IMG/VR virus record: IMGVR_UViG_2541047680_000009
Span: 1 to 37,464 of that record
Length of the DNA stretch: 37,464 bases
Direction: 5' to 3' (one strand)
DNA from: a virus
Taxonomy: Duplodnaviria > Heunggongvirae > Uroviricota > Caudoviricetes
Shown here: positions 1 through 37,464 of the stretch, in pieces
How positions within the stretch are numbered: the first letter of the stretch is position 1
Layout of the letters: every line of letters begins with the position of its first letter
Made by a program: the position numbers and the translations under genes
Notes under the pieces: generated by a model
What the model was told of the DNA's origin: nothing
Database searches by the model: none
What the model saw: only the letters and a program-made list of their open reading frames with translations

Positions 1-69
1 CTGCAGCGGCGTTGCCGGTGATTTACTGAAAATACCCTGCGGTTTACGGTTAATGGTCAGAGTTACCAT
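1..69 (-). CDS. 5' end of an unidentified protein-coding gene that runs off the window start
   Basis: Minus-strand ATG at 69-67 with GAGG about 12 nt upstream; reading frame stays open to position 1 (MVTLTINRKPQGIFSKSPATPLQ...). Too short for a family call. Confidence 0.3.
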   Translation of the reverse strand, partial: MVTLTINRKPQGIFSKSPATPLQ

Positions 70-664
70 CAATTTTGTTACCTCGCGCTGTCAATGGAAG
101 TAGTACCTCATCCGATATCTGAAAATGTTTTCCGGTGGATGTTACAGCGAATTTCATGTAAGACATGTTGTTGTCGGTATTGTTCAGTACTGTGCGTTGT
201 GAGCGTATTCGTTATCAGACAGAGGGGCAGGGAACAAACGTCAGAGGTTAAGGATATCCGGGAACAAATGGCGTAAACGGACATCTCAGTGCCTGAGAAA
301 CAGTACAGGTCAGGCCATCATGGCCTGCAAACAGAGCCCTGGCGACCCCGTGGCCGAAAACGAAACAATAACCCGCGCGCAGTGCGAGGAATCCGGATGT
401 GAAGCAATCAGCAGGTAATATTAATGGCAGGACCAGCAGGTTCTTTAAACAAACGAACATGCTGTAATTGATATTTTGCTTATTGTATTTTCTTTTTAGT
501 TATTAAATTAATTTATTTACGAAAAATTTTCTGCAGATACAGGATGGGAATTCAGGGTGTCATCACGCCTTATGATGACACCCTTCCCCTGGTTGTGGAA
601 AACCGAAGGATATATCAGGTTCAGCAACAAAATCAGTGAGCTGAAAGATACCAGTCCCCCAGCT

Positions 665-1684
665 TCAGCAGCTTTCACGTAAACATAAACAGGGCTCAAT
701 GAATATCTGATTGCTCCAGTTACCTTCTTTAATTCGTTCCAGCAAAACATTTCCTGCTTCCAGACCAATTTTCCTGTGAGGAACGGCCATTGTTGTTAAT
801 GATGGTTGGCAAACTTTGCTGACGTCACTGTCACCAAATCCTACTACGGCGAGCTCGTCTGGAACTTTGATCCGTCTTCGTTGACATTCATAGAGAACAC
901 CGCAGGCTAACTCATCTGACACACATACCAGGGCATCCAGTTCCGGCCATGCGAGCAAAAATTCCGGTAGTTGTGATGCTCCGGTGGAAAAAACAGGTGG
1001 CAGAGCAGCGTTAATAACACGGTTGGGAGACATATGATGGCGTAACATAGCTTTATACCATCCCTGTAAATGCTGCTGAAAGATCCACTGTTCCTGGTTA
1101 GCGCATAGCAAACCGATATTCTGATAACCACGTTGTACCAGCATATCCGTCAGCTCGAACATTGCTGCAACATTATCAATACCAATGTTGATATCTATCG
1201 GATCAGTACGAATGGCACCGATTTCTATAACAGGAATCGAGGCATTTTTGAGCAAGTGACGCACGGTACTATTATGCTCAACACTAAGCAAAATTGCTGC
1301 AGCGATATTAGAAGCCAGCAGGGTTTCCAGCAGTTTTTCTTCTTGTTCCAGACGATGGCGTGACTCAGCCAGGATTATTTGATACCCCGCTGGTTGTAGC
1401 ACATGTTGCAGCCCGGCAAACATTTCCGTGCATCCCGCTTCAGCCAGGTTTGGCACGACCATTGCGATCGTGTGTGAAGATGCCGATGCCAGTGCGCTTG
1501 CAGTGAGGTTGGGCATATACCCTAATTCATTAACTGCGGCTTCAATCTTCTCCCTCAATTTATCTGAAACTTGTTCGGGAGTGCGTAACGCTCTGGATAC
1601 AGTCATTGTGCCAACTCCCGCGAGTTGCGCGACATCAGCAATAGTGACTTTACCTGTACTACGACGTTTTCGGGTTATTGCCAT
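665..1684 (-). CDS. LacI-family transcriptional repressor (GntR/IdnR-like sugar-acid regulator type)
   Basis: 339-aa ORF; N-terminal HTH VTIADVAQLAGVGTMTVSRALR typical of LacI/GalR family, followed by a periplasmic-binding-protein-like sugar-binding core; AGGA RBS 6-7 nt upstream of the ATG at 1684; divergent from the PTS operon. Confidence 0.9.
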   Translation of the reverse strand: MAITRKRRSTGKVTIADVAQLAGVGTMTVSRALRTPEQVSDKLREKIEAAVNELGYMPNLTASALASASSHTIAMVVPNLAEAGCTEMFAGLQHVLQPAGYQIILAESRHRLEQEEKLLETLLASNIAAAILLSVEHNSTVRHLLKNASIPVIEIGAIRTDPIDINIGIDNVAAMFELTDMLVQRGYQNIGLLCANQEQWIFQQHLQGWYKAMLRHHMSPNRVINAALPPVFSTGASQLPEFLLAWPELDALVCVSDELACGVLYECQRRRIKVPDELAVVGFGDSDVSKVCQPSLTTMAVPHRKIGLEAGNVLLERIKEGNWSNQIFIEPCLCLRESC

Positions 1685-1816
1685 ACAAAATCCTGCTCAG
1701 CGACTACATATGGAGATCTTTTATTACTTATCATCAACGGCTTCCTGCACTGCCAGTAGCAGAGTATACCTCTTAATATCTGCCATAAGTCTGGATTTAA
1801 TCAGTGAAATCTATTT

Positions 1817-1864
1817 TGATAGCGCTATCACAAATTCGAACAATACCTCCTGATAGCGCTATCT
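1817..1864. promoter_or_regulatory. Two LacI-type operator palindromes in the divergent control region (TGATAGCGCTATCA at 1817-1830; TGATAGCGCTATCt at 1851-1864)
   Basis: Perfect 14-bp palindrome with central CG, repeated 34 bp downstream with one mismatch, located between the regulator start (1684) and the PTS EIIA start (1936). Confidence 0.55.
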
Positions 1865-1935
1865 TTGTGATATTGATCGCAGATATACCGTCGTTACTTG
1901 AATACATTCTGGTCATATAAATAAGAAATTAGGGG

Positions 1936-2385
1936 GTGGGAGTGCTTAATATCTGGCTTTCTGATTCAACAATCGCATTACGAAAGAATGCCGCAACCTG
2001 GCAGCAGGCATTAGATATCTGTGCCAGACCGTTACTGGATGCAGAGATAATTACGACGGATTATCTCAGTGCGATAAAGACACAACATGAAAAACTGGGG
2101 CCTTATTATGTCCTGGCACCCGGGCTGGCCATGCCGCATGCCCGACCAGAAGAAGGGGCAAAAGGATTAGGTTTATCATTATTAAAACTTGAAGAAGGTG
2201 TCAGTTTTCATACAGAGGAATTTGATCCTGTAGATGTTATCATTTTACTTGCCGCACCAGACAAACACAGTCATATCGAAATGATATCTGCACTGGCTGA
2301 GTTATTCTCCAGCGAAAAAGATTTACATGAATTGCATCAGGCTCGCAATGTGGAGGAAATAAAAAAGATAATTTCACGGTTCTGA
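1936..2385 (+). CDS. PTS EIIA component, L-ascorbate (UlaC/SgaA) family
   Basis: 149-aa ORF with the motif [20 protein letters not shown], matching the conserved UlaC-type EIIA active-site region ([20 protein letters not shown]). Start ambiguous: GTG at 1936 or 1942, RBS AGGGGGTGGG. Confidence 0.85.
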   Translation: [149 protein letters not shown]

Positions 2386-2463
2386 TTACATTATAAATTC
2401 AGTCTTTTCACAACATTGCGCCGTTGCGTGATGGGACTTCTTCAACTTAAAATGGTGAATATA

Positions 2464-2736
2464 ATGAAAATTATGGCTATTTGTGGCTCAGGGCTTGGTA
2501 GTAGTTTTATGGTCGAAATGAATATTAAAAAAGTTCTGAAAAAAATGGATATAGAGGCGGAAGTGGAACATTCCGATCTCTCATCAGCAACGCCAGGGGC
2601 TGCCGATTTATTTGTGATGGCCAAAGATATTGCTGCCAGTGCCAGCGTACCGGAAAGTCAGTTGGTGGTTATCAACAACATCATTGATATTAATGAACTC
2701 GAAACGCAACTGCGTAACTGGTTAGCAAAACAATAA
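2464..2736 (+). CDS. PTS EIIB component, L-ascorbate (UlaB/SgaB) family
   Basis: N-terminus MKIMAICGSGLGSS matches the phospho-cysteine motif of UlaB-type EIIB (AVCGNGQGSS); ORF open from 2416, alternative ATGs at 2452 and 2473. Confidence 0.8.
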   Translation: MKIMAICGSGLGSSFMVEMNIKKVLKKMDIEAEVEHSDLSSATPGAADLFVMAKDIAASASVPESQLVVINNIIDINELETQLRNWLAKQ

Positions 2737-2752
2737 CCTTAATTGAAGCGAG

Positions 2753-4147
2753 GTGGATATGTTTATCCTTGAAACGCTGAATTTTGTTGTTGATATACTT
2801 AAAGTGCCCGCGATACTGGTCGGCTTGATTGCCTTAATTGGTCTGGTTGCCCAGAAAAAATCTTTTTCAGATGTTGTTAAAGGTACAATTAAAACTATTC
2901 TCGGCTTTATTGTACTGGGCGGTGGTGCCACTGTTTTGGTTGGTTCGTTAAATCCTCTTGGGAGTATGTTTGAACATGCCTTTAATATTCAGGGCATCAT
3001 TCCGAATAATGAGGCTATTGTTTCTATTGCGCTGGAAAAATATGGCGCATCGACGGCCCTTATTATGGCATTTGGTATGGTGGCGAATATTATTGTTGCC
3101 CGCTTTACCCGCCTTAAATATATCTTCCTGACCGGACACCACACATTTTACATGGCCTGCATGATTGGTGTGATTCTGACAGTGGCTGGTTTTGAAGGTA
3201 TATCACTGGTCTTTACCGGTTCTCTTATTCTGGGACTTGTGATGGCATTTTTCCCGGCATTAGCACAACGCTATATGAAGCGTATTACGGGGAATGATGA
3301 CATTGCTTTTGGTCACTTTGGCACTCTGGGATATGTACTTTCTGGCTGGATTGGCAGCGTGTGCGGTAAAGGTTCCCGCTCCACCGAAGAGATGAATTTG
3401 CCCAAAAATCTGAGCTTCCTGCGCGACAGTTCCATCTCTATTTCTCTTACGATGATGGTGATTTATCTGATCATGGCGATCAGTGCTGGTCGTGAGTTCG
3501 TTGAAAGCCAGTTCAGTGGTGGTCAAAACTACCTTGTCTACGCCATCATAATGGCCATCACCTTCGCTGCTGGTGTATTTATTATTCTGCAAGGCGTGCG
3601 TTTAATCCTTGCTGAAATAGTTCCGGCATTTACCGGGTTTTCAGAAAAGCTGGTGCCGAATGCCCGTCCGGCCCTCGATTGCCCGGTTGTGTATCCGTAT
3701 GCGCCAAACGCAGTGTTAGTTGGTTTCTTGTTTAGCTTTTTTGGCGGTCTGGTAGGGCTATTTTTGTTGGGACAGATGAAACTGGTGTTGATTCTTCCGG
3801 GTGTCGTTCCTCACTTTTTTACCGGGGCGGCTGCTGGCGTATTTGGTAACGCTACGGGGGGACGTCGTGGCGCAATGATTGGTGCTTTTGCGAATGGCTT
3901 ATTGATTACCTTCCTGCCAGTACTGTTATTGCCGGTTCTTGGGGCGATAGGCTTTGCTAATACGACCTTTTCCGATGCAGATTTTGGTGCTGTCGGCATC
4001 GTCCTCGGAAACCTGGCACGTTATCTCTCACCTTTTGCCATCACCGGACTTGTAGTAGCGCTATTTGTGCTGCTGGTTGCCTGGAACATTTTCGCCAGTA
4101 ACAAAATCGCTGCCAAAGCGCAGAAGAAGAGTGGAGCCAAATCATGA
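2753..4147 (+). CDS. PTS EIIC permease, L-ascorbate (UlaA/SgaT) family
   Basis: 464-aa polytopic membrane protein; conserved blocks GTIKTILGF, LTGHH, IILQGVRL, LDCPVVYPYAPNAV align with UlaA; stop overlaps the next start (ATGA). Confidence 0.9.
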   Translation: MDMFILETLNFVVDILKVPAILVGLIALIGLVAQKKSFSDVVKGTIKTILGFIVLGGGATVLVGSLNPLGSMFEHAFNIQGIIPNNEAIVSIALEKYGASTALIMAFGMVANIIVARFTRLKYIFLTGHHTFYMACMIGVILTVAGFEGISLVFTGSLILGLVMAFFPALAQRYMKRITGNDDIAFGHFGTLGYVLSGWIGSVCGKGSRSTEEMNLPKNLSFLRDSSISISLTMMVIYLIMAISAGREFVESQFSGGQNYLVYAIIMAITFAAGVFIILQGVRLILAEIVPAFTGFSEKLVPNARPALDCPVVYPYAPNAVLVGFLFSFFGGLVGLFLLGQMKLVLILPGVVPHFFTGAAAGVFGNATGGRRGAMIGAFANGLLITFLPVLLLPVLGAIGFANTTFSDADFGAVGIVLGNLARYLSPFAITGLVVALFVLLVAWNIFASNKIAAKAQKKSGAKS

Positions 4148-4974
4148 ATGTTAAAGAATTGACTCAATTTGCACGGGATATACGTATCCAGACGCTTAAA
4201 TCATTAACTCATCTCGGCTTCGGTCATTATGGTGGCAGCATGTCGGTTGTGGAAACGCTGGCAGTGCTTTATGGCGCTGTAATGAAAATTGATCCTGCTG
4301 CTCCCGACTGGCCTGAGCGTGACTATTTTATCCTGTCCAAAGGACATGCCGGACCTGCTCTCTACAGTACTCTGGCGCTGAAAGGCTACTTTCCACTGGA
4401 AGAATTAAGCACCTTAAATCAGAACGGAACCCGCTTACCAAGTCATCCGGATCGGCTAAAAACGTGTGGTGTTGATAGCACCACAGGATCGCTGGGGCAG
4501 GGGATATCCATTGCCGGAGGGATGGCGCTGTCGCATAAACTGGCGGGGCGCAAGAATCGGGTTTTTTGTATTGTCGGCGATGGCGAACTTAATGAAGGCC
4601 AATGTTGGGAAGCTTTCCAGTTTATCGCGCATCATCGTTTGAATAACCTCACTGTGTTTGTGGACTGGAACAAACAGCAGCTTGATGGTCAACTGGATGA
4701 AATTATTAATCCATTTGATTTGGAAGGAAAATTCCGGGCTTTCGGTTTTGATGTCGTGACAGTGAAGGGCGATGATATTGAGGGCTTGTTGAATGTAGTT
4801 AAACCTGTCCTGCCAGCTGAGGCCAGACCGAGAGTGGTCATTCTCGATAGCATTAAAGGGCAGGGGGTGCCGTGTCTCGAGCAACTCAGTAATTCTCATC
4901 ACTTACGCCTCACAGAAGAGATGAAGGGGACGCTAAACGAAACAATTCGCCAACTGGAGGCTATGCATGATTAA
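4144..4974 (+). CDS. Transketolase, N-terminal (TPP-binding) subunit
   Basis: 276 aa; motifs SKGHAGPALY and GSLGQGIS...GDGELNEGQCWEA typical of the thiamine-diphosphate binding half of split transketolases; translationally coupled to flanking genes. Confidence 0.9.
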   Translation: MNVKELTQFARDIRIQTLKSLTHLGFGHYGGSMSVVETLAVLYGAVMKIDPAAPDWPERDYFILSKGHAGPALYSTLALKGYFPLEELSTLNQNGTRLPSHPDRLKTCGVDSTTGSLGQGISIAGGMALSHKLAGRKNRVFCIVGDGELNEGQCWEAFQFIAHHRLNNLTVFVDWNKQQLDGQLDEIINPFDLEGKFRAFGFDVVTVKGDDIEGLLNVVKPVLPAEARPRVVILDSIKGQGVPCLEQLSNSHHLRLTEEMKGTLNETIRQLEAMHD

Positions 4975-5920
4975 TCTCGCACCGGCAGGACAAAAAGACA
5001 GCATTGAAATGCGCAAAGTTTATGCAGATTTTATCGCGCAACAGAGTAAAAACGTCAGTTCTGTCATTGCTCTTGAGGCTGATTTAATGAGTTCCATGGC
5101 AATGGACAGCGTGGCGCAGGATTATCCAGATCACGTCATTAATTGCGGCATTATGGAAGCCAATGTTATCGGCACAGCTGCAGGGCTGGCCTTAACCGGG
5201 CGCAAGCCATTCGTGCATACCTTTACCGCATTTGCCAGTCGTCGCTGTTTTGATCAACTCTTTATGTCGCTTGATTACCAGGGCGCTAACGTCAAAGTTA
5301 TAGCTTCTGATGCGGGTGTTGCTGCTTGCCACAATGGCGGAACACATATGTCATTTGAAGATATGGGAATTGTGCGCGGGCTGGCGCATTCGGTGGTGAT
5401 GGAGATGACAGATGCCGTAATGTTCAGCGATATCTTGCGTCAACTCGTTGCACTGGAAGGATTTTATTGGATTCGTACCATTCGGAAGCAAGCAGCGAGT
5501 ATTTACGCACCAGGTACAACCTTTACAATTGGCAAAGGGCAGGTATTACGTGAAGGTACGGATGTCACCTTAATTGCTAATGGCATTATGGTGGTGGAAG
5601 CCCTGGAGGCCGCACGTCAACTTGAGCTGGCTGGGGTAAGTGTAGCGGTGATTGATATGTTTACGCTCAAACCCGTTGATCGGATGTTAATTAAAAATTA
5701 TGCCGAAAAAACAGGACGGATCGTAACATGTGAAAACCATAGTATTCATAATGGATTAGGTTCAGCGGTTGCTGAAGTGCTTGTAGAAACTTGTCCTGTG
5801 CCCATGCGTCGGGTGGGGGTTAAAGAGCGGTATGGCCAGGTTGGAACTCAGGACTTTTTACAGAGAGAGTACGGGTTAACCGCGCAAGATATTGTGGCGG
5901 CAGCCAGAGAGCTATTGTAA
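4967..5920 (+). CDS. Transketolase, C-terminal (pyrimidine-binding) subunit
   Basis: 317 aa; transketolase pyrimidine-binding and C-terminal domain organisation; start overlaps the N-terminal subunit gene by 8 nt. Confidence 0.9.
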   Translation: MINLAPAGQKDSIEMRKVYADFIAQQSKNVSSVIALEADLMSSMAMDSVAQDYPDHVINCGIMEANVIGTAAGLALTGRKPFVHTFTAFASRRCFDQLFMSLDYQGANVKVIASDAGVAACHNGGTHMSFEDMGIVRGLAHSVVMEMTDAVMFSDILRQLVALEGFYWIRTIRKQAASIYAPGTTFTIGKGQVLREGTDVTLIANGIMVVEALEAARQLELAGVSVAVIDMFTLKPVDRMLIKNYAEKTGRIVTCENHSIHNGLGSAVAEVLVETCPVPMRRVGVKERYGQVGTQDFLQREYGLTAQDIVAAARELL

Positions 5921-6108
5921 TTCATGGAGTTTGTTTACCATTCTGTTTTTCTTAAAAGTGAGTGTCTGTGCGGTCACTAAACTCGGTAATAAAGCAGTTC
6001 ATTGCAGGATAAGAAGCGTTTGGTTGTGTCGTTTTACCGTAAGAACCGACCGCCGTATGTATCCATTAAGCCAGTATTGGTAACGTAGGTGCCCACCTTT
6101 TCAAACTG

Positions 6109-6291
6109 GTGGGCGCCTGTTATGGAGCAAAAACATTATCCGCAGAACCCCGCAGATCATTTTCAAATGAGTTAAACTTCAAATGGTTAAACTGGCTTTG
6201 CAACCAGGAGCCTCTGTTGCCCGTATTGCCCGGGAACACGATATCAATGATAACCTCCTGTTCAAATGGCTCAGACTCTGGCAGAACGTAA
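6109..6291 (+). pseudogene. Relic of an IS3-family transposase OrfA (HTH region), frameshifted and truncated
   Basis: Two overlapping frames give ...RRSFSNE... and ...KLQMVKLALQPGASVARIAREHDINDNLLFKWLRLWQ, resembling the N-terminal HTH of IS2/IS3-type OrfA (such as ...[25 protein letters not shown]); no intact transposase follows. Confidence 0.45.
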
Positions 6292-6375
6292 GGTAAAGGG
6301 AGATGAAAAAGGCAATAGCAGAACTGAGTGACAGTGAAACCATTCTGGCGTACAGGGTTGGATGGTGAAACTGAT

Positions 6376-6407
6376 AAAAAACCCCCTCTGAAATTCTGTC
6401 AGAGGGG
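6376..6407 (-). terminator. Rho-independent terminator (minus strand) with no recognisable upstream gene
   Basis: 9-bp perfect stem CCCCTCTGA/TCAGAGGGG (6383-6407), 7-nt loop, followed on the minus strand by TTTTTT (6381-6376). Confidence 0.45.
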
Positions 6408-6624
6408 CTAGTCAATAAGGGAATAATATTCAACATGAAGATGTCTTCTGGGAATGTTTATATAGCAAATGCTTTCACTCCGGTAATTAATTTCCGTGAT
6501 TAACTGCTTTCGATCAATAAAGGAATTGCAAAAGTGTGATCTTGTTCACGACATCGTGGATAATAATATGCCTGATGTCTGAATCCGGAAACAGTGCTCT
6601 GGCGGGTTTCATGTGAAGTTGACG

Positions 6625-6658
6625 GATAAAAAATCCGCACGACCAGACAGACGTGCGG
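6625..6658 (-). terminator. Rho-independent terminator (minus strand), orphan
   Basis: Stem CCGCACG/CGTGCGG (6635-6641 / 6652-6658), 10-nt loop, followed on the minus strand by ATTTTTTAT. Confidence 0.4.
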
Positions 6659-7146
6659 TTTACGAAATTCGTAACAAGAGGCTTTTCTACGGATCACGTG
6701 GTGCGTGCCACGTGAAATTTTTGTAGCGCAAAATGTGTGATGTGTAAATACAAGGAAGGAAAAAAGTTAAATCGGTGGAAGTCCATACCTGCCACATGTA
6801 CGTCTGCATTCCTCGTTTTGAACAGAATTCTCACCAGACATCGTGAATTTCTCATTCAATCATCAGAGATATTACCCAGGATTTTTATTGTTTTGTGATA
6901 TCAGCAGTGCAGGTATACAGACGTTAAAGTAATCAGGTTTATTATAACCACCTTTACAAAGTTGTATATGTTTATAATTTAATGATTTTAATGCCAGTCG
7001 TTTTCTGCTGCTTAAATTGAGGTCGCATATTATACACAATAATATTCCTGGCATTATTAAATTAATAAGAGAGGATTCTTATCACTGTATTTTTGCTCCG
7101 CACTACCGTTCTGGCTGGTGAAGTAATAATACAGGAGAATAACAGA

Positions 7147-8241
7147 ATGCTTAAAAGACGTGATGCTTTTTTAAAGAAAAGCGCGCTGGCAGTGAGTGTG
7201 GCCCTGCTGCTCTCATCTCAGGCTTTGGCTCATAAAACAATTACTGATTCAACGGCGGGTATTATCTGGATTGATAATGGCACTCAGTCACTTGAAAGTG
7301 CAAGTGTGATTGACAGAAATGGAAATGCTAACGGTGATGGTAGTGTTACTGGAAAAAACTTTGCTGTTGGTTCCGATGCAATAATTTGGGATGCGGATAA
7401 ATCCATGGCAACAGGAAATAAGACAGCTGTTTTTAATGCAGACAACAGTGTCGCTCTGGGGTATGGCTCTCAGGTGAATGGAGAAAGCAATGTACTTTCT
7501 GTAGGGGCCGGTCCTTCAGGATATGGATTTTCAGTTGATGGTGCACCGGAAACCCGCCGGATTATAAATGTTTCAGATGGTGTTAAGGATAGTGATGCGG
7601 CCACAAAAGGACAGATGGACAACGCCATTGCAGGTGCTGTACGGGTGTCGGGGGATGCCCTGCGCGGTGAGATAGGAGCTGTCTACCGTGATGCTGTTTC
7701 TCATACTGACAGTCAGGTCACAGCAGTACGTGATGAACTGAAGGCAGAGGGAGACAGTCTGCGCGGTGAGATAGGCGGTGTATACAGAGATGCCCGTGCT
7801 CATACTGACAGTCAGGTTACAGCAGTACGTGATGAACTCAGCAGGGATATTATTGCAGTCACATCGGCAGCGGTGGCGCAGACGGATGCAGCAATAGCCT
7901 CAAATACAGCAGCGATAAGGAATAACAGTCATCGTCTGGATTTGACGGAAGCCTGGCAGAAGATGGCGACAGAGAGAATGAATAATATGCAGGAGCAGAT
8001 TAAAGAGAACCGGAAGGAGTTAAGGGAGAGTGCAGCCCAGAGCGCGGCACTGGCCGGTCTTTTCCAGCCATACAGTGTTGGAAAATTTAACGCGACAGCA
8101 GCCGTTGGTGGTTACCGTGATGAGCAGGCCATTGCGGTGGGCGTGGGCTACCGTTTCAGAGAGAATGTGGCAGGAAAAGTTGCAGTTGCTGCAGGTGGGT
8201 CATCCGCATCGTGGAATGCTGGTGTGAATTTTGAGTTCTGA
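7147..8241 (+). CDS. Trimeric autotransporter adhesin, YadA/Eib-like (signal peptide, coiled-coil stalk, C-terminal beta-barrel anchor)
   Basis: AGGAG RBS 8 nt upstream of the ATG at 7147; signal peptide [28 protein letters not shown]; central heptad-rich repeats; C-terminal anchor ending ...AVGVGYRF...GVNFEF as in YadA-family translocator domains. AT-rich upstream region. Confidence 0.8.
7651..7848 (+). repeat. In-frame tandem duplication, 2 x 99 bp (33-aa coiled-coil unit) inside the adhesin gene
   Basis: Copy 1 at 7651-7749 and copy 2 at 7750-7848 are roughly 80% identical; they encode [33 protein letters not shown] and [33 protein letters not shown]. Confidence 0.85.
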
Positions 8242-8264
8242 CAGGTCAGGATTTAGATATCTGT

Positions 8265-8283
8265 CCCGGGGGGAGTCCCCCGG
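8265..8283 (+). terminator. GC-rich perfect palindrome just after the adhesin stop (possible terminator or protein-binding site)
   Basis: CCCGGGGGAgTCCCCCGGG, 24 nt downstream of the adhesin stop codon; no strong T-tract, so terminator function is uncertain. Confidence 0.35.
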
Positions 8284-8302
8284 GATATAATGAGGTACAG
8301 AG

Positions 8303-8758
8303 ATGCTGGATATAATCCTGGCGACGAGAGATATTTATTTTGAAAAAGCCCTGCGAGAGGTATTTGGAACCGTAAGCAGTCGAATCAGATATATAGAAGA
8401 TGCCATATCAGACAGAAGAAGGGTGCAGTCAGGCAGGTCATTCAGATATTATTTTGTATTCTGTGATGATGAGTATACAGATATTGTTCGTATTCTTTTT
8501 ACCGGAGAGGCCTGCTGTATTCTGAATAAGTCGATGCTGAATCTGAGAGCGGCCGGAGGTGTGTTGACGCTGGAAGAGCGCAGAGCGGTACTGAACCGGT
8601 ATTACAGAGGTTTAAGTATTGCGGAGATTACAGAAGAGACGGGGCAGAATGACAAGACGGTATACGGTCATCTTCGTCGTGCACTGCAGCGGTCTGGATT
8701 CCGGAAGGGGCGTTTTATAAAGGGGAGAGAAGTGACGGGGGATTCAGGTGTTGAATAA
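8303..8758 (+). CDS. Small LuxR/GerE-type HTH transcriptional regulator
   Basis: 151 aa; C-terminal LTLEERRAVLNRYYRGLSIAEITEETGQNDKTVYGHLRRALQR fits the LuxR-type HTH pattern (LT.RE..VL......G.S..EIA.....S..TV..H); GAGG RBS 8 nt upstream. Confidence 0.6.
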   Translation: MLDIILATRDIYFEKALREVFGTVSSRIRYIEDAISDRRRVQSGRSFRYYFVFCDDEYTDIVRILFTGEACCILNKSMLNLRAAGGVLTLEERRAVLNRYYRGLSIAEITEETGQNDKTVYGHLRRALQRSGFRKGRFIKGREVTGDSGVE

Positions 8759-9114
8759 TGTATCTTATATTGTGATATCGGTGCTGCTGCTGTTATTTTT
8801 TGTTGTATTTGTGACGAATGGTTAAGAATAAAACATGAGTTGGTGATTATCAGGACAGGTTGCTTGTATATGAAGATAACAAAGGCGGCATTTATTTTTG
8901 CGCTGTCAGTGTGGAGTGTTGCTGTGATATGTCTTTTATTATTTGTACTGATTGTTCTGGGATAGCCATAGTGAAATAAAAAGCTGTCTGAATTAAATTA
9001 TTTTGCACACATGTTTTAATTCTGCACTGAATTCAGAATGGGTAATCAGTGACCGTCCTGACGGTCACTTTAAAGAAAAGGCATTTACACAGAATTACTG
9101 ACAGGCTCTGGCTG

Positions 9115-9453
9115 TCATTCGGCCGATGAACAGTTGCTTAAGACAGGATTATCATTCCCTTCCACCAGATTGGCTTTTTTACCTTTTGTGTACAGTTTAT
9201 ATGAGTATCTTTTATTGATGGCTTCGTAATTGGCTCCGGAGGCCATTTTCATTAGCTGCATAGGTATCATCTCATCCATCTGATTAATCACTGCATATGA
9301 GTTCCCAGCAGTGGTGTTGATATAGACCACCTCCATTGTCTTATTTCCATTACAGACATAAGCTGTTTTTGAGATTTCTTTTGTGGCAGCGGAGGATACC
9401 ATACTGTTGCTAACAAGAATGAGTGCAAGGACGGGAGAAGAGTATTTTTTCAT
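9115..9453 (-). CDS. MliC/PliC-family inhibitor of C-type lysozyme (secreted)
   Basis: 112 aa with N-terminal signal peptide; conserved MliC-like pattern Y.C...........V.Y.......A....................SGA.Y.......Y.....KG..A............C (YVCNGNK...VVYINT...MASGANYEA...YTKGKKANL...SNC); AAGGAG RBS 7 nt upstream. Confidence 0.6.
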   Translation of the reverse strand: MKKYSSPVLALILVSNSMVSSAATKEISKTAYVCNGNKTMEVVYINTTAGNSYAVINQMDEMIPMQLMKMASGANYEAINKRYSYKLYTKGKKANLVEGNDNPVLSNCSSAE

Positions 9454-9958
9454 AATAACTCCTTCTGTAGGTTAAAAAAACAGGTGTTTGATCAGAATTA
9501 TATTAATAATTCATTCATCAGAAAAAAAGGTTTTTGTTATAGCAATAATAATGAGCACAATTGCTTGTGAAACTGGTGCCATTTTACGGTTGCTTAGTGA
9601 TCAGACATGAGATAAATGAAGGGGGATCCGTGAGATAAATAACGAATTGGAGTGGGTTAACATGGGTTCTGGTGAACAGAACTGAAATTCTTTTCCGCTA
9701 TACGATAGATAAGTCGGGCATTGAAATCATCCTTCCTGGCAACTTAGAATCGAGTTTGCTGAAACATGACCCGCAACAAAAAGGATGATTCCAATGACTA
9801 CTCAAAACAATAAGCATGATAGCCTGGATTACTCAGAAAAGCCCAAAAGCAAGCACATCGTGACGTTCGAGCGCGATTCCGGTAGAAAAGGAGAATCGTC
9901 TTCCTCTGCCAATAAAACCACTATGCCGGCAGCCCCTGCCCCAGGGAAAAAATAAACA

Positions 9959-10591
9959 TCATTCATCGTTCGTTGCACGAACGCGCCTGATCTCCACTCT
10001 GGCAATCTGATCTGCTGGAATATAGGTTGCCAGAGCTCCCCAGTACTTATCAACCACGCCTTTATACTCTTCCCATTCGTTACTGCCTGAAGGGCTGCTG
10101 TGCGTGACGTAAAGAACCATATCGCCTTTATTCCCCAGGGTAAACGGACCGTTAGGCCACTCTTCAAAGTTCCCTGGCAGCCGTGACATCATACCGGAAC
10201 CATCGCGAAGAATCACTCTGACCTCGGTAACGCTGAAGCCTGTTTGATCAAACATTGCCTGCCATGCTGAGCTGGTATCGTCAGACCATGAAATATCATT
10301 ATTCCACAGTAATCTGTACATCCATTTGCGACCGTACCTGCGCCACCACGCACCGCATGTAACGGCACACAGAAGTGCTGGTGGTGTTGCCAGCCAGGCA
10401 TTCAGACCTGCCCACATAACAGCCTGGTAAGCCATCATTGCTGTCAGGCCAAAAATCAGCGAAGAAAAAGTCACCTCAATGGGCTTGTGGTGATCCTTCA
10501 GTCCCACATTCGCAATAAAATACCCAATATAGCCACTGGTCAGGGTCACCAGTGTTGCCCATGGCAGATTTAACAACGAAACGTCAAACAT
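9959..10591 (-). CDS. Membrane protein of unknown function (about 3 N-terminal TM helices plus about 120-aa soluble C-terminal domain)
   Basis: GGAGA RBS 5 nt upstream of the ATG at 10591 (MFDVSLLNLPWATLV...); sits immediately downstream of the mor terminator, so likely a separate transcription unit at the extreme end of the early arm. Confidence 0.55.
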   Translation of the reverse strand: MFDVSLLNLPWATLVTLTSGYIGYFIANVGLKDHHKPIEVTFSSLIFGLTAMMAYQAVMWAGLNAWLATPPALLCAVTCGAWWRRYGRKWMYRLLWNNDISWSDDTSSAWQAMFDQTGFSVTEVRVILRDGSGMMSRLPGNFEEWPNGPFTLGNKGDMVLYVTHSSPSGSNEWEEYKGVVDKYWGALATYIPADQIARVEIRRVRATNDE

Positions 10592-10630
10592 ATTTTCTCC
10601 CTGCATCCTGAATACTAAAGAGAGAGCATA

Positions 10631-10660
10631 AAAAAAGCACGGTAAGGGGTCTACCGTGCT
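10631..10660 (-). terminator. Rho-independent terminator downstream of mor
   Basis: Perfect 9-bp stem AGCACGGTA/TACCGTGCT (10636-10660), 7-nt loop, followed on the minus strand by TTTTT. Confidence 0.7.
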
Positions 10661-10705
10661 TTTATACAATAAGGAGATTTTTGAAAGGACTTTAACAAGC
10701 AGGAA

Positions 10706-11104
10706 TTATCTGGATTTGTTAACGTCTTTCGTCTCCTCTGGCAGATCTTCATCAAACAACCTGCCCTGCATCCGATCCAGTTCTTCTTTTCTGACCCGCT
10801 TAACCACGCTGTAGACCCACTGAAGCGAAACACCAAACTTGCGGGCCAGTTCGTGGTGGTTGCGTCCGTTAAACTCCCTGAAGATTTCCCGGTCGCGCTG
10901 ACTGACCTTCCATACCATGCCCATCGGGAAATAAACGTTTTGCCCGCCCCAGACCTGCATCATTCGGTTCGCGACGGCCTGACCAATCTGGTCGGCAATT
11001 GCGGGCTCAATATCAATAATCTCGCGAACGGTCTCAGAGGTATGCTGTGCCAGCTCCACCAGGAGTTCCGGCCCTTTACTTCGAAACTGATTCAGGTCGC
11101 TCAT
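10706..11104 (-). CDS. mor: Mor-family transcriptional activator (Mu middle operon regulator)
   Basis: 132 aa; C-terminal FREFNGRNHHELARKFGVSLQWVYSVVKRVRKEE matches the Mor/C-family HTH region (Mu Mor: WNDFNGRNVSELTTRYGVTFNTVYKAIRRMRR). Confidence 0.85.
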   Translation of the reverse strand: MSDLNQFRSKGPELLVELAQHTSETVREIIDIEPAIADQIGQAVANRMMQVWGGQNVYFPMGMVWKVSQRDREIFREFNGRNHHELARKFGVSLQWVYSVVKRVRKEELDRMQGRLFDEDLPEETKDVNKSR

Positions 11105-11528
11105 GTTTGACTCCCGCAGCTCTGCGCTGCCACTTCTTCAGTTTCTCAATAACACTGCTTGCCTGTTCAGTACTGAGCCAGCGCAGGGCGCTGATGCCCG
11201 TTTCCCGCTTGATCCACCGCGCTAATGCATTTTCTGAACGGTCACGAACAATGCCGGCAGCAGCCATTTCAAGCCATAGCGCACGGATTTTCCTGGACTG
11301 CGGATGGTTATCCAGCGGTAAACCGGAGCTGGCTTTTCCGGCAGGCTTAACGCGAAAGCCTTTCCTTTTCATGGATTCCAGCACGCAGTTTAGTTGTGTG
11401 GTATCCATTCCTTTGGTTGAGGCTTTACCGGTCAGCCCCTGTAACATCTGGCGGTAGGTGTCTTCATCCATACCCAGTTCATTACGGGCAATATGAATGA
11501 GCTGGATAAGACGTTGTTTAGTCATCAT
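11076..11528 (-). CDS. gemA: GemA-family protein (Mu gp16-like)
   Basis: AAGGAG RBS 6 nt upstream of the ATG at 11528; MMTKQRLIQLIHIARNELGMDEDTYRQMLQ...AGKASS... resembles the GemA (DUF1018) family; sits directly upstream of mor as in Mu. Confidence 0.75.
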   Translation of the reverse strand: MMTKQRLIQLIHIARNELGMDEDTYRQMLQGLTGKASTKGMDTTQLNCVLESMKRKGFRVKPAGKASSGLPLDNHPQSRKIRALWLEMAAAGIVRDRSENALARWIKRETGISALRWLSTEQASSVIEKLKKWQRRAAGVKHERPESVSK

Positions 11529-11733
11529 CGTTGCTCCTTTTACCTGCGCCACCGATATAATCGACATATAAAGGAAGCGCCACAGGCCAGCACAGGAACA
11601 TCACCGACCAGCTAATCCAGTAGCCAGCACCACTGTAACGTGAATAAAACCCTGAACGGCGGTGCAGTTCAGCAGTACACCAACCGACAAAACAATACCA
11701 GAACAGGGCACATACAACAGATTCAGCCGTCAT
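11518..11733 (-). CDS. Small hydrophobic protein (71 aa), unknown function
   Basis: ATG at 11733 with a G-rich RBS; two predicted TM segments (VVCALFWYCFVGWC, WISWSVMFLCWPVALPL); overlaps neighbours by 11 nt on both sides. The ORF track extends the frame to 11889, but that start would overlap the previous gene. Confidence 0.4.
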   Translation of the reverse strand: MTAESVVCALFWYCFVGWCTAELHRRSGFYSRYSGAGYWISWSVMFLCWPVALPLYVDYIGGAGKRSNDDD

Positions 11734-11953
11734 TCTGAATATCCCCCCAACTGATATGAATATTACGGGCAGCAATGACAGGGTCGTTATTCCACCATGC
11801 ACCTGACATGTATTTTTCAACCTGTTCGCGTCCGGCAATAACACCAATTGTGATCCCCGGCCTGACGTTCTTAAAAAAGGCGCGGGCAAAAAGGTATCTG
11901 GCAGATATTCGGCAGGCTTTTAATTTCCGGCTTTTACCTGATAGCGTAATCAT
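11723..11953 (-). CDS. Hypothetical protein (76 aa)
   Basis: Start ATG overlaps the stop of the upstream gene (ATGA), indicating translational coupling. Confidence 0.4.
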   Translation of the reverse strand: MITLSGKSRKLKACRISARYLFARAFFKNVRPGITIGVIAGREQVEKYMSGAWWNNDPVIAARNIHISWGDIQNDG

Positions 11954-12633
11954 CTGGCCTCCAGTTTCTGTTGTTCCTGCCCACTGACCGGGCGGTGCAG
12001 TCTGACGTTCTGCCCTTCAAGAAACCCCGCATAGCGCGAGGCGTCGCCATTGCGGCTTCTTCCCGGTTTACGCGCCCTGGTGGTTTGCGTCTGCGGGTAT
12101 TTATGTTCCAGCCACTGCTGCATCAGTTCACGTTCGTCATCGGTCAGGGCGAAGGACTGTATTTCACTGATAACGGCCAGCACCCAGCCTTCAGCAAACT
12201 GGTCACCACGGCTGGTACGGGTGGCAGTTTTTATTCTTTTGTTCTGTGCGCTGATATATTGCTGACGCGCCTTTTTCAGCTGGCGGGCCAGCACTTCCCA
12301 GGTGTACGCAGCCAGTGCAGCCCGTTCCCGGTTGCCGTAGAACCCCACACCCGGATATGTGCCGGGGTGAATGATGGAGTTAACACCAAATGCCTCACGG
12401 ATGATGTTCATCAGGCCCAGCATGTAGCGCGGTGGACGGAGGCTGCCTGTCGGCCAGTAGTGACTGATGGTTTCATCAATATCACTCATGGCGATGTCGG
12501 AATGTGTGATGCCGTGAACATCCATCAGTTTACGGGCACGGCGCAGTGCCAGAGCGGCCTCGTGAGGGTTGCCGGATGCGGCCAGCGCCAGCAACTTTTT
12601 CAGTTTCTCAATGTGTTTATCCTGGTCTGTCAT
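11950..12633 (-). CDS. DUF2786-like phage protein (227 aa)
   Basis: N-terminal IEKLKKLLALAASGNPHEAALALRRARKLMDVHGI matches the conserved DUF2786 signature (KI.KLLALA.S.N..EA..AL..A..LM); ATGA overlap with the upstream gene. Confidence 0.55.
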   Translation of the reverse strand: MTDQDKHIEKLKKLLALAASGNPHEAALALRRARKLMDVHGITHSDIAMSDIDETISHYWPTGSLRPPRYMLGLMNIIREAFGVNSIIHPGTYPGVGFYGNRERAALAAYTWEVLARQLKKARQQYISAQNKRIKTATRTSRGDQFAEGWVLAVISEIQSFALTDDERELMQQWLEHKYPQTQTTRARKPGRSRNGDASRYAGFLEGQNVRLHRPVSGQEQQKLEAR

Positions 12634-12935
12634 TGTTCAGTATCTCCGGTGTACATGACGCCCAGCCGTGCGGCAAGGCGTTCCAGTTTTTTCTGTTTGT
12701 GGAAGTCAATCAGCCGGTCCATTCCCTGAAGGCGCAGCTGCTCTGTCATGATTTCCACGTCTGCCAGCTCTGCCGCGAGGTCACTTTCGCTGCCCTGTCC
12801 GTTCAGGTTGCGGGCGGCACTGGCCGCCAGTTCAGCGGCCTCTTCTGTCAGTTTCAGGGCCTGTGCGTCCGGCCCGAAACGCTGCAGGGCCAGACGGTAG
12901 AGGGCGGTGCGGGTGAGTTCGGTGTTCCGTGTCAT
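12630..12935 (-). CDS. MazG-like nucleotide pyrophosphohydrolase domain protein (101 aa)
   Basis: LTEEAAELAASA...(about 16 aa)...AAELADVEIMTEQL fits the paired EExxE / ExxD(V) helices of MazG-type NTP-PPases found in phages; assignment from motif only. Confidence 0.45.
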   Translation of the reverse strand: MTRNTELTRTALYRLALQRFGPDAQALKLTEEAAELAASAARNLNGQGSESDLAAELADVEIMTEQLRLQGMDRLIDFHKQKKLERLAARLGVMYTGDTEQ

Positions 12936-12944
12936 GCCGCGCCC

Positions 12945-13217
12945 TCAGTGTTTCCGGTCGACGGTGATGTTCAGGCCGCCTTCTGCAGTGGTTTCCATCC
13001 GGTACGGCACATCGTGCTCTGCCGTGTGGGTGAGTGTGTTCACCAGTACCTGCAGGGCAGCCGCCTTTCCGTTGGTCGCCACAATGGCCTGAGCGGTCAT
13101 GCTGATTAGCGCCGTCAGGACGTGCTTCACATCGGTGAGGTCGCGGCATTCACACTCGTTGACATAGTGTTCAACAAGGGTTCGGGTGCGCTGTCGTGCT
13201 TCCTGTGGGGTAATCAT
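12945..13217 (-). CDS. Hypothetical protein (90 aa)
   Basis: ATGA start/stop overlap with the upstream zinc-ribbon gene; no recognisable motif. Confidence 0.45.
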   Translation of the reverse strand: MITPQEARQRTRTLVEHYVNECECRDLTDVKHVLTALISMTAQAIVATNGKAAALQVLVNTLTHTAEHDVPYRMETTAEGGLNITVDRKH

Positions 13218-13408
13218 TGCGAGTCCTCCCTGTCAGGGCGGGAGAATTCCATGACGGGCACGTCTGCCGAAAAATGCTGACTGCAGTACGGACAGACCAG
13301 GGTGACGCGTACTGCAGGTACGTGGTACTTACCGGACATCACGGCGATGGCGCTGTGAAAACGCAGGGCTGTTATATCCCTCTCGCACTGAATACATTTA
13401 AATATCAT
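13214..13408 (-). CDS. Small zinc-ribbon protein (64 aa)
   Basis: Two Cys pairs (CIQC ... CPYC) spaced for a Zn ribbon; GAGGAG RBS 9 nt upstream. Confidence 0.45.
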   Translation of the reverse strand: MIFKCIQCERDITALRFHSAIAVMSGKYHVPAVRVTLVCPYCSQHFSADVPVMEFSRPDREDSQ

Positions 13409-13504
13409 GATTTAATTCTCCTCTGTTTCCGGCGTGCAGAAGCCCACGGCGCTGATGCCGGAATAAAAAAGAAAAGGCTGTTTTAAATAGCTTATATGCT
13501 GTTT

Positions 13505-14035
13505 TTACTGCACATTCTGCTCAAAAGGAATTATTGAAAAATCCTCAATATCACTTTTTATGGTAATACCGGGAATATTTTTCACGGCGTCCTTTTCATT
13601 CAGGATGGCGTCTTTATTTATTTCCTCCTTTACACGGATAAAGCGCTCAAGCCCCAGACGTCTCAGTAATTCAATAACATTATCCGCCCCACGGATACTG
13701 ACTGACGGCGGACGGTTTCGCCACTGCACCTCGCCGGTGGTGAGGTTAGCGAACTTCACCTTCCCGTTGCCGGTCAGTTCATCACGGTGTGCCTCACACC
13801 ATGTCTGAATACCGGACTGCAGTTCGGCCATGCGTTTTTTCAGGCTCTCGGTGAGCGGGGCATAACGTGCGGTGATGTCGCCAATGGTGTCATTCATTTC
13901 TGTTTCAGCCCTGACCAGTTCACGTTGCGCGTCACCAAGCAGTCTGATTCCCTCAATGACCTCTTCGCGTGTCCCCGGCACCCAGAGTGCTGCTGCGGCT
14001 TTGATACGTTTTGCCCCTTTTGTACTTTTTGCCAT
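13505..14035 (-). CDS. gam: Gam-like host-nuclease inhibitor (Mu Gam family)
   Basis: 176 aa; near-colinear similarity to Mu Gam (MAK..KRIK.AAA..VP..R..V...I..IGD.QRE..R.ETEMND.I..IT...A.......WCEA.RDELT..GKVK.ANL.TG.V.WR.RPPSVSIRG.D.V.E.L.RLGL.RFIR.K.EINK.AIL.E..AV..I.GIT.KS.IEDFSIIPFEQ). Confidence 0.9.
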   Translation of the reverse strand: MAKSTKGAKRIKAAAALWVPGTREEVIEGIRLLGDAQRELVRAETEMNDTIGDITARYAPLTESLKKRMAELQSGIQTWCEAHRDELTGNGKVKFANLTTGEVQWRNRPPSVSIRGADNVIELLRRLGLERFIRVKEEINKDAILNEKDAVKNIPGITIKSDIEDFSIIPFEQNVQ

Positions 14036-14062
14036 ATTTTATGACTCCTCCTGTTGTGCTGA

Positions 14063-14332
14063 TTACCACAAAGATTCCGGCCACACGACGCGACAGCCGT
14101 GCAGTTCGAAAACGCCCTGACGGAAATGTCCCCTGTGGTCATGACCGGTATACAGATAACAGGCCTTTCCCTGCTCAAGCATGCGCATGCAATGCGCACT
14201 CCGGGAAACGCGGATGACAGGTTTGTTACCCCTGATGGTGATGCTTTGTACATCCGTGTTCGTCGCCTTAAGCGCCATAATGGCTGACTGCACTTTGCTG
14301 ATTTGCTGGTTGATACCTGTGGTGGATTTCAT
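14063..14332 (-). CDS. Hypothetical protein (89 aa), immediately downstream of the B-like ATPase
   Basis: ATG 2 nt after the stop of the upstream gene; Cys/His-rich C-terminus; no family recognised. Confidence 0.45.
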   Translation of the reverse strand: MKSTTGINQQISKVQSAIMALKATNTDVQSITIRGNKPVIRVSRSAHCMRMLEQGKACYLYTGHDHRGHFRQGVFELHGCRVVWPESLW

Positions 14333-14334
14333 TA

Positions 14335-15501
14335 TTAAACCCCTTTGACAACGTCAGCGTTGACCTGTGGAACCCCGATTTCAGCGGCCAGATTCATGGC
14401 GGCTATTACCAGGTTACTGACGGCCAGCGGATACAGCAGGCTGACCATATTTTTACGATGACTTCCCGGATTGCTCAGGCGGGCACGTATGGCATCCACT
14501 GCGCTGGCGTCCATAATGTCCGTCAGTTGTTTACCGGCCCGTTGCAGTTTGAACGTCAGAAACTCTTCAAGGTTATTGTCCAGAGGCAGAAGTTCGACCA
14601 CCTCACAGCGCTGAACGACTTCACGGACTTCCATATTGCGTTCAGACAGTTTTGTCGCCAGTTCCGGCTGGCCAATCAGCACGATGGACAGCAGTTTTTT
14701 GAAACCGGACTCCAGCTCAAAAAAGCGTTTGAGGTGTTTCAGTGTCGGAATGGGCAGACTGTGGGCCTCCTCAATCACCAGAACGTGGCTGAACCCCGCC
14801 TGGCTGCTGTCTTTCAGGACGCGATGCAACTGGCGAAAGCGGGCGTCCTGACTGCGTCTGATGCTTTCCAGTGGTGCGATGGTACTGATAATGGCTTCGG
14901 CAATCGCTGCTGCCTTCAGGGTTTTCCCTTTCACATCGTTGTCTTCCATAGCGATGATGTATGGCTCGATAACAATTACCGGCGCATTCTCGCGGTTGAT
15001 ACGTTCAGTCAGGTCGCGGCGCAGCGTGGATTTACCCGCACCGGACTCACCGATGACGGCCATAAACCCACCATGACGGGCTGTCTGGTACAACGCCTCA
15101 CGCACGTAGCGAATATCCGGGGTGGTGAACACATCATCAGAACCCTGCATGGCTTCGTCGGCGAACGGGTCACGGAAAAGACCAAACGCTTTTTTGGTTG
15201 CTGGAAATAACACCTGTTTTTTGAGTAACATATTCTCTTCCTCACTGAGGCTCGTTTTATCTGTGGTACCCGCTGTACGGGGCGTGGCCGCGCCCTGTAC
15301 AGCATCAAAACTCTTCGTTGTATCAATCCCCTGACTTTCCAGCCAGGACGCAAGACGCCGGCGCACTTCTCCGGGGCTGGTGCGGGGCCACGCGTTATGA
15401 TTCACAATCTGGGCCAGCGTGGCCTCAGAAACATCGACAGCTCTCGCCACCACCGCCTGTGGAATACGGGCTTCTTTCAGTTGCTGCTTCAGTACCAGCA
15501 T
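14335..15501 (-). CDS. Transposition ATPase (MuB/TniB-like AAA+ protein with N-terminal HTH)
   Basis: GAGGAGG RBS 6 nt upstream of the ATG at 15501; N-terminal HTH (IPQAVVARAVDVSEATLAQIV); Walker A GESGAGKST; Walker B-like HVLVIEEAH; placed directly after the transposase. Confidence 0.85.
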   Translation of the reverse strand: MLVLKQQLKEARIPQAVVARAVDVSEATLAQIVNHNAWPRTSPGEVRRRLASWLESQGIDTTKSFDAVQGAATPRTAGTTDKTSLSEEENMLLKKQVLFPATKKAFGLFRDPFADEAMQGSDDVFTTPDIRYVREALYQTARHGGFMAVIGESGAGKSTLRRDLTERINRENAPVIVIEPYIIAMEDNDVKGKTLKAAAIAEAIISTIAPLESIRRSQDARFRQLHRVLKDSSQAGFSHVLVIEEAHSLPIPTLKHLKRFFELESGFKKLLSIVLIGQPELATKLSERNMEVREVVQRCEVVELLPLDNNLEEFLTFKLQRAGKQLTDIMDASAVDAIRARLSNPGSHRKNMVSLLYPLAVSNLVIAAMNLAAEIGVPQVNADVVKGV

Positions 15502-15511
15502 GTTTCCCTCC

Positions 15512-17281
15512 TCAGTTGCCGTTAACAATACTGATAACGCTGCTGCGGGCCGGCGTGGTCAGCGTGGCCATGACTTCATCCAGTGCGGCTTCCGGTACGC
15601 CGTCCGGATACTGTGCCGTTAACTGGCGGTAATGTTCCGGCGTCCAGGTAAAGCCGTTGGCGCTGAACTTATCGCGCAGGGCTTTCGCGGCCTCCACATA
15701 AGTCATGGGACGTTGTTCAGTGCGCGGCCCGCGTACGTCAGAGGCCTGACCACGCTTCGGCATATAGGCCGGAAGTGTGGTGTCGTCGATATGTTTATAC
15801 GGGTCAAGCCGCCCGCCGAACGGCAGCGCCTTCGCCTTGCGTGCGGCAGCTGCATCTGCGGCGTTGTCTGTACCGGTGACCAGCGCTTCGGTTTCTTTTG
15901 CCGCCATCTGCGCCGGGGTTTCCGGCAGGGCTTTGTAACTTTCGCCAAATACCGCCGCGCCTTCAGCAAAGCCAAACTCGTTCTTTCTGACCTCTTCGAC
16001 CAGGAAGAACGTCTCGTGGCCGTCCTCACCGGTCAGAACCACCTGTGCCACATCGCTGCGCCACGGGTTACGGGTAATCATCAGTTTTTCACCAACCAGT
16101 ACGCCCGGTACCGTTGATACGTCAAATTCAGTGCCCCGGAACGAGACACGAAGTTTTGGCGTGACTTTGCGGAGTTCTGGTGCCGCCACAGCCAGTTCAC
16201 GACATACCTCAACGGAAGGCGCTTTTTTCAGCTGCTCAGCAGTAATCTTCAGCCAGATATCCGTGCGGGTTTTACCGTGGCGGCTGTGAACAGCCGTGGC
16301 GTTAAAGTGGCTGCGCCATTTCGCGGCCAGCGCGTTGAGTTCTTCCAGACTGTGAACCGGCCGGAACTTCAGACCCGGCTCCAGCTTGCGTTCGATAATG
16401 TCCCGCGCCTTTTCCACCTGTCCGGTGGCGCGGGCGTTATGCGGCTTGTGCGCTATCAGGTCGATGCCCAGTGAGCGGCACATGTTTTTCGTCATACCCG
16501 CGGTGTTTGCCGAGCCGGGGTCGAGATAGAGTATTTTCGGCACACCGTGCAGCACGTCTGCGCCGCCACGCTCCTGCATGGCGTTGATAAGCACAGAACA
16601 CAGGTTCTCACCTGATTCCGCGCCCGTCACATACTCAACGTAAATCCAGCCGCTGGCATGGTCGGTAATCTCGTAACTCCACACGCGGTCACTGGCGATA
16701 CGGGCAAGGTTAGCGGGCTTGTTCTTGTAGAACTTCGCGCTGTCCATCACCTGCAGCCCTTTATGTCCATTGCTCAGGTAGTAAAGCGTGCAGAGTGAGG
16801 CGTCAATCTGCCAGACATGATTGGGATGCAGACTGGCCACTTCGGTATGCGGCGCAGGGGCATCCAGTTGTTCCGGGTGCAGGCCATAGTTACGCAGGGC
16901 TCGGCTGATGGCATCTTCGGACAACGGGAAAAACTCACCGGTGGTTTCATCTGTTCTGCCTGCGGATATAAAGCCGTTAGCCCGCAGGGTTTCCACTGCA
17001 TCCGCGATGGAATAGAGACGCTTACCGTTCTTGCGGGTGGCCTCACGCAGTGTGGCAGATATCAGCGCGGCTTCGTCGCGGGTCAGGGCGCTGCGCCCGG
17101 CATCGGCGCGTTTTTTGCGTTTATCAGTCACAGATACCTCCTTCAGCCTGCGCAGCAGAGTGGCGCGGGACATGCCAAGTTCAGCACAGGCAGCGTCGTA
17201 TACTGCGCCGCGTTTACCATGCCCCGCGTCACGTGCCGCGCGGGCGACATAAACCAGTCGTTCAGTCAGGGCAGCATTCAT
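15512..17281 (-). CDS. DDE transposase (rve/integrase-core type, Mu A functional analogue; spacing suggests Tn552/TniA-like rather than MuA-like)
   Basis: 589 aa; N-terminal HTH; catalytic region with HVWQIDAS (D1), YLDPGS (D2) and ...ATGQVEKARDIIE (E) in a D-D-35-E-like spacing; GGAGG RBS 9 nt upstream. Confidence 0.8.
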   Translation of the reverse strand: MNAALTERLVYVARAARDAGHGKRGAVYDAACAELGMSRATLLRRLKEVSVTDKRKKRADAGRSALTRDEAALISATLREATRKNGKRLYSIADAVETLRANGFISAGRTDETTGEFFPLSEDAISRALRNYGLHPEQLDAPAPHTEVASLHPNHVWQIDASLCTLYYLSNGHKGLQVMDSAKFYKNKPANLARIASDRVWSYEITDHASGWIYVEYVTGAESGENLCSVLINAMQERGGADVLHGVPKILYLDPGSANTAGMTKNMCRSLGIDLIAHKPHNARATGQVEKARDIIERKLEPGLKFRPVHSLEELNALAAKWRSHFNATAVHSRHGKTRTDIWLKITAEQLKKAPSVEVCRELAVAAPELRKVTPKLRVSFRGTEFDVSTVPGVLVGEKLMITRNPWRSDVAQVVLTGEDGHETFFLVEEVRKNEFGFAEGAAVFGESYKALPETPAQMAAKETEALVTGTDNAADAAAARKAKALPFGGRLDPYKHIDDTTLPAYMPKRGQASDVRGPRTEQRPMTYVEAAKALRDKFSANGFTWTPEHYRQLTAQYPDGVPEAALDEVMATLTTPARSSVISIVNGN

Positions 17282-17284
17282 TGG

Positions 17285-18196
17285 TTATGCCTCCAGCCCG
17301 TTAATCTGTGGCGTCGGCTCAGTCAGCCATGAAGGCGCTGCATTGCCTGTTGGCTCGTCCGGCAGGTCAAATGTGGAGCGCAGGCTACGCGCTGTGCTTT
17401 CCAGTTGACAGACCAGGCCTGCCATGAAGTCTCTGGGGGTATCAATCATGTTTTCAGCACAATATGCGCACAGCGTCTCAAAAGCGCTGGACAGTCGAAC
17501 GGCGATGGCAGATTCCGCCTCAACCGCTAACGCGGTCACTTCTGCCCGCAGTTTCTTCACCTCTTCATCAGGCTCAGGTGGCTGAATACGGGATTTCTTC
17601 TCCAGTCTGGTGGAGAGTGAGTCTATTTTTTCATTTTTGTCGGCGAGTACGCGCTGTTGTGCTGCGTTGGTTTCGCGCGCTTCGCGCAGGGCCTGACGCA
17701 ATTCACGTACTGACATGCGATCAACATCGTCAAGCGTCAGTCCGGCAACTGTGCCACCGTCGGCCAGTTCAGCAAGGTCGTCGTCATCTTCAGCAACAAG
17801 TTCAAATAATTTTGCCTTACCTAAAAGCGACAACGTTGTCGCTTTTGGCTCTAGTTTTGGTGAAAGGTATTTCAAAGATGCTTTCATCATTCGTTGTGCT
17901 GCGCGCACATGCAGACCAAGTTGTTCTTCTACAATTCCAACAAAGTCCCCGTGAGGTTCATTTTCTTTGAGAATAATAAGTCGTTTACCTGCTTCCAGCA
18001 TGGCCTCAGCGCTCTGTGCCATATAAAACCGAGCCTCATGAACTATGCGATCACGCTCATAGGGCTGACCATCGCCAAACTGCTGCATGATCTCCATACG
18101 ATGCTGTGTCATGGCGTTCAGACTGACATTGAGATCATCCGACAGCGGTACCTCGGCGTTCAGTTCAGTGTTAATCGGTGATTTGGTGCGTCCCAT
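17285..18196 (-). CDS. Hypothetical early protein (303 aa), coiled-coil rich with an acidic tract
   Basis: Lies between the regulators and the transposase; acidic stretch AEDDDDLAELADGG and long heptad regions; no family recognised. Confidence 0.55.
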   Translation of the reverse strand: MGRTKSPINTELNAEVPLSDDLNVSLNAMTQHRMEIMQQFGDGQPYERDRIVHEARFYMAQSAEAMLEAGKRLIILKENEPHGDFVGIVEEQLGLHVRAAQRMMKASLKYLSPKLEPKATTLSLLGKAKLFELVAEDDDDLAELADGGTVAGLTLDDVDRMSVRELRQALREARETNAAQQRVLADKNEKIDSLSTRLEKKSRIQPPEPDEEVKKLRAEVTALAVEAESAIAVRLSSAFETLCAYCAENMIDTPRDFMAGLVCQLESTARSLRSTFDLPDEPTGNAAPSWLTEPTPQINGLEA

Positions 18197-18206
18197 TTAT
18201 TACTCC

Positions 18207-18515
18207 TTACAAACGACTACCTGAAATGACACGTTGGTTGATTTCGTTAATGCGATCCTGTGCACGTGCCATCTCGTTACTGTGGGCCATAGCGATCTGC
18301 AGTAACTGGATGCCCGGCGCGAAACGCCCGTTTTCCAGTTTCAGGGCCAACCCTTCTTCAATGAGGGTGTTGAGTGCCCGGTTGATGTTTGCCGGTGACT
18401 CGTGCAGTGCTGCCGCCAGTTCACCGTTGGAAATACCGTTCAGGGCATGACCGCGCAGCGCTTTGAGTACCCGGAGGATGCGACTGCCGGAGCTTGAAAC
18501 ATTCGTCTTACTCAT
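18207..18515 (-). CDS. Winged-helix DNA-binding protein (IclR/MarR-like HTH), about 102 aa
   Basis: SRILRVLKALRGHALNGISNGELAAALHESPANINRALNTLIEEGLA matches the wHTH pattern of IclR N-domains; the ATG at 18515 has AAGAGG at appropriate spacing (the ATG at 18521 is too close to the RBS). Confidence 0.5.
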   Translation of the reverse strand: MSKTNVSSSGSRILRVLKALRGHALNGISNGELAAALHESPANINRALNTLIEEGLALKLENGRFAPGIQLLQIAMAHSNEMARAQDRINEINQRVISGSRL

Positions 18516-18567
18516 CTGCATACCTCTTTTGCGATATGTGATAACCTTTTACAAAGACTCAAAATCT

Positions 18568-18756
18568 TCAGGCTGCCTGAGCTGTTGATTTCAGCCCCAA
18601 CTTCACGGCGATTTCATGGGATTTACCGTAACGGGCTTTGGTCTGCCCATTGAGAACGCGGTATACCTCATTGCGGTTGTAGCCGTTTTCTTCTGCCCAG
18701 CGGGTGAAAGTGATCCCGCGCTGGCGGAAGAGAGCTTTGACTTGTTCTGCAGTCAT
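18568..18756 (-). CDS. Ner-like small DNA-binding regulator (first gene of the early operon)
   Basis: 62 aa; AAGGAG RBS 6 nt upstream; alignable with Mu Ner over the conserved core (V..A.L..R..S.....A...GY.....L...L.......G..IIA.AL); divergent from the repressor gene. Confidence 0.6.
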   Translation of the reverse strand: MTAEQVKALFRQRGITFTRWAEENGYNRNEVYRVLNGQTKARYGKSHEIAVKLGLKSTAQAA

Positions 18757-18856
18757 CGTTGTCTCCTTTGTTGATGCAATGATGTTTGCCTTATGTGTGA
18801 TAGATTATGGTGCAGATTACCTCACCAGTCAACTTAAAGAGTGCAGAAAAACTCAC
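18757..18856. promoter_or_regulatory. Divergent promoter/operator region between the repressor and the early (ner-like) operon
   Basis: 100-bp AT-rich intergenic region between the divergent starts; contains repeated AGATTA elements (gatAGATTAtggtgcAGATTAcc). Confidence 0.5.
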
Positions 18857-19195
18857 ATGATCGGGTTACGTATTAAAGAAGAAAGAGAGCGTCTATCTCT
18901 TACACAGCAAGGGTTGGCTGATGCTATAGGTGTGGCAAAGAGAACTTTCATTGATTGGGAAAAAGATCGCACTTCTCCTACTGCAGTGCAGTTATCTGCA
19001 CTATCAGAAATCGGTGTAGATATTTTGTATGTAGTTACTGGGGTGCGGAGTCAGCCTGTTGTTGCACCTTATGTGTCACAAGAAAAGAAAGAGTTAATGG
19101 ATGCATTCGACGAAATGAGCCCCGAACAACGGAGGGCAATTCTTGAGGTCGGCAAAGTCTTCATTCAACCCAAACCAAGCAAACTCGCAGGCTGA
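18857..19195 (+). CDS. Prophage repressor, XRE-family HTH (c repressor analogue)
   Basis: MIGLRIKEERERLSLTQQGLADAIGVAKRTFIDWEKDRTSP is a canonical XRE/Cro-C1 HTH; divergent from the early operon as for Mu c. The ORF track's longer N-terminal extension (from 18704) would overlap the ner-like gene and is rejected. Confidence 0.75.
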   Translation: MIGLRIKEERERLSLTQQGLADAIGVAKRTFIDWEKDRTSPTAVQLSALSEIGVDILYVVTGVRSQPVVAPYVSQEKKELMDAFDEMSPEQRRAILEVGKVFIQPKPSKLAG

Positions 19196-19280
19196 TTTTG
19201 ACCTGGACACAAAGGACAGGTGGTTGATCTGGATGCTTTCAGAAAACATCGCCAGTGACATAGTGGAAGTTGTTTGGTTT

Positions 19281-19313
19281 ACCGGAAAGCATTGTGCTTT
19301 CCGGTTTTGTTTC
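19281..19313 (+). terminator. Rho-independent terminator after the repressor gene (shared with the convergent Dam gene)
   Basis: 10-bp stem ACCGGAAAGC/GCTTTCCGGT with 5-nt loop followed by TTTTGTTTC. Confidence 0.65.
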
Positions 19314-20076
19314 AGAAGTTGCAGATTACCAGTTCACGGCGCGGCGTAGATTTCCCCGCCAGACTGTAGTTGATGTTCACTGTCTGTATGTTCAGTCCAG
19401 TGAACACCTCGCGCATCTGTGGGATATCGTTCACCGAAATTATCATTTTTCCTCTGATGCACCGGGCCAGCTCTGCCAGCCGCGAGTAGTTCCCTTCAGG
19501 AAAATCCACACCATAGCCTTCCGTACCCAGGTACGGTGGGTCGCAGTAGAACAGTGTGTGCGGACGATCATAACGCTCAATGCACTGTTGCCAGTCCATG
19601 TGTTCTATGACTGTTCTGGAAAGCCGCAGGTGTGCTGCTGACAGTTCTTCTTCAATACGCAGCAGGTTGAAGCGTGGCGGGGATGTGGTGGAGGTACCGA
19701 AGCTGTGCTCTGCCACCTTGCCGCCAAACGCCTGCTTCTGAAGGTAGTAGAACCGTGCCGCACGCTGGATATCCGTCAGTGTTTCTTCCGGGGTGATCTG
19801 CAGCCATTTGTAGATCTGACGGCTGACCAGCGCCCATTTGAACTGGCGGACAAATTCTTCCAGGTGATGCTTTACCACCCGGTACAGATTCACCAGTTCA
19901 CCGTTGATATCATTGATGACTTCGATCTTGCCGGGTGTCTTAAGAAAATAGAGCGCTGCTGCCCCACAAAACGGCTCCACATAACATTCATGCGCCGGAA
20001 ACAGCGGCAGGATGTGTTTTGCCAGGCGACGTTTGCCACCAATCCATGGAACGATGGGTAATGTCTTCATTTTCAT
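19312..20076 (-). CDS. DNA adenine methyltransferase, Dam family (D12 class N6-MTase), orphan
   Basis: Motifs WIGGKRRL (N-terminal), EPFCGAAA (AdoMet binding) and DPPY (catalytic) in the order typical of Dam; no adjacent restriction endonuclease. Alternative start at 20070. Confidence 0.85.
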   Translation of the reverse strand: MKMKTLPIVPWIGGKRRLAKHILPLFPAHECYVEPFCGAAALYFLKTPGKIEVINDINGELVNLYRVVKHHLEEFVRQFKWALVSRQIYKWLQITPEETLTDIQRAARFYYLQKQAFGGKVAEHSFGTSTTSPPRFNLLRIEEELSAAHLRLSRTVIEHMDWQQCIERYDRPHTLFYCDPPYLGTEGYGVDFPEGNYSRLAELARCIRGKMIISVNDIPQMREVFTGLNIQTVNINYSLAGKSTPRRELVICNF

Positions 20077-20117
20077 AATCTGTAAGCCTTTTACAATTAT
20101 TAAAAATATGGCAGGCT

Positions 20118-20211
20118 AGTCTGGTCTCGCGAGACTGACTGAACCTCGGTCGGCTCACAGCCACTTCTGTGGGACGATGGCCAGCCCGGTGGGTCCGAAG
20201 CACCGGGCTGG
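20118..20211. other. Structured intergenic region upstream of the Dam gene: perfect 12-bp palindrome GTCTCGCGAGAC (20124-20135) and an 11-bp-stem hairpin (20181-20211)
   Basis: Hairpin CCAGCCCGGTG-ggtccgaag-CACCGGGCTGG with perfect 11-bp stem; palindrome flanked by AGTC/GACT. Lies in the 191-nt gap between the 71-aa gene and the Dam gene. Confidence 0.5.
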
Positions 20212-20267
20212 TCGTTCTTTCATGATGCGGCAGGGATAGTGGGATTTCTGTTAATGTGGTTTAGGGA

Positions 20268-20483
20268 TTATCCGGGGCGATTTTCTGACCTTATCCGGTC
20301 CAGGGCATAAGTAATACCTTCTGCAAAAACAGAAGTATCAAACTGCTTTTGTATTCCCTGAAAATGAAAAGCGGCACGACAGACACTCAGTTCTCCGCGA
20401 TGTAACCGGATAATATCTTCCAGAACATTGTTCACTGCTTCAGCACGGCGCTGATGTTCTGTTAACGTTAATCGGGGATTCAT
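20268..20483 (-). CDS. Hypothetical protein (71 aa), part of the accessory module
   Basis: Strong RBS TAAGGAG 6 nt upstream of the ATG at 20483; no recognisable family (possibly small DNA-binding). Confidence 0.5.
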   Translation of the reverse strand: MNPRLTLTEHQRRAEAVNNVLEDIIRLHRGELSVCRAAFHFQGIQKQFDTSVFAEGITYALDRIRSENRPG

Positions 20484-20886
20484 GATGCACTCCTTAAATG
20501 ATGATTTTTATGCACTCACCGGCAAAATATTCTGCCGATTACTGAACACGCATCCGGCACCTCAGGTTTTGATTTATTCTGGTTTTTTCGATATCCCGGA
20601 CCAGGTTGATCACGACCAGAAAAAGTGCCGGTATTTTATTGATACGCTGATATGGCTTCGGGATAACAGCTATATTCGTTACTCTCAGTTGCTGGCTGTG
20701 GGAGCGGCTGATGTCGTCCTCACGGAAAAAACGCTCCGTCTGCTCAATGCCACGCCGACCCTTCTGCAGCCCCGGCCCGCACCATTTAAAGAGTCACTTC
20801 TGGATGCAGTAAAAACCGGTGAAAATGCAGTCATCGCTGAATGCGTATCCCGGATTATGCGTTACGTGTTTAATGAACGTAAGTGA
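20482..20886 (+). CDS. Hypothetical protein (134 aa), part of the accessory module; reality of this ORF uncertain
   Basis: 405-nt ORF filling the gap between two minus-strand genes; its ATG lies back to back with the 71-aa gene's ATG (2-nt overlap on opposite strands) and its 3' end overlaps the 247-aa gene by 25 nt; only a weak RBS (GGGGA). Confidence 0.35.
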   Translation: MMHSLNDDFYALTGKIFCRLLNTHPAPQVLIYSGFFDIPDQVDHDQKKCRYFIDTLIWLRDNSYIRYSQLLAVGAADVVLTEKTLRLLNATPTLLQPRPAPFKESLLDAVKTGENAVIAECVSRIMRYVFNERK

Positions 20887-21605
20887 GGTTTATCCGCTGT
20901 CTGCATAATCCCGATAGCCAGTGCGAGGGGAAGTAATTCCGGGGAAACTCTTTCAAACAGCGACTCCCATTCTCCTCTCGCCATCACTCTGTCCAGCCCG
21001 CCCCCCAGTTGCATTTCAGCAATCTTCCTGATTTCCCGGAACAACGCCGCTTTGATCTCTTCGTGCTCAGCTTTATTTTCCGGTGTCAGAATGTATTCGT
21101 CGAAGAACCGGGGAGGCTGGTTAACGGGGAGCGTGTTCACCGGGATGTGTTCCTGTTTCCCGTACTTCGGGGCAGAAAAACATTCTGTTGGCTGACCGGT
21201 GAGTTTACGTAGCTCCTTCATGAGCAGCTCCTGATCGTAAACTGTCATCAGTGCCGCAATGGTGGCATGCAGTGCATCGGGCAGTATCCAGGGTTGCCGG
21301 CCCGTGGGGCATATAACATCCAGCAGCTCATTCGTCCGACAGATACGCTCCTCGCCGTATGACAACAGGCCCTGTCCCGTGTATTCCTCCAGCCTGATCA
21401 CTGTGCCACCCCGTGGCTTCTGCCAGGTCGTCAGATCATCGCCACTCATACGCCGCTCATCATCTACGTCTGCAGCATCGACAATGACGCTGCCCCCGAA
21501 TTCCTGTTTCACCACTTCCTCTATCCGCGCCAATATGTAACTTTTACCGCTGCCCACAGGACCGGACACGGTGACAGTGATGACCGGATTCAGTGTCTGC
21601 GTCAT
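20862..21605 (-). CDS. P-loop NTPase of unknown function (247 aa)
   Basis: Walker A GPVGSGKS at residues 15-22 followed by a hydrophobic strand ending in acidic residues (VIVDAADVDDE, Walker B-like); about 150-aa C-terminal domain with no motif I recognise; GAGGAG RBS 7 nt upstream; divergent from the late operon. Confidence 0.6.
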   Translation of the reverse strand: MTQTLNPVITVTVSGPVGSGKSYILARIEEVVKQEFGGSVIVDAADVDDERRMSGDDLTTWQKPRGGTVIRLEEYTGQGLLSYGEERICRTNELLDVICPTGRQPWILPDALHATIAALMTVYDQELLMKELRKLTGQPTECFSAPKYGKQEHIPVNTLPVNQPPRFFDEYILTPENKAEHEEIKAALFREIRKIAEMQLGGGLDRVMARGEWESLFERVSPELLPLALAIGIMQTADKPHLRSLNT

Positions 21606-21709
21606 ATCGTATTCTCCTCTGTGAATAATTCATCGTTTATCCTGCACATCCCGTATCCCCGGCTCTCTTAACGCGCTTTAAAATCCTTCGCGCCCTGTAT
21701 TTGTGATGC

Positions 21710-21732
21710 TGTCTCCACCAGACAAGGAGACA
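21710..21732 (+). promoter_or_regulatory. Hairpin sequestering the Shine-Dalgarno of the first late (holin) gene
   Basis: TGTCTCC (21710-21716) pairs perfectly with GGAGACA (21726-21732), loop 9 nt; the GGAG of the RBS is inside the 3' stem, 4 nt upstream of the ATG at 21736. Confidence 0.4.
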
Positions 21733-21735
21733 CAC

Positions 21736-22086
21736 ATGAAAAACCTGAAAAAATTCATTCCCCCTGTTAAAAAACCTCGCCTCAGCGGCTGGCTGCTGAC
21801 CTCAGTGCTGTTGCTGGGCACCATCGCTCTGGTCTCGCCACAGCAGTTGCCTGTTGTGATCTACAAGCTGGCACTCATCACGCTGGCAGCAGTGCTGGGT
21901 TACTGGCTTGACCGTTCGCTCTTCCCCAAAGCCCGTCCCGGTCAGTACCTGAAACATGACGACAGGCTGATGGCTGATGGGCGTTTCCCGGTACAGACCG
22001 GCCTTCACCTGGTGTTTTCTGCTGCGTTAATCCGCCGTGCACTGATTGTTGCAGCGGTCTGTCTGGCTGTTGCGATGGGGCTTTAA
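21736..22086 (+). CDS. Putative holin (3 TM helices)
   Basis: 116 aa from the ATG with AAGGAG RBS; three hydrophobic helices; immediately precedes the endolysin gene. Confidence 0.5.
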   Translation: MKNLKKFIPPVKKPRLSGWLLTSVLLLGTIALVSPQQLPVVIYKLALITLAAVLGYWLDRSLFPKARPGQYLKHDDRLMADGRFPVQTGLHLVFSAALIRRALIVAAVCLAVAMGL

Positions 22087-22088
22087 TC

Positions 22089-22826
22089 ATGAACTGGCCG
22101 CAGATCACCTGGATTGTATGCATGTCCCTGAAACTGGCTTTCGAAGCCTTTAGGGTCTTCATCAGAACCGAACGCCTGTCAGTCCGCGCCGGGACCTTTC
22201 TGGTTCATATGGCACGGGTATTCTTTGTCGCAATGTTGCTCTGGTGTGGCGGCTTCTTCAGTCAGGCCCGCGCAGCGCAGCCTCCGCAGGCAGCGCTGCA
22301 GTATCGCGATGATGTGATCCGTAATGCCCGGCTTGAATGGGGACTGTCTGCGCCGGTGGCTGATTTCGCTGCGCAACTGCATCAGGAAAGCGGCTGGCGA
22401 CCTGATGCGATCTCGCCGGTTGGCGCTCAGGGACTGGCGCAGTTCATGCCCGCCACCGCCGACTGGATAAGTCAGTTGATGCCGGGGCTTAACAGCCGTG
22501 AGCCATTTAATCCGGCATGGGCCATCCGGGCGCTGGTCAGCTATGACCGCTGGCTGTGGCAGCGCGTCAGCGCCGCCAGTGACTGCGAGCGTATGGCCAT
22601 GACACTGTCGGGCTATAACGGTGGTCTGGGCTGGGTACAGCGGGACAGGCGGCTTGCATCACAAAAAGGGCTGGACAGCACCCGCTGGTTTGGTCATGTC
22701 GCCACGGTGAATGCCGGACGCAGCACTGCCAGCTGGCGGGAGAACCGTCATTATCCCCAGCGCATCCTGTTCACGCTGGCCCCGCGTTATCTCTCATGGG
22801 GAGGGGCAAGCTGTGTGGGTACGTAA
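22089..22826 (+). CDS. Endolysin, lytic transglycosylase (SLT domain), probably with N-terminal signal-anchor (SAR-like)
   Basis: Family-1 lytic transglycosylase catalytic motif LHQESGWRPDAISPVGAQGLAQFMP; hydrophobic N-terminal segment MARVFFVAMLLWCGGFF; alternative in-frame start at 22209. Confidence 0.8.
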   Translation: MNWPQITWIVCMSLKLAFEAFRVFIRTERLSVRAGTFLVHMARVFFVAMLLWCGGFFSQARAAQPPQAALQYRDDVIRNARLEWGLSAPVADFAAQLHQESGWRPDAISPVGAQGLAQFMPATADWISQLMPGLNSREPFNPAWAIRALVSYDRWLWQRVSAASDCERMAMTLSGYNGGLGWVQRDRRLASQKGLDSTRWFGHVATVNAGRSTASWRENRHYPQRILFTLAPRYLSWGGASCVGT

Positions 22827-23466
22827 GTTACGGTCGCTGCCGTGGCGGGTCATTATGCTGGCCATTCTCCTGAACACCTTCCTGCTGGCGATCTGGTGGC
22901 TGGGATACAGCACAGGCCACGACCGGGCCTCCGCTGACGGTCAGGCGGCGCTCAGCCGCCTGCAGGCGGATTTTGACGGATACCGGGCAGAACAGGCCCG
23001 GCGTGAGGTGGCGGCGTTGCGCGCATGGTCTGAGCGTTATCAGGAGCAGGTAGCCGCCGGGCAACGGGCTGAAGCTGGTTATCTTGAGCAGATTGCTCAA
23101 CTGGAGGACCAGAACAAACAACTACAGGGGCAAATTAACGATGTCACACAGCGCTGGATTGATGAAAAAGGTAAGAGCCATCCCATTGAGTGCGTGTTTA
23201 CTCGCGGTTTCGTGCGCCAGTACAACGCCGCACTCGGATACGACAACGCATCCGTCGACACCGGTCATTCAGACTCAGTTGCCGCCGCTGGCACCGGCAC
23301 TGGCGCAGCGACCGGGCAACCTGAAACCGCTGACGCCCGGTTACGCAATTCGGGTGTCTCCCAGCTTGACGTCCTTGCCAACATCATCGACAACGCAGGG
23401 CAATGTCGTCGCTGGCGAAACCAGATAAACGCGCTACTGGATGAACGGGAAGGATTACAGAAATGA
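22813..23466 (+). CDS. i-spanin (Rz-like): N-terminal TM anchor plus coiled-coil periplasmic domain
   Basis: GTG start with GGGGAGGGG RBS; TM segment WRVIMLAILLNTFLLAIWWLGY; Q/E/R-rich coiled coil; contains the nested o-spanin gene. Confidence 0.65.
   Translation: MWVRKLRSLPWRVIMLAILLNTFLLAIWWLGYSTGHDRASADGQAALSRLQADFDGYRAEQARREVAALRAWSERYQEQVAAGQRAEAGYLEQIAQLEDQNKQLQGQINDVTQRWIDEKGKSHPIECVFTRGFVRQYNAALGYDNASVDTGHSDSVAAAGTGTGAATGQPETADARLRNSGVSQLDVLANIIDNAGQCRRWRNQINALLDEREGLQK
23162..23428 (+). CDS. o-spanin (Rz1-like lipoprotein) embedded in the +1 frame of the i-spanin gene
   Basis: MKKVRAIPLSACLLAVSCAS (lipobox-like LSAC/AVSC) followed by a proline-rich mature region (PSTPVIQTQLPPLAPALAQRPGNLKPLTP); entirely nested within 22813-23466. 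Confidence 0.6.
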   Translation: MKKVRAIPLSACLLAVSCASTTPHSDTTTHPSTPVIQTQLPPLAPALAQRPGNLKPLTPGYAIRVSPSLTSLPTSSTTQGNVVAGETR

Positions 23467-23789
23467 CACTGCAGGTTGAATTCTGGACGGTGGTGAGTTT
23501 TTTGCTCACCTTCATGGGGTTTGTGGGAGGGCTCGCCAAATGGTTGTTCAGTAAAACAGAAGAACGCCAGGCGGCACGATTCGCCTCCCTTGAGCAGGCC
23601 CTGCAACAGTCCGCCTCCAACTGGGGCGAACTGGAAAAAGAATTTATGCGATTTAAAGCGGATTTACCGCTGAATTATGTCCGTCGCGAGGATTATATCC
23701 GTGGCCAGACAGTCATCGAGGCCAAACTGGACGCGCTCTACAACAAACTGGAAGTGGTACAGCAGTACCGCAATACCGGAGGTCAATAA
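23463..23789 (+). CDS. Small membrane protein (108 aa), unknown function (lysis-associated?)
   Basis: N-terminal TM helix FWTVVSFLLTFMGFVGGLAKWLF; start overlaps the spanin stop. Confidence 0.5.
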   Translation: MTLQVEFWTVVSFLLTFMGFVGGLAKWLFSKTEERQAARFASLEQALQQSASNWGELEKEFMRFKADLPLNYVRREDYIRGQTVIEAKLDALYNKLEVVQQYRNTGGQ

Positions 23790-24100
23790 TGGTCGATATT
23801 ACCCGGGTACGCCGCGAATCCCTGCGCTGGAGTCTGCTGGTTGCCCTGAACAAAACCCGCCCTTATACCGCCAGCGAGACGCTGCTGCTGGAAGTGTCCC
23901 GCGCCATCTACCCGGACACCACGCAACTGGAGCTGCGCCGTGAGCTTGATTACCTGGCAGATCGCAAGATGGTGGAACTGGAGAAGAGGCCTTCCGGTGA
24001 CTGGTTTGCCGATCTGAGTCGCCTTGGTGTGGATATTGTGGAATACACCGTGGAATGCGGCCCCGGTATTGCCCGCCCGGAAAAATACTGGAGTGAGTGA
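23789..24100 (+). CDS. Hypothetical protein (103 aa)
   Basis: Translationally coupled on both sides (start overlaps upstream stop; ATGA overlap with downstream gene). Confidence 0.5.
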   Translation: MVDITRVRRESLRWSLLVALNKTRPYTASETLLLEVSRAIYPDTTQLELRRELDYLADRKMVELEKRPSGDWFADLSRLGVDIVEYTVECGPGIARPEKYWSE

Positions 24101-24645
24101 TTATGGGACGTCGCAGCAGCATTGATTCTCTGCCGAAGGAGGTCCGTCGCTGGCTTGAGCGGGCACTGACGGAGAATAATTTCACCGGCTATGCAGAGCT
24201 TGAAAGTCTGTTGAAGGAAAAGGGGTACAGCATCACCCGCTCTTCCCTGCAGCGGTTTGGCTACAAAATGGAGCAGCAACTGGCCCGGGTGCGGGCGGCA
24301 ACCGAGGCAGCGCGTCTGCTTGCCCGGGAGGCCGGAGACGATCCTGATGACCGTTCAGCCGGGCTGATAACCCTCGTCCAGACCGAAATGATGGATATCC
24401 TGATGCGCCTGCAGGAGTCGCGGGAAAACGACGATCCCTTCGCCCGGGCAAAACTGCTGGCAACGGCTTCAAAAAATATCGCCACACTGACCCGCGCCTC
24501 GGTCAACCTCAAGCGCTATCAGGCAGAAGTCAGAGAGAGGGTTGAACGTGCTGCCGCTGCCGCCGAGAAAATTGCCCGTAAGGGCGGGCTCTCTGCGGAA
24601 GCCGTACAGGCACTGCGCCGGGAAATTCTGGGGGTGGTATCATGA
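24097..24645 (+). CDS. Terminase small subunit-like protein (Mu gp27 / DUF3486 family)
   Basis: N-terminus MGRRSSIDSLPKEVRRWLERAL... matches the Mu gp27 signature (MGRKSSID.LP.E.R); immediately upstream of the large terminase. Confidence 0.75.
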   Translation: MIMGRRSSIDSLPKEVRRWLERALTENNFTGYAELESLLKEKGYSITRSSLQRFGYKMEQQLARVRAATEAARLLAREAGDDPDDRSAGLITLVQTEMMDILMRLQESRENDDPFARAKLLATASKNIATLTRASVNLKRYQAEVRERVERAAAAAEKIARKGGLSAEAVQALRREILGVVS

Positions 24646-26165
24646 CGGAGCTGCCGCCGCACATTCCTGACACCGCGAGTTATAAGGCCCCTCCCGTTCT
24701 GTTGCCCTACCAGCAGCGCTGGGTGGCAGATGCCTCTCCGCTTAAGGTGATAGAAAAGAGCCGTCGTACCGGTATTACATGGGCTGAGGCATCCGATAAC
24801 GTACTGACCGCCGCCTCTTCTGCGCCAGCAGGCGGGATGAATGTGTATTACATCGCTTATAACCAGGACATGACCGTCGAATACATTCAGGCGTGTGCGA
24901 TGTGGGCACGGGCATTCAACTATGCGGCCAGTGAAATTGAAGAAGGATTCTGGGAAGAGGACGACGACGACAAACACATCAGGACTTACACCATCAAATT
25001 TCCTGACTCCGGCTTTCGTATTGTTGCGCTCTCCAGCCGCCCGTCTAACCTGCGTGGCCGTCAGGGTATTATTGTTATCGACGAAGCGGCGTTCCATGAG
25101 CAACTGGACGAACTGCTGAAAGCGGCGCTGGCGATGCTTATCTGGGGGGGAAAGGTACGCGTTATCTCCACCCATGACGGTGACGACAATCCGTTCAATA
25201 CGCTTATCGGGGATATCCGTGCCGGACGTCAGGGAGGCAGCGTACATCGCATCACTTTCCGGGAAGCCGTATCTGAGGGGCTGTTCCGGCGCGTTTGTCT
25301 GCGCACCGGGAAGGAATGGTCGGAGGCATCCGAGCAGGCCTGGATGGCGTCGGTGTACAAATTCTACGGTGCCGGTGCATCCGAAGAGCTTGACTGTATT
25401 CCGGCCAACGGTGGCGGTGCCTGGCTGTCCCGAGCCCTGATAGAGTCCCGCATGTCCGCTGATACGCCGGTATTGCGTCTGACCTGCAAGGAAGGTTATG
25501 AACTGCTGTCTGATGAGGTTCGCTTCCGCGAGACGCAGGACTGGCTTGATGAGCATCTGAAACCATTACTGGAGGCGCTCCCCGCTGGTGCCCGCTCTTT
25601 TCTGGGGCGTGACTTTGGCCGTAGCGGGGATTTGTCGGTGGACTACCCGTTGTTGCAGGAGAAGAACCTGATACGACGCGTGCCATTCGTACTGGAGTTG
25701 CGTAACGTGCCGTTCAGGCAGCAGGAGCAAATCACCTGGTATCTGATGGATGGCCTGCCCGGTCTGCTGGGTGCAGCGTTTGATGCCCGTGGTAATGGTG
25801 CCTATCTGGCTGAATACGCCATGCAGCGCTACGGCTCCGGCCGGGTTCAGCAGGTGATGCCAACCGAAGGCTGGTACCGGGAGCATATGCCTCCGGTCAA
25901 AGCTGCACTGGAAGACGGTAACCTGGTGGACTTACCAAAGGATGAAGACACACTGGATGACCTGCGGGCCGTTCAGGTGGTGAACGGTGTCCCCCGCGTG
26001 CCGGAGCAACGCTCAAAAGCAAAGGCTGATGGTGGTAAACGTCACGGGGATTCAGCCATCGCACTGGCGCTGGCGTATTTCGCCAGCCGTGAAATTAACA
26101 AAGGGCCGGTGAAGGCAAGCTCACGCCGTCGTCGTCAGGCGGCCCGTATGCTGGAGGGATTCTGA
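24642..26165 (+). CDS. Terminase large subunit (Mu gp28-like)
   Basis: 507 aa; ATPase region plus C-terminal nuclease-like region; position between the gp27-like and portal genes. Confidence 0.85.
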   Translation: MTELPPHIPDTASYKAPPVLLPYQQRWVADASPLKVIEKSRRTGITWAEASDNVLTAASSAPAGGMNVYYIAYNQDMTVEYIQACAMWARAFNYAASEIEEGFWEEDDDDKHIRTYTIKFPDSGFRIVALSSRPSNLRGRQGIIVIDEAAFHEQLDELLKAALAMLIWGGKVRVISTHDGDDNPFNTLIGDIRAGRQGGSVHRITFREAVSEGLFRRVCLRTGKEWSEASEQAWMASVYKFYGAGASEELDCIPANGGGAWLSRALIESRMSADTPVLRLTCKEGYELLSDEVRFRETQDWLDEHLKPLLEALPAGARSFLGRDFGRSGDLSVDYPLLQEKNLIRRVPFVLELRNVPFRQQEQITWYLMDGLPGLLGAAFDARGNGAYLAEYAMQRYGSGRVQQVMPTEGWYREHMPPVKAALEDGNLVDLPKDEDTLDDLRAVQVVNGVPRVPEQRSKAKADGGKRHGDSAIALALAYFASREINKGPVKASSRRRRQAARMLEGF

Positions 26166-27661
26166 TGGCGAGGGGTATCTGGGTTTCACCCGATGAATTT
26201 GTTGCTTTTTCTGAGCCTCAGAAATCACTGACCGCGCAGATTGCCTCCCGCAGCCGCGCGATCGACTTTTACGGACTGGGCATGTATCTGCCCAATCCTG
26301 ATCCCATTCTCAAGGCTCAGGGACGGGATATCCGTATCTACCGCGAACTGCGCACCGACCCGCTGGTCGGGGGCTGTATCCGCAGACGTAAAGCAGCGCT
26401 CAAATCACTGGAGCGTGGACTGGAGCGCGGTCACGCTTCTGCCCGGGTCTTCCGTTTCATCCGCGACATGCTCGACGATCTGGATCTGTCCCGCATCATC
26501 GGTGAGATGAGTGATGCCGTGCTCTACGGGTATCAGCCCTGTGAAATCATGTGGGGCCGTTCGGTCAGGGCGTGGGCAGTGACGGATATTGTCGGCAAAC
26601 CGCCTGAGTGGTTTCAGTTTGATACGGACAACTGCCTGCGCTTCCGGGCGCGTGATGCGGGTGTGGAGGGTGAGCTGCTGTCACCGTCAAAATTCGTGGT
26701 GCCGGCACAGGATGCCTCGTATGACAATCCTTACGGTTTCCCGGACCTGTCCATGTGCTTCTGGCCGGTCGCCTTCAAGAAAGGCGGGATGAAATTCTGG
26801 CTCCGCTTTGCCGAAAAGTTTGGCTCCCCGTGGGTGATCGGTAAGCACCCGAGGGGTGCAAATGATGCAGAGATTGAAAAACTGCTGGACTCCATGGAGC
26901 AGATGGTGGAGGACGCGGTGGCCGCCATCCCCGATGACAGCAGCATCGAACTCAAAGCCGCGGATGGTAAGGCGGACAGCAGCGAGGTATTCCGCGAGCT
27001 GATCACACTGTCACGCAGTGAGATCTCCATTGCATTACTTGGTCAGAATCAGACCACGGAAGCGAACAGTAACAAGGCCTCTGCACAGGCCGGGCTGGAG
27101 GTAACGGCTGATATCCGCGATGCGGATGCGGACATCATTCAGGCAGCAGTGAATCAGGTTATCAGAACGGTGGTCACCCTGAACTTCGGCGATGTGCCGT
27201 GTCCGGTCTGGGCCATGTGGGAACAGGAGACCATTGATGACACCCGCGCCACCCGCGACGAAAAACTCACCCGGGCGGGTCTGCGTCTGACCCCGCAATA
27301 CTTTAAGCGTGAGTACCAGCTGCAGGACGGCGATATTGACGAGACACCACCGTCGGAACGCCAGAATAACATGCTGCCGCTGTCATTTGCCGAGGCGATT
27401 GATGCCGATATTCAGGCTCAGCAGCAGCTTGACGACGCGCTGGACATTCTGATGAACGGAGGTGTGTTAAATGGCACGCTGGAACCCGTCCTGGCACCTC
27501 TGTTTAAGCGGGTCGAAAACGGGGTTAACCCGTCTGAGCTGCTGGGCGAACTGGCGGAGCTCTACCCTCAGATGAACACGGACGATCTGCAGGAACGGCT
27601 GGCCCGCATTCTCTTTGTGGCAAATATCTGGGGGCGTCTGCATGAGCGTGACAACGGCTGA
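26165..27661 (+). CDS. Portal protein (Mu gp29 / DUF935 family)
   Basis: 498 aa, size and position as for Mu gp29; start overlaps the terminase stop. Confidence 0.85.
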   Translation: MARGIWVSPDEFVAFSEPQKSLTAQIASRSRAIDFYGLGMYLPNPDPILKAQGRDIRIYRELRTDPLVGGCIRRRKAALKSLERGLERGHASARVFRFIRDMLDDLDLSRIIGEMSDAVLYGYQPCEIMWGRSVRAWAVTDIVGKPPEWFQFDTDNCLRFRARDAGVEGELLSPSKFVVPAQDASYDNPYGFPDLSMCFWPVAFKKGGMKFWLRFAEKFGSPWVIGKHPRGANDAEIEKLLDSMEQMVEDAVAAIPDDSSIELKAADGKADSSEVFRELITLSRSEISIALLGQNQTTEANSNKASAQAGLEVTADIRDADADIIQAAVNQVIRTVVTLNFGDVPCPVWAMWEQETIDDTRATRDEKLTRAGLRLTPQYFKREYQLQDGDIDETPPSERQNNMLPLSFAEAIDADIQAQQQLDDALDILMNGGVLNGTLEPVLAPLFKRVENGVNPSELLGELAELYPQMNTDDLQERLARILFVANIWGRLHERDNG

Positions 27662-28463
27662 ACTGGCGTACTGCATGACGCTTCCCCCGAAGCGGGCAGT
27701 CAGTTACCTGAAGTCCAAAGGGTATCAGATTACCTGGGACTGGGAAGAAATGTGGCAGGAAGCCCATGCCCGCGCCTTTACCGTCGCTAAAGTGACCCGC
27801 CTGGATATTCTGGAAGATATTCGCGGGGCACTGCAGCAGGCTGTCGATGAAGGAAAAACCGATCGCTGGTTCCGGCAGGAGCTGGAGCCGGTGCTGAAGC
27901 GTAAGGGATGGTGGGGACCACGTGACACGACTGACCCGGTAACGGGTGAGCCGGTCACCATTCAGCAGGGCAGCCCGTGGCGGCTCGACACCATCTTTCG
28001 CACCAATATGTCCGTACTCTACAGCGCCGGTCGTTGGGCGGAGCAGATGGAAAACGTCGACGACAGGCCGTACTGGATGTATACCGGCATCAACGACAGC
28101 CATACCCGCAGGAGCCATCTGGCGCTGCATGGTCTGGTGCTGCGCTGGGATGACCCGTTCTGGCAGGCATTTTACCCGCCGAACGGCTGGCGCTGCCGCT
28201 GTAGTGTGATTGCCCTGAGTGCGGCGGATGTCCGTGCCCGTGGCCTGAAGGTTATCAGCTCCGGCTCTGCCATGGGCCAGGAACTGAAACTGGTCTCAGA
28301 GAAAACCGGCGAAATGCGGAACGTGGCCACCTTTAATACCGGCACCACGAAGGTGACCACCGACGTCGGCTGGTCTTATGCACCGGGGGCAGCATACCGT
28401 CCCGACCTGGCCCGCTATCAGGGTACGCTTCAGCCACTGGCACAACAGGAACTGAGAGGATAA
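27642..28463 (+). CDS. Head morphogenesis protein, Mu F-like (gp30)
   Basis: Phage_Mu_F-like core (..YWMYTGINDSHTRRSHLALHGLV...WRCRCS); GGGGG RBS 8 nt upstream of the ATG at 27642. Confidence 0.85.
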   Translation: MSVTTAELAYCMTLPPKRAVSYLKSKGYQITWDWEEMWQEAHARAFTVAKVTRLDILEDIRGALQQAVDEGKTDRWFRQELEPVLKRKGWWGPRDTTDPVTGEPVTIQQGSPWRLDTIFRTNMSVLYSAGRWAEQMENVDDRPYWMYTGINDSHTRRSHLALHGLVLRWDDPFWQAFYPPNGWRCRCSVIALSAADVRARGLKVISSGSAMGQELKLVSEKTGEMRNVATFNTGTTKVTTDVGWSYAPGAAYRPDLARYQGTLQPLAQQELRG

Positions 28464-28465
28464 CA

Positions 28466-28924
28466 ATGGCTTCCGATAACCTGGTCAGTATCACCATTAA
28501 CGATAAGTCCCTGCGCCGGAGCCTCCGTGCGCTGGATCTTGCTGCCACAGACCTGGAGCCCGCGATGCGCAAAATCGCCGGAACCCTGCTGGCGGAAACA
28601 CAGTTTAACTTTCTTGATGAGGGGCGTCCGGGGTGGATGCCCTCGCTGGCAGCGGAAGAACGTGACGGGCAGACACTGCAGGATACCGGGCGTCTGATGG
28701 GGTCAGTATCAACCGACCATGACGACCGGCAGGCTGTTGTGGGGACCAACGTTGTTTACGGTGCCATTCACCAGTTCGGGGGTAAAACGGGGCGTAATGA
28801 GTCTGTTGAACTTCCGGCCCGCCCGTTCCTGCCGGTGACGGGGGATGGAGAACTACAGCCTGAAGTGGTAATCCCCATCCTCGATACCATTGTCCGCCAT
28901 CTTGAATCAGCGGCCCGTCGCTGA
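28466..28924 (+). CDS. Virion morphogenesis protein, Mu G-like
   Basis: 152 aa with conserved ...VYGAIHQFGG... region typical of Mu gpG-family proteins. Confidence 0.75.
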   Translation: MASDNLVSITINDKSLRRSLRALDLAATDLEPAMRKIAGTLLAETQFNFLDEGRPGWMPSLAAEERDGQTLQDTGRLMGSVSTDHDDRQAVVGTNVVYGAIHQFGGKTGRNESVELPARPFLPVTGDGELQPEVVIPILDTIVRHLESAARR

Positions 28925-29138
28925 GTTTTCTCTCTTCAGGCGGGTGATTTATCATTGCCAGCGAATGAGGGGCTGTATTACCTTTATAAAGGCTTTACAG
29001 CCTCTGTTTTATAACCGCCTCCGGTTCACCGCATTGCTTTCCCTGTCCTTCTCCCCTGATGTTTTCTAAAGCAGATTAAAATCGCCGGGCCTGCATTTCT
29101 CACAAACTGTCTCCGACAACATAACGCGGGACAGCAAA

Positions 29139-30254
29139 ATGTCAGCCATTCACATTTTTAAAGCCGGTACTCATACCGATATGCACGGCAAAAAACTGCC
29201 GTTCACGCCAGACGATCTTGCCGCCTGCGTGAAAGCCTATGACCCGTCCGTCCATGAAGCACCACTCGTGATTGGTCATCCCAGAACGGAAGACCCGGCG
29301 TGGGGCTGGGTGAAAGCCCTGTCGCTCAGCGGCGTCGATCTGATGGCAGAGCCTGCCCAGCTGGACCCGCAGTTTGCTGAGATGGTCACCGACGGACGAT
29401 TCAAAAAAGTGTCCGCCTCTTTCTACCTCCCGGATTCACCGTCCAATCCGAAGCCCGGCGTGCTCTACCTTCGCCATGTGGGCTTTCTCGGGGCACAGCC
29501 ACCTTCCGTCAAGGGGCTGAAACAGGTGTCCTTCAGTGAGCAGGAAGAAGGTGTGGTGGAGTTCGCCGACTGGCAGGCCATCACGAATGCCTCCCTGTGG
29601 GGAAAGCTGCGCGATTTTCTGATCGCCCGCTTCAGTCTGGACGAGGCAGAAAAAGTCCTGCCGGAATGGCAGCTCAACAGTCTGCGCGAAGAGGCGTACC
29701 GCGACACACTGTCGCAGGATGCAGCAGGTGCACAATTCAGTGAGACAGGCCCGGGGCCGTCTTCCGCAAGTAACGAGGAATCATCGATGACAAAAGAAGA
29801 GATTGAAGCCCTTCAGGAGGAGAACCGCCGCCTGAAGCAGCAGGCTGCTGATCGCGATGCGCGTGATGCACAGGTCAGACAGGAGCAACTGCATAAGGAC
29901 AATGTGGCCTTTGCAGAAAAACTGGTCGCAGAGGGCCGTCTGGCTCCCCGCGCCTCCTCCGTGGTGGTTGCCCTGCTGGATGCCGTCGCCGGTGGCGACA
30001 AGCCGGTGGAGTTTGCTGAGGGGGAAAGCCGCACACCGCTGGCCACCGCCTTTCGTTCATTGCTCTCCGACGGGGAGCCGGTGATGAATTTCGCCGAACA
30101 GGCCACAAAAGAGCGTGTCGGCGACACGGTGAAGGTGGATGTGGCAGAGTTTGCGGAAGCCGATCCTGAGCGTCTGGCCCTGCATCAGAAAGCAGTGGCC
30201 CTGTCCAAAAAAGAAGGCATCAGCTATGAGGCTGCTGTCGCACGCTGCCTGTAA
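29139..30254 (+). CDS. Head protease/scaffold, Mu I-like
   Basis: N-terminal MSAIHIFKAGTHTDMHGKKL...PLVIGHP (Mu I protease signature) followed by a coiled-coil scaffold-like C-terminus; preceded by a 214-bp gap. Confidence 0.8.
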   Translation: MSAIHIFKAGTHTDMHGKKLPFTPDDLAACVKAYDPSVHEAPLVIGHPRTEDPAWGWVKALSLSGVDLMAEPAQLDPQFAEMVTDGRFKKVSASFYLPDSPSNPKPGVLYLRHVGFLGAQPPSVKGLKQVSFSEQEEGVVEFADWQAITNASLWGKLRDFLIARFSLDEAEKVLPEWQLNSLREEAYRDTLSQDAAGAQFSETGPGPSSASNEESSMTKEEIEALQEENRRLKQQAADRDARDAQVRQEQLHKDNVAFAEKLVAEGRLAPRASSVVVALLDAVAGGDKPVEFAEGESRTPLATAFRSLLSDGEPVMNFAEQATKERVGDTVKVDVAEFAEADPERLALHQKAVALSKKEGISYEAAVARCL

Positions 30255-30268
30255 TTTAAGGAGAGAGC

Positions 30269-31222
30269 ATGTCTGATTACTTAAAAGGTAAACGTGTCGT
30301 TGATCCGGTACTGACCAGTATCGCCCGTGGCTATAAAAATGCCGCATTCATCGGCGAACGTATTTTCCCCGTCGTGCTGACGGACAAGGAAGGCGTGCGT
30401 GTACCGACCTTCGGGAAAACCGCCTTTGTGGAATATGACACCGAGCGTGCCGTCGGGGCGGACAGCAATGTTCTGGTCCGTGAAAAAACAGGCACGCTGG
30501 ACCTGGTGCTGGGTGAACACGATCTGGCTGCGCCGGTGGACTATCGCGAGCAGGCGGAGTCCATGTTTAACGAAGAGAGCAAGGCCATCCGTCGCGCCAC
30601 GAATGGCGTGAACCTGCGCCGTGAACTTATCGCTGCCCGTCTGGCTCAGGATGAAAAGGTCTACCGTACCGGGCACGTCAAAAAACTGACAGCCAGTGAT
30701 CGCTGGGCCGGTGGTAAGGGGGACCCCATCGGGGTGATTGAAGCCGGTATGGAAGCGGTCCGTACGGCCACGGGGCTGCGTCCTAACCTGATGACCATGG
30801 GGGCCGGCGTGATGGCGCTGCTGAAGTTCCACCCGGCGATTCAGGCCGCCATCGGAGCCAACGAACGCAAGCGCATCACCACAGAAATCCTGCAGGACCT
30901 CTTTCAGATCGAAGAGATCGTCATCGGTGCCCCAGTCTCCCTGCCGTCCATGAAAGCGGCAATGGATAAGAACAGCGTGCCGGCGGATATCTGGGGAGAC
31001 AATCTGATGCTGCACTATGTCGGCAAACCGCAGCCGGGGGCGGACAGCGCGGACGAGAACGAGCCGTCCTTCGGCTACACCCTGCGTCGTAAGGGGATGC
31101 CTGTTGCCGACAAATACGACGGAGCCGGTGGCAAGGTGAAGTACTGCCGTTATACCGATATCTACAAAGTCGCCGTGGTTGGTGGCGATGCCGGGTATCT
31201 CATTACCGGTATCAGTAAATAA
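30269..31222 (+). CDS. Major capsid protein, Mu T-like
   Basis: 317 aa; size, position and composition as for Mu gpT; strong RBS (AAGGAGAG). Confidence 0.8.
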   Translation: MSDYLKGKRVVDPVLTSIARGYKNAAFIGERIFPVVLTDKEGVRVPTFGKTAFVEYDTERAVGADSNVLVREKTGTLDLVLGEHDLAAPVDYREQAESMFNEESKAIRRATNGVNLRRELIAARLAQDEKVYRTGHVKKLTASDRWAGGKGDPIGVIEAGMEAVRTATGLRPNLMTMGAGVMALLKFHPAIQAAIGANERKRITTEILQDLFQIEEIVIGAPVSLPSMKAAMDKNSVPADIWGDNLMLHYVGKPQPGADSADENEPSFGYTLRRKGMPVADKYDGAGGKVKYCRYTDIYKVAVVGGDAGYLITGISK

Positions 31223-31231
31223 GGAGGCGTT

Positions 31232-31570
31232 ATGGGAACCACTCAGCAGGTCATTCTGATCACAACCGTAACGGCAGGGGCAGCACTGGCACAGCAGCGT
31301 TTTGTCGGGGCAGATAATACCCCCTGTAAAGCCGGTGCCGCAGCGCTCGGGGTTGCCGAAGTGGATGCTGTTACCGGCGACAGCACGCCGGTGAGCGTTC
31401 TGGGCATTATTGCTGTCGAGGCCGGGGCCGCTGTCAGCCGTGGTGTGGCTGTTCAGTCAGATGCTCAGGCCAGAGCCGTGCCGCAGTCCGGCGACGGTAA
31501 ATCCTGTGGTATTGCACTTGATGAAGCCGGGGGTGAAGGCGACGTCATTCGTATCCTGCGCGGGGTGTGA
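31232..31570 (+). CDS. Head-associated protein (DUF2190-like), Gly/Ala/Val-rich
   Basis: 112 aa; composition and position immediately after the major capsid gene. Confidence 0.5.
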   Translation: MGTTQQVILITTVTAGAALAQQRFVGADNTPCKAGAAALGVAEVDAVTGDSTPVSVLGIIAVEAGAAVSRGVAVQSDAQARAVPQSGDGKSCGIALDEAGGEGDVIRILRGV

Positions 31571-31571
31571 C

Positions 31572-32018
31572 ATGTACTGCACCCTGGAGGATTTGCTTGC
31601 GCAGGTGCCGGAGCGGACGCTTATCGAGCTCACCAGTGAAGAGATGGACTTCGACTCACCTGCAACAGTGAATACCCGTGTGGTGGACAGCTGTATCCGC
31701 TATGCCGACGAGCTGATTGATGCCCATCTGCGCGGACGCTATATCCTGCCACTGGCAGAGATACCGACTGTTCTGCGGGACATTGCCATCACGCTGGTCC
31801 GTTACCGGCTCTACGCCCGCCGCCCGGAAGGTGACCTCCCGGATACGGTGAAGGATGACCACAAAGAAGCGCTGCGGCAACTCAGGGAGTTACGTGATAA
31901 CAGGCTCACGCTGGGGCTGCCGTCCACTCAGAAAGATGTGCCTGAGCCTGGCGAGTTTCGTGTACGCAGTCGCCCGGCTACTTTCGGCGGTCGTGACGGT
32001 TTACTGGAGAAATACTGA
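31572..32018 (+). CDS. Mu gp36-like protein (DUF1320), head-tail joining
   Basis: ATG at 31572 directly after the upstream stop; MYCTLEDLLAQVPERTLIELT... typical N-terminus of the DUF1320 family. Confidence 0.6.
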   Translation: MYCTLEDLLAQVPERTLIELTSEEMDFDSPATVNTRVVDSCIRYADELIDAHLRGRYILPLAEIPTVLRDIAITLVRYRLYARRPEGDLPDTVKDDHKEALRQLRELRDNRLTLGLPSTQKDVPEPGEFRVRSRPATFGGRDGLLEKY

Positions 32019-32482
32019 TGAACGTTCTGCCCGTCCTTGATGCGGTACTGGCCCGGTTACGCGAGAAGCTGCCGCAACTGCAGGTGGAGTACTTCCCGGA
32101 GAAACCGGCTGAATATCGCCTGAACCATCCGGTTGGCGCGTTGCTGTTGAGCTATGCCGGTTCGCGCTTTGACAGGCCGGATGATACCGGTGCGGTGATC
32201 CAGTCTCAGACTATCCAGCTCTGCGTCACGGTGGTCTTCCGCCAGCTCAACGGTAAAAAAGGGGCGATTAATGTCCTGGATGCTGTCCGCCGCATTCTCG
32301 GTGGCCACACCCCGCCCGGCTGCCGCCGCCGTATCTGGCTGACCCGCGAGGTGTTTATCGGTGAAGTCAGGGGGCTGTGGCAGTACGCCCTCGACTTCGC
32401 GACTGAAAGCGTCTTTATCGAAGACAGCGATTTACCGTCCGGCCCGCTGTTAACCGAAGTGAACTATGAGGAAAGCGAGTGA
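32018..32482 (+). CDS. Mu gp37-like protein (DUF1834)
   Basis: 154 aa; start overlaps the upstream stop; position as in Mu. Confidence 0.55.
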   Translation: MNVLPVLDAVLARLREKLPQLQVEYFPEKPAEYRLNHPVGALLLSYAGSRFDRPDDTGAVIQSQTIQLCVTVVFRQLNGKKGAINVLDAVRRILGGHTPPGCRRRIWLTREVFIGEVRGLWQYALDFATESVFIEDSDLPSGPLLTEVNYEESE

Positions 32483-32733
32483 TGAAAGAATACCGCTATT
32501 CCGGCCCGGCCAGCGGCGTCACGCTGTCGGACGGAACCGAAATCCTGCTCTGGCCGGGGAAGACGGTTTCCCTGCCGGAGGAGCATGACTACGTGAAGGT
32601 ACTGGTGGCGCTGAAACATCTGACGCCGGTACCTGAAGAGACTAAACCCGCCGGCACACCGGCTGTGCAGTCACCAAAGCGCAGAAGCAGCAGTGACAGC
32701 GAAGTGAAAACGGAGGACACCCATGGCAGCTAA
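32479..32733 (+). CDS. Hypothetical protein (84 aa)
   Basis: ATGA overlap with the upstream gene; immediately precedes the sheath gene. Confidence 0.45.
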   Translation: MMKEYRYSGPASGVTLSDGTEILLWPGKTVSLPEEHDYVKVLVALKHLTPVPEETKPAGTPAVQSPKRRSSSDSEVKTEDTHGS

Positions 32734-34150
32734 CTATCTGCATGGTCCCGAAACCATTGAGGTGGAAAACGGTGCCCGCCCGGTTAAAACGGTGAAATCT
32801 GCCGTTATTGGCCTGATTGGTACCGCCCCGATGGGGGATGTCAATACGCTGGTACAGTGCCTGTCTGAGAAAGGCGCAGCGGCATTTGGCAGCCAGTTCA
32901 CCGGCTTTACCATTCCGCAGGCGCTGGATGCGATTTATGACCATGGTGCAGGCACCGTTCTGGTCATTAACGTCCTCGACCCGGCGAAACATAAAACGGC
33001 GATCGAGGATGAGGTGGTTACCTTTGACAAATCGACAGGGCAGGCCAGACTGGCGCATCCGGTTGTCGCTAATGTGGTGGTGAAAAACAGTGAAGGCAGC
33101 ACCACCCACACGGCGAACACGGACTACCGTGTTGATGCGCAGGCGGGTGTGCTCACGAACCTGGGCAAGGCTATTGAGGCCGGTGGCAGCGTGAAGGTGA
33201 GCTATGAGTACGCGGACCCGTCGAAGGTGACTGCGGCGGACATCATCGGCGGGGTGAACAGCGCCGGAAACCGAACCGGCATGAAGCTGCTTAACGACAG
33301 CTTCAACCTGTACGGCTATTTCGCCAAAATTCTGATTGCGCCGGTGTTCTGCACCCAGAAGAGTGTCGCAGTTGAGCTTATCGCCATGGCAGAGAAGCTG
33401 GGCGCGGTAACCTACATTGATGCGCCTGTCGGTACCACCTTTGCACAGGCTCTGGCAGGTCGTGGCCCGGAAGGCACCATCAACTTCAATACCAGCTCCG
33501 ACCGCGTCCGTCTGTGCTATCCGCATGTGAAGGTATATGACCCGGTGACAAACACAGAGCGTCTGGAGCCGCTCAGCCAGCGTGCAGCAGGTCTGCGTGC
33601 CAGAGTCGATCTGGACAAGGGCTACTGGTGGTCATCCTCCAATCAGGAGATTCTGGGGATCACCGGCGTGGAGCGCCAGCTGTCCGCGATGATTGATGAC
33701 CCGCAGAGTGAGGTGAACCTGCTTAACGAACAGGGGATCACCACGGTATTCAGCAGTTACGGCAGCGGCCTTCGTCTGTGGGGTAACCGGACGGCAGCAT
33801 GGCCAACGGTCACCCATATGCGTAACTTTGAGAACGTTCGCCGCACCGGTGATGTGATCAACGAGTCCATTCGTTATTTCAGCCAGCAGTACATCGACAT
33901 GCCGATTACTCAGGCGCTGATTGATGCACTGACGGAGTCGGTCAACGCCTACGGTCGCAAAATGACTGGTGATGGTGCGGTACTGGGCTTCCGTTGCTGG
34001 TTTGATCCGGCCCGCAATCCGGAGACGGAGCTGGCCGCCGGGCACCTGTTGCTGAGCTACAAATATACGCCACCACCGCCGCTGGAGCGACTGACGTTTG
34101 AGACTGAGATCACCTCGGAATACCTGTTAACCCTGAAAGGGGGCAACTGA
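32723..34150 (+). CDS. Tail sheath protein (Mu L-like)
   Basis: 475 aa; contractile-sheath size and conserved N-terminal region; followed by the tube gene. Confidence 0.85.
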   Translation: MAANYLHGPETIEVENGARPVKTVKSAVIGLIGTAPMGDVNTLVQCLSEKGAAAFGSQFTGFTIPQALDAIYDHGAGTVLVINVLDPAKHKTAIEDEVVTFDKSTGQARLAHPVVANVVVKNSEGSTTHTANTDYRVDAQAGVLTNLGKAIEAGGSVKVSYEYADPSKVTAADIIGGVNSAGNRTGMKLLNDSFNLYGYFAKILIAPVFCTQKSVAVELIAMAEKLGAVTYIDAPVGTTFAQALAGRGPEGTINFNTSSDRVRLCYPHVKVYDPVTNTERLEPLSQRAAGLRARVDLDKGYWWSSSNQEILGITGVERQLSAMIDDPQSEVNLLNEQGITTVFSSYGSGLRLWGNRTAAWPTVTHMRNFENVRRTGDVINESIRYFSQQYIDMPITQALIDALTESVNAYGRKMTGDGAVLGFRCWFDPARNPETELAAGHLLLSYKYTPPPPLERLTFETEITSEYLLTLKGGN

Positions 34151-34671
34151 TGTCAAAGATTGAGATAAACCGCATCACGAATGCCAACATCTATCTGGAT
34201 GGTACTAACCTGCTGGGACGGGCTGAGGAAGTCAAACTCCCCGATGTCTCCATGATTATGCAGGAACACAAGGCGCTGGGGATGGTGGGTAAGGTGGAAC
34301 TCCCGGCTGGTTTTGACAAGCTGGAAGGCGAAATCAAATGGAACAGCTTTTACCGCGATGCGATGCTGTCTGCCGCGAACCCGTACAGGTCGCTGGCACT
34401 GCAGTGTCGTTCCAGCGTCCAGCGCTACAGCTCGCAGGGGCTGATTGACGAAATCCCGCTGGTCACCTTCCTGACGATTATGTTCAAGAAGAACCCGCTG
34501 GGGACGTTCAAACAGCACGAGAACGCCGAGTTCTCCAGTAGCTTCACCTGCACGTATATCAGACAGGTACTGGATGGTGAAGAGCTGCTGCAACTGGACT
34601 ATCTGGCCAACATCTTCCGGGTCGGCGGTGTTGATCAACTGACTGACTACCGTATCAATATCGGGGGCTGA
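34150..34671 (+). CDS. Tail tube protein (Mu M-like)
   Basis: 173 aa; start overlaps the sheath stop; position between sheath and chaperone. Confidence 0.7.
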   Translation: MSKIEINRITNANIYLDGTNLLGRAEEVKLPDVSMIMQEHKALGMVGKVELPAGFDKLEGEIKWNSFYRDAMLSAANPYRSLALQCRSSVQRYSSQGLIDEIPLVTFLTIMFKKNPLGTFKQHENAEFSSSFTCTYIRQVLDGEELLQLDYLANIFRVGGVDQLTDYRINIGG

Positions 34672-34673
34672 CG

Positions 34674-34955
34674 GTGAGTGTTGAACTGACGGATAAAGGA
34701 GGACGATGTGCGGCACTGGGCATGTCAAATGGTACGTGGTTTACCCTCCTTGATATTCCGGGGGTGGAAACCCTTTTTAATACCCGTAAAACCAATGACC
34801 CGATTGACTGCACACGTTCAAAGGCCCGCAAACTGGCGGATTTGATTGAAGCATGGGAGCCTCCCGACCACTGGTTCTCCGGCATCGGCAAATCTGAGGG
34901 AAAGACGCTTCTCATCGCTTTCCTGCGTAACTGCAAGGGGTTTCGCACTTGCTGA
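34674..34955 (+). CDS. Hypothetical protein (93 aa), GTG start
   Basis: ORF directly after the tube gene; no family recognised. Confidence 0.35.
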   Translation: MSVELTDKGGRCAALGMSNGTWFTLLDIPGVETLFNTRKTNDPIDCTRSKARKLADLIEAWEPPDHWFSGIGKSEGKTLLIAFLRNCKGFRTC

Positions 34956-35052
34956 CATCACAGGGGCTCCGGCCCCTTCTTCTTAATCTCCTTTAATATC
35001 CGTCACGCGCTTCTCCCGACATACTGCCCTGAACTTACACAGGAGCACAATC

Positions 35053-35388
35053 ATGTCACAGACCCCATCCGATACTTTTAAATTGTCTTATCCCTTCACC
35101 ACTGCTGCAGGCACCAGAATTGAGCTGGTTGAACTGAAACGCCTGACGGTAAAAGACCTGAAGCAGGTGCGCAAAATCAGCAAAAACCCGGCAGACTGGG
35201 ACGAACCGCTGATTGCCCGCAGTACTGGTCTTCTCCCGGAAGATCTCGACAATATGGATCTGGCTGATTACCTGCAGTTACAGAAACGATTTCAGCTCAT
35301 CACGGGGATGGGTGAGAGCAACCAGGGCGCTGACGCAGGCGCAGGGGCTGCTGGCGAGATGGTTCCGGTTTCAGCCGGGGGAGATTGA
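35053..35388 (+). CDS. Tail assembly chaperone (G-like); a frameshift at a G-run near its 3' end would extend it into the overlapping ORF ending at 35470 (GT-like product)
   Basis: 111-aa ORF directly upstream of the tape measure gene; a second ORF in the frame offset by +1 (35213-35470) overlaps its 3' end and has no independent plausible start. Confidence 0.6.
   Translation: MSQTPSDTFKLSYPFTTAAGTRIELVELKRLTVKDLKQVRKISKNPADWDEPLIARSTGLLPEDLDNMDLADYLQLQKRFQLITGMGESNQGADAGAGAAGEMVPVSAGGD
35377..35381 (+). promoter_or_regulatory. Candidate programmed-frameshift slippery run (GGGGG) in the tail chaperone gene
   Basis: Frame A reads ...GCC GGG GGA GAT TGA; frame B (offset +1) reads ...CCG GGG GAG ATT GAT GCC... 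and continues for 28 more codons to 35470. Confidence 0.45.
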
Positions 35389-35544
35389 TGCCCTCGATAC
35401 TGACGATCTGGAGATGTGGCTGGAGCAGGCTGAAGAGCAAATCAAAAGCGAGTACGGCGACAAATCATAGTACAGACAGCCGCCAGTAGCGGCTGTTCTG
35501 CGTTATCCCCTCACGTCTTTTCACCTTCCCCGGAGGTTAACCAC

Positions 35545-37464
35545 TATGTCGGGACAGTTTTCAGTCGGCGTTGTTATCGGCGGGATGATTGGCAGCACAT
35601 TCCGTTCTGCAATGAGCGGTACCCGCCGTGCGCTTGATTCCCTGAGCGATACCTCACGCCGCCTGCAGGAACGTCAGAACGCTTTAACCCGTGCAACAGA
35701 ACGTTATGGTCAACTGGGTTCTTCCCGGATGCAGCATCTCAACAGCGAGCTGCTGCGGGTAAGCCGCACCATGGAGCAAATTGAGCGCCAGCAGCGCCGT
35801 CTGTCAGCGGCATCCGCTACCAGTGATGCGCTGAAAGCTAACCGCATGGCGCTGTATGGTCAGGGGATTGAAGCGTATGGCATGGCACAGACTGTTTATC
35901 ATACGGTTTCCCCTGCCGTTCAGCAGTCCATGTCTTTTCAGGACAAAATGATTGATATGTCGATCACCGCAAAATATGACAATAAAACGCGGGATGCACT
36001 TGCCGGACAGATAAAAGGCTGGGCGCTTAAATACAATCAGTATCAGGATGAGCTGCAGGAGGCGGTGGGTTCACTCATCAGCGACAATATTGATAATGTG
36101 TCAGATATCGGTTTTCTGATGCCGGATATTGCCCGCGCGGCAACGGCAACACGCACGTCTGCTCAGGACTGGGCAAAAGTGGCCGCAGTCTGGCAAAACT
36201 CCCTGAAAGGTGCGGCCAGAGATTTTGGTGCCGTTCAGAATATTATGGCTTATGCCGGTGACCAGGGGTCATTTGAAATCCCGGATCAGGTCAAGTGGAT
36301 GCAGTCCCTGGCCCCAATGATGGCGGGTCTTGCCAGTGGAAAAGAGGCTGTTGCTGAAATCGGGGCCAGTCTCCAGATAGCAAAAATCGGTGCAGGTTCC
36401 ACCGACGAAGCAGCCAATAATTTTAAAAACTTTCTTACCAAAATTTTTGCCCGCGATACTCAGAAACAGTTTGCTGATCTGGGTATTGATTTGCAGGGAT
36501 CTATTGCGAGTTATAAAGCTGCGGGGATCTCTCCGATTGAAGGGATGTTGAGTGTTATAGAACGTTACCTCAATGCCAAAAGCCCCGAAGCGCTGGCCGG
36601 CTTCAAATCAGCCATGAAAATAAAGAATGATACGGCAAGAGATGAGGCACTTCAGGCTCTGGCGAAAAACTTTGGTCTGGGCGATATGTTCGCGGATATG
36701 CAGGTCATGGCATTTATCCGCCCGATGCTGGCCAACATGGACAGATATCGAGAGATCCGTGCCGGTGCTCTCAGGGCTGCGGATAACGATTTGCTTGCCA
36801 GTGCTTATGATCAGCGGCTGAAATCTCCCCTTGAAGCCACTAAAACACTTATGGTCAGCAGTCGCGATCTGGCAATTACGCTGGGCGATCAATTAGCTCC
36901 ATCTTTTATTTCTCTGACTCAGGAACTGCTCCCACTCATTCAGGGGACAAAACACTGGGTAGCGACTCACCCGCAATTTGTCAGTGGGGCTTTTAAGCTC
37001 ATCAGTGCGCTCCTTGCGATTAAGATAGCGACTATTGGTCTCAAACTGGGGCTGAATCTCCTTATTTCCCCCTTTGTGAACGTCTGGAAAACTACTGTTT
37101 TACTCCGGACCAACTGGCATCGACTGACTACCGCACTCGGAGAAGGTGGCAAATTACGCTGGCTTGTCACTGGATTCAGCCGACTGACCAGCGGAGGACT
37201 GAAACTCAGCAAAGTTCTGGCGGGCAGCCTCGTTCGCGGTTTTATGAGCGCTGCACGTGCCGTTCTCTGGATTGGGCGAGCGCTGATGATGAATCCCATC
37301 GGTCTCGTTATCACCGCTGTCGCGACAGCAGCTTACCTTATCTACCGCAACTGGGGGGCTGTCAGTGGTTGGTTTAAACAGCGCTGGGCTGACATTCAGG
37401 AAGCCTTTAACGGCGGCATTGTGGGAATTGGTAAGTTGCTGATTAACTGGTCGCCGGCAGGCCT
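35545..37464 (+). CDS. Tail tape measure protein (partial, continues beyond the window)
   Basis: GGAGG RBS 9 nt upstream of the ATG at 35545; 640 codons open to the window end; alpha-helical, Ala/Gln-rich N-terminus and C-terminal hydrophobic segments typical of tape measure proteins. Confidence 0.8.

Follow-up and report, generated by a model that had tools for sequence, protein, structure and literature searches.

Positions 7147–9453 of the window (the whole 37,464-nucleotide stretch of DNA that was analyzed) code for three proteins: an adhesin, an HTH protein, and a predicted lysozyme inhibitor of the PliC type. The region forms an AT-rich islet in the accessory part of the Escherichia coli chromosome and is composed of two separate units. 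We consider it likely that these are an adhesin/HTH cassette resembling the Eib loci and a convergent pliC gene. Gene content, homologies, allele structure, distribution, and position outside the neighbouring prophage were observed directly. All the elements described in the original prediction for this DNA were found at the coordinates it had given.

Composition and distribution of the islet

The islet was found in 141–184 of 5,426 complete E. coli genomes (~3%), always in the chromosome, and is therefore the accessory host-interaction cluster that had been proposed and not a piece of core genome. The three genes were adjacent and nearly identical in 141 of the 5,426 genomes. Many of the carriers were poultry and human isolates, including some from extraintestinal infections. 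PTS/transketolase genes flank the islet on one side and nanE/PTS genes on the other, and all three genes already carry an annotation in the ~3% of sequenced strains that have them.

The GC content was 0.40 upstream of the adhesin gene (5921–7146), 0.37 between the HTH gene and pliC (8759–9114), 0.40 in pliC, and 0.30 in 9454–9597; it was higher in the adhesin gene (0.49) and in the prophage (0.55). A search of Rfam with 5800–10000 returned no match, and PADLOC reported nothing meaningful in the region.

The AT-rich segment 6290–7146 (plus strand) is a non-coding leader that probably holds the promoter of the adhesin gene. None of its ORFs has a family match, and the segment is 94% identical to the DNA that precedes a head-swapped 515-aa allele in SCU-115, another strain. 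It shows no similarity to the eib upstream regions, and in a promoter scan shuffled sequence gave more sites than it did. Immediately 5′ of the leader, at approximately 6109–6284, there is a transposase fragment.

The adhesin is a short trimeric autotransporter

The mechanical ORF of the adhesin gene runs from a TTG at 7093 to 8241. In all homologs the protein starts at MLKRR, which corresponds to the ATG at 7147, and the gene (7147–8241, plus strand) thus encodes 364 aa. The exact protein is present on public E. coli contigs. Its segments are a signal peptide (7147–7230), a short head (7231–7545), a neck (7546–7626), a stalk (7627–8061), and an anchor (8062–8238).

The predicted YadA-type C-terminal anchor was borne out by the profile search: Pfam YadA_anchor (PF03895) matched with 57.9 bits against a cut-off of 22.7, over the whole 60-position profile, and the YadA anchor structure 2lme was matched at 1.2e-17. 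At the N-terminus, judged by eye, there is a candidate signal peptide of 28 aa with the usual n-h-c layout and an AxA site before HK. A passenger of head, neck, and coiled-coil stalk is indicated by the alignment of the neck with that of SadA, by the prediction of residues 151–303 as one helix, and by the hydrophobic periodicity of the stalk (3.72 residues in the repeat part and 3.50 in the membrane-proximal part). The helix had a pLDDT of 75–89 over residues 190–290 in a monomer AF2 model that was unreliable outside the stalk (mean pLDDT 48.7) and was left out of the fold searches. The head is very small, and its assignment is weak because the matches to Pfam YadA_head and YadA_stalk were under threshold.

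By homology, the adhesin is a short type Vc trimeric autotransporter, predicted to be a homotrimer. It would be exported by a Sec signal peptide and would carry a minimal YadA-like β-roll head, a neck, an uninterrupted stalk of ~150 residues, and a four-strand anchor; after trimerization the anchors would form a 12-strand pore in the outer membrane.

The adhesin is related to the Eib proteins

A local BLASTP gave 40% identity between the adhesin and EibD (E = 2e-49) over residues 83–365, in a numbering with one extra N-terminal residue. The identity was mostly near the C-terminus and was high across the last ~90 residues. In a multiple alignment with EibC, EibD, and EibE, to which the comparison was confined, the adhesin was 35%–38% identical to them. 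This relationship emerged only with the full-length EibC, EibD, and EibE taken from phage records; sequence searches of the PDB with the single protein or a profile gave no significant match to the EibD structures (2xzr had an E value of 0.94 and 2xqh was absent).

With the Eib proteins (EibC, EibD, and EibE of the ECOR-9 prophages, and EibG) the adhesin shares the type Vc architecture, a nearly identical membrane-proximal left-handed coiled coil and anchor, and, 3′ of its gene, a hairpin followed by an ORF-156-like gene in the position and orientation found at the eib loci. It differs from them in having a much smaller head and in lacking the ~150-aa N-terminal domain, the saddle, and the Asp–Tyr motif that binds IgG Fc. 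Both the N-terminal domain and the saddle were absent from the alignment, and the stalk helix was predicted as continuous; 33-aa stalk repeats take the place of the saddle/Fc-motif region. Residues D387 and Y388 of EibD (RIDYAV), confirmed in the AF151675 translation, align to Ser–Ala beside a six-residue gap, in a gapped region of the alignment. In addition, the Eib genes lie in lambdoid prophages, whereas the adhesin gene lies in a chromosomal island and not at the end of a lambdoid prophage. Of the Eib-like adhesin originally described, the relatedness was therefore upheld, but not the features that define an Eib (identity is <50%, and domains, residues, and prophage setting differ). On this comparison the protein is Eib-related yet not an Eib. 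Since the defining features fail, IgG binding is not to be assumed, and the database label “immunoglobulin-binding protein” is probably wrong for this lineage.

Other short adhesins were also compared. The Cla proteins have been set apart from Eib by a pairwise similarity of <50% (Kotaka et al., Nat Commun, 2026; PMC13534694). Cla and Yal resemble the window adhesin in being Eib-related, with <50% identity to the canonical Eibs, and in lacking the N-terminal domain; Cla does not bind IgG, yet it confers chain-like adherence and serum resistance (PMC13534694). With the 400-aa adhesin of STEC435 and JNEC-KY176, a Cla candidate that does have a saddle, the window protein shares only 37% identity. 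Yal, compared by description only, is like the window adhesin in that neither a saddle nor an N-terminal domain is present (PMC13534694); however, Yal groups with Saa, whereas the window adhesin is closer to EibD (40% identity) than to Saa (29%).

We also considered eYadA of APEC TW-XM as the published name of this gene and ruled it out. It, too, is a short member of the YadA family, from avian pathogenic E. coli (Vet Res, 2026; PMC12955052), but it is unrelated and is encoded at another locus, between cueR and ybbJ; significant sequence similarity between the two adhesins was not found.

Stalk repeats and length of the alleles

The stalk contains two tandem repeats of 99 bp (7660–7857, plus strand), as had been predicted. 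TRF reported a period of 99 at 7660–7838 (1.8 copies, 87% matches). The full units, 7660–7758 and 7759–7857, are identical at 73 of 99 nucleotides and encode two 33-aa units that open with LRGEIG(A/G). At the junction 7875–7890 (plus strand), where the BLAST segments against strain MSHS133 overlap, other alleles have a 165-bp (55-aa) stalk module. In the long allele, this module lies between copies of an imperfect direct repeat, GGCG(T/C)A(T/G)ACGGATGCA.

The suggestion that the repeat varies in length held when copy numbers were compared across strains, which had two, three, or four copies. Alleles were counted in 89 full-length sequences among 120 cluster representatives. Two repeats and the module were present in 47 of the 89 (419/421 aa), and three repeats and the module in 30 (452/454 aa), besides one 452-aa sequence counted with only two repeats. 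The module was absent from eight sequences with three repeats (391–401 aa) and from two with four (426/432 aa); in one further sequence of 421 aa, two repeats were counted and the marker motif of the 55-aa module was not found. The allele of the window strain, with two repeats and no module, is the shortest, and occurs on at least 12 public contigs.

The 33- and 55-aa blocks are both multiples of 11, so the register of a hendecad coiled coil would be kept when they are gained or lost; the argument rests on arithmetic and a simple hydrophobicity spectrum. An α-helix rises ~0.15 nm per residue. The blocks would then correspond to three and five hendecads and would change the length of the stalk by roughly 5 or 8 nm each, with the register unchanged.

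Distant relationship of the HTH protein to the ORF-156 family

Between the adhesin and HTH genes there is a GC-rich hairpin (8264–8285, plus strand; fold energy −30.6 kcal/mol, z −2.8) that is not followed by a T-run. A stem-loop is annotated at the equivalent position 3′ of eibC, eibD, and eibE. The HTH gene (8303–8758, plus strand) encodes a 151-aa protein with an α/β N-terminal domain and a C-terminal HTH, which is probably a transcription regulator.

This protein was aligned end to end with the ORF-156 family (hhalign 95.3%, E = 2e-8, 130 columns). Pairwise comparisons with ORF-156 gave E values of 2e-4 and 5e-6 at 22% identity, and phrog_6585 matched the N-terminal half (E = 3.9e-4). An ORF-156-family gene lies directly 3′ of the adhesin gene in eibC, eibD, eibE, phage GER2, and two more Eib-like loci; in STEC435/JNEC-KY176 it is the second gene 3′ of the adhesin, after a 68-aa ORF. 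Because an ORF-156 homolog follows eibC, eibD, and eibE, we regard the adhesin and HTH genes as a conserved two-gene cassette. The ORF-156 homolog P0172 has no adhesin gene upstream.

From these matches, the HTH protein and the uncharacterized ORF-156 are distantly homologous. The HTH protein resembles the members orf-156C, D, and E and phrog_6585 in size, position, predicted C-terminal HTH, and end-to-end profile, and differs from them by the low identity and by its above-threshold match to Pfam Sigma70_r4_2 (30.9 bits, threshold 25.7); most ORF-156 members have no Pfam match, and one of 17 matches GerE (2e-4).

The protein had been described as a LuxR-type regulator. The HTH part of this stands, but Pfam GerE (PF00196) was not matched and Sigma70_r4_2 was the best hit. 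Since that profile passes and since, at the fold level, the HTH is matched as well by sigma region 4 as by LuxR/GerE, the term “LuxR-type” is only approximately right for this ORF-156-family member. The fold appears to resemble RcsB, FixJ, NarL, and GerE. In the NarL/FixJ regulators (RcsB, EvgA), however, the N-terminal domain has ~120 residues and an acidic pair after strand 1, whereas here it has ~80 residues and a conserved Thr–Arg in place of the pair, and there is no Pfam GerE match. Only the Asp that closes strand 3 has been retained. The domain does not have the features of a phosphorylatable receiver.

Relatives keep the ORF intact at 96% identity or more, and the 90% cluster of the protein has 309 member sequences. 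A word-index search and a phmmer search of 1.84 billion representatives for homologs outside E. coli returned nothing beyond the cluster of the protein itself, which is from E. coli, and some weak matches to HTH domains in general.

Downstream of the HTH gene, a mechanical ORF (8870–8965, plus strand) could encode a hypothetical hydrophobic peptide of 31 aa. This putative ORF occupies the place of orf-60 in the eibC and eibD loci, and orf-60 also has a hydrophobic end. Between the two plus-strand genes and the convergent pliC there is a perfect inverted repeat (9049–9068) that resembles a terminator hairpin; GTGACCGTC-CTGA-CGGTCAC was the stem in the fold of 9030–9120.

The third gene is an ortholog of pliC

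The third gene (9115–9453, minus strand) encodes a 112-aa protein, predicted to be a periplasmic inhibitor of c-type lysozyme. It matched Pfam MliC (PF09864) with 46.4 bits against 22 and the NCBIfam equivalog NF010363, “c-type lysozyme inhibitor,” with 155.7 bits against a cut-off of 127. The structure of Salmonella PliC (3oe3) was matched at 7e-40 over residues 23–111, with ~72% identity as counted by hand, and the mature Salmonella chain aligns from residue 23. The signal peptide is of the Sec type with no lipobox cysteine, the first Cys of the protein being residue 34. The two cysteines of 3oe3 have their counterparts in C34 and C108; this two-cysteine feature has been described for the PliC/MliC inhibitors (PMC2267010). 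A secreted inhibitor of the MliC family had been predicted; the family was right, and the subtype is the periplasmic PliC and not the lipoprotein MliC.

Salmonella PliC (SEN1802/STM1249) inhibits HEWL, as shown experimentally, and the 112-aa protein matches its tryptic peptide MASGANYEAIDK at all but one residue (PMC2267010). The likeness extends over the whole mature protein and includes the segment MASGANYEAI(D/N)K, and the 112-aa protein is by sequence an ortholog of the periplasmic type. It differs from the Salmonella protein in being found in E. coli, where the family is represented in the core genome by MliC, a lipoprotein. An uncharacterized homolog of pliC was reported in 2012 for a small number of E. 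coli genomes (PMC3458809).

The neighbouring prophage

A BcepMu-like transposable prophage adjoins the islet and lies outside it (9598–37464). Escherichia phage PhiKM (genus Bcepmuvirus) shares 96.6% identity with it. It is Mu-like, with Mor and GemA domains, and a prophage beside the islet had indeed been described. The window is collinear with the prophage-free E. coli strain MSHS133 up to 9597, where collinearity stops; the prophage end, which begins with TG and repeated GAGATAAAT motifs, opens with TGATCAGACATGAGATAAATGAAGGGGGATCCGTGAGATAAAT. On five other contigs with the identical adhesin allele, the nanE/PTS genes come directly after pliC and there is no prophage. The islet is thus not prophage cargo, and the proposal that it might be carried at the prophage end was not supported.

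Discussion

The HTH protein would be cytoplasmic, with a receiver-like N-terminal domain in which the acidic pocket is missing, and an HTH of the LuxR/sigma-region-4 type, and it most likely controls transcription of the cassette. We infer this regulatory link, and likewise the biochemical activities of all three products. The serum resistance conferred by EibG, ClaA, and ClaB does not depend on IgG binding (PMC13534694). Because these relatives behave in this way, the adhesin most likely mediates adhesion or autoaggregation together with complement resistance, and does not bind IgG Fc. Host c-type lysozyme is most likely the target that the periplasmic PliC product binds and blocks. The prophage would have transposed in the window strain only, to a site 144 bp upstream of the start codon of pliC.

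Several other explanations were weighed. A genuine Eib with non-immunological binding of IgG or IgA Fc would be in line with the NCBI names of identical and nearly identical proteins, which include “immunoglobulin-binding protein,” with the identity to EibD and the highly conserved membrane-proximal coiled coil and anchor, and with the ORF-156-like gene that the loci have in common. We hold it to be very unlikely, given the Ser–Ala opposite D387/Y388, the missing saddle and N-terminal domain, and the nonsignificant matches to the EibD fragments; furthermore, mutation of the corresponding Asp in EibG (D391) abolished Fc binding, and ClaA and ClaB, which lack it, do not bind (PMC13534694). That the shortest allele is a decaying, non-functional gene seems about equally improbable. 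It lacks one or two of the repeats and the 55-aa module of the common alleles, is much rarer (12 contigs against at least 1,000 for the 452-aa allele), and truncated adhesin copies do occur in other strains. Its reading frame is intact, however, both deletions are in frame and multiples of 11 residues, and the identical protein is on at least 24 contigs from different samples. As for a moron of the adjacent prophage, the direct contact with the prophage end and the position of Eib-type cassettes elsewhere, at lambdoid prophage ends after the tail-fibre genes, would favor it, but the collinearity with MSHS133, the prophage end that begins at 9598, the five contigs without a prophage, and the absence of any islet gene from the related PhiKM leave it next to no probability.

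The alternatives that concern regulation have somewhat more in their favor, and we still judge both to be unlikely. The HTH protein might not regulate the adhesin at all, and might be a phage-derived relic or have other targets: its family was restricted to E. coli in the phmmer search and has no homolog of known function, and one ORF-156-family member has no neighbouring adhesin gene. Against this, the gene order is held across at least four adhesin lineages that share 37%–40% identity while the small protein has diverged to 22%, and the ORF is kept intact at 96% identity or more in its relatives (309 sequences in the 90% cluster). All three genes might form one co-regulated module against innate immunity, in which the HTH regulator would govern both complement resistance and lysozyme inhibition. 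They are adjacent and nearly identical in the 141 genomes, lysozyme and complement act jointly on Gram-negative bacteria, and MliC affects the serum resistance of APEC (PMC3458809). Yet pliC runs towards the other two genes, with a hairpin in between, strain SCU-115 and other genomes have the adhesin and HTH pair without pliC, no pliC adjoins any of the Eib-type cassettes that were examined, and Salmonella PliC has been described with neither an adhesin nor an HTH partner. Two units, the cassette and pliC, remain the preferred reading.

These findings extend known families and hold little surprise for a specialist. Short Eib-related adhesins are only now being divided into functional lineages (Eib, Cla, and Yal); the ones that have been tested give complement resistance and chain-like adherence, and the lineage of the window adhesin has so far been unstudied. 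The small HTH partner is a candidate regulator for the whole Eib-type family. Tentatively, we propose a joint idea that is possible, though the odds are against it: whole-hendecad modules of 33 and 55 aa would allow recombination to tune the reach of the head past the O-antigen and capsule, and the ORF-156-like pseudo-receiver/HTH proteins would be dedicated cassette regulators of Eib, Cla, and related adhesins. If the latter is true, it would explain the poor and conditional expression of these adhesins.

Genomic setting of the islet

The window is the beginning of Escherichia coli scaffold GCA_000456045.1 KE698817.1, with exactly matching gene coordinates. Positions 1-9597 were collinear with the chromosome of the prophage-free urinary isolate MSHS133 at 99.5-99.8% identity, and the sole break was a 165-bp gap within the adhesin gene. 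The MSHS133 gene order is a LacI-family regulator, PTS IIA/IIB/IIC components, two transketolase subunits, a transposase fragment, the adhesin followed by the HTH protein, the lysozyme inhibitor on the opposite strand, and nanE-like and PTS genes.

In the window, the region 665-5920 holds the LacI-family regulator, divergent from an operon of ascorbate-type PTS IIA/IIB/IIC and split transketolase genes. It is an accessory sugar-utilisation cluster inherited together with the islet (7147-9453). The AT-rich flanks noticed at the outset were confirmed: the adhesin gene has a GC content of 0.49 and the prophage 0.55, against 0.40 in the sequence leading up to the adhesin gene and 0.30-0.40 around the lysozyme inhibitor gene pliC.

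A BcepMu-like transposable prophage starts at 9598 with TG and two GAGATAAAT motifs and shares 96.6% identity with the Bcepmuvirus Escherichia phage PhiKM. Over 9598-37464 its early genes lie on the minus strand and its late genes on the plus strand, in divergent blocks, and its other end lies outside the window. The original prediction considered that the islet might be carried at the prophage end. Our results showed that it lies outside the prophage, and the prophage was missing from other carriers whose adhesin allele is identical. Its position beside the islet is strain-specific: by transposition it landed 144 bp upstream of the start codon of pliC. The intervening stretch (9454-9597) has 30% GC, and the insertion may have cut pliC off from some of its upstream regulatory sequence.

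The first 1.1 kb of this prophage end (9598-10745) is unmatched in PhiKM, which has a different small gene there, so it appears to be cargo that varies at this end of the phage. Within it, 9959-10591 (minus strand) encodes a protein of 210 aa predicted to lie in the membrane (phrog_12870, with no function assigned in that phrog). PADLOC gave no match on 9598-10745.

The adhesin belongs to an uncharacterised lineage

The computed ORF begins with TTG at 7093, whereas every homolog begins with MLKRR, which corresponds to the ATG at 7147 and gives a gene (7147-8241, plus strand) encoding 364 aa. The proposed YadA-type C-terminal anchor was recovered by Pfam YadA_anchor (57.9 bits against a threshold of 22.7) and by a match to the solved YadA anchor structure (1.2e-17). 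The protein consists of a signal peptide (residues 1-28), a small head with a few YadA-like repeats that score below the Pfam threshold (29-133), a neck that aligns with the SadA neck (134-160), a stalk (about 151-305), and the anchor (306-364). The monomer AF2 model was poor overall; it gave a single unbroken helix at 151-303, with good confidence at 190-290. The hydrophobic periodicity of the stalk was 3.72 in the repeat part and 3.50 near the membrane. Values between 11/3 and 15/4, such as that of the repeat part, are typical of right-handed coiled coils in these adhesins.

The signal-peptide coding segment, comprising the first 81-87 nt of the gene (within 7147-7233), is also present with 95-97% identity in genes of many E. 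coli genomes that are annotated as "hypothetical protein" or "Tat pathway signal sequence protein". A plasmid gene gave a 44% match to residues 1-138. These genes resemble remnants of a 5' end or modules exchanged by recombination.

Identity to EibD, an immunoglobulin-binding adhesin of E. coli, was 40% over residues 83-365 (E 2e-49), with a peak in the last ~90 residues. The adhesin was 57% identical to an Enterobacter cloacae plasmid adhesin, 37% to a 400-aa adhesin of STEC435 and JNEC-KY176, about 29% to Saa, and about 26% to YadA. Unlike EibC, EibD, and EibE, it has neither the N-terminal domain nor the saddle. In the alignment, EibD D387/Y388 is replaced by Ser-Ala, beside a gap. This residue pair is printed as "D378-Y388" in a 2026 paper (PMC13534694); translated AF151675 has Ala at position 378 and D387 next to Y388.

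In EibG, mutation of the corresponding Asp abolishes Fc binding while serum resistance is kept; that Asp is absent from ClaA and ClaB, which show no Fc binding yet confer serum resistance and chain-like adherence (PMC13534694). Because serum resistance persists in these proteins without Fc binding, we infer by analogy that the window adhesin would function in adhesion and serum resistance without binding IgG. It is an uncharacterised lineage within a known adhesin family.

In STEC435 (locus L005, 5008-7083), the adhesin, whose gene is identical in JNEC-KY176, has a saddle and no N-terminal domain, and the locus adjoins a type I secretion gene cluster. This protein is a probable candidate for one of the Cla adhesins, an EibG-like lineage described in 2026.

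Stalk repeats and head exchange

TRF located the expected 99-bp tandem repeat at 7660-7838; its two full units encode two 33-aa stretches. The predicted length variation was also found, as discrete allele classes among 120 cluster representatives: 419/421 aa (two repeats plus a 55-aa module), 452/454 aa (three repeats plus the module), 391-401 aa (three repeats, no module), and 426/432 aa (four repeats, no module). The window allele, with two repeats and no module, is the shortest class; it is rare and real, occurring in at least 12 contigs. A 16-nt direct repeat, imperfect and coding for A-(Y/Q)-T-D-A, flanks the 165-bp module. Since 33 and 55 are both multiples of 11, each insertion or deletion would keep the hendecad register. 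With the textbook rise of about 0.15 nm per residue, the largest length difference between alleles would be about 13 nm.

Strain SCU-115 (locus L017, 6903-8450) has a 515-aa allele that shares its upstream region, signal peptide, stalk, and anchor with the window but has a different and larger head. Heads are therefore exchanged too.

The HTH partner gene

The 151-aa product of the next gene (8303-8758, plus strand) had been called a LuxR-type regulator. The HTH was upheld, as it passed Pfam Sigma70_r4_2; the GerE/LuxR assignment was not supported by Pfam. The AF2 model (pLDDT 77) has an N-terminal domain of alternating strands and helices followed by the helical HTH, and its best structural matches were RcsB, FixJ, NarL, GerE, and sigma region 4. 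True receiver domains have an acidic pair, which this protein lacks.

No relatives were detectable outside E. coli. The protein is a distant homolog of ORF-156, the family (phrog_6585) encoded downstream of eibC, eibD, and eibE, with pairwise E values of 2e-4 and 5e-6 and end-to-end colinearity; hhalign against the family gave a probability of 95.3% (E 2e-8), and the match to phrog_6585 had an E of 3.9e-4. An ORF-156-family gene was directly 3' of the adhesin gene at all Eib-type loci examined, bar two exceptions. In STEC435/JNEC-KY176, a 68-aa ORF lies between the two genes. The other is P0172 (164 aa; loci L019-L021, 4001-4495), an orphan copy that adjoins hpaBC and has neither an adhesin gene nor a remnant of one upstream; in the contig collection, 391 blocks are indexed for it. 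A GC-rich hairpin separates the adhesin and HTH genes, in the same position as in eib loci. Conserved gene order is the one link that points to the HTH protein as a probable transcription regulator of the cassette.

Downstream, a small ORF (8870-8965) would encode a 31-aa hydrophobic peptide (MKITKAAFIFALSVWSVAVICLLLFVLIVLG). It occupies the relative position of orf-60 in the eibC and eibD loci, which likewise ends in a hydrophobic segment.

The lysozyme inhibitor

The 112-aa product of pliC (9115-9453, minus strand) passed Pfam MliC and the NCBIfam equivalog for c-type lysozyme inhibitor. The MliC-family assignment thus stands at family level; the closer likeness is to Salmonella PliC, with the 90-aa mature protein about 72% identical (3oe3, 7e-40), a signal peptide without a lipobox, and both cysteines kept. 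Salmonella PliC was experimentally shown to be a periplasmic inhibitor of hen egg-white lysozyme (PMC2267010), and as early as 2012 a few E. coli genomes were noted to contain a pliC homolog (PMC3458809). This inhibitor is of a known type. As pliC is convergent with the cassette, is separated from it by a hairpin, and is missing beside the cassette elsewhere, including SCU-115, we treated it as a neighbour and not as a cassette member.

Distribution and decay of the island

The HTH-pliC segment was present in 184 of the 5426 complete genomes (141 at ≥80% coverage), always on the chromosome, and many carriers came from poultry, humans, and pets. The islet is thus not conserved core genome. Full transketolase genes occurred in 133 complete genomes. 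A further 234 keep only the 179-bp transketolase 3' end (window 5742-5920) and the transposase fragment that follows it (6109-6284), without the rest of the PTS-transketolase operon, a pattern indicating that IS elements have eroded the island repeatedly.

IS elements have eroded the locus in both SCU-115 and PSJ-14. The SCU-115 cassette lies inside an IS-riddled island adjoining aerobactin genes. In PSJ-14 (locus L018, 7374-7940), a related adhesin gene is reduced to a truncated remnant of 188 aa, and the resistance genes sul2, strAB, tet(A), and floR follow directly. This distribution and the IS erosion indicate that the islet is part of a decaying mosaic island, neither core genome nor independently mobile.

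The original observation was confirmed, and its interpretation held in part. All three islet genes are already annotated in public genomes; together they represent an uncharacterised adhesin lineage, its small, conserved partner, and a lysozyme inhibitor of known type.

Follow-up and report, generated by a model that had tools for sequence, protein, structure and literature searches.

The window, i.e., the whole 37,464-nt stretch of DNA analysed, comprises E. coli chromosome (1–9597) followed by a prophage, which occupies it from 9598 to the window end (Table 1). About 27.9 kb of the prophage falls within the window; the whole element measures roughly 38 kb (about 37.7–38.3 kb), its right-hand 10 kb, including the right terminus and the other copy of the target duplication, being situated beyond the window. 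The start is placed at 9598 (TGATCAG...), because this is the precise point from which the sequence matches other E. coli copies, the flanks being different. In the original prediction, the prophage began at 9959, so that it lacked ~360 bp encompassing the transposon end and an ORF of 53 aa; the gene content, strands and nearly all coordinates given there are retained.

Table 1. Features of the prophage and of its left junction in the window.
Feature	Position	Strand	Basis or remark
Host hexamer GCTTAG	9592–9597		Predicted left copy of 6-bp target-site duplication
Left transposon end, TGATCAGACAT...	9598–9657	+	Identity start and end alignment
53-aa ORF	9794–9955	+	Left-end accessory gene
ORF with hydrophobic N-terminal half	9959–10591/10669	-	Left-end accessory gene
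Mor/C-family late transcription activator	10706–11104	-	PF08765, E = 1e-43
GemA-like protein	11076–11567	-	PF06252, E = 1e-40
Six small semi-essential early genes	11518–13408	-	Pfam/PHROG
DUF2786/DUF7168 protein	11950–12633	-	Among the six semi-essential genes
Fragment like NTP pyrophosphohydrolase	12630–12935	-	Among the six semi-essential genes
Gam	13505–14035	-	PF07352, E = 8e-41
AAA+ 'ExeA-like' ATPase	14335–15528	-	AAA_22, E = 4e-20
DDE transposase, rve (retroviral-integrase) type	15512–17281	-	rve, 35.8 bits vs. cut-off 32.6 (Pfam)
DUF3102 protein	17285–18196	-	Like BcepMu gp10
HTH (winged-helix) protein	18207–18521	-	Like BcepMu gp12
First early gene, 62-aa DNA-binding protein, BcepMu gp16 family	18568–18756	-	TIGR04111 'BcepMu_gp16 family'
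Divergent switch region (putative)	18757–18856		Sigma-70-like leftward promoter
HTH_3 (XRE/cI-type) repressor	18857–19195	+	PF01381, E = 3e-7
Dam methylase	19312–20076	-	PF02086, E = 6e-29; PADLOC MTase_II
71-aa ORF	20268–20483	-	Accessory module
134-aa ORF	20482–20886	+	Accessory module
247-aa ORF, Walker A motif	20862–21605	-	Accessory module
Late-promoter-like motif TAACGCGCTTTAAAA	21669–21683	+	52 nt upstream of holin ATG
Holin	21736–22086	+	Holin_2-3, E = 1.5e-41; ATG 21736
SLT transglycosylase endolysin	22089–22826	+	SLT, E = 2e-14
Rz	22855–23466	+	Lysis cassette (21736–23466)
Embedded Rz1 lipoprotein	about 23162–23428	+	+1-frame ORF, lipobox LAVSC, Pro-rich tail
Two small conserved proteins, then gp27 (small terminase), TerL, portal, Mu F, Mu G	23463–28924	+	Pfam
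G–I gap control region	28975–29081	+	Hairpin, then late-promoter-like motif
Head protease/scaffold (I-like), major capsid, DUF2190 cement, gp36, Gp37, 84-aa protein	29139–32733	+	Pfam
P2-type tail: sheath, tube, 93-aa ORF, tail assembly chaperone, tape measure	32723–37464	+	Pfam

As originally predicted, the early genes are oriented leftward, starting at 18756, and the late genes rightward, starting at 21736, with a middle module between them. The two left-end accessory genes (GC 44–49% vs. 54–57% in the arms) belong to phrog_12870 of unknown function and have no Pfam, PADLOC or NCBIfam match and no BcepMu counterpart. The second of them, with about three membrane spans read by eye from the translation of its N-terminal half, had been taken for mor, but mor is the next gene. 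Mor, the product of the final regulatory gene in the leftward early operon, shares 56% identity with BcepMu gp01, compared with 31% for Mu Mor and 35% for Mu C; for GemA, the values are 45% with BcepMu gp02 and 36% with Mu GemA. The six semi-essential genes lack blastp counterparts in BcepMu and Mu and, hence, represent a mosaic part of the early arm. Gam, protecting DNA ends from host nucleases, is 62% identical to Mu Gam, with no blastp match in BcepMu. The product of the first early gene scores 97 bits with TIGR04111 (cut-off 34) and is 46% identical to BcepMu gp16; it gives a weak match (E = 3e-3) to HTH_35, presumably the family of Mu Ner, and is Ner/Cro-like by position and size.

The intergenic region upstream of this gene probably functions as a switch. 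Its leftward promoter, TTGACT-17-CATAAT (18832 to 18804), has 10 of 12 consensus matches; this call and that of the terminator-like hairpin with a T run following the repressor (19281–19305) are consensus matches, and promoter-like sites in the region are no more numerous than in shuffled sequence. The repressor, 36% identical to BcepMu gp17, starts with MIGLRIKEERERL... when read from the ATG at 18857, with alternative starts at 18704 or 18737. The accessory module (19312–21605) has no blastp counterparts in BcepMu, and its 71-, 134- and 247-aa ORFs match only PHROGs of unknown function. A GC dip and mixed gene direction are seen across 18.8–21.7 kb.

In the lysis cassette, the holin is 53% identical to BcepMu gp21, the endolysin 61% to gp22 and Rz 30% to gp23; the Pfam match of the endolysin agrees with its earlier assignment as an SLT transglycosylase. 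The packaging and head genes that follow, with matches to Phage_Mu_Gp27, Portal_Mu, Phage_Mu_F and Phage_tail_S, are 45–62% identical to BcepMu gp25–gp31 and 27–49% to Mu gp27–G. In the G–I gap, found at the same position in Mu, a conserved hairpin with a T run (about 28975–29010) precedes the motif TAAAGCAGATTAAAA (29067–29081); these blocks are conserved with BcepMu, with compensatory changes in the outer stem. The motif thus lies upstream of both the holin and the I-like gene, as it does at both equivalent places in BcepMu, and may serve as a late promoter. The next group of head proteins is 42–53% identical to BcepMu gp32–gp38. The tail genes match Phage_sheath_1, Phage_tube FII, Phage_TAC_7 and PhageMin_Tail; the sheath is 76% and the tube 67% identical to BcepMu, blastp gave no matches to Mu tail proteins, and the tape measure gene, from 35546 onward, is cut by the window end.

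The catalytic residues of the transposase are D160, D254 and E290. The D-to-E distance of 36 corresponds to the D(35)E spacing found in retroviral integrases and in Tn552, so the predicted Tn552/retroviral-type rather than MuA-like core holds; at the same time, the D-to-D distance, 94, is longer than that of retroviral integrases. Over 581 aa, the enzyme shares 68% identity with BcepMu gp09, in which the three catalytic residues are likewise present, and it aligns weakly but gap-free with Tn552 p480 across both catalytic motifs (E = 9e-3 and 7e-4); the comparison with MuA revealed nothing significant (best E = 0.48). The ATPase, presumably the transposition partner and a functional analogue of MuB, has no blastp match to MuB itself; it is 59% identical to BcepMu gp08, annotated as 'DNA transposition protein', and weakly similar to Tn552 p271 (E = 4e-3). 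Among plasmid-encoded, non-phage proteins, the closest relatives of the transposase are members of the IS481 family of transposases (about 25% identity, E around 1e-11), and NCBIfam returns sub-threshold IS481 and IS21 matches, as would be expected of an insertion sequence of either family residing in a non-transposable prophage. However, these matches are far under the curated cut-offs (67 vs. 224 bits for IS481, 43 vs. 160 for IS21), and the gene, located in a conserved operon with the ATPase, lacks flanking IS-like inverted repeats, whereas matching terminal repeats occur at the ends of the whole 38-kb element. The end positions and target duplications refute the insertion-sequence explanation, the probability of which is negligible.

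The left end carries two 9-bp GAGATAAAT repeats (9609–9617 and 9632–9640), putative transposase-binding sites; neither this motif outside the left end nor any internal end-like sequence was found in the window. The left end can be aligned gap-free with the right one and with both termini of BcepMu, all sharing TGA at positions 1–3 and G-GATA--T at 12–20 and 35–43. The termini are TGAT...ATCA, with two GMGATAAAT repeats at each, and the end architecture is the same as in BcepMu. In five other E. coli genomes, the element with these termini splits a different site each time, flanked in all five by a 6-bp target duplication (ACAAAT, GTGCGG, ATAAAG, GCGCGG and CATTCC); a single end pair encloses both arms, e.g., between the halves of rstB (ABU 83972), flgA (CU39ES-1) and yeiB (S7). 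The empty site corresponding to the window insertion, in E. coli strain 104, reads ...ACGGTTGCTTAG/GAGTGCTG. Since the right-hand copy lies beyond the window, GCTTAG is considered here a candidate duplication copy; the predicted right end, ...GCGCGGCGCATCA and then GCTTAG-GAGTGCTG, would be situated about 38 kb downstream of 9598.

A nucleotide search with a 24.9-kb segment (9598–34500) revealed prophages of 100% identity in at least eight complete E. coli genomes; at least 80% of the segment is carried by 612 of 5426 genomes, with up to three copies per genome. Since the same 24.9 kb recurs at 100% identity in other genomes, the layout is not a chance pattern. Phage PhiKM, a record from uropathogenic E. 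coli classified in Bcepmuvirus, aligns in a single place, with 96.4% identity and 91% of the query covered. The nucleotide similarity to BcepMu itself is low, amounting to about 69% across 27% of the 8-kb segment compared. The interval of low GC and mixed gene direction could suggest that two unrelated prophage remnants, an early and a late arm, became adjacent by chance, but both arms match the same phages in that single place, are contiguous in the 612 genomes and share one end pair and one duplication at five loci, the window is devoid of internal end-like sequences, and BcepMu has the same layout. Two juxtaposed remnants are ruled out, because other genomes harbor one element at different sites with the same ends and 6-bp duplications; refuted by the alignment, contiguity and end tests, such an origin is extremely improbable.

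Judging from the identical copies elsewhere, the window copy is probably complete. It could still be defective or domesticated, having lost transposition or particle formation, which would be compatible with the family assignment: its last 10 kb are beyond the window, and a comparable E. coli region is scored only as 'questionable' by PHASTER. This is rather unlikely, however, as all ORFs in 9598–34500 are identical to copies at many sites, up to three per genome, implying recent mobility, and the 96% identical PhiKM was deposited as a phage.

The suggested resemblance to BcepMu is substantiated by 28 ORFs of the window matching BcepMu proteins (30–76% aa identity in blastp) in the same order and orientation. 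In the BcepMu record, genes 1–16 occupy the minus strand (Mor, GemA ... ExeA-like ATPase, Tn552/IS1604-type rve transposase ... HTH), and the gp17 repressor and everything from the holin onward the plus strand. In the Mu record, c occupies the left end and all genes from ner to the late ones point rightward, as had been stated. In the prophage, by contrast, the two units diverge from a repressor/early-promoter switch located 9.2 kb inside the element, the early operon pointing leftward and the late genes rightward. Homologs of Mu Gam, GemA, Mor and head genes are present, as they would be in a true Mu-type phage (Muvirus) with a recently inverted early region. At the same time, the transposase, the ATPase, the repressor and the protein in the Ner position lack detectable similarity to their Mu equivalents (MuA, MuB, c and ner), the tail is P2-type rather than Mu-type, the endolysin is of the SLT type, and the target duplication is 6 bp vs. 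5 bp in Mu. The lack of similarity to MuA or MuB refutes an inverted Muvirus, which is scarcely conceivable.

Overall, a single temperate transposable myovirus of the BcepMu group has almost certainly integrated between genes of an E. coli chromosome, the region from 9598 to the window end representing the left three-quarters of the prophage. The back-to-back early and late blocks are the published hallmark of this group and the textbook layout of a family described previously; the prophage is common, catalogued in E. coli and already known. The inversion of the left arm, as well as the Tn552-like transposase and SLT endolysin, reportedly featured in the 2004 description of the family. Earlier reports describe BcepMu-like or Bcepmuvirus prophages of E. 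coli, and induction of Pseudomonadota isolates from the human gut has yielded phages of Bcepmuvirus. BcepMu itself, a transposable myovirus, has relatives in Salmonella, Photorhabdus and Chromobacterium (PMC3417384); the transposases of BcepMu-related elements are of the rve type and related to that of Tn552, and the ends are TG...CA (PMC2628397).

By analogy with Mu and BcepMu, the XRE-type repressor expressed from the plus strand in the lysogen would silence the leftward early promoter in the 100-bp switch. Induction would trigger leftward transcription of the early operon, supplying the gp16/Ner-like regulator, the transposase, the target-selecting/activating ATPase, the end-protecting Gam, GemA and, finally, Mor. 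The transposase may bind the paired 9-bp sites at both ends and cut at the terminal TG/CA, so that the genome would replicate through successive rounds of transposition, the target being cut with a 6-bp stagger. Mor, the sole activator of the Mor/C family here, would then activate the rightward late units from the promoter-like motifs upstream of the holin and the I-like gene. The Mu-type heads would likely be filled with DNA by the headful mechanism and attached to contractile tails of the P2 type, and the particles would be released via the holin, the SLT endolysin and Rz/Rz1.

When 43 ORFs of the window were compared by blastp with the proteins of BcepMu (NC_005882) and Mu (NC_000929), 28 of them matched BcepMu, with gene order and strands kept, at amino-acid identities of 30-76% (e.g., TerL 62%, portal 59%, tube 67%, sheath 76%). 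The transposase (68%) and the ATPase encoded directly downstream (59%) aligned over their full length with BcepMu gp09 and gp08, respectively. In the BcepMu record, genes 1-16 occupy the minus strand, and the plus strand carries the repressor gene (gp17) and all genes from the holin on; in the Mu record, c is situated at the left end, and the genes from ner through those of the tail all run rightward. The divergence of a leftward early arm from a rightward late arm, recognized in the original prediction as unlike Mu, thus equals the BcepMu layout in strands and order, whereas Mu is co-directional. The endolysin is indeed an SLT transglycosylase, 61% identical to its BcepMu counterpart.

The suggestion that the element belongs to the BcepMu-like group (named relatives include SalMu, PhotoMu, ChromoMu and phiE255) was borne out by every family-level feature open to testing. 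The leftward arm carries Mor and GemA at its far left, followed by an ExeA-like ATPase, the rve transposase and counterparts of gp10, gp12 and gp16. The repressor is directed rightward, and a cassette of holin, SLT endolysin and Rz with embedded Rz1 accompanies a Mu-type head and a P2-type tail. The termini are of the TG...CA type (TGAT...ATCA), and insertion is random, with a short target duplication (6 bp at five of five loci). The predicted gene list and strands were confirmed by Pfam, PHROGs and NCBIfam scans; the ORF ending at 9959 is not mor (see the table for the position of mor). At the gathering thresholds of Rfam, no RNA family was detected anywhere in the window.

Genes and putative control sites of the prophage and its chromosomal flank (window coordinates)
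Feature	Position	Strand	Remarks
Chromosomal flank	1-9597		LacI-family regulator, PTS ascorbate-type transporter, transketolase, YadA-like adhesin, c-type lysozyme inhibitor
53-aa ORF and 210-236 aa ORF	9794-10669	+ and -	Between transposon end and mor; both absent from BcepMu
The same 210-236 aa ORF, with hydrophobic N-terminal half		-	Outermost minus-strand gene, beyond Mor
Mor	10706-11104	-
Six small ORFs, then GemA		-	Between Gam and Mor
Gam	13505-14035	-
AAA_22 ATPase	14335-15528	-
rve transposase	15512-17281	-
Winged-helix protein, then DUF3102 protein		-	Outward from the switch, after the 62-aa DNA-binding protein
62-aa DNA-binding protein	18568-18756	-	TIGR04111 "BcepMu_gp16 family", 97 bits; weakly HTH_35-like
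HTH_3 repressor	ATG 18857	+	Most plausible start; followed by hairpin and T run
Terminator-like hairpin and T run	19281-19305		After repressor
Dam		-	Middle; with three ORFs of no assigned function (together the module of the next row)
Dam module	19312-21605		Orphan Dam methylase and ORFs of 71, 134 and 247 aa; different genes in BcepMu
Motif TAAMGCNNNTTAAAA	21669-21683	+	52 nt upstream of holin ATG
Holin, SLT transglycosylase, Rz with embedded lipoprotein Rz1	from ATG 21736	+
Mu gp27, TerL, Mu-type portal, Mu F, Mu G		+	After lysis genes
Terminator-like hairpin and T run	28975-29010		After G
Motif TAAMGCNNNTTAAAA	29067-29081	+	57 nt upstream of I-like gene
I-like protease/scaffold, major capsid, cement protein, gp36, Gp37		+	After Mu G
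P2-type sheath and tube, tail chaperone, tape measure		+	Tape measure gene cut by window end
Terminator-like hairpin and T run	34956-34995		After tube/93-aa ORF

At the same time, the element departs from BcepMu in several parts. The middle of its early arm is replaced: it comprises a Mu-like Gam and lacks blastp matches to BcepMu gp03-gp07. Since Gam is 62% identical to Mu Gam and has no match in BcepMu, this stretch is a mosaic between the Mu and BcepMu lineages. Dam and three further ORFs stand between the repressor and the lysis genes, where BcepMu has gp18-gp20, and two extra genes lie beside the left end. In the complete E. coli copies, the right end carries a Gin-like invertase and alternative tail-fibre genes, as opposed to the acyltransferase of BcepMu. 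The ICTV criterion for the genus Bcepmuvirus is about 70% genome-wide nucleotide identity. Megablast against phage records returned no match to BcepMu, and sensitive blastn of one 8-kb segment aligned 27-32% of it to BcepMu or phiE255 at 69% identity; by these searches, a genome-wide identity of at least 70% to either phage was not reached. GenBank files PhiKM (PQ738613), a 96% relative of the element, under Bcepmuvirus. Despite this label, the element is best called BcepMu-like and not a close relative of BcepMu itself.

With Mu proper, the element shares the transposable-phage lifestyle, the TG...CA ends and the control gap between G and I. Only 10 of the window ORFs match Mu proteins (after Gam, the identities include TerL at 49% and F at 48%; GemA, Mor/C, gp27, the portal, G and gp36 are also homologous), and among the 43 ORFs none gave a blastp match to MuA, MuB, c, ner or the Mu tail proteins. 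Furthermore, the early and late units are co-directional in Mu and divergent here, a single Mor/C-family activator is present as compared with two in Mu, the endolysin is of the SLT type and the tail of the P2 type, and the target duplication is 6 bp for the window-type element and 5 bp for Mu. Membership in Muvirus (Mu, D108, SfMu) is ruled out by the absence of similarity to MuA, MuB, c and ner, by the divergent arms and by the 6-bp duplication.

The transposase core had been predicted to be of the Tn552/retroviral type rather than of the MuA type, and its spacing agrees. The catalytic triad consists of D160 (WQID), D254 (YLDPG) and E290 (GQVEK), all three kept in BcepMu gp09; the D-to-E distance is 36, i.e., the D(35)E pattern, as against 56 in MuA (D336, E392). 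Direct BLASTP against MuA was not significant (best E = 0.48). Retroviral integrases in the PDB gave weak matches aligning the catalytic second D and the E (best integrase E = 0.03, marginal); comparison of the ATPase, the DUF3102 protein and the 247-aa Walker-A ORF with solved structures returned nothing informative. Tn552 of Staphylococcus aureus likewise places an rve D,D(35)E transposase beside a partner ATPase (p480 and p271). In pairwise alignments, the transposase matched p480 at PNxxWQxD (E = 9e-3) and along an ungapped D...E stretch (E = 7e-4), the p480 used for comparison being a frameshifted copy from plasmid pMW2, and the ATPase aligned with p271 around Walker B (E = 4e-3). Such weak, motif-level similarity makes a Tn552 kinship of the transposase plausible but weak. 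Tn552 makes a duplication of 6-7 bp, which fits the 6 bp seen for the window-type element. Unlike in Tn552, no resolvase/res module was seen in the transposition arm, and the window-type element is a 38-kb phage.

The nearest non-phage relatives of the transposase by tblastn are transposases of the IS481 family (~25% identity), and the enzyme might accordingly have been an insertion-sequence transposase unrelated to phage transposition, the outcome named in the original prediction as fatal to it. Its NCBIfam scores fell far under the curated cut-offs (67.5 against 224 bits for IS481 and 42.9 against 160 bits for IS21), and the mobile unit is the whole prophage; membership in both families is thereby ruled out, and the enzyme stands as a phage transposase of the BcepMu type. 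Such transposases have been described as closely related to that of Tn552, and BcepMu-related elements as having TG...CA ends (KS10 paper, PMC2628397). The module of transposase, ATPase and DUF3102 protein also shows 65-70% nucleotide identity with Pseudomonas phage B3, B3-like siphoviruses and Ralstonia phages. Thus, the BcepMu-type transposition cassette circulates among transposable phages with differing tail types.

The left end of the element was located at 9598, which corrects the predicted start at 9959. The right end of the window copy falls outside the window and right-end data come from copies elsewhere, so the proposal to locate both ends succeeded on the left in the window itself and on the right only in other copies. 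The left 2.4 kb of the element recurs as 99-100% identical copies beside many differing host genes, and the right-end sequence was found in 598 genomes. Five insertions were compared. The whole element was fetched from E. coli ABU 83972 (NC_017631.1, in rstB), CU39ES-1 (NZ_CP082777.1, in flgA) and S7 (NZ_CP107128.1, in yeiB), where both arms lie between the halves of one broken gene and the element measures 37.7 to 38.3 kb; the two junctions only were fetched from ECAMP047 (NZ_CP196265.1, in the colibactin gene clbG) and G749 (NZ_CP014488.1, inside an amino-acid permease gene). In the junction alignment, identity starts at TGATCAG and stops at GCATCA in all five, and each is flanked by a duplicated hexamer (ACAAAT, GTGCGG, ATAAAG, GCGCGG, CATTCC). 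Two GMGATAAAT sites are present per end, at the positions seen in BcepMu. Indeed, the four termini (left and right, E. coli element and BcepMu) align without gaps, with TGA at 1-3 and the two 9-bp repeats, G-GATA--T, at 12-20 and 35-43. No internal ends exist in the window, because the terminal 21-mer and the GMGATAAAT repeat are confined to 9598-9640. The early and late arms could, as the original prediction had allowed, have been two unrelated prophage remnants lying side by side; this is ruled out by their shared best hits, by the occurrence at five loci of only one pair of ends, with one duplication, and by the lack of internal ends.

Strain 104, the empty-site reference, carries the uninterrupted sequence ...GGTTGCTTAG followed by GAGTGC; therefore, GCTTAG is predicted as the duplication for the window copy. 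If this copy is intact, its right end is predicted to read ...GCATTTATCGCGCGGCGCATCA and then GCTTAGGAGTGCTG, about 38 kb downstream of 9598. The insertion site was not occupied likewise in any complete genome searched. The flank (1-9597) is chromosome, with 99.8% identity to many E. coli strains, and GC content climbs from ~45% to 54-57% past ~10 kb. The alignment of the flank with other E. coli is split into two pieces, the record span being 165 bp longer than that of the window, and the YadA-like adhesin ORF (7093-8241) encodes 382 aa in the window vs. 419 aa in strain 104. This gene or its immediate vicinity probably contains an indel.

Upon the observed anatomy, with its ends, 6-bp duplication and multiple insertion sites, a cycle analogous to that of Mu and BcepMu can be superimposed. 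The repressor would keep the leftward promoter silent; a TTGACT-17-CATAAT match (18832-18804) is found directly upstream of the first early gene. Following induction, the early operon would yield the regulator, transposase, ATPase, Gam, GemA and, lastly, Mor. The transposase and ATPase would then replicate the genome by transposition, and Mor, the sole Mor/C-family protein present, would switch on late transcription. The plus-strand motif TAAMGCNNNTTAAAA precedes the holin and the I-like gene, and in BcepMu an exact 15-mer, TAAAGCCGATTAAAA, is located at the two equivalent places (11486-11500 and 18813-18827). In Mu, the late promoters Plys and PI occupy these positions. The motif includes a TAAAAT element (21678-21683 and 29076-29081), and transcription is predicted to start about 7 nt beyond it. 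The presence of the motif at both late-gene starts in the window phage and in BcepMu supports the activation of late transcription by Mor, and the conserved motifs probably act as late promoters dependent on Mor.

In the G-I gap, a hairpin and T run lie upstream of the motif. The hairpin is shared with BcepMu, its outer stem differing by compensatory changes (GCTGTA/TACAGC vs. CCCGTA/TACGGG), and is most simply read as a terminator. A strong gyrase site like that of Mu was considered for the same gap, but alignment with the Mu gap revealed no convincing conservation; for the blocks common to BcepMu, a terminator hairpin with a late promoter after it is the better explanation. Where the minus strand of the tail gaps matched the late-promoter motif, the matching sequence proved to be the T run of a hairpin terminator on the plus strand and not a further copy of the motif.

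The accessory content is concentrated in two variable slots. At the left end, GC content drops to 44-49%, vs. 54-57% in the arms. The minus-strand ORF of this slot belongs to phrog_12870, has a hydrophobic N-terminal half with approximately three membrane spans by eye and found no match in Pfam, PADLOC or NCBIfam. It looks like an acquired accessory gene ("moron"), perhaps serving exclusion or lysogenic conversion. In the second slot, the Dam module, the 247-aa ORF possesses a Walker A motif (GPVGSGKS) and falls only in a PHROG of unassigned function; among the accessory ORFs, PADLOC matched the methylase alone, the 247-aa ORF giving a marginal hit to mad8 (E = 5e-3). That both slots hold uncharacterised functions in lysogenic conversion, superinfection exclusion or anti-phage defence is a conjecture on the unlikely side. 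A separate and equally doubtful idea is that the element's contribution to gene knock-outs in E. coli may be underestimated, because its insertion is random (rstB, flgA, clbG, yeiB). Complete copies end in a Gin-like "recombinase family protein" gene and oppositely oriented tail-fibre/assembly genes, in an arrangement that differs among copies (record positions 36136-39697 in ABU 83972, 167-4350 in CU39ES-1 and 33919-38154 in S7). This region resembles the invertible segment that governs host range in Mu.

Among phage records, megablast found one continuous match to PhiKM (96.4% identity over 91% of the query) and matches of ~85% nucleotide identity to Klebsiella phage KP12 and Escherichia phage Phi06_2974 B, each extending across the leftward as well as the rightward gene block. 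The PhiKM record is incomplete and has a permuted order: it opens at the small terminase gene and continues through the tail, where the tape measure gene is interrupted by a sequencing gap, into the early arm. The match to it begins at window position 10746; the record thus appears to lack the left-end 1.1 kb. One of its CDSs (20200-20544), annotated as "Fe2+ ABC transporter permease" and located at the joint of the two phage ends, may be host-derived or misannotated.

Uropathogenic and ST131 strains of E. coli are already on record as carrying BcepMu-like or Bcepmuvirus prophages; a 36.8-kb region in one PHASTER table has 28 CDSs matching BcepMu, and induction of human gut isolates has yielded, among others, Bcepmuvirus phages. 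In the present searches, 9598-34500 was matched uninterrupted and at 100% identity in at least eight complete E. coli genomes, and at least 80% of it was present in 612 of 5426 (~11%), at up to three places per genome. The exact sequence occurs many times in RefSeq, where unnamed prophages carry the same element, e.g., in ABU 83972. The right-end sequence also matches plasmids at 14 places, and a 377-kb E. coli plasmid (CP088398.1) carries a transposase gene with 98% identity.

The BcepMu family was reportedly described by Summer et al. in 2004 (J Mol Biol 340:49) as having a left end inverted relative to Mu, a transposase of the Tn552/IS1604 lineage and relatives in enterobacteria. Reportedly, the traits by which that publication defined the family are an inverted early arm, a transposase of Tn552 lineage and an SLT endolysin. 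As to transposase lineage and relatives, papers citing that work are in agreement (PMC2628397, PMC3417384). The observation is, overall, a correct reading of a common prophage type that is already known, and as a discovery it matters little. Its precise ends and 6-bp duplication are an aid to annotating prophage boundaries. About 11% of the complete E. coli genomes carry the element, which inserts without site preference, at sites including clbG, flgA and, in ABU 83972, rstB; the Mu-like phage that E. coli commonly harbours belongs to the BcepMu type, not to the Mu type.

Follow-up and report, generated by a model that had tools for sequence, protein, structure and literature searches.

Several phages carry small inner-membrane exclusion proteins, such as T4 Imm, P22 SieA and HK97 gp15. 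MscS has an arrangement of three transmembrane (TM) helices and a beta domain, and protein toxin-antitoxin pairs are seldom encoded convergently. The Bacillus toxin SpoIISA, which has been discussed as holin-like, combines three TM segments with a cytoplasmic domain, around which its antitoxin SpoIISB, a natively disordered basic protein of 56 aa, wraps; the class I holin S105 of lambda has three TM helices in an N-out/C-in topology (PMC3057836). In phage Mu, bases -57 to -52 of Pm read GTAAAC (PMC4390567). Anchoring the Pm numbering on these bases and on the Mu sequence places the Mor site at -51 to -36, and in Mu the order is mor, then Pm, E18, E19 and gp20; C does not appear until about 790 bp further along.

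The window, by which we mean the whole stretch of 37,464 nt analysed here, has a BcepMu-type layout. Its minus-strand early arm comprises transposase, B, gam, gemA and mor, an immunity region lies near 18.2-19.2 kb, plus-strand late genes run to the window end, and an apparent lysis region at about 21.7-23.8 kb was read from the translations. Between mor and the left end of the prophage, at about 9638-10745, lies an optional, mobile accessory cassette (moron) of two genes, one for a 210-aa protein and one for a small protein (Table 1).

Table 1. Features of the cassette and of related elements in the window (coordinates are window positions).
Feature	Position	Strand	Basis or remark
Left end of Mu-type transposable prophage	9598..9637		Homology start in E. 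coli genomes; sibling termini
Sigma-70-like promoter TTGAAA-18 nt-TAGAAT of small ORF	9721..9750	+	10/12 match
Small convergent ORF, 56 aa	9785..9955	+	phrog_15726, E 1e-41
ORF of predicted 210-aa inner-membrane protein	9959..10591	-	ATG at 10591; stop codon ends at 9959
Shine-Dalgarno GGGAGA of 210-aa ORF	10596..10601	-	Direct sequence reading; 4 nt before ATG
Intrinsic terminator between mor and 210-aa ORF	10630..10663	-	Stem-loop and compensatory substitutions
Mor-box-like motif TTAAAGTCCTTTCAA	10681..10695	-	10 nt after mor stop codon
mor, Mor/C-family activator gene	10706..11104	-	Pfam Mor, E 1e-43
Putative Mor-dependent late promoter 1	21668..21710	+	Box TTAACGCGCTTTAAA, 22 nt, GATGCT; geometry reference
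Putative Mor-dependent late promoter 2	29066..29108	+	Box CTAAAGCAGATTAAA, 22 nt, CAAACT
Putative Mor-dependent late promoter 3	34983..35025	+	Box TTAATCTCCTTTAAT, 22 nt, CATACT

The larger gene has the ribosome-binding site of its own that had been claimed for it, and its product starts with MFDVSLLN and ends with ATNDE in translation. A longer reading of 236 aa from a TTG (to 10669) is not credible because it passes through the terminator. Hydropathy revealed three hydrophobic segments at about residues 11-28, 38-60 and 66-84, and an AlphaFold2 model calculated with 36 homologues as input (mean pLDDT 83.8, pTM 0.49) placed helices at 12-29, 38-61 and 66-98 and, after them, a beta domain spanning residues 120-206. 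Loop 1 has 2 lysine or arginine residues and several more cluster directly behind TM3, 3 of them within the counted stretch, whereas the N-terminus and loop 2 have none. This distribution of charge between loop 1 and the region after TM3 predicts an N-out/C-in orientation with the C-terminal domain in the cytoplasm. Hydropathy, charge counts and the model therefore agree with the original description of three TM helices near the N-terminus ahead of a soluble C-terminal domain, and the product is predicted to be an inner-membrane protein. In the predicted structure, the best fold matches of the C-terminal domain were Sm/LSm folds at weak resemblance, suggesting a cytoplasmic small beta-barrel that weakly resembles Sm proteins.

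The order of three TM helices and an Sm-like beta domain in a predicted N-out/C-in topology resembles that of MscS as generally known, and Sm folds typically make hexameric or heptameric rings; the gene could accordingly be read as a moron for host physiology whose ring-forming, MscS-like channel alters ion or solute flux in the lysogen and has no role in phage competition. We regard this reading as very unlikely, since neither the MS_channel profile of Pfam nor an MscS-family fold match was found for the 210-aa protein, no lysogenic promoter is evident for the gene, and its occurrence is confined to phage or mobile contexts, where a small partner accompanies it.

To place the protein in a family, we searched sequence databases at two depths. 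A word-indexed search returned 75 homologues at E<=1e-3 and an exhaustive search 505 clusters at 50% identity, nearly always full-length at about 200-215 aa, indicating that the gene is real. Across 36 sequences with identity down to 37%, 24 positions are invariant, including H36, S102, D105, W111, D158, Y162, T164, Q196 and R203. TM1 (column identity 0.89) and loop 1, the first of the predicted cytoplasmic parts (0.82), have the highest column identity of any region in the family, followed by the last beta strands (0.80). That the gene is optional in its prophage family is what one would expect of a hitch-hiking ORF without current function; this full-length conservation from Enterobacterales to Alphaproteobacteria and the conservation of the partner gene, its promoter and the terminator make such a reading scarcely credible.

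The 210-aa protein matched one PHROG family of unknown function, phrog_12870, over its full length (E 6.4e-134), query residues 2-211, with one extra N-terminal residue submitted, aligning to positions 1-210 of the 210 in the profile. The window protein had no match in Pfam at E<=0.1 and no informative match in NCBIfam, a PDB sequence search with the family profile returned nothing, and an Rfam search over 9400-11200 gave nothing above chance. In PADLOC-DB v2.0.0, no defence family matched either the 210-aa or the small protein at E<=1. By tblastn against 50,697 phage records, the sole distant homologue was in Synechococcus phage Ssp-JY41, with 29% identity and located at the record end. The Pfam family DUF6338 (PF19865), which has no known function of its own, matched 20 of 36 relatives weakly but not the window protein; relatives scanned individually scored 21-28 bits, one only above the gathering cut-off of 26.5. 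The DUF6338 profile, of 205 positions, is similar in length to the 210-aa protein, and its match in the relatives covers only the central region from TM2/TM3 to the start of the beta domain. Literature searches on DUF6338 and on BcepMu-like E. coli prophages yielded nothing about the gene, and the one paper found to mention DUF6338 uses the term a single time. An identical protein is present on at least 1000 public contigs, and all public copies are annotated as hypothetical.

The position of the gene relative to the prophage end was established by comparing insertions. In many E. coli genomes, homology to the window begins at 9597-9598 (TGATCAGACATGAGATAAATG...) next to unrelated flanks, with flgA, yeiB, clbG, yodD and others as the flanking host genes. 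The left end of the window prophage begins with TG, contains GAGATAAAT twice and is 82% identical over 40 nt to the termini of two cassette-less sibling prophages (L064 and L065); sibling prophages begin with the homologous TGATTAGACTTGAGATAAATG. The same start with differing flanks and the homologous sibling ends together place the left end at 9598, so that the ORF, 361 nt away from it, belongs to the prophage. The gene had been predicted to belong to the prophage unless the end proved to lie further inward; because the end maps to 9598, host DNA past the prophage end is ruled out as the source of the ORF.

Comparison with siblings also demonstrated that the cassette is optional. Of 5426 complete E. 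coli genomes, 640 carry the mor and gemA segment of this prophage type, but only 118-133 (about 2% of all) carry the cassette segment (9700-10640). In L064, L065 and phage PhiKM, no gene comes after mor, and about 160 nt separate it from the Mu end. Homology between these siblings and the window comprises 9598-9637 and then 10746 onward, so that the breakpoints at 9637 and 10746 delimit a cassette of about 1.1 kb (9638-10745), which takes in the last 13 codons of mor. The cassette is thus present in some and absent from other collinear related phages, and it carries transcription signals of its own, namely a covarying terminator and a conserved sigma-70-like promoter for the small gene; a promoter for the large gene we only infer. 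The ORF is, as anticipated, terminal on the early arm and insulated by a terminator, and it is in addition accessory across siblings. KP12 and PhiKM were considered as carriers of alternative cargo at the cassette site and rejected. The 'Fe2+ permease' of PhiKM lies beyond an internal Mu-type end and so is apparently host flank. By eye, a KP12 ORF resembles the 182-aa late-region protein of the window.

Copies of the gene with at least 55% identity, from Escherichia, Salmonella, Klebsiella, Citrobacter, Serratia and Symbiopectobacterium, close a Mu-like early arm, coming after mor and being followed by host genes; the sole exception among such Enterobacterales copies is a P2-like one (L038), which does not follow mor. 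Homologues at 30-59% identity belong to other kinds of phage or mobile element. Such copies immediately follow an Ogr/Delta late activator in a P2-like element, lie upstream of TerL, close to a portal gene, next to an Amidase_2 gene (L046) or next to serine recombinases, or come behind a D12 methyltransferase where a prophage ends. These varied backgrounds indicate the behaviour of a mobile accessory cassette. All copies with identifiable neighbours are in a phage or mobile context, none being a prophage-free host copy, and the earlier view that this is not a host gene of prophage-free genomes is thereby borne out.

The window holds one gene of the Mor/C family, as queries with Mu Mor and Mu C both matched mor only. 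The statement that the late activator C is absent here was therefore correct; that C occupies the corresponding position in Mu was not, since E18, E19 and gp20 come first. Between mor and the 210-aa ORF, the terminator forms a stem-loop at 10663..10633 with a stem of 12-13 bp, a GC-rich core of about 8-9 bp, a loop of 5 nt and a run of seven T, and its folding z-score is -3.2. It is partly bidirectional owing to a run of A on the 5' side. Among eight diverged lineages, compensatory double changes were found in 5 of 13 stem pairs, and 91% of cells in the stem were paired, compared with 39-61% in slid controls, indicating that the terminator acts as an RNA structure. The distance from the T-run to the ATG is fixed, at 40-51 nt in diverged relatives. 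The strong terminator originally predicted is thus present, with a longer stem and T-run than the 9 bp and T5 then assigned to it.

A terminal, optional and terminator-insulated position in a temperate phage is typical of exclusion genes, and the predicted inner-membrane topology and the recurrence of the gene at module boundaries of unrelated phages fit the same picture. The locus could accordingly encode a single superinfection-exclusion or abortive-infection membrane protein, expressed in the lysogen from its own promoter, with the small ORF incidental. We consider this account unlikely. No sigma-70-like promoter for the 210-aa gene was found in the 38 nt between the terminator and the ATG, the only good promoter of the cassette points the opposite way, a Mor-box-like motif is present instead, and the search for known defence families in PADLOC gave no match. 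The conservation of the small ORF, described below, likewise argues against its being incidental.

The gene had been taken to stand alone, and it proved instead to be half of a conserved convergent pair. The stop codon of the small ORF lies 3 nt from that of the 210-aa ORF, tail-to-tail. Started at 9794, as in public records, where it is annotated only as hypothetical, the small ORF encodes 53 aa. A tail-to-tail small ORF of 40-60 aa was found in 26 of the 28 lineages with enough flank, including alphaproteobacterial and non-Mu phage copies that are 30-45% identical and two profile-distant metagenomic members. The two lineages without it, L033 and L038, apparently tolerate the membrane protein alone. 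Since the small ORF is intergenic, its conservation is its own and not imposed by another gene. Its product in the window is hydrophilic, with a DYSEKPK motif and the C-terminus PAAPAPGKK. Small proteins of the different lineages share the motif [DN]-Y-x-[EP]-x-[PT], which is repeated in the alphaproteobacterial versions. Their C-terminus is a polyproline run, to which most lineages add basic residues (PPPSPKKK, PPPAPRKK, PAAPAPGKK). Judged from composition only, the small protein appears disordered.

The promoter of the small ORF reads inward, convergent to the membrane-protein gene. Its TTGAAA-18-TAGAAT arrangement is identical in four lineages, those of the window, Salmonella L004, Serratia L050 and Klebsiella L005, in which the proteins are only 55-65% identical, and the small gene is probably expressed constitutively. 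As no intrinsic terminator lies between the two genes, the transcript of the small gene should run antisense into the large gene.

We next considered how the large gene might be expressed. By the criterion used here, a Pm-type promoter has a dyad-like Mor box centred near -43.5 and a -10 hexamer 22 nt downstream, with no -35. A strict late-box pattern (YTAA-N6-TTMA..ATC, 22 nt, xAxxCT hexamer) occurs three times in the window, where 0.12 occurrences would be expected, and all three precede a late operon. The box after mor fits a looser core pattern only, which has 4 matches against about 2.2 expected. The box TTAAAGTCCTTTCAA is followed after 22 nt by the hexamer CACGGT, a weak predicted -10, in the same geometry as at the three late boxes and Mu Pm, and the predicted start falls at about 10646, in the terminator loop. 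In lineage L034 the box is followed after 22 nt by TATTAT. The predicted start in lineages L004, L026 and L024 lies at the beginning of the hairpin, where bypass of the terminator would be only partial. Cassette-less siblings have no such box after mor. Two other -10 candidates were rejected: a conserved TATTCT/TATGCT after the T-run, as a Pm-like -10, is absent in L024 and has no box 22 nt upstream, and TATAAA just before the hairpin has the wrong spacing to the box and its transcript would meet the terminator.

These sequence features suggest that the 210-aa gene may be activated by Mor rather than expressed in the lysogen. Given the lack of a sigma-70-like promoter and the presence of the Mor-box-like motif, expression in the lytic cycle (middle) is at least as likely as lysogenic expression. 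The prediction of a transcription unit of its own therefore holds as far as insulation by the terminator is concerned, but no sigma-70-like promoter was found for it, and a Mor-box-like motif is present instead.

The arrangement has a close counterpart in Mu. There, too, mor ends directly ahead of a dyad-like TAAAG...TTAA box, a terminator hairpin of early transcripts with a T-run lies by the promoter region (putative here), and small membrane proteins, E19 and gp20, are among the first products after Pm, so that the position after mor is shared. However, the Mu Pm box overlaps the hairpin, whereas the box here is upstream of it, and the Mu middle operon belongs to core regulation, whereas the unit here is optional cargo with a weak -10. 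Homology to Mu E18, E19 or gp20 was rejected, none having been found.

Lytic-phase expression, as the Mor-box-like motif implies, would also suit an accessory function in lysis, in which a class-I-holin-like protein or regulator of lysis timing with a cytoplasmic regulatory domain would be produced during the middle or late phase and have its triggering modulated by the small protein. The 210-aa protein shares with lambda S105 its three TM helices and predicted N-out/C-in topology, Foldseek matches of the TM part in BFVD were weak and nearly all to holins, and the homologue in L046 adjoins an Amidase_2 gene. Yet these holin matches lacked significance (E 0.01-0.6), a bundle of three helices is a generic arrangement, the phage apparently has its own lysis region, roughly four-fifths of sibling prophages lack the gene, and most copies are not beside lysis genes. 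A class I holin, moreover, has a short charged C-tail and is encoded in a lysis cassette by the endolysin, whereas the protein here has a C-terminal domain of 120 aa and is encoded at the end of the early arm. We therefore hold a role in lysis to be decidedly improbable. Compared with holins and with T4 Imm, P22 SieA and HK97 gp15 alike, the locus has in addition a conserved cytoplasmic domain of about 120 aa and a small partner, and neither tblastn against phage records nor Foldseek against BFVD gave a sequence match or significant fold match to holins or phage membrane exclusion proteins.

The pair most resembles SpoIISA/SpoIISB. Like SpoIISA, the 210-aa protein has three N-terminal TM helices, a predicted N-out/C-in topology and a cytoplasmic domain, and in both proteins conservation is stronger in the membrane part than in the cytoplasmic one. 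Like SpoIISB, the small protein is hydrophilic, basic, 56 aa long and encoded adjacently, with disorder here suggested by composition. On the other hand, the cytoplasmic domain of SpoIISA is GAF-like and that predicted here is an Sm-like small beta-barrel; SpoIISA and SpoIISB form one operon and the pair here is convergent; and they lie on the Bacillus chromosome, whereas the pair here is carried by temperate phages of Proteobacteria. No sequence similarity to SpoIISA was detected (no Pfam or PDB sequence match), and the likeness is an analogy, not homology.

On this analogy, we tentatively favour, at somewhat under an even chance, a reading of the whole cassette, Mor control included, in which a membrane effector is paired with a small antidote or regulator. 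In the lysogen, the membrane protein would be off, as the terminator would block read-through from the early operon and Mor would be absent; antisense transcription from the small gene would enter the membrane-protein gene, and the small protein would be made constitutively. Mor would arrive in lytic development or from a related superinfecting phage. A Mor-dependent start inside the hairpin would then yield a transcript without the 5' arm of the hairpin, which could read through, while early transcripts would terminate. The membrane protein so produced might target the inner membrane in the manner of a holin or an ion leak, and thereby exclude or abort competing phage or hasten cell death, and the small protein, comparable to SpoIISB with SpoIISA, would bind the cytoplasmic barrel as its antidote or regulator. 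It is possible, though we think it doubtful, that the cassette represents an unrecognised, widespread phage-borne two-component module of the toxin-antidote or Abi/exclusion type, in which a disordered, proline-tailed peptide, encoded convergently and made constitutively, possibly together with antisense transcription, restrains a three-TM effector with an Sm/SH3-like cytoplasmic barrel that is fired by Mor (by Ogr in the P2-like copy) through a promoter embedded in a terminator and so tied to the timing of phage development.

Relatives of this cassette extend from Enterobacterales to Alphaproteobacteria and over several phage types, and neither of its genes has a name or an assigned function. 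If it is inert, the cassette would be an ordinary hypothetical moron. If a membrane toxin and its antidote are indeed switched by a phage late activator, it would constitute a compact new module of prophage competition or defence and provide a first functional handle on DUF6338-like proteins. It would also exemplify a promoter that starts inside a terminator, such that only activator-dependent transcripts get through. Should what we infer hold, the cassette would add a further variant to the membrane modules of toxin-antidote or exclusion type.

In the cassette, homology to related prophages in which mor is the last gene breaks 40 nt inside the mor 3' end (window 10706-10745, minus strand), so that the last ~13 Mor residues differ between cassette-bearing and cassette-less prophages. 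In the alignment of the small proteins encoded beside the membrane-protein gene, each has between one and three copies of an [NS]-Y-x-P-x-[TS] motif, together with a polyproline tail (e.g., loci L054, L055, L043, L045, and L067). These motifs and the tail may resemble the YLPRP/PxxP motifs found in proline-rich antimicrobial peptides of insects, and also class II SH3 ligands (PxxPx+). In the distant family member L066, two tandem small ORFs, both ending in ...PKPKG, lie downstream of the membrane-protein gene (~1112-1400, minus strand); the partner gene appears to have been duplicated there.

A homologue of the membrane protein was also found 21 nt downstream of an Ogr/Delta zinc-finger late-activator gene at locus L038 (4656-5627), in an element that is P2-like, with matches to TerL and the GPA replication protein. 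Neither a terminator nor a small partner ORF was present at this homologue. L038 is a second instance of the membrane-protein gene directly behind a phage late activator. In phage Mu, the middle operon downstream of the Mor-activated promoter Pm encodes E19 (120 aa) and gp20 (39 aa) at the same relative position as that of the window membrane protein (L003 1160-1651). Both have a strongly hydrophobic sequence, as expected of membrane proteins, and the window protein showed no similarity to either.

In the GenBank record of phage PhiKM (PQ738613, L002, ~1900-2300 of the locus), a Mu-type end (…CTCAAGTCTAATCA) is internal, and the DNA beyond it is unrelated and carries the annotation 'Fe2+ ABC transporter permease protein 2'. 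Judged from this arrangement, the annotated ORF most likely belongs to the host flank and is not a phage gene. The host flank of the window prophage (7093-9453) contains three genes, the first a 382-aa ORF with internal repeats. A 2.4-kb query including host flank (window 8800-9597) matched E. coli plasmids at 106 places; with the cassette alone there were no such matches, and with mor plus gemA there was one. Flank part 9416-9593 also matches phage phi456 (83%). Because the plasmid matches come with the flank-containing query and part of the flank matches phi456, repeated or mobile sequence of some kind is indicated just outside the prophage end.

Additional features of the host flank and the prophage (window coordinates)
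Feature	Position	Strand	Remark
151-aa protein	8303-8758		host flank; sigma-70 region-4 / HTH domain
MliC-family lysozyme-inhibitor-like protein	9115-9453		host flank; Pfam E 4e-12
254-aa ORF	19312-20076	-	between immunity region and late genes
Putative late promoter box + hexamer	21668-21710	+	ahead of late operon
Putative late promoter box + hexamer	29066-29108	+	ahead of late operon
Putative late promoter box + hexamer	34983-35025	+	ahead of late operon

The 254-aa ORF shares 42% identity with an L055 protein matching Pfam MethyltransfD12, and probably encodes a phage-borne N6-adenine DNA methyltransferase; in L055, the MethyltransfD12 gene is directly upstream of the membrane-protein homologue.

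The three late operons have in common a YTAA-N6-TTMA..ATC box, 22 nt, and an xAxxCT hexamer, and start codons with Shine-Dalgarno sequences follow 20-24 nt beyond the predicted transcription starts. Since these boxes have the same geometry as Mu Pm, the late genes of this phage may be driven directly by a single Mor-type activator, without a separate C.

Follow-up and report, generated by a model that had tools for sequence, protein, structure and literature searches.

Introduction

The closest described counterpart of the gene considered here is M.EcoMIV (EC958_1101) of the Escherichia coli ST131 strain EC958, which has been published as a D12-class type II orphan methyltransferase of a prophage (Forde et al. 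2015, PMC4659465). REBASE lists it as a putative asymmetric-site enzyme, its homologues of more than 65% identity are without a known site, its transcription in the EC958 lysogen was significantly below that of dam, and no motif was assigned to it by SMRT sequencing (Forde et al., PMC4659465). The same paper neither determined the target of the enzyme nor mentioned the element upstream of its gene (PMC4659465). In Mu-like prophages, methylases that replace mom block many restriction enzymes (Drozdz et al., PMC3299994). One enzyme found in the mom position, Hia5, retrieves Dam-type enzymes only at the third PSI-BLAST iteration and with approximately 15% identity, and ORF48 of Pseudomonas phage B3, a putative methylase by sequence, lies outside its 1000 best matches (Drozdz et al. 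2012, PMC3299994).

The window analyzed here, meaning the whole stretch of 37,464 nucleotides, carries a BcepMu-like transposable prophage that is present in 556 of 5426 complete E. coli genomes. Judging from its sequence, the methylase of this prophage has already been catalogued, being the same gene as M.EcoMIV in another strain: the two proteins are identical at 251 of 254 residues (99%) and are encoded in the same BcepMu-like prophage, Phi2, among the same neighbors. The M.EcoMIV locus shows no substantive difference, although its upstream element is only 86.8% identical to that of the window. The methylase gene itself is ordinary, and the new result is this conserved structured RNA element, which is absent from Rfam and from the genome annotation.

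Results and Discussion

An intact methyltransferase gene with a Dam-type fold

The gene is predicted to encode an active, stand-alone, SAM-dependent N6-adenine DNA methyltransferase of the BcepMu-like prophage. The motifs VPWIGGKRRL, VEPFCGAAAL and YCDPPYLG can be read in its ORF, with SAM motif I (EPFCGAA) at residues 34-40 and catalytic motif IV (DPPY) C-terminal to it at 179-182, and Pfam PF02086 (D12 class) matches over profile positions 1-248 of 253 (E = 5.9e-29; 102 bits, cutoff 22). When an AlphaFold model of the protein (pLDDT 94.1) was compared with the PDB by Foldseek, the top match was E. coli Dam (TM 0.80-0.84, E = 1e-17), and on this model the two-lobe Dam-type fold extends over the full protein, DNA-binding lobe included. 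No variation is seen among 70 family representatives at G13, K15, E34, G38, D56 and D179-P-P-Y182; the family comprises 677 cluster representatives at E values below 1e-30. Because of these invariant residues, the profile matches and the Dam-like fold, we conclude that the gene is not a pseudogene. The initial annotation had called a complete D12-class methyltransferase from the same motifs and had named inactivation as the alternative; the intact ORF and the full-length match bear out the call, and the invariance of the catalytic and SAM-binding residues excludes the alternative.

Some other prophage enzymes were considered as relatives and set aside. M.EcoGV has been described as highly similar to the phiPA8 enzyme (PMC10810198). 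M.EcoGV and the rRNA methylase M.EcoPA8orf6770P were rejected as close relatives, since the phiPA8 enzyme is structurally nearest to METTL3/METTL14 (MT-A70-type). M.BceJIV, which recognizes GTWWAC and has crystal structures, is absent among the sequence matches of the methylase in the PDB.

An orphan gene between repressor and holin

Neither a nuclease call nor an assignment by Pfam, NCBIfam or PADLOC was obtained for the flanking ORFs (71, 134 and 247 aa), and PHROGs places them in families of unknown function only. In KP12 and 17 enterobacterial prophage loci these neighbors are replaced while the methylase keeps its place, which is constant in related prophages, between the repressor/early region and holin. 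A restriction-modification partner or defense system beside the methylase was rejected because the neighbors are unassigned and are not conserved with it. The earlier description of a phage-borne orphan methyltransferase with no adjacent endonuclease therefore stands, the flanking ORFs being missing from related prophages that bear the methylase.

The putative repressor gene (Table 1) diverges from the early operon and, as had been noted, is convergent with the methylase, with 116 bp between the two. The further claim that both genes share a terminator fails. There is a single hairpin, and the T-rich tail that follows it, TTTGTTTCAG, is found on the plus strand only, that of the repressor, where it overlaps the methylase stop codon; since the tail is on one strand only, a bidirectional terminator is ruled out, and on the minus strand nothing resembling a terminator was found for the methylase transcript. 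In the window the methylase is divergent from the lysis operon. The element upstream of the methylase was rejected as the leader of this late operon, because the stretch between element and holin contains the conserved late-promoter motif; in compact relatives, this motif is found 25-45 nt beyond the element.

Table 1. Features of the methylase locus, in coordinates of the window
Feature	Position	Strand	Basis or description
HTH_3/XRE gene, putative prophage repressor	18857..19195	+	Profile; RefSeq start 18737
Intrinsic terminator of the repressor-like gene	19281..19313	+	11-bp stem 19281-19305, then TTTGTTT
D12-class N6-adenine DNA methyltransferase gene, 254 aa	19312..20076	-	Profiles, AlphaFold model, homologues
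Sigma-70-like promoter match	20070..20097	+	TTTTCA-16-TACAAT, 9/12; predicted start near 20104
Conserved structured element, ~150 nt	20077..20222	probably +	Covariance model; abuts methylase start codon
Shine-Dalgarno AAGG within AAAAGGCUUAC	20087..20090	-	~11 nt before ATG at 20076
Helix H4	20089..20106		UUUUUA...UAAAA here, UUUUCA/UGAAAA in relatives; directly 5' of Shine-Dalgarno
Helix H3, long irregular hairpin	20114..20145		Includes perfect palindrome GTCTCGCGAGAC (20124-20135)
Three-way junction closed by P1	20141..20217		Covariation; encloses H1 and H2
Helix H2	20149..20178	+	CACAG/CUGUG core and 7-bp extension that pairs well on + only
Helix H1, 11-bp GC-rich stem with variable loop	20181..20211		CCAGCCCGGUG / CACCGGGCUGG; compensatory changes
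U/C-rich tail TTTCATGAT	20218..20226	+	Directly after P1; conservation with relatives ends here
Putative late (lysis operon) promoter motif CTTAACGCGCTTTAAAAT	21667..21684	+	Upstream of holin

A conserved structured element at the start codon

A structured RNA element lies directly upstream of the methylase. Its covariance model matches 90 of 100 related loci, and every match ends at a start codon, either that of the methylase or that of com. In an alignment of 18 sequences, 94.9% of the cells are paired, compared with 32-49% in slid controls, and 13 pairs are compensatory. An alignment of 90 sequences gives 91.7% versus 34-46%, with compensatory changes at 30 of 32 pairs and with the observed pairing values reached in none of 500 shuffles, counts that are inflated because this alignment was fitted to the model structure. 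The Mu-like and lambdoid phages that carry the element have beta- and gamma-proteobacteria as hosts, from Escherichia to Burkholderia. In E. coli the element co-occurs with the methylase in the same 556 genomes, at 606 places. Searched against Rfam 15, the whole window gives no match that reaches the gathering score, and the interval 19900-20600 gives no credible one at E values up to 10; a known riboswitch or ribozyme was rejected for this site on that basis. The initial annotation, made from sequence only, had missed the element, and in current genome annotations the methylase ORF is prolonged through it or tiny ORFs are placed there.

P1 pairs 20141-20144 with 20214-20217, as GAAC/GUUC here and, covarying, as GAGC/GCUC elsewhere. 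This helix accounts for the direct repeats 'TGAAAGAAC', which had been considered as a target-site duplication left by an inserted element. The nucleotides of the three-way junction are highly conserved, and the Shine-Dalgarno sequence of the methylase is nearly invariant among enterobacterial relatives; the PhiKM row was dropped from one alignment of relatives because of wrong coordinates. The palindrome within H3 occurs only once in the window and was dismissed as a repeated operator. When the bases of H4 are read on the plus strand, they form -10-like hexamers; the candidate plus-strand promoter in Table 1 extends over the methylase start codon and shows weak conservation among relatives, and no well-conserved promoter was found for either strand.

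Relatives behind Com and in late operons

ORF48 of phage B3, annotated as 'Dam modification methylase' (AF232233), is 63% identical to the methylase over the full length, variable recognition region included. B3 is likewise a Mu-like transposable phage, and it has the structured element upstream (E = 2.5e-5). In B3, however, ORF47, the gene of the translational regulator Com, lies between element and methylase and is overlapped by ORF48, and the module is embedded in late genes for head and tail, whereas the gene in the window is divergent from the lysis operon. In other relatives, the loci L079 and L058, Com likewise lies between element and methylase (PF10122; E = 1e-19 and 1e-14). No such zinc-ribbon gene is found immediately upstream of the methylase in the window, where the element abuts the methylase ATG. 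Another relative, gp26 of phi1026b (65.5% identity), is encoded after Rz of the lysis cassette, in the late operon.

A target that is probably not GATC

The methylase narrowly passes the cutoff of TIGR00571, the looser 'dam subfamily' model (117.4 versus 114.85), but with 68.3 bits it falls far below the cutoff of 441 of the Dam equivalog NF008152. In the HMMER alignment, residues K9, L122, R124 and P134 of E. coli Dam, which we take to be its GATC contacts (Horton et al. 2006), are replaced by P10, K120, A122 and S132. Although MAFFT places the hairpin region differently, there is still no conserved arginine of the family equivalent to Dam R124, and the NGLxR...FNVPxGRY hairpin motif common to Dam and DpnM is absent from the methylase, in a region that is variable within the family. 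The earlier label 'Dam-family', with GATC as its implied site, thus fits only loosely: it agrees with the fold and the TIGR00571 match but not with the equivalog score or the contact residues. We infer that the enzyme probably recognizes not the Dam site but a different short motif, or has a relaxed specificity. Avoidance of GATC was uninformative as a clue to specificity, since the prophage and the host flank are equally depleted (observed/expected 0.59 and 0.60). A transition between the two Dam recognition mechanisms, those of T4 Dam and E. coli Dam, which use partly different residues, has been cited (PMC8541194). Because these two enzymes differ in part of their GATC-reading residues, the lost Dam contacts do not exclude GATC.

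Expected role and timing of expression

In B3 the relative ORF48 stands behind Com, as mom does in Mu, which makes anti-restriction methylation in the lytic phase, rather than epigenetic control in the lysogen, the most likely role. Since no com gene lies beside the methylase in this prophage, the analogy with mom rests on the relatives. Positional evidence for late expression comes from the lysis operon that adjoins the gene here and from the late operons that enclose its relatives in B3 and phi1026b. The methylase would then be essentially off in the lysogen and would be produced during lytic growth as a functional counterpart of Mu mom, so that replicating phage DNA would become methylated and progeny would resist restriction in the next host. 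The structured element abutting the start codon would gate this expression, most likely by means of a cis-antisense RNA of approximately 120 nt, transcribed from the plus strand and complementary to the methylase leader, that would end in a Y-shaped, terminator-like domain formed by P1, H2, H1 and the U-rich tail. Taken together, we consider it rather probable that the methylase is a mom counterpart for lytic-phase anti-restriction that acts at a non-GATC site and is gated by the upstream RNA element. Of the two functions proposed by the initial annotation, protection of phage DNA from restriction is the better supported, given the relatives behind a homologue of Mu Com and the late-operon gene of phi1026b.

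Alternative explanations

The second function proposed, regulation of host genes in lysogens, is disfavored. A methylase of this kind could serve in lysogenic conversion as an epigenetic regulator that methylates host or prophage promoters and so shifts expression or stabilizes lysogeny; the gene adjoins the immunity region and is convergent with the repressor gene, host Dam is needed for stable lysogeny of 933W, and lysogeny in Burkholderia cenocepacia H111 requires the prophage methylase gp51 (preprint 10.1101/2020.03.09.983379). However, the 99%-identical M.EcoMIV is transcribed far below dam and shows no additional motif in the EC958 lysogen, its relatives are located in late operons or behind Com, and an element so elaborate and conserved at the site of translation initiation speaks for tight repression, all of which makes this role improbable. 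It is less improbable, although still unlikely, that the enzyme is a true GATC-specific Dam paralogue that keeps fast-replicating phage DNA fully Dam-methylated, for example for avoiding MutH nicking or DpnII-type restriction or for timing GATC-dependent phage promoters. Consistent with such a paralogue are the TIGR00571 match, the fact that the best matches among solved structures are all GATC enzymes (E. coli Dam, DpnM and T4 Dam), and the report of the E. coli prophage methylases M.EcoVT2Dam and M.EcoGV as GATC enzymes (PMC6602927); an added GATC activity would also be invisible in a Dam+ lysogen, which fits the lack of a motif assigned to M.EcoMIV. Nevertheless, the failed equivalog, the replaced contacts, the missing hairpin motif in a variable region, the asymmetric-site listing in REBASE with close homologues that lack a known site (Forde et al.), and the equal depletion of GATC in prophage and host flank point away from GATC. 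The least probable reading is that of a moron in decay or without function, or of a product that acts on RNA instead of DNA. The M.EcoMIV orthologue is silent in EC958, and an MT-A70-family prophage 'DNA adenine methylase' does methylate 16S rRNA together with a partner protein (PMC10810198). However, the intact ORF has been retained in 556 genomes, the catalytic residues are invariant across the family, and the Dam-type fold extends to the DNA-binding lobe. Moreover, the DNA of phiE125 presumably carries m6A, and we assume that the adenine methylase of that phage (gp27) is close to phi1026b gp26, the relative described above.

A further alternative concerns the strand of the upstream element. 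We infer that the functional strand is probably the plus strand, antisense to the methylase leader, whereas the element could instead belong to the sense strand, as the 5' leader of an mRNA for the methylase alone or for com and methylase. Such a leader would be a three-way junction, riboswitch-like or protein-binding, that controls translation by sequestering the Shine-Dalgarno sequence. It would explain why the element ends at the start codon, on the gene strand, at 90 loci and in unrelated phage contexts, why the elements of B3 and phi1026b are inside co-directional late operons, and why the junction nucleotides are so highly conserved. It is also favored by a possible switch, in which a conserved AGCCU pairs either with AGGCU of H3 or with AGGCU of the Shine-Dalgarno region (87% paired versus 8-69% in slid controls), and by the potential of CUGUGAGYC to pair with GGCUUACAG through G.U pairs that exist only on the sense strand. 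These anti-Shine-Dalgarno pairings, however, show almost no double changes, whereas the 7-bp extension of H2 is paired in 86-87% of cells on the plus strand versus 48% on the sense strand, with interconversion of U.G, C:G and U:A. RNAalifold likewise favors the antisense strand (-37.8 versus -23.6 kcal/mol, with a better covariation term), and does so despite an input alignment made with the sense model. Finally, a U/C-rich tract follows the structure on the antisense strand only, in a comparison of the tails after P1 from which minus-strand rows were left out. A sense leader is therefore possible but doubtful, and the plus-strand antisense RNA is the reading we prefer. On a broader scale, we propose tentatively that the element represents a new and widespread regulatory RNA family, likely of cis-antisense RNAs that have a three-way junction as terminator domain (or else riboswitch-like leaders), which would gate the translation of mom-like anti-restriction adenine methyltransferases of non-GATC and possibly relaxed specificity, either alone or behind Com.

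Implications

Roughly a tenth of the complete E. coli genomes carry the methylase gene, the pandemic clone ST131 among them. Lysates of these prophages could contain modified DNA, and the modification may alter the passage of phage or transduced DNA through restriction barriers. The upstream RNA motif offers a simple and testable case of how a phage might silence a potentially harmful DNA-modifying enzyme in lysogens, and it would link the classical com-mom paradigm of Mu with a much larger group of phages.

Comparison with known systems

With E. coli Dam, DpnM and T4 Dam, the methylase shares the fold, the order of motifs, DPPY, and the N-terminal GGK and EPFxG SAM-binding elements, but it is only 17-26% identical to these enzymes, does not keep their GATC-contact residues and fails NF008152. 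Hia5, Hin1523 and Nma1821 of FluMu-type prophages also have a Dam-fold, the mom position behind com and a recognition domain that has diverged from Dam. They nevertheless form a separate subfamily, and the methylase, unlike Hia5, matches E. coli Dam directly (E = 3e-14). Non-specific adenine methylation is a feature of these three enzymes.

Short cis-antisense RNAs are known from phages and from restriction-modification systems, for example P22 sar, lambda OOP, and the antisense RNAs of EcoRI and Eco29kI. If its RNA is made from the plus strand, the element would resemble these in being short, terminator-ended and opposite the 5' end of a potentially harmful gene. It has no sequence or Rfam relation to them, and its predicted 3' domain is a three-way junction instead of a simple hairpin.

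In the com-mom operon of Mu, Mom has no sequence relationship with the methylase, and its product is N6-(1-acetamido)adenine rather than m6A (PMC3299994). Mu is also without a counterpart of the structured element, and the prophage of the window is without com. In both cases, however, a DNA-modification gene of a transposable phage would be expressed late, under tight control, and would protect progeny from restriction, as is established for Mu and conjectured for the methylase, and homologues of Com precede members of the methylase family itself.

An intact orphan methylase in a transposable prophage

Past about 9.7 kb, the window consists of a BcepMu-like transposable prophage, which has an identical copy next to a truncated gspL in E. 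coli DA33135; a related phage, PhiKM, has been assigned to Bcepmuvirus. The gspL gene of DA33135 (type II secretion; positions 10309-10500 of that locus, corresponding to the left prophage junction near 9.6-9.7 kb in the window) is annotated as truncated, with its N-terminus missing at the prophage left end, which suggests that this copy inserted into gspL. The methylase locus is carried by 556 of 5426 complete E. coli genomes. A sigma-70 promoter match (TTGACT-17-CATAAT, 10/12, good) that points into the early operon, divergent from the repressor-like gene, likely marks the early promoter and operator region. A 64-aa ORF of the early region, at about 13214-13408 (minus strand), has two CxxC pairs (MIFKCIQCER...LVCPYCSQ) and is therefore a zinc-ribbon protein, for which Pfam gave no Com homology.

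Features of the prophage around the methylase gene, in window coordinates
Feature	Position	Strand	Description
Early operon		minus	Mor ... ExeA-family protein, DDE-type transposase, DUF3102 protein, IclR-like protein, 62-aa HTH protein
Likely early promoter	18804-18832	minus	sigma-70 match
HTH_3/XRE gene	18857-19195	plus	presumed repressor, between early operon and methylase
Hairpin	19281-19305		11 bp; T-tail TTTGTTTCAG on plus only; single hairpin in repressor-methylase gap
Methylase	19312-20076	minus	254 aa; N-terminus MKMKTLPIVPWIGGKRRL; motifs VEPFCGAAAL and YCDPPYLG
H4	20089-20106		adjoins Shine-Dalgarno sequence 20087-20090
H3	20114-20145		includes palindrome at 20124-20135
P1	20141-20144 with 20214-20217		closes three-way junction holding H1 and H2
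H2	20149-20178
H1	20181-20211
Three ORFs beyond methylase	20227-21660	minus, plus, minus	71, 134 and 247 aa
Probable late promoter	21667-21684	plus	CTTAACGCGCTTTAAAAT (TTAAC-N4-TTTAAAAT); single occurrence in window
Holin, transglycosylase, late genes		plus	after the three ORFs

The initial annotation described the gene as a complete D12-class N6-adenine methyltransferase, and the ORF is indeed intact with its catalytic motifs present. It covers nearly the entire Pfam profile PF02086 for such enzymes (E 5.9e-29), aligns along the whole length of a PADLOC type II methylase model (E 6e-113) and falls in PHROG 56 (E 6e-101). In an alignment with 69 representatives of the family (36-62% identity), G13, K15, E34, G38, D56, E158, D170 and D179-P-P-Y182 are invariant, and the AlphaFold model made from this alignment (mean pLDDT 94.1) has E. 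coli Dam (TM about 0.8), DpnM and T4 Dam as its top PDB matches. The family numbers 677 cluster representatives at E below 1e-30 and is frequent in phages. As a gene, the methylase is an ordinary, already catalogued prophage orphan.

The claim that no endonuclease lies adjacent is also borne out. None of the three ORFs beyond the methylase could be assigned by Pfam, NCBIfam or PADLOC, and their sole matches, PHROGs 4490, 2266 and 3787, are all of unknown function. The methylase itself stays between the early/repressor region and the holin in Klebsiella phage KP12 and in 17 enterobacterial prophage loci, where these neighbors are swapped or absent; it therefore has no cognate endonuclease. The 247-aa protein contains a P-loop (GPVGSGKS). 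All three ORFs are missing from the compact relatives Phi06_2974 B, Photorhabdus and Xenorhabdus, and compared with the compact Phi06/Photorhabdus layout they look like an insertion between the upstream RNA element described below and the late promoter. The terminator said to be shared with the repressor is only partly so: a hairpin does sit in the 116-bp gap between the two genes, but only the plus strand carries its T-tail, which overlaps the stop codon of the methylase, and no terminator-like site for the methylase transcript was found.

The Dam label does not imply GATC

The methylase narrowly exceeds the cutoff of the NCBIfam 'dam subfamily' model TIGR00571 (117.4 versus 114.85 bits) and reaches 68 of the 441 bits required by the Dam equivalog model. 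GATC readout differs in part between T4 Dam and E. coli Dam, so GATC is still a possible target, but sequence comparison does not support it. The motif NGLxR...FNVPxGRY common to Dam and DpnM is absent, and residues 118-137 vary across the family, except for F117 and a [FY]G pair. In the HMMER alignment with E. coli Dam (2g1p), K9, L122, R124 and P134, which we take to be base contacts following Horton et al. 2006, become P10, K120, A122 and S132; single residue equivalences are uncertain since MAFFT places the hairpin differently, and neither alignment reveals a conserved arginine in the family matching R124. GATC frequency offers no clue to specificity, as the observed/expected ratio is 0.59 in the prophage (9700-37464) and 0.60 in the host flank (1-9600); CTAG is nearly missing from both. 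The name 'Dam' should not be taken to mean GATC.

E. coli ST131 EC958 carries the same prophage as Phi2, with a methylase identical at 251 of 254 residues. This gene, EC958_1101, was named M.EcoMIV and described as a D12-class orphan, none of whose homologues above 65% identity had a known recognition site; its transcription in LB was significantly below that of dam, and no methylation motif in EC958 could be assigned to it (Forde et al. 2015, PMC4659465). For laboratory conditions, these published data argue directly against a strong role in lysogens, and they speak against the earlier suggestion of host or prophage gene regulation.

A conserved RNA element at the start codon

Similarity among the window, KP12 and Phi06_2974 B reaches from the methylase into about 150 nt of upstream sequence and ends abruptly at 20222-20226. 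This upstream element (20077-20222) occurs in exactly the same 556 E. coli genomes and 606 places as the methylase, and RefSeq annotates nothing there. In an alignment of 18 sequences from 12 genera, its helices are held by compensatory changes: 94.9% of cells are paired in the RNAalifold structure versus 32-49% with slid partners, and 13 pairs are changed at both partners. The covariance model derived from these sequences matches 90 of 100 related loci, always on the methylase strand, in enterobacterial, Burkholderia, Paraburkholderia, Cupriavidus, Chromobacterium, Nitrosomonas, Methylophaga and Francisella genomes and in viral contigs, so that the element reaches both beta- and gamma-proteobacteria. 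Although the 90-sequence alignment was fitted to the model and is thus biased toward the structure, the margin is large (91.7% of cells paired versus 34-46% in slid controls), and both-side changes occur in 30 of 32 pairs, with no shuffle attaining the observed values. The element has no match in Rfam 15; it is an RNA motif of wide conservation that had not been described before.

The element ends at a start codon in most loci: that of the methylase in 70 and, in at least four others, that of a Com-like gene; several of the remaining matches were not classifiable in this respect. It lies between Rz and gp26 in Burkholderia phage phi1026b, is present in Bise and ends at the com start in the Mu-like Pseudomonas phage B3. 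It controls, or at least accompanies, the methylase start codon. Public annotations stretch the methylase N-terminus over the element, to 284 or 320 aa (PhiKM, 20148-21002; P0001, 320 aa), and B3 has tiny ORF45 and ORF46 just upstream of com (297-522 of its locus), where the element (422-566) covers ORF46 and the very end of ORF45; these extensions and ORFs are probably annotation artefacts.

In 16 loci the motif CTTAACGCGCTTTAAAAT is conserved ahead of the holin, with positions near 3806-3829 (minus strand) in loci L010-L022 and at 5892-5908 in locus L004, and it probably serves as the late (lysis operon) promoter of the phage group. We rejected the element as a lysis operon leader because this motif lies between it and the holin.

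Most helices of the element pair equally well on either strand. We lean modestly toward function on the strand opposite the methylase, the plus strand of the window, as an antisense RNA. A 7-bp extension of H2, whose columns interconvert among U.G, C:G and U:A, is paired in 86-87% of cells on the antisense strand versus 48% on the sense strand (slid controls, 12-53%). Over 67 non-redundant rows, RNAalifold gives -37.8 kcal/mol antisense (covariation term -7.3) versus -23.6 (-3.4) sense, even though the alignment was built with a sense model. In most loci, moreover, a U/C-rich tract follows directly after P1 on the antisense strand, and conservation stops there. A sigma-70-like match (TTTTCA-16-TACAAT, 20070-20097) could start a plus-strand RNA near 20104; -10-like A/T-rich hexamers at a similar location in other lineages are poorly conserved.

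A sense-strand leader of the methylase, to which we give roughly half as much credence, would fit the invariable attachment of the element to a start codon and the B3 and phi1026b elements within co-directional late operons. Also in its favor, a conserved AGCCU can pair with either H3 or the Shine-Dalgarno AGGCU (87% paired), and CUGUGAGYC can do so with GGCUUACAG through sense-only G.U pairs, but double substitutions are absent from AGCCU:AGGCU and CUGUGAGYC:GGCUUACAG alike. Action on both strands, or some other arrangement, takes the small remaining share of probability.

Kinship with com-mom systems and a possible role

ORF48 of B3 is 63% identical to the methylase over its full length, variable segment included, and overlaps ORF47, annotated as 'Com translational regulator'. 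Other relatives have a Com homologue (PF10122, E 1.6e-19 and 1.4e-14) just upstream, and in phi1026b the late operon ends with gp26 (65.5% identity), after holin-lysozyme-Rz. In two Paludibacterium denitrificans loci (about 3818-4750), Com and methylase form one ORF of 310-312 aa (MNTPLEDIRCGHCGRKL...PLVPWIGGKRRLAK), either a natural fusion or an assembly frameshift. Mu-like prophages without mom carry adenine methylases behind com, which shield DNA from many restriction enzymes; B3 ORF48 is a separate lineage from those studied and was untested there (Drozdz et al. 2012, PMC3299994). Given this kinship with Com-associated and late-operon methylases, ours is best read as a methylase of the B3 ORF48 lineage that, in the manner of mom, counters restriction in the lytic phase.

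The enzyme has an intact Dam fold, no partner endonuclease and a structured element at its translation start, and M.EcoMIV is silent in a lysogen according to the published work. We suggest that the methylase would be produced during lytic growth and would act on adenines of phage DNA, probably at a site other than plain GATC, shielding progeny from restriction. In lysogens, leaky expression might be stopped via the RNA element, most likely by an antisense RNA complementary to the leader or, alternatively, by leader folding that conceals the ribosome-binding site. The observations of the initial annotation hold, and its interpretation is partly right: an orphan methylase that protects phage DNA is the best-supported reading; regulation of host genes is disfavored, as is 'Dam' in the sense of GATC. 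Beyond these, the analysis places the methylase in the B3 ORF48 lineage and adds an undescribed RNA motif. The lineage resembles the com-mom system of Mu, yet the prophage in the window itself lacks com.

What the first reader, a model, noticed from the sequence alone, without database searches (positions are those of the whole stretch)
20268..21605. Three-gene accessory module (P-loop NTPase plus two small unknown proteins) between the prophage repressor/Dam and the lysis genes
Seen in sequence: a 247-aa ORF with an N-terminal Walker A (GPVGSGKS) and strong RBS, a 134-aa ORF on the opposite strand that overlaps its 3' end by 25 nt, and a 71-aa ORF with a TAAGGAG RBS whose start codon lies back to back with the 134-aa start. 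None resembles any Mu-family replication, lysis or morphogenesis gene I can recognise, and they are transcribed opposite to the late operon, towards the repressor. Inference: a moron-like insertion placed where prophages commonly carry lysogen-expressed cargo (superinfection exclusion, anti-phage defence, toxin-antitoxin). The back-to-back start codons mean either one small ORF is spurious or the locus has unusual overlapping transcription.
Basis: partly seen in the sequence, partly recalled or inferred. Interest (0 to 1): 0.75.

Follow-up and report, generated by a model that had tools for sequence, protein, structure and literature searches.

The report
Prophage accessory cassette with head-to-head genes
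The three genes are real and sit in a variable cargo slot of a BcepMu-like E. coli prophage, but the "NTPase" is only a 75-residue P-loop mini-domain and the conserved core is a winged-helix regulator gene wedged antisense between two small-protein genes; this cassette also occurs in the defence hotspot of P2-like phages, and its function is still unknown.

Summary
Observation confirmed. All three ORFs exist at the stated coordinates with the stated overlaps, and each hits a PHROG family of unknown function (E 4e-164, 6e-44, 2e-52).

The window is a BcepMu-like transposable prophage. The repressor-to-holin interval is variable across relatives, so "accessory slot" holds.

- **247-aa protein.** It is a chimera: a ~75-aa β-(Walker A)-α-β-β mini-domain, a middle module, and a C-terminal module (C', residues ~181-247). 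C' is a stand-alone 89-aa gene in Serratia. It is not a full NTPase.
- **Start junction.** In every locus examined, BcepMu-like and P2-like, this gene starts head-to-head at a CATG with a 60-73-aa ORF. Each Shine-Dalgarno sequence lies inside the other gene. Both small ORFs are therefore real and transcription must overlap.
- **P2-like phages.** There the pair lies in the gpA-gpQ defence hotspot.

No PADLOC, Pfam or PDB match identifies a function. The 134-aa gene is repeatedly lost in nature while its neighbours stay intact, which argues against an antitoxin role.

Best reading: a self-regulated accessory cassette of small binding proteins. A defence role is unproven.

The parts
20862..21605 (-). 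Gene C, 247 aa. A chimeric mosaic protein: mini-P-loop domain, middle module, linker and C' module.
   Evidence: ORF and RBS. phrog_3787 E 3.8e-164. Variants of 242, 182, 158 and 141 aa show the module boundaries. pN/pS 0.25.
21372..21605 (-). Residues 1-78 of C: beta1-GPVGSGKS-alpha1-beta2-...ER...W..P...-beta3 mini-domain. It is the only widely conserved part.
   Evidence: Exhaustive HMMER gave 55 hits that share only query residues ~1-75, at the N-terminus of proteins of 73-364 aa or as stand-alone proteins. A profile against PDB matches only the Walker A/alpha1/beta2 stretch of ABC ATPases and kinases, E >= 1.6e-4.
20862..21065 (-). C' module (residues ~181-247 of C plus the stop codon), homologous to the stand-alone 89-aa gene of Serratia BcepMu-like prophages.
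   Evidence: 48% identity over 54 aa, E 2e-12. Present only where A is present in all loci mapped. Lowest pN/pS, 0.15.
20482..20886 (+). Gene B, 134 aa: winged-helix domain plus two C-terminal helices. Probable DNA-binding regulator, encoded antisense between C and A.
20268..20483 (-). Gene A, 71 aa: small protein partner of B, fold not modelled here.
   Evidence: phrog_4490 E 1.6e-52. Serratia homolog of 73 aa, 30% identity, E 6e-11, in the same position. TAAGGAG RBS.
20481..20484 (.). CATG head-to-head junction. The start codons of A (CAT on the + strand) and B (ATG) share 2 nt, and each gene's SD lies in the first codons of the other.
   Evidence: Seen in the window, in Serratia BcepMu-like loci, and in P2-like loci of E. 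coli/Shigella, Salmonella, Klebsiella, Citrobacter, Scandinavium and Serratia.
20862..20886 (.). 25-nt convergent overlap of the 3' ends of B and C.
   Evidence: The Serratia equivalent overlaps by 37 nt. No terminator-like site was predicted between the two genes.
20181..20211 (.). Perfect 11-bp inverted repeat (CCAGCCCGGTG N9 CACCGGGCTGG) between the A stop codon and the Dam start codon, followed by a T-rich tract on the + strand.
   Evidence: A similar GCCCGGTG...CACCGGGC hairpin with a T-run lies at the same place in Serratia, L004 5737-5770.
21606..21735 (.). 130-nt divergent intergenic region between C and the holin. It must hold the C promoter and the late/lysis promoter.
   Evidence: Sequence. 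The mini-P-loop gene is the divergent neighbour of the holin in all 23 IMG/VR loci that carry both. No sigma-70 consensus hit here.

Best explanation
The locus is non-core cargo of a BcepMu-like transposable prophage and has two layers. Layer 1 is a gene that sits next to the holin in most enterobacterial relatives. It always begins with a ~75-residue P-loop mini-domain and has a shuffled, hypervariable 3' part. Layer 2 is a mobile cassette of three small genes, C' (about 70-89 aa), B (134-139 aa) and A (71-73 aa). In E. coli, C' has been fused in frame to the layer-1 gene, giving the 247-aa protein.

Shown: B is a winged-helix protein. Its gene exactly fills the gap between C and A on the opposite strand, overlapping C tail-to-tail by 25 nt and A head-to-head at a CATG.

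Inferred mechanism: C and A are transcribed as one leftward unit (C, then the antisense of B, then A, possibly continuing into Dam). B is transcribed rightward from within or beyond A. The two RNAs are then complementary across both ribosome-binding sites and both start codons, so the two directions exclude each other through transcriptional interference and duplex formation. B protein binds operator DNA in the cassette and sets the balance. The outputs are small non-enzymatic proteins (A, and C' with the phosphate-binding mini-domain) that act by binding a host or phage target. That would make the cassette a lysogenic-conversion function, most plausibly exclusion or defence against other phages, or counter-defence. 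The identity of the target is not known.
For: Variable slot: different genes lie between the repressor and the holin in BcepMu (gp18-20), KP12 (DUF2441), L019 (DUF7424), L022, L023, L037-43 and Serratia.

Prevalence in complete E. coli genomes: holin+SLT backbone at 705 places; any part of the module at 641; A at 529; B at 520.

Chimera: the Serratia 89-aa protein matches only residues 182-233 of C. The 141-aa variant ends right after the middle module, which is also the C-terminal end of P0110, P0112 and P0133. C' is present only where A is present.

B is real and winged-helix.

The CATG junction with embedded SDs is found in every B locus examined, across two unrelated phage lineages.

Deletion variants L031, L032 and L061 remove B codons 19-134 exactly. 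This leaves C and A as a compact pair 54 nt apart with A's SD intact, as expected if C and A form one transcription unit.

B homologs lie in the P2 gpA-gpQ hotspot (location defined in PMC9122126) beside a reverse transcriptase, an AAA_15/21 ATPase pair or a YobI-type ATPase.
Against: No transcript data are available. Sigma-70 consensus scans find no convincing or conserved promoter at the junction or upstream of C.

DNA binding by B is inferred from the fold only, and winged-helix domains also mediate protein contacts (kleisin and cullin hits).

The P2-type small partner is not detectably homologous to A (hhalign probability 0.1%), so the shared architecture might be convergent.

No PADLOC, Pfam, NCBIfam or PDB hit gives a function.

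pN/pS of A (0.51) and B (0.39) shows only moderate constraint on a small sample.

B is lost in several natural copies, so the proposed switch is dispensable.

The structure model of C failed (pLDDT 43).
Confidence: 0.4

Rival explanations
1. A three-gene anti-phage defence or abortive-infection system in which the 247-aa P-loop NTPase is the sensor or effector and the two small proteins are accessory.
For: The slot is variable. B homologs sit in the P2 gpA-gpQ defence hotspot next to RT, AAA_15/21 and YobI-type genes. The Walker A G and K are invariant across the mini-domain family. The locus is common in E. coli, in 584 of 5426 genomes.
Against: No significant PADLOC hit; the best is mad8 at E 0.0046 over a P-loop stretch. 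The P-loop part is only ~75 residues, with no conserved Walker B, and some relatives have a degenerate Walker A such as GAESSGKN. The Serratia cassette has no P-loop part at all. P2-like copies have only the A'-B pair. None of the proteins has a recognisable nuclease, protease, pore or other effector domain.
Confidence: 0.2
2. A toxin-antitoxin module. The winged-helix protein B would be the DNA-binding antitoxin, and A or C the toxin. Alternatively an RNA-level type I/III-like pair would arise from the antisense overlap.
For: Small genes in a mobile-element cargo locus. The 5' ends are fully complementary, as in some type I systems (established knowledge of tisB/istR and zor/orz). B has a DNA-binding-type fold.
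Against: The genes are divergent and convergent, not a co-directional bicistron. B is deleted (L031, L032, L061), truncated by a stop codon (L036) or frameshifted (L065) while A and C stay intact and 87-100% identical to the window's. A is soluble-looking, not a hydrophobic type I toxin peptide (sequence). No toxin or antitoxin family hits.
Confidence: 0.08
3. A phage-intrinsic regulatory module that tunes the lysis-lysogeny decision or late/lysis expression, for example an anti-repressor with its controller, rather than cargo acting on other phages.
For: It lies directly between the immunity repressor/Dam and the late lysis promoter. In P2-like phages the pair lies near the DinI-domain gene, which in phage 186 corresponds to the Tum antirepressor region (own knowledge). 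The components are a DNA-binding-type protein plus small proteins. Face-to-face transcription is how the P2/186 switch is wired (established knowledge).
Against: The cassette is absent from many otherwise syntenic relatives, which keep the same repressor, Ner and holin genes (L037-43, KP12, BcepMu). About a quarter of E. coli copies lack A and B. The immunity region varies independently of the cassette (Rep identities of 33-99% with an identical cassette).
Confidence: 0.2
4. Decaying, non-functional remnants. One or more ORFs would be annotation artefacts kept only by linkage.
For: C occurs as truncated and internally deleted variants. B is repeatedly inactivated. pN/pS of A is only 0.51.
Against: Length, order and overlaps are conserved between E. 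coli and Serratia at 30-53% protein identity. The B family is conserved at ~30% identity into P2-like phages and gives a confident fold. All three ORFs are intact in 7 of 8 haplotypes.
Confidence: 0.04

Closest known systems
Accessory (moron / hotspot) loci of temperate phages, in particular the gpA-gpQ defence hotspot of P2-like phages (Rousset et al. 2022, PMC9122126)
   Same: The position is fixed between conserved backbone genes and the content changes between close relatives. Homologs of gene B, with their small partner, lie inside the P2 hotspot.
   Different: The window's slot is in a BcepMu-like transposable phage, between the repressor/Dam and the holin. None of its genes matches a validated defence system. 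The sequences were not found in that paper's supplementary tables.
Face-to-face promoter switches of P2 and 186 (Pc/Pe, pL/pR) and other convergent-transcription toggles
   Same: Two oppositely oriented genes whose transcripts must overlap at their 5' ends. One product is a small DNA-binding-type protein (inference).
   Different: Here the two start codons themselves overlap (CATG) and each SD lies inside the other coding sequence. No sequence similarity to C, Cox, CI or Apl was found by family scans. Promoters are not identified.
P-loop NTPases (ABC-type ATPases, nucleotide kinases)
   Same: A beta-strand, the Walker A motif GxxGxGK[ST], helix alpha-1 and the following strand resemble the start of ABC nucleotide-binding domains.
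   Different: The conserved unit ends after ~75 residues. There is no conserved Walker B aspartate, Q-loop, signature motif or lid. Some members have a degenerate Walker A. The best PDB matches include designed minimal P-loop proteins 9jix and 6c2u.
Small winged-helix regulators of phages and defence islands (MarR, Rrf2, PadR, YjcQ/DUF2513-like proteins)
   Different: No Pfam model, DUF2513 included, is matched by any of 40 family members. It has a distinct two-helix C-terminal extension and the obligatory head-to-head small partner.

Membership tests
P-loop NTPase | Walker A motif GxxxxGK[ST] after a beta-strand | tested here: met
   GPVGSGKS at residues 15-22. G20 and K21 are invariant in 19 diverse relatives.
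P-loop NTPase | Walker B (hhhhD/E) and a complete alpha/beta core of five or more strands | tested here: not met
   Conservation stops at residue ~75. The aspartate after beta-2 is not conserved. Profile hits to PDB cover only positions ~10-48. Stand-alone members are 68-90 aa. The AF2 model was too poor to add anything.
P-loop NTPase | Nucleotide binding or hydrolysis | not testable with these tools
   Needs purified protein.
Known anti-phage defence systems (PADLOC-DB v2.0.0) | Significant HMM match of at least one component to a catalogued system | tested here: not met
   The best hit is mad8, E 0.0046, over the P-loop stretch. Nothing for A or B. Nothing for alternative cargo in the same slot. 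Systems described after 2023 were not tested.
Type II toxin-antitoxin module | Co-directional two-gene operon | tested here: not met
   A and B are divergent; B and C are convergent.
Type II toxin-antitoxin module | The antitoxin cannot be lost while the toxin stays intact | tested here: not met
   B is deleted, nonsense-mutated or frameshifted in L031, L032, L061, L036 and L065, with A and C intact.
Winged-helix DNA-binding regulators | Winged-helix fold | tested here: met
Winged-helix DNA-binding regulators | Membership of a named family (MarR, PadR, Rrf2, DUF2513, YjcQ) | tested here: not met
   No Pfam hit for 40 members at E <= 5, except weak RecJ_C. P0031 has no DUF2513 hit.
Winged-helix DNA-binding regulators | Sequence-specific DNA binding | not testable with these tools
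   Candidate inverted repeats near the junction were read by eye from the sequence: 20440-20454, also listed, and about 20520-20540. They are not validated.
Prophage moron / accessory cargo | Present or absent, or replaced, among otherwise syntenic relatives | tested here: met
   In E. coli: backbone 705 places, A 529, B 520.
Prophage moron / accessory cargo | Own promoter and terminator, and expression in the lysogen | tested here: inconclusive
   No consistent sigma-70 promoter. A conserved hairpin lies downstream of A. Expression is not testable here.
BcepMu-like (Bcepmuvirus) transposable prophage | Leftward early operon (Ner, IclR-like, gp10-like, rve transposase, ExeA-like B, Gam, GemA, Mor) and rightward lysis and Mu-like head/tail genes | tested here: met
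   RefSeq annotation of a near-identical prophage copy (99.4% over window 12649-37464; the module region is 100% identical) and comparison with BcepMu and PhiKM.

The most novel reading that the evidence does not exclude
The winged-helix gene and its head-to-head small partner, with start codons sharing a CATG and each ribosome-binding site inside the other gene, form a previously undescribed portable toggle. It would combine protein repression with obligatory RNA-RNA exclusion, move between the cargo hotspots of unrelated temperate phages (BcepMu-like and P2-like), and gate expression of the neighbouring variable defence or counter-defence genes, including the mini-P-loop fusion protein here.
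Probability: 0.15. Interest if true: 0.75.

Novelty: new variant of a known kind. Interest (0 to 1): 0.5.

Why it matters
About one in ten complete E. coli genomes, including O25:H4/O25b:H4 strains and an O25b:H4-ST131 isolate, carries part or all of this locus (584 of 5426; the 134-aa gene in 492), yet all three proteins are annotated as hypothetical. This work gives a concrete dissection: which parts are mobile, which are resident, and which are dispensable. It links the locus to the experimentally established P2 defence hotspot. It also identifies a compact gene pair whose architecture forces antisense overlap of both translation start regions. If the pair turns out to be a regulatory switch for hotspot cargo, it would help explain how prophages keep potentially costly cargo silent or conditional. 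It would also provide a marker for finding new cargo. The 75-residue P-loop mini-domain family would be of separate interest as a natural minimal phosphate-binding domain.

Tried and rejected
- **Structure of the 247-aa protein.** AlphaFold2 with the only available alignment (10 sequences, all at least 74% identical) gave pLDDT 43. No fold search was run on it. A deeper alignment from the exhaustive search could not be submitted under the tool's input rule.
- **afdb50 fold search.** Not available on the machine. BFVD and Foldseek-PDB gave only generic winged-helix matches for B.
- **Family scans.** Pfam, NCBIfam and PADLOC scans of the three proteins gave nothing beyond weak P-loop hits. A Pfam scan of all 40 B-family members gave no family.
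- **PDB sequence searches.** Searches with C, and with the B, A, A' and mini-domain profiles, were uninformative except for the Walker A stretch.
- **Homology between the two small-partner families.** The BcepMu-type A and the P2-type A' are not detectably related (hhalign probability 0.1%).
- **Genes converging on B in P2-like loci.** BLASTP of the convergent neighbours tested (Salmonella 120/128 aa, Serratia 66 aa, the RT and the HTH protein) and of the co-directional Klebsiella 316-aa gene against C' found no similarity.
- **RNA families.** Rfam scan of 19000-22200 gave only sub-threshold snoRNA noise.
- **Promoters.** Consensus scans and my own weighted scan found no convincing conserved sigma-70 promoter at the junction.
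- **Literature.** Searches by accession, by N-terminal peptide, for 'BcepMu-like', 'DUF2513' and 'PhiKM', and in the Rousset 2022 supplements, found no description of these proteins.
- **Third lineage.** Looking for mosaic proteins that carry C' (P0116, P0119) gave no usable locus in IMG/VR. The metagenome scan returned only E. coli-type copies.
- **Rejected idea.** That B is an antisense-ORF artefact of a C-A intergenic spacer. It is ruled out by the 85-cluster family, the 53%-identical and 30%-identical homologs, and the confident fold.
Full report
**1. Observation**

The three ORFs are exactly as described.
- C is 247 aa at 20862..21605 (-). It has GPVGSGKS at residues 15-22 and GAGGAG 8 nt upstream of the start.
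- B is 134 aa at 20482..20886 (+). It overlaps the 3' end of C by 25 nt.
- A is 71 aa at 20268..20483 (-), behind TAAGGAG.
- The A start codon (CAT on the + strand, 20481-20483) and the first B ATG (20482-20484) share two bases. Both genes therefore start at one CATG.

Each protein matches a PHROG family of unknown function: phrog_3787 at E 3.8e-164, phrog_2266 at E 6.1e-44 and phrog_4490 at E 1.6e-52. RefSeq annotates all three as hypothetical proteins.

**2. Context**

The window is a BcepMu-like transposable prophage.
- The module region is 100% identical to E. coli SK1144 and many other strains, among them O25:H4 and O25:NM isolates. It is 95% identical to phage PhiKM, genus Bcepmuvirus.
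- Early genes run leftward: Ner, IclR-like, a gp10-like gene, rve transposase, an ExeA-like gene, Gam, GemA and Mor. Lysis and Mu-like morphogenesis genes run rightward from the holin at 21736.
- Homology to the SK1144 prophage starts at window position 9598, and the host flank differs from that strain's ssuB site. This is expected for a transposing phage.

**3. The slot is variable**

The interval between the immunity repressor and the holin holds different genes in different relatives.

| Phage or locus | Content of the slot |
|---|---|
| BcepMu | gp18 (membrane protein), gp19, gp20 |
| Klebsiella phage KP12 | two hypothetical genes, Dam and a DUF2441 gene |
| L019 | a 314-aa mini-P-loop protein and a DUF7424 gene |
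| L037-42 | a 158-aa C variant plus two membrane proteins |
| L043 | a 141-aa C variant, a Zn-ribbon protein, Dam and two more genes |

None of this alternative cargo matches PADLOC or an informative Pfam family.

Counts in complete E. coli genomes:

| Feature | Genomes | Places |
|---|---|---|
| Holin+SLT backbone | 636 | 705 |
| Any part of the module | 584 | 641 |
| Gene A | 499 | 529 |
| Core of gene B | 492 | 520 |

About three quarters of copies therefore carry A and B, and about 91% carry at least the 5' part of C.

**4. Gene C is a chimera, not a full NTPase**

- The word-indexed search found only 19 clusters. All those that carry an organism name are from E. coli, and identity to the window protein is 65% or more. 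They include internally deleted (182 aa) and truncated (141 and 158 aa) forms.
- The exhaustive HMMER search found 55 relatives, but they share only residues ~1-75.
- This unit is beta1-GxxGxGKS-alpha1-beta2-...ER...W..P...-beta3. It occurs at the N-terminus of proteins of 73-364 aa with shuffled downstream modules, and also as stand-alone proteins of 68-90 aa.
- A profile of the unit matches PDB sequences only over the Walker A/alpha1/beta2 stretch of ABC ATPases and kinases (E >= 1.6e-4). The hits include designed minimal P-loop proteins.
- No Walker B is conserved, and some members have GAESSGKN in place of the Walker A.
- The middle module (PWxLPDAxHAxxAAL..YDQxL..ELRK) is the C-terminal end of the 141-aa variant and of P0110, P0112 and P0133.
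- Residues 182-233 match the stand-alone 89-aa gene of Serratia BcepMu-like prophages (48% identity, E 2e-12). I call this module C'.
- The 247-aa protein is therefore best read as an in-frame fusion of a resident mini-P-loop gene with C'. The fusion itself is an inference.
- AlphaFold2 on the shallow alignment failed (pLDDT 43).

**5. Gene B is real and is a winged-helix protein**

- A 53%-identical homolog occupies the same position in Serratia.
- Homologs at about 30% identity occur in P2-like phages Midge, FSL SP-004 and ST147-VIM1phi7.1.
- A profile search gave 85 clusters; every cluster that carries an organism name is from Enterobacterales.
- AlphaFold2 with 40 sequences gave pLDDT 81 and pTM 0.77.
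- No Pfam model matches any of 40 members.

**6. The conserved architecture**

- In Serratia the slot reads 73 aa (-), 139 aa (+), 89 aa (-). The tail-to-tail overlap is 37 nt. The 73-aa protein is 30% identical to A (E 6e-11).
- In every locus with a B homolog that I examined, a 60-73-aa ORF starts head-to-head at a CATG. This holds even where gene callers missed it.
- The loci examined are the window, Serratia, and P2-like prophages of E. coli/Shigella, Salmonella, Klebsiella, Citrobacter, Scandinavium and Serratia.
- The SD of B (GGGA) lies in the first codons of the small gene. The SD of the small gene (AAGGAG, GAGG or GGAGG) lies in codons 2-6 of B.
- The P2-type partner (DLSSREV motif) is not detectably homologous to A (hhalign probability 0.1%).
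- C' is present in exactly those loci that have A.
Neither small ORF is spurious, and both mRNAs must extend into the other gene.

**7. P2-like context**

There the pair lies between portal gpQ and replication gene gpA. Rousset et al. defined that interval as a defence hotspot (PMC9122126). Neighbours found in that interval:
- a reverse transcriptase plus an HTH protein converging on B;
- an AAA_15/21 ATPase with a partner, or a 1326-aa YobI-type ATPase;
- two small genes of 120 and 128 aa;
- a co-directional 316-aa gene.

In phage Midge the pair is accompanied only by a 90-aa ORF. I found no mention of these proteins in that paper's supplements or elsewhere in the library.

**8. Selection and loss**

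- Among 8 distinct E. coli haplotypes, pN/pS is 0.25 for C (0.15 for C'), 0.39 for B and 0.51 for A.
- B is deleted from codon 19 to codon 134 in L031, L032 and L061. It has a stop at codon 41 in L036 and is frameshifted in L065. A and C stay intact in all of these.
- The deletion leaves C and A 54 nt apart with A's SD intact.
- Two loci (L034, L064) carry an extra B paralog between A and Dam.

**9. Mechanism: what is shown and what is inferred**

Shown: the gene order, the overlaps, the winged-helix fold of B, the chimeric build of C, the variability of the slot, and the association with the P2 hotspot.

Inferred:
- C and A form one leftward transcription unit that reads through the antisense of B.
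- B is transcribed rightward from within or beyond A.
- The complementary 5' regions, which cover both SDs and both start codons, together with the convergent 3' overlap, make the two directions mutually exclusive.
- B protein binds DNA in the cassette.
- A and C (or C') are small binding proteins that carry out the cassette's function.

Promoter scans do not support or refute this. A conserved GC-rich hairpin lies between A and Dam in both E. coli and Serratia.

**10. Verdict**

It is accessory cargo with overlapping transcription. It is not a bona fide NTPase-centred three-gene insertion, and there is no direct evidence for defence.
- A TA role for B is disfavoured.
- The cassette is uncharacterised and architecturally unusual. 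It is a new variant within the known class of prophage hotspot cargo.
- Interest is moderate. It is common in clinical E. coli, easy to test, and linked to a validated defence hotspot, but its function is still open.

Noticed in passing
window 1-9597: The left third of the window is host DNA: a LacI-family regulator, PTS EIIA and EIIC-GAT, a split transketolase, a YadA-anchor adhesin, a sigma-70 region-4 protein and an MliC-like lipoprotein. Homology to the SK1144 prophage begins at 9598. SK1144 carries the same prophage inside ssuB, so the two copies sit at different chromosomal sites, as expected for transposition.
   Followed up: partly
window 20181-20211; L004 5737-5770: A GC-rich hairpin (GCCCGGTG...CACCGGGC) followed by a T-run on the + strand lies between the A stop codon and the Dam start codon. 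It is conserved between E. coli and Serratia. Its strand of action is unclear: terminator for rightward transcripts, or 3'-end structure of the A transcript.
   Followed up: partly
window 20219-20269 versus 20457-20488: The 10-mer TTCATGATGC, which is the A/B start junction, recurs exactly 260 nt upstream in the A-Dam spacer. A 24-nt stretch next to the junction recurs there at 75% identity. This could be a relic of an earlier junction or cassette boundary, or it could be chance.
   Followed up: no
L034 6588-7052 (-); L064 5044-5400 (-): Some E. coli copies carry a second, divergent B paralog (28% identity to B) inserted between A and Dam. It has no partner ORF of 55 aa or more listed at its start.
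   Followed up: partly
window 18704-19195 and relatives L025-L036: The immunity repressor is mosaic among prophages whose cargo cassette is nearly identical. Repressor identity ranges from 33% to 99%, often with a conserved N-terminal 35 residues. Immunity types are therefore swapped independently of the cassette.
   Followed up: no
window 11519-11692 and 11692-12650: Compared with the SK1144 prophage, a stretch of about 170 nt in the early region is replaced, and the next ~960 nt are only 95.6% identical. The rest is 98-99% identical. This is a local recombination patch among small early genes.
   Followed up: no
L002 (OM835952.1, Klebsiella phage KP12 clone KP12_2): This record is filed under Vequintavirinae, but the clone is a BcepMu-like genome with transposase, Mu-like portal and the same holin/SLT genes. 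It is probably a co-purified or induced prophage rather than part of a Vequintavirinae genome.
   Followed up: no
L048 2340-2546; L044-L047: Stand-alone versions (about 68 aa) or short versions of the P-loop mini-domain occur in GC-rich viral contigs that have no detectable hit to the window's holin, SLT or other backbone reference proteins. The mini-domain family (phrog_3787) is therefore much broader than the BcepMu-like lineage.
   Followed up: partly

Follow-up and report, generated by a model that had tools for sequence, protein, structure and literature searches.

A predicted +1 frameshift at UUU_C in the gene for the tail assembly chaperone of a Mu-like prophage with a P2-type tail module

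The DNA analysed here, referred to below as the window, is the whole stretch of 37,464 nucleotides at positions 1-37,464 of the viral record IMGVR_UViG_2541047680_000009. All coordinates are window positions, and all features described are on the plus strand. A P2-type tail sheath gene (32723-34150, PF04984/PF17482) lies upstream of the chaperone gene that is the subject of this study. It is followed by a P2-type tail tube gene (34150-34671, PF04985, E = 3e-53), a small DUF7739 ORF and the chaperone gene itself (35053-35388). The 5' part of the tape measure gene occupies 35546-37464 (PF10145 PhageMin_Tail, E = 8e-21). This gene starts with the ATG at 35546, in agreement with the annotation, and extends past the end of the window. 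The chaperone gene is placed between the tube gene and the tape measure gene, which is the gene order of the chaperone pairs.

This element is a transposable, Mu-like prophage whose tail module is of the P2 type. Its Mu-like content includes an rve transposase, a MuB-like AAA protein and a Mu portal. The nearest phage record is that of Escherichia phage PhiKM, which is classified as Bcepmuvirus and is 99.9% identical to the element. Searching 5426 complete E. coli genomes turned up the chaperone region in 641 of them.

The ORF of 111 aa ending at 35388, described in an earlier note made from the sequence of the window, was confirmed as an ATG-initiated ORF at 35053-35388, and would encode the short, major product of the gene. 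It belongs to Phage_TAC_7 (PF10109, 'E, or 41 or 14') with E = 5.5e-21 and 74.8 bits against a cut-off of 25, and PGAP labels it 'phage tail assembly protein'. Together with the tape measure start at 35546, the PF10109 match bears out the proposal that this is a tail assembly chaperone gene adjoining the tape measure gene. The domain spans residues 8-81 of the 111-aa chaperone, whereas the C-terminal part of about 30 aa is a variable, Gly/Ala-rich tail. Among relatives, the frame-0 tail following the residue equivalent to Phe80 varies from 2 to 32 codons.

A second ORF, in the +1 frame, was also found as previously described. In a mechanical ORF list it runs from 35213 to 35470 (85 aa) and covers the last 176 nt of the chaperone ORF. 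The same kind of list holds 89 window ORFs of at least 90 aa, which is more than the non-overlapping gene capacity of 37 kb, so many of them must be overlapping or off-frame. Since off-frame ORFs of similar size are common in the window, the overlap by itself proves nothing. The +1-frame ORF was taken as real because of its homologies and its conservation across relatives. Its peptide matches PHROG 8286 (phrog_8286, E = 3e-33), a family made up of stand-alone calls of the E' ORF, and there is a weak match to Pfam Phage_P2_GpE (PF06528), with E = 0.022 when the ORF is taken by itself and, in the predicted fusion, 18.4 bits against a gathering score of 23. An NCBIfam search gave no match, and a PDB sequence search with the fusion profile returned nothing significant. 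PGAP names the E' stretch 'GpE family phage tail protein' in those relatives that happen to carry an ATG. Furthermore, the +1 frame is open and conserved from a TTT codon, equivalent to that of Phe80, to the E' stop codon in 135 out of 135 distinct relatives, with the exception of one broken variant.

No conserved start codon for E' was identified. The window has ACG at 35333-35335, where relatives have ATG, and the only nearby GTG (35312) is not kept in relatives. Independent E' starts at the 35333 ATG position and at the 35312 GTG were therefore dropped, as neither is conserved. A conserved E'-like domain that has no conserved start and overlaps the 3' end of the chaperone gene is best explained by a frameshift fusion, and a programmed frameshift is very likely judging from these sequence comparisons. 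We consider it highly probable that a +1-frame chaperone-E' fusion is produced and that its junction lies 5' of about 35330. The earlier reading of the two ORFs as frames joined by a frameshift therefore stands as regards the event and the +1 frame, but not as regards the site and the length of the extension.

In order to locate the frame switch, more distant relatives were added to those closest to the window. These comprised a Salmonella prophage cluster, a cluster around Pseudomonas phage Bise, Ralstonia phage YO107_2 and Pseudomonas phage Komp_PAO1_1, plus 63 loci of different bacterial species found by means of an E' profile. The comparison covers 135 distinct relatives, ranging from Enterobacterales to Betaproteobacteria, with BcepMu and Komp_PAO1_1 counted in addition to these. 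E' is in the +1 frame relative to the chaperone in all the added relatives, while one Pasteurella phage differs. In that phage, E' is found in the -1 frame, behind CAA AAG GGA AAG.

The stop codons of the three frames bound the switch from both sides. Frame 0 has no stop in the seven codons before the TTT (five loci have one farther upstream), and stops occur from codon +2 onwards. Counted from the conserved Phe, the frame-0 stop is 8-10 codons downstream in the Bise cluster and part of the Salmonella cluster, 6-12 codons downstream in many Betaproteobacteria, and only two codons downstream in locus L160 (TTT TTT CGC TGA). Stops in the +1 frame reach to about 3-4 codons upstream of the TTT, as seen in five loci, and past the TTT this frame has no stop until that of E' in the 135 loci, the broken variant again excepted. 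The third frame has stops throughout in the 135 loci. The positions at which all 135 loci permit a shift lie between -8 and +6 nt, counted from the first T of the Phe codon; this figure pools the bounds of different lineages and assumes a single common site. For the close cluster of the window taken alone, the bounds are looser, at about -14 and either +33 or +75 nt.

Six complete E. coli genomes carry a variant in which frame 0 has a TAG at 35323. The variant is present at two different insertion sites, next to otsB in at least 3 of the 6 genomes and inside cbtA in 2 of the 6, and was therefore probably still mobile after gaining the stop. The spread of such a variant would be tolerable only if the shift takes place upstream of 35323. 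This is modest evidence for an upstream shift; the prophage carrying this TAG also has a frameshifted neighbouring ORF, and may be decaying.

An in-frame TTT followed by C was found in 135 out of 135 distinct loci, although these share ancestry and represent far fewer independent observations. These are the only invariant nucleotides within the permitted interval across the 135 loci. In the window, the TTT is located at 35290-35292 (Phe80) and the C at 35293. The same four nucleotides are present in BcepMu (TCC TTT CGC, which is also the reading of the betaproteobacterial relative L172) and in Komp_PAO1_1 (GTG TTT CGG). Conservation of the phenylalanine alone would not explain this, since other Phe codons toggle between TTT and TTC, and since the next residue varies yet always has a codon starting with C. 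Thus, the two invariant Phe residues in E' are encoded by TTT/TTC at ratios of 92/43 and 112/23, and the remaining Phe codons of the chaperone at 117/126, whereas the residue following the shift-site Phe may be Q, R, L or H and its codon is C-initial in every case. Furthermore, the Arg codon preceding the TTT is CGA in 111 of the 112 loci having Arg at this position, compared with 27 of 759 (3.6%) other Arg codons in the same ORFs. This rare CGA 5' of UUU is the only extra conserved element found, and we propose CGA_UUU_C (35287-35293) as a +1 shift cassette.

The site conforms to the UUU_Ynn pattern, with UUU followed in frame by a pyrimidine. A canonical -1 slippery heptamer (X_XXY_YYZ) is absent from the overlap; E' is read in the +1 frame there, and what is conserved is UUU_C. 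The gene would act as other members of the chaperone-pair class do, by a slip of another kind. A run of six T is present in three relatives only, and their E' is likewise in the +1 frame. As for possible stimulators, the A-site codons are common ones (CAG, CAA, CGC). No Shine-Dalgarno-like sequence was evident upstream when the contexts were read by eye, and no conserved downstream RNA structure was detected by RNAalifold in 60-nt windows of 27 diverse relatives, in which z-scores were mostly unremarkable. A stable hairpin at 35473-35500 (-18.1 kcal/mol, z = -4.6) follows the stop codon of E', ahead of the start of the tape measure gene. Its stem is kept in KP12 and Phi06_2974B while the loop differs, and it may be part of the expression unit.

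The +1-frame residues right after the site show conservation all the way from E. coli to Betaproteobacteria (W-[VILM], followed by L-W-x-A-x-G-LLARWF), and frame 0 of these nucleotides encodes a conserved pattern too. Such dual conservation is what would be expected of a dual-coding stretch starting at the shift site. Proteins of exactly 138 aa spanning the fusion do exist in the databases. They represent indel variants or assembly errors with junctions at several places, and because any single-base shift in the overlap yields 138 aa, they are uninformative on the site and were set aside.

Could E' be expressed by other means than a frameshift? It might be a separate small protein, translated by internal initiation or translational coupling, and this is how PGAP treats it in relatives, with a product of 45 aa. 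In support of this, an ATG lies 6-7 codons 5' of the LLARW motif in many relatives, where the PGAP CDS is found, and PHROG 8286 consists of stand-alone calls. However, the window itself has ACG at this ATG position and no other conserved start, and in other lineages the ATG is missing or located elsewhere. In addition, the +1 frame of the 135 loci is conserved all the way from the TTT, well 5' of any Met, and the homologous domain of P2 is annotated solely as part of the E+E' fusion. We therefore regard a separately initiated E' as improbable. It is hardly credible that the overlap is a relic or a chance ORF, and that only the 111-aa protein matters. The many off-frame ORFs in the window make chance overlaps common, but from Enterobacterales to Betaproteobacteria the conservation of the +1 peptide exceeds that of the frame-0 tail, and the peptide is uninterrupted in all but one broken variant. 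Given a frameshift, the question is where it takes place. The earlier note had placed the slip on a GGGGG run, which was confirmed at 35377-35381 within GCC GGG GGA GAT TGA, two codons 5' of the stop (TGA, 35386-35388). If ribosomes slipped +1 or -2 here, in the manner of Mu, only the last 28 aa would be added, and the arithmetic behind this number holds. The predicted junction would then be ...VSAG(G)EIDALDTDDLEMWLEQAEEQIK, lacking ALTQAQGLLAR. In favour of this site, GGGGG is the strongest homopolymer of the overlap and looks like CGG GGG CGA, the verified -2 site of Mu, frame 0 is open through it in the lineage of the window, and it is intact in the roughly ten distinct relatives whose frame 0 extends to the run. 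A comparison of the slip site in relatives, which the earlier note had suggested as a check, nevertheless points to UUU_C, about 90 bases 5' of GGGGG. The phages KP12 and Phi06_2974B (82% identity) have a frame 0 that stops at a TAG equivalent to 35365-35367, 5' of GGGGG, and this KP12-type stop, which characterises the majority of distinct close relatives, recurs in most members of a set of 78 IMG/VR relatives (40 distinct junction sequences). Nor is the run itself conserved: with five G in the window, it is lost in several relatives, some of which have CCT/CCA GGG(G), others CCG AGT (Q-P-S-E, no run), and indel variants at the run also exist. Purifying selection on the +1 frame is seen already 5' of the run. 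From 35341 on, the substitutions among close relatives are all synonymous in the +1 frame (AGA/AGG, TTC/TTT, CGG/AGA, GGG/GGC/GGT/GGA, CTG/CTA/CTC/TTG) and mostly non-synonymous in frame 0. Furthermore, the conserved part of E' begins well upstream, and a fusion at the run would remove its most conserved half (L-W-x-A-x-G-LLARWFRFQP). On these comparative grounds GGGGG was rejected as the slip site, and we find a shift there very unlikely; the run codes for Pro-Gly-Glu of E' in the +1 frame.

A shift into the +1 frame at another place in the overlap, for example at ACG_GGG_A (35301-35307) or A_GGG_G (35343-35347), is unlikely as well. Short G runs do occur in the window, and the stop bounds of the close cluster alone would permit a site anywhere from about 35276 to 35364. 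Both G4 runs are, however, broken in close relatives, where position 35304 is G, T, A or C and position 35347 is G, C, T or A, and these two sites were set aside due to the variable fourth G. The frame-0 stops of distant relatives, 2-12 codons past the TTT, the conserved +1-frame residues right after it, and the variant with TAG at 35323 that seems to have been mobile, all speak against a site elsewhere in the overlap. Judging from this comparison, the shift site is probably the UUU_C at 35290-35293, which gives an extension of 58 aa instead of the 28 aa first suggested.

We propose the following explanation of the locus. Standard translation of the gene would yield the 111-aa chaperone, while a minority of ribosomes would slip +1 at CGA_UUU_C (35287-35293). 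Most simply, the peptidyl-tRNA-Phe, paired with UUU by a G:U wobble at Phe80, would re-pair with the overlapping UUC (G:C). Decoding would then resume at AGC (35294) and continue for 58 codons until the TAG at 35468-35470. The E' segment (35294-35470) translates as SSSRGWVRATRALTQAQGLLARWFRFQPGEIDALDTDDLEMWLEQAEEQIKSEYGDKS, and the predicted long product of 138 aa would consist of residues 1-80, common to the short form, followed by SSSRGWVRATRALTQAQGLLARWFRFQPGEIDALDTDDLEMWLEQAEEQIKSEYGDKS. If the two products act like lambda G/GT and P2 E/E+E', their common N-domain may coat the tape measure protein and the rare E' domain may recruit tail tube subunits, and the ratio between short and long form would be set by how seldom the shift takes place. 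The two frames, their homology, the pattern of conservation and the place of the frame switch are observed in the sequences, whereas a ribosomal +1 slip of tRNA-Phe, its efficiency and what the two products do are inferred from them. Taken as a whole, a Mu-like prophage chaperone with a +1 slip at CGA_UUU_C is the explanation that we regard as likely. For a -2 slip, UUU_C offers no re-pairing option, and slippage of the transcribing polymerase is improbable where only three T occur in a row. Effects of the E site on frameshifting are known from prfB, and the conserved CGA might weaken E-site pairing through an I:A wobble. A low intrinsic efficiency would fit the chaperone paradigm.

We found no description of a +1 frameshift in BcepMu-like chaperones in the literature, of which our coverage was incomplete. 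The records of PhiKM and KP12 hold the short ORF only, and PGAP annotates the E' region as separate genes or pseudogenes. What seems to be new is the combination, in that P2-family chaperones of BcepMu-like tail modules appear to slip +1 approximately where P2 slips -1. We lean towards the view that a whole clade of P2-type tail modules uses a conserved, stimulator-poor +1 shift at (CGA_)UUU_C. This clade would include BcepMu-like phages and prophages of about 11% of complete E. coli genomes, as well as of Salmonella, Pectobacterium, Pseudomonas, Ralstonia and many Betaproteobacteria. Depending on the alignment, the site would be at, or a few residues from, the Phe codon of the P2 -1 site T_TTT_TTG, so that the direction of recoding would have flipped while the site and the domain stayed. 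The shift would have gone unannotated, and been mis-assigned in the BcepMu record.

If this is true, the annotation of a very common prophage gene should be corrected, as E' is now missing, given as a separate 'GpE family' protein or called a pseudogene, and so should the BcepMu record. It would also represent a natural and widespread bacterial +1 frameshift at UUU_C with no obvious stimulator. Set beside P2, where the slip goes the other way in the same protein and at almost the same codon position, it would bear on how the direction of frameshifting evolves. There is also an implication for prediction tools. According to the authors of PRFect, shift sites far 5' of the frame-0 stop in long overlaps are rarely predicted. 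The site proposed here is 96 nt from the frame-0 stop, and the most conspicuous homopolymer would mislead.

Frameshifted chaperone pairs are textbook examples of recoding, as in lambda G/GT, P2 E/E+E' and Mu (-2). In lambda, a -1 slip takes place at G_GGA_AAG. The chaperone gene described here has no sequence similarity to the lambda gene, whereas, as with lambda gpG/gpGT, it precedes the tape measure gene and would give two products that have their N-terminus in common, presumably at a low ratio of the long to the short form. The molar ratio of the two lambda products is 30:1 (PMC5009743).

Mu gp41 belongs to the same Pfam family, the genome backbone is Mu-like, and in both cases the extension is in the +1/-2 frame. 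The -2 frameshift of Mu gp41 was reportedly described by Xu, Hendrix and Duda in 2004, within the chaperone-pair class of the lambda G/GT type. Its product is annotated in AF083977. Mu, however, slips at C_GGG_GGC_GA near the frame-0 stop, whereas the site proposed here is 96 nt upstream of the stop and the comparable G run is excluded by the relatives. In addition, a +1 slip here would give one residue fewer than a -2 slip.

Shifts in the +1 direction have been proposed for other tailed viruses, and UUU_Ynn is a documented +1-prone site in bacteria, for instance in E. coli argI and apparently as the Yersinia YopN-TyeA site (PMC5009743). The minimal cassette of influenza A PA-X is UCC_UUU_CGU (PMC5009743). 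These genes are unrelated to the one studied here, but the tetranucleotide is identical, and so is the inferred move of tRNA-Phe from UUU to UUC. BcepMu and L172 read TCC_TTT_CGC at this place. PA-X presumably depends on a slowly decoded A-site codon, whereas the A-site codons here are common ones. In the BcepMu record (AY539836), gp41 is the chaperone that contains TCC TTT CGC, and gp42 is the E' ORF in the +1 frame of gp41. The record nonetheless presents gp42 as the lambda-G equivalent and gp43 as the slippage product, without joining gp41 to gp42, and the translation of gp43 looks off-frame.

P2 gpE/gpE+E' appears to be homologous to the predicted fusion over the full length. An hhalign comparison of 21 predicted fusions from diverse lineages with P2 gpE+E' gave a probability of 96.6% and E = 6.4e-10 over 120 columns, with both parts covered. 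The sheath, tube, chaperone and tape measure genes are in the same order as in the P2 FETUD operon, and the E' extension is 57 aa in P2 compared with 58 aa here. As proposed here, the shift of P2 falls on a Phe codon (TTT) where the PF10109 domain ends, with GGT TTT TTG annotated as the -1 site. P2 Phe84 corresponds to Phe80 in an ungapped alignment from the D-L motif, and the junctions are at most four residues apart according to hhalign. The frame-0 tail past the site is 6 aa in P2 and 31 aa here. The two systems further differ in that the P2 extension is in the -1 frame, behind T_TTT_TTG, whereas the extension described here is in the +1 frame and follows a single UUU_C in place of an X_XXY_YYZ heptamer.

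The arginine codon immediately 5' of the phenylalanine at which the +1 frameshift is proposed (Phe80, TTT followed by C, 35290-35293) lies at 35287-35289 and is the rare CGA in 111 out of 112 loci, whereas CGA makes up 3.6% of the remaining arginine codons in the same open reading frames. This preference suggests that the codon preceding the slip site is under selection.

Two kinds of variants alter the reading frames of the chaperone gene (35053-35388). A change of CAG to TAG at the equivalent of 35323, which cuts the short chaperone to 90 aa, is found in three related loci (L004, L024 and L025) and in six complete E. coli genomes. PGAP marks the gene as a pseudogene, and the prophage carrying it occupies two distinct insertion sites, one adjoining otsB and the other within cbtA. 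The second kind affects the G run at 35377-35381, where the earlier note had placed the shift. In recurrent variants from IMG/VR, Erwinia tracheiphila and 8-12 Logan contigs (L080 and L159; proteins P0003, P0004, P0005 and P0007) this run is one G shorter, and the last 29 aa of E', the P2 E'-like segment encoded in the +1 frame, are read directly from frame 0 (...VSAGEIDAL...). Errors in sequencing the homopolymer may account for them, or they may be genuine mutants with a truncated fusion as their sole product.

A stable hairpin (35473-35500; folding energy -18.1 kcal/mol, z = -4.6) is located directly 3' of the E' stop codon, 46 nt upstream of the tape measure start. The related phages KP12 and Phi06_2974B retain the stem with a changed loop. 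Since this hairpin is without a U tract it is not a canonical terminator, and it might modulate how the tape measure gene is expressed or how stable the mRNA is.

A small ORF of 93 aa (34674-34955), with a weak match to DUF7739 (E = 3.5e-5, under the cut-off), is inserted between the genes for the tube and the chaperone. It is kept in the related phages PhiKM and KP12 and in E. coli prophages, and is frameshifted in the prophages carrying the TAG change, whereas P2 has no counterpart at that position. A terminator-like hairpin (34962-34987; AGGGGCTCCGGCCCCT followed by TCTTCTTAAT) separates this ORF from the chaperone gene, an unusual location, internal to the tail operon.

The left part of the window (1-9450; the prophage boundary is approximate) is host DNA, encoding a LacI-type regulator (665-1684, minus strand), a PTS EIIC-GAT permease (2753-4147), a split transketolase (4144-5920) and a YadA-anchor autotransporter (7093-8241).

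In Pasteurella phage AFS-2018a (L090, 720-745), whose chaperone is of the same family, CAA AAG GGA AAG precedes an E' that is encoded in the -1 frame; one protein family therefore holds both shift directions. The reference GenBank record of BcepMu (AY539836, L184; 4603-5364) labels gp42 as the lambda G equivalent, although this ORF is E', read +1 relative to gp41, and labels gp43 as a product of slippage. As translated, gp43 resembles an off-frame reading of GC-rich sequence that overlaps the start of the tape measure gene. In gp41-gp42 the site proposed here is present in the form TCC_TTT_CGC.
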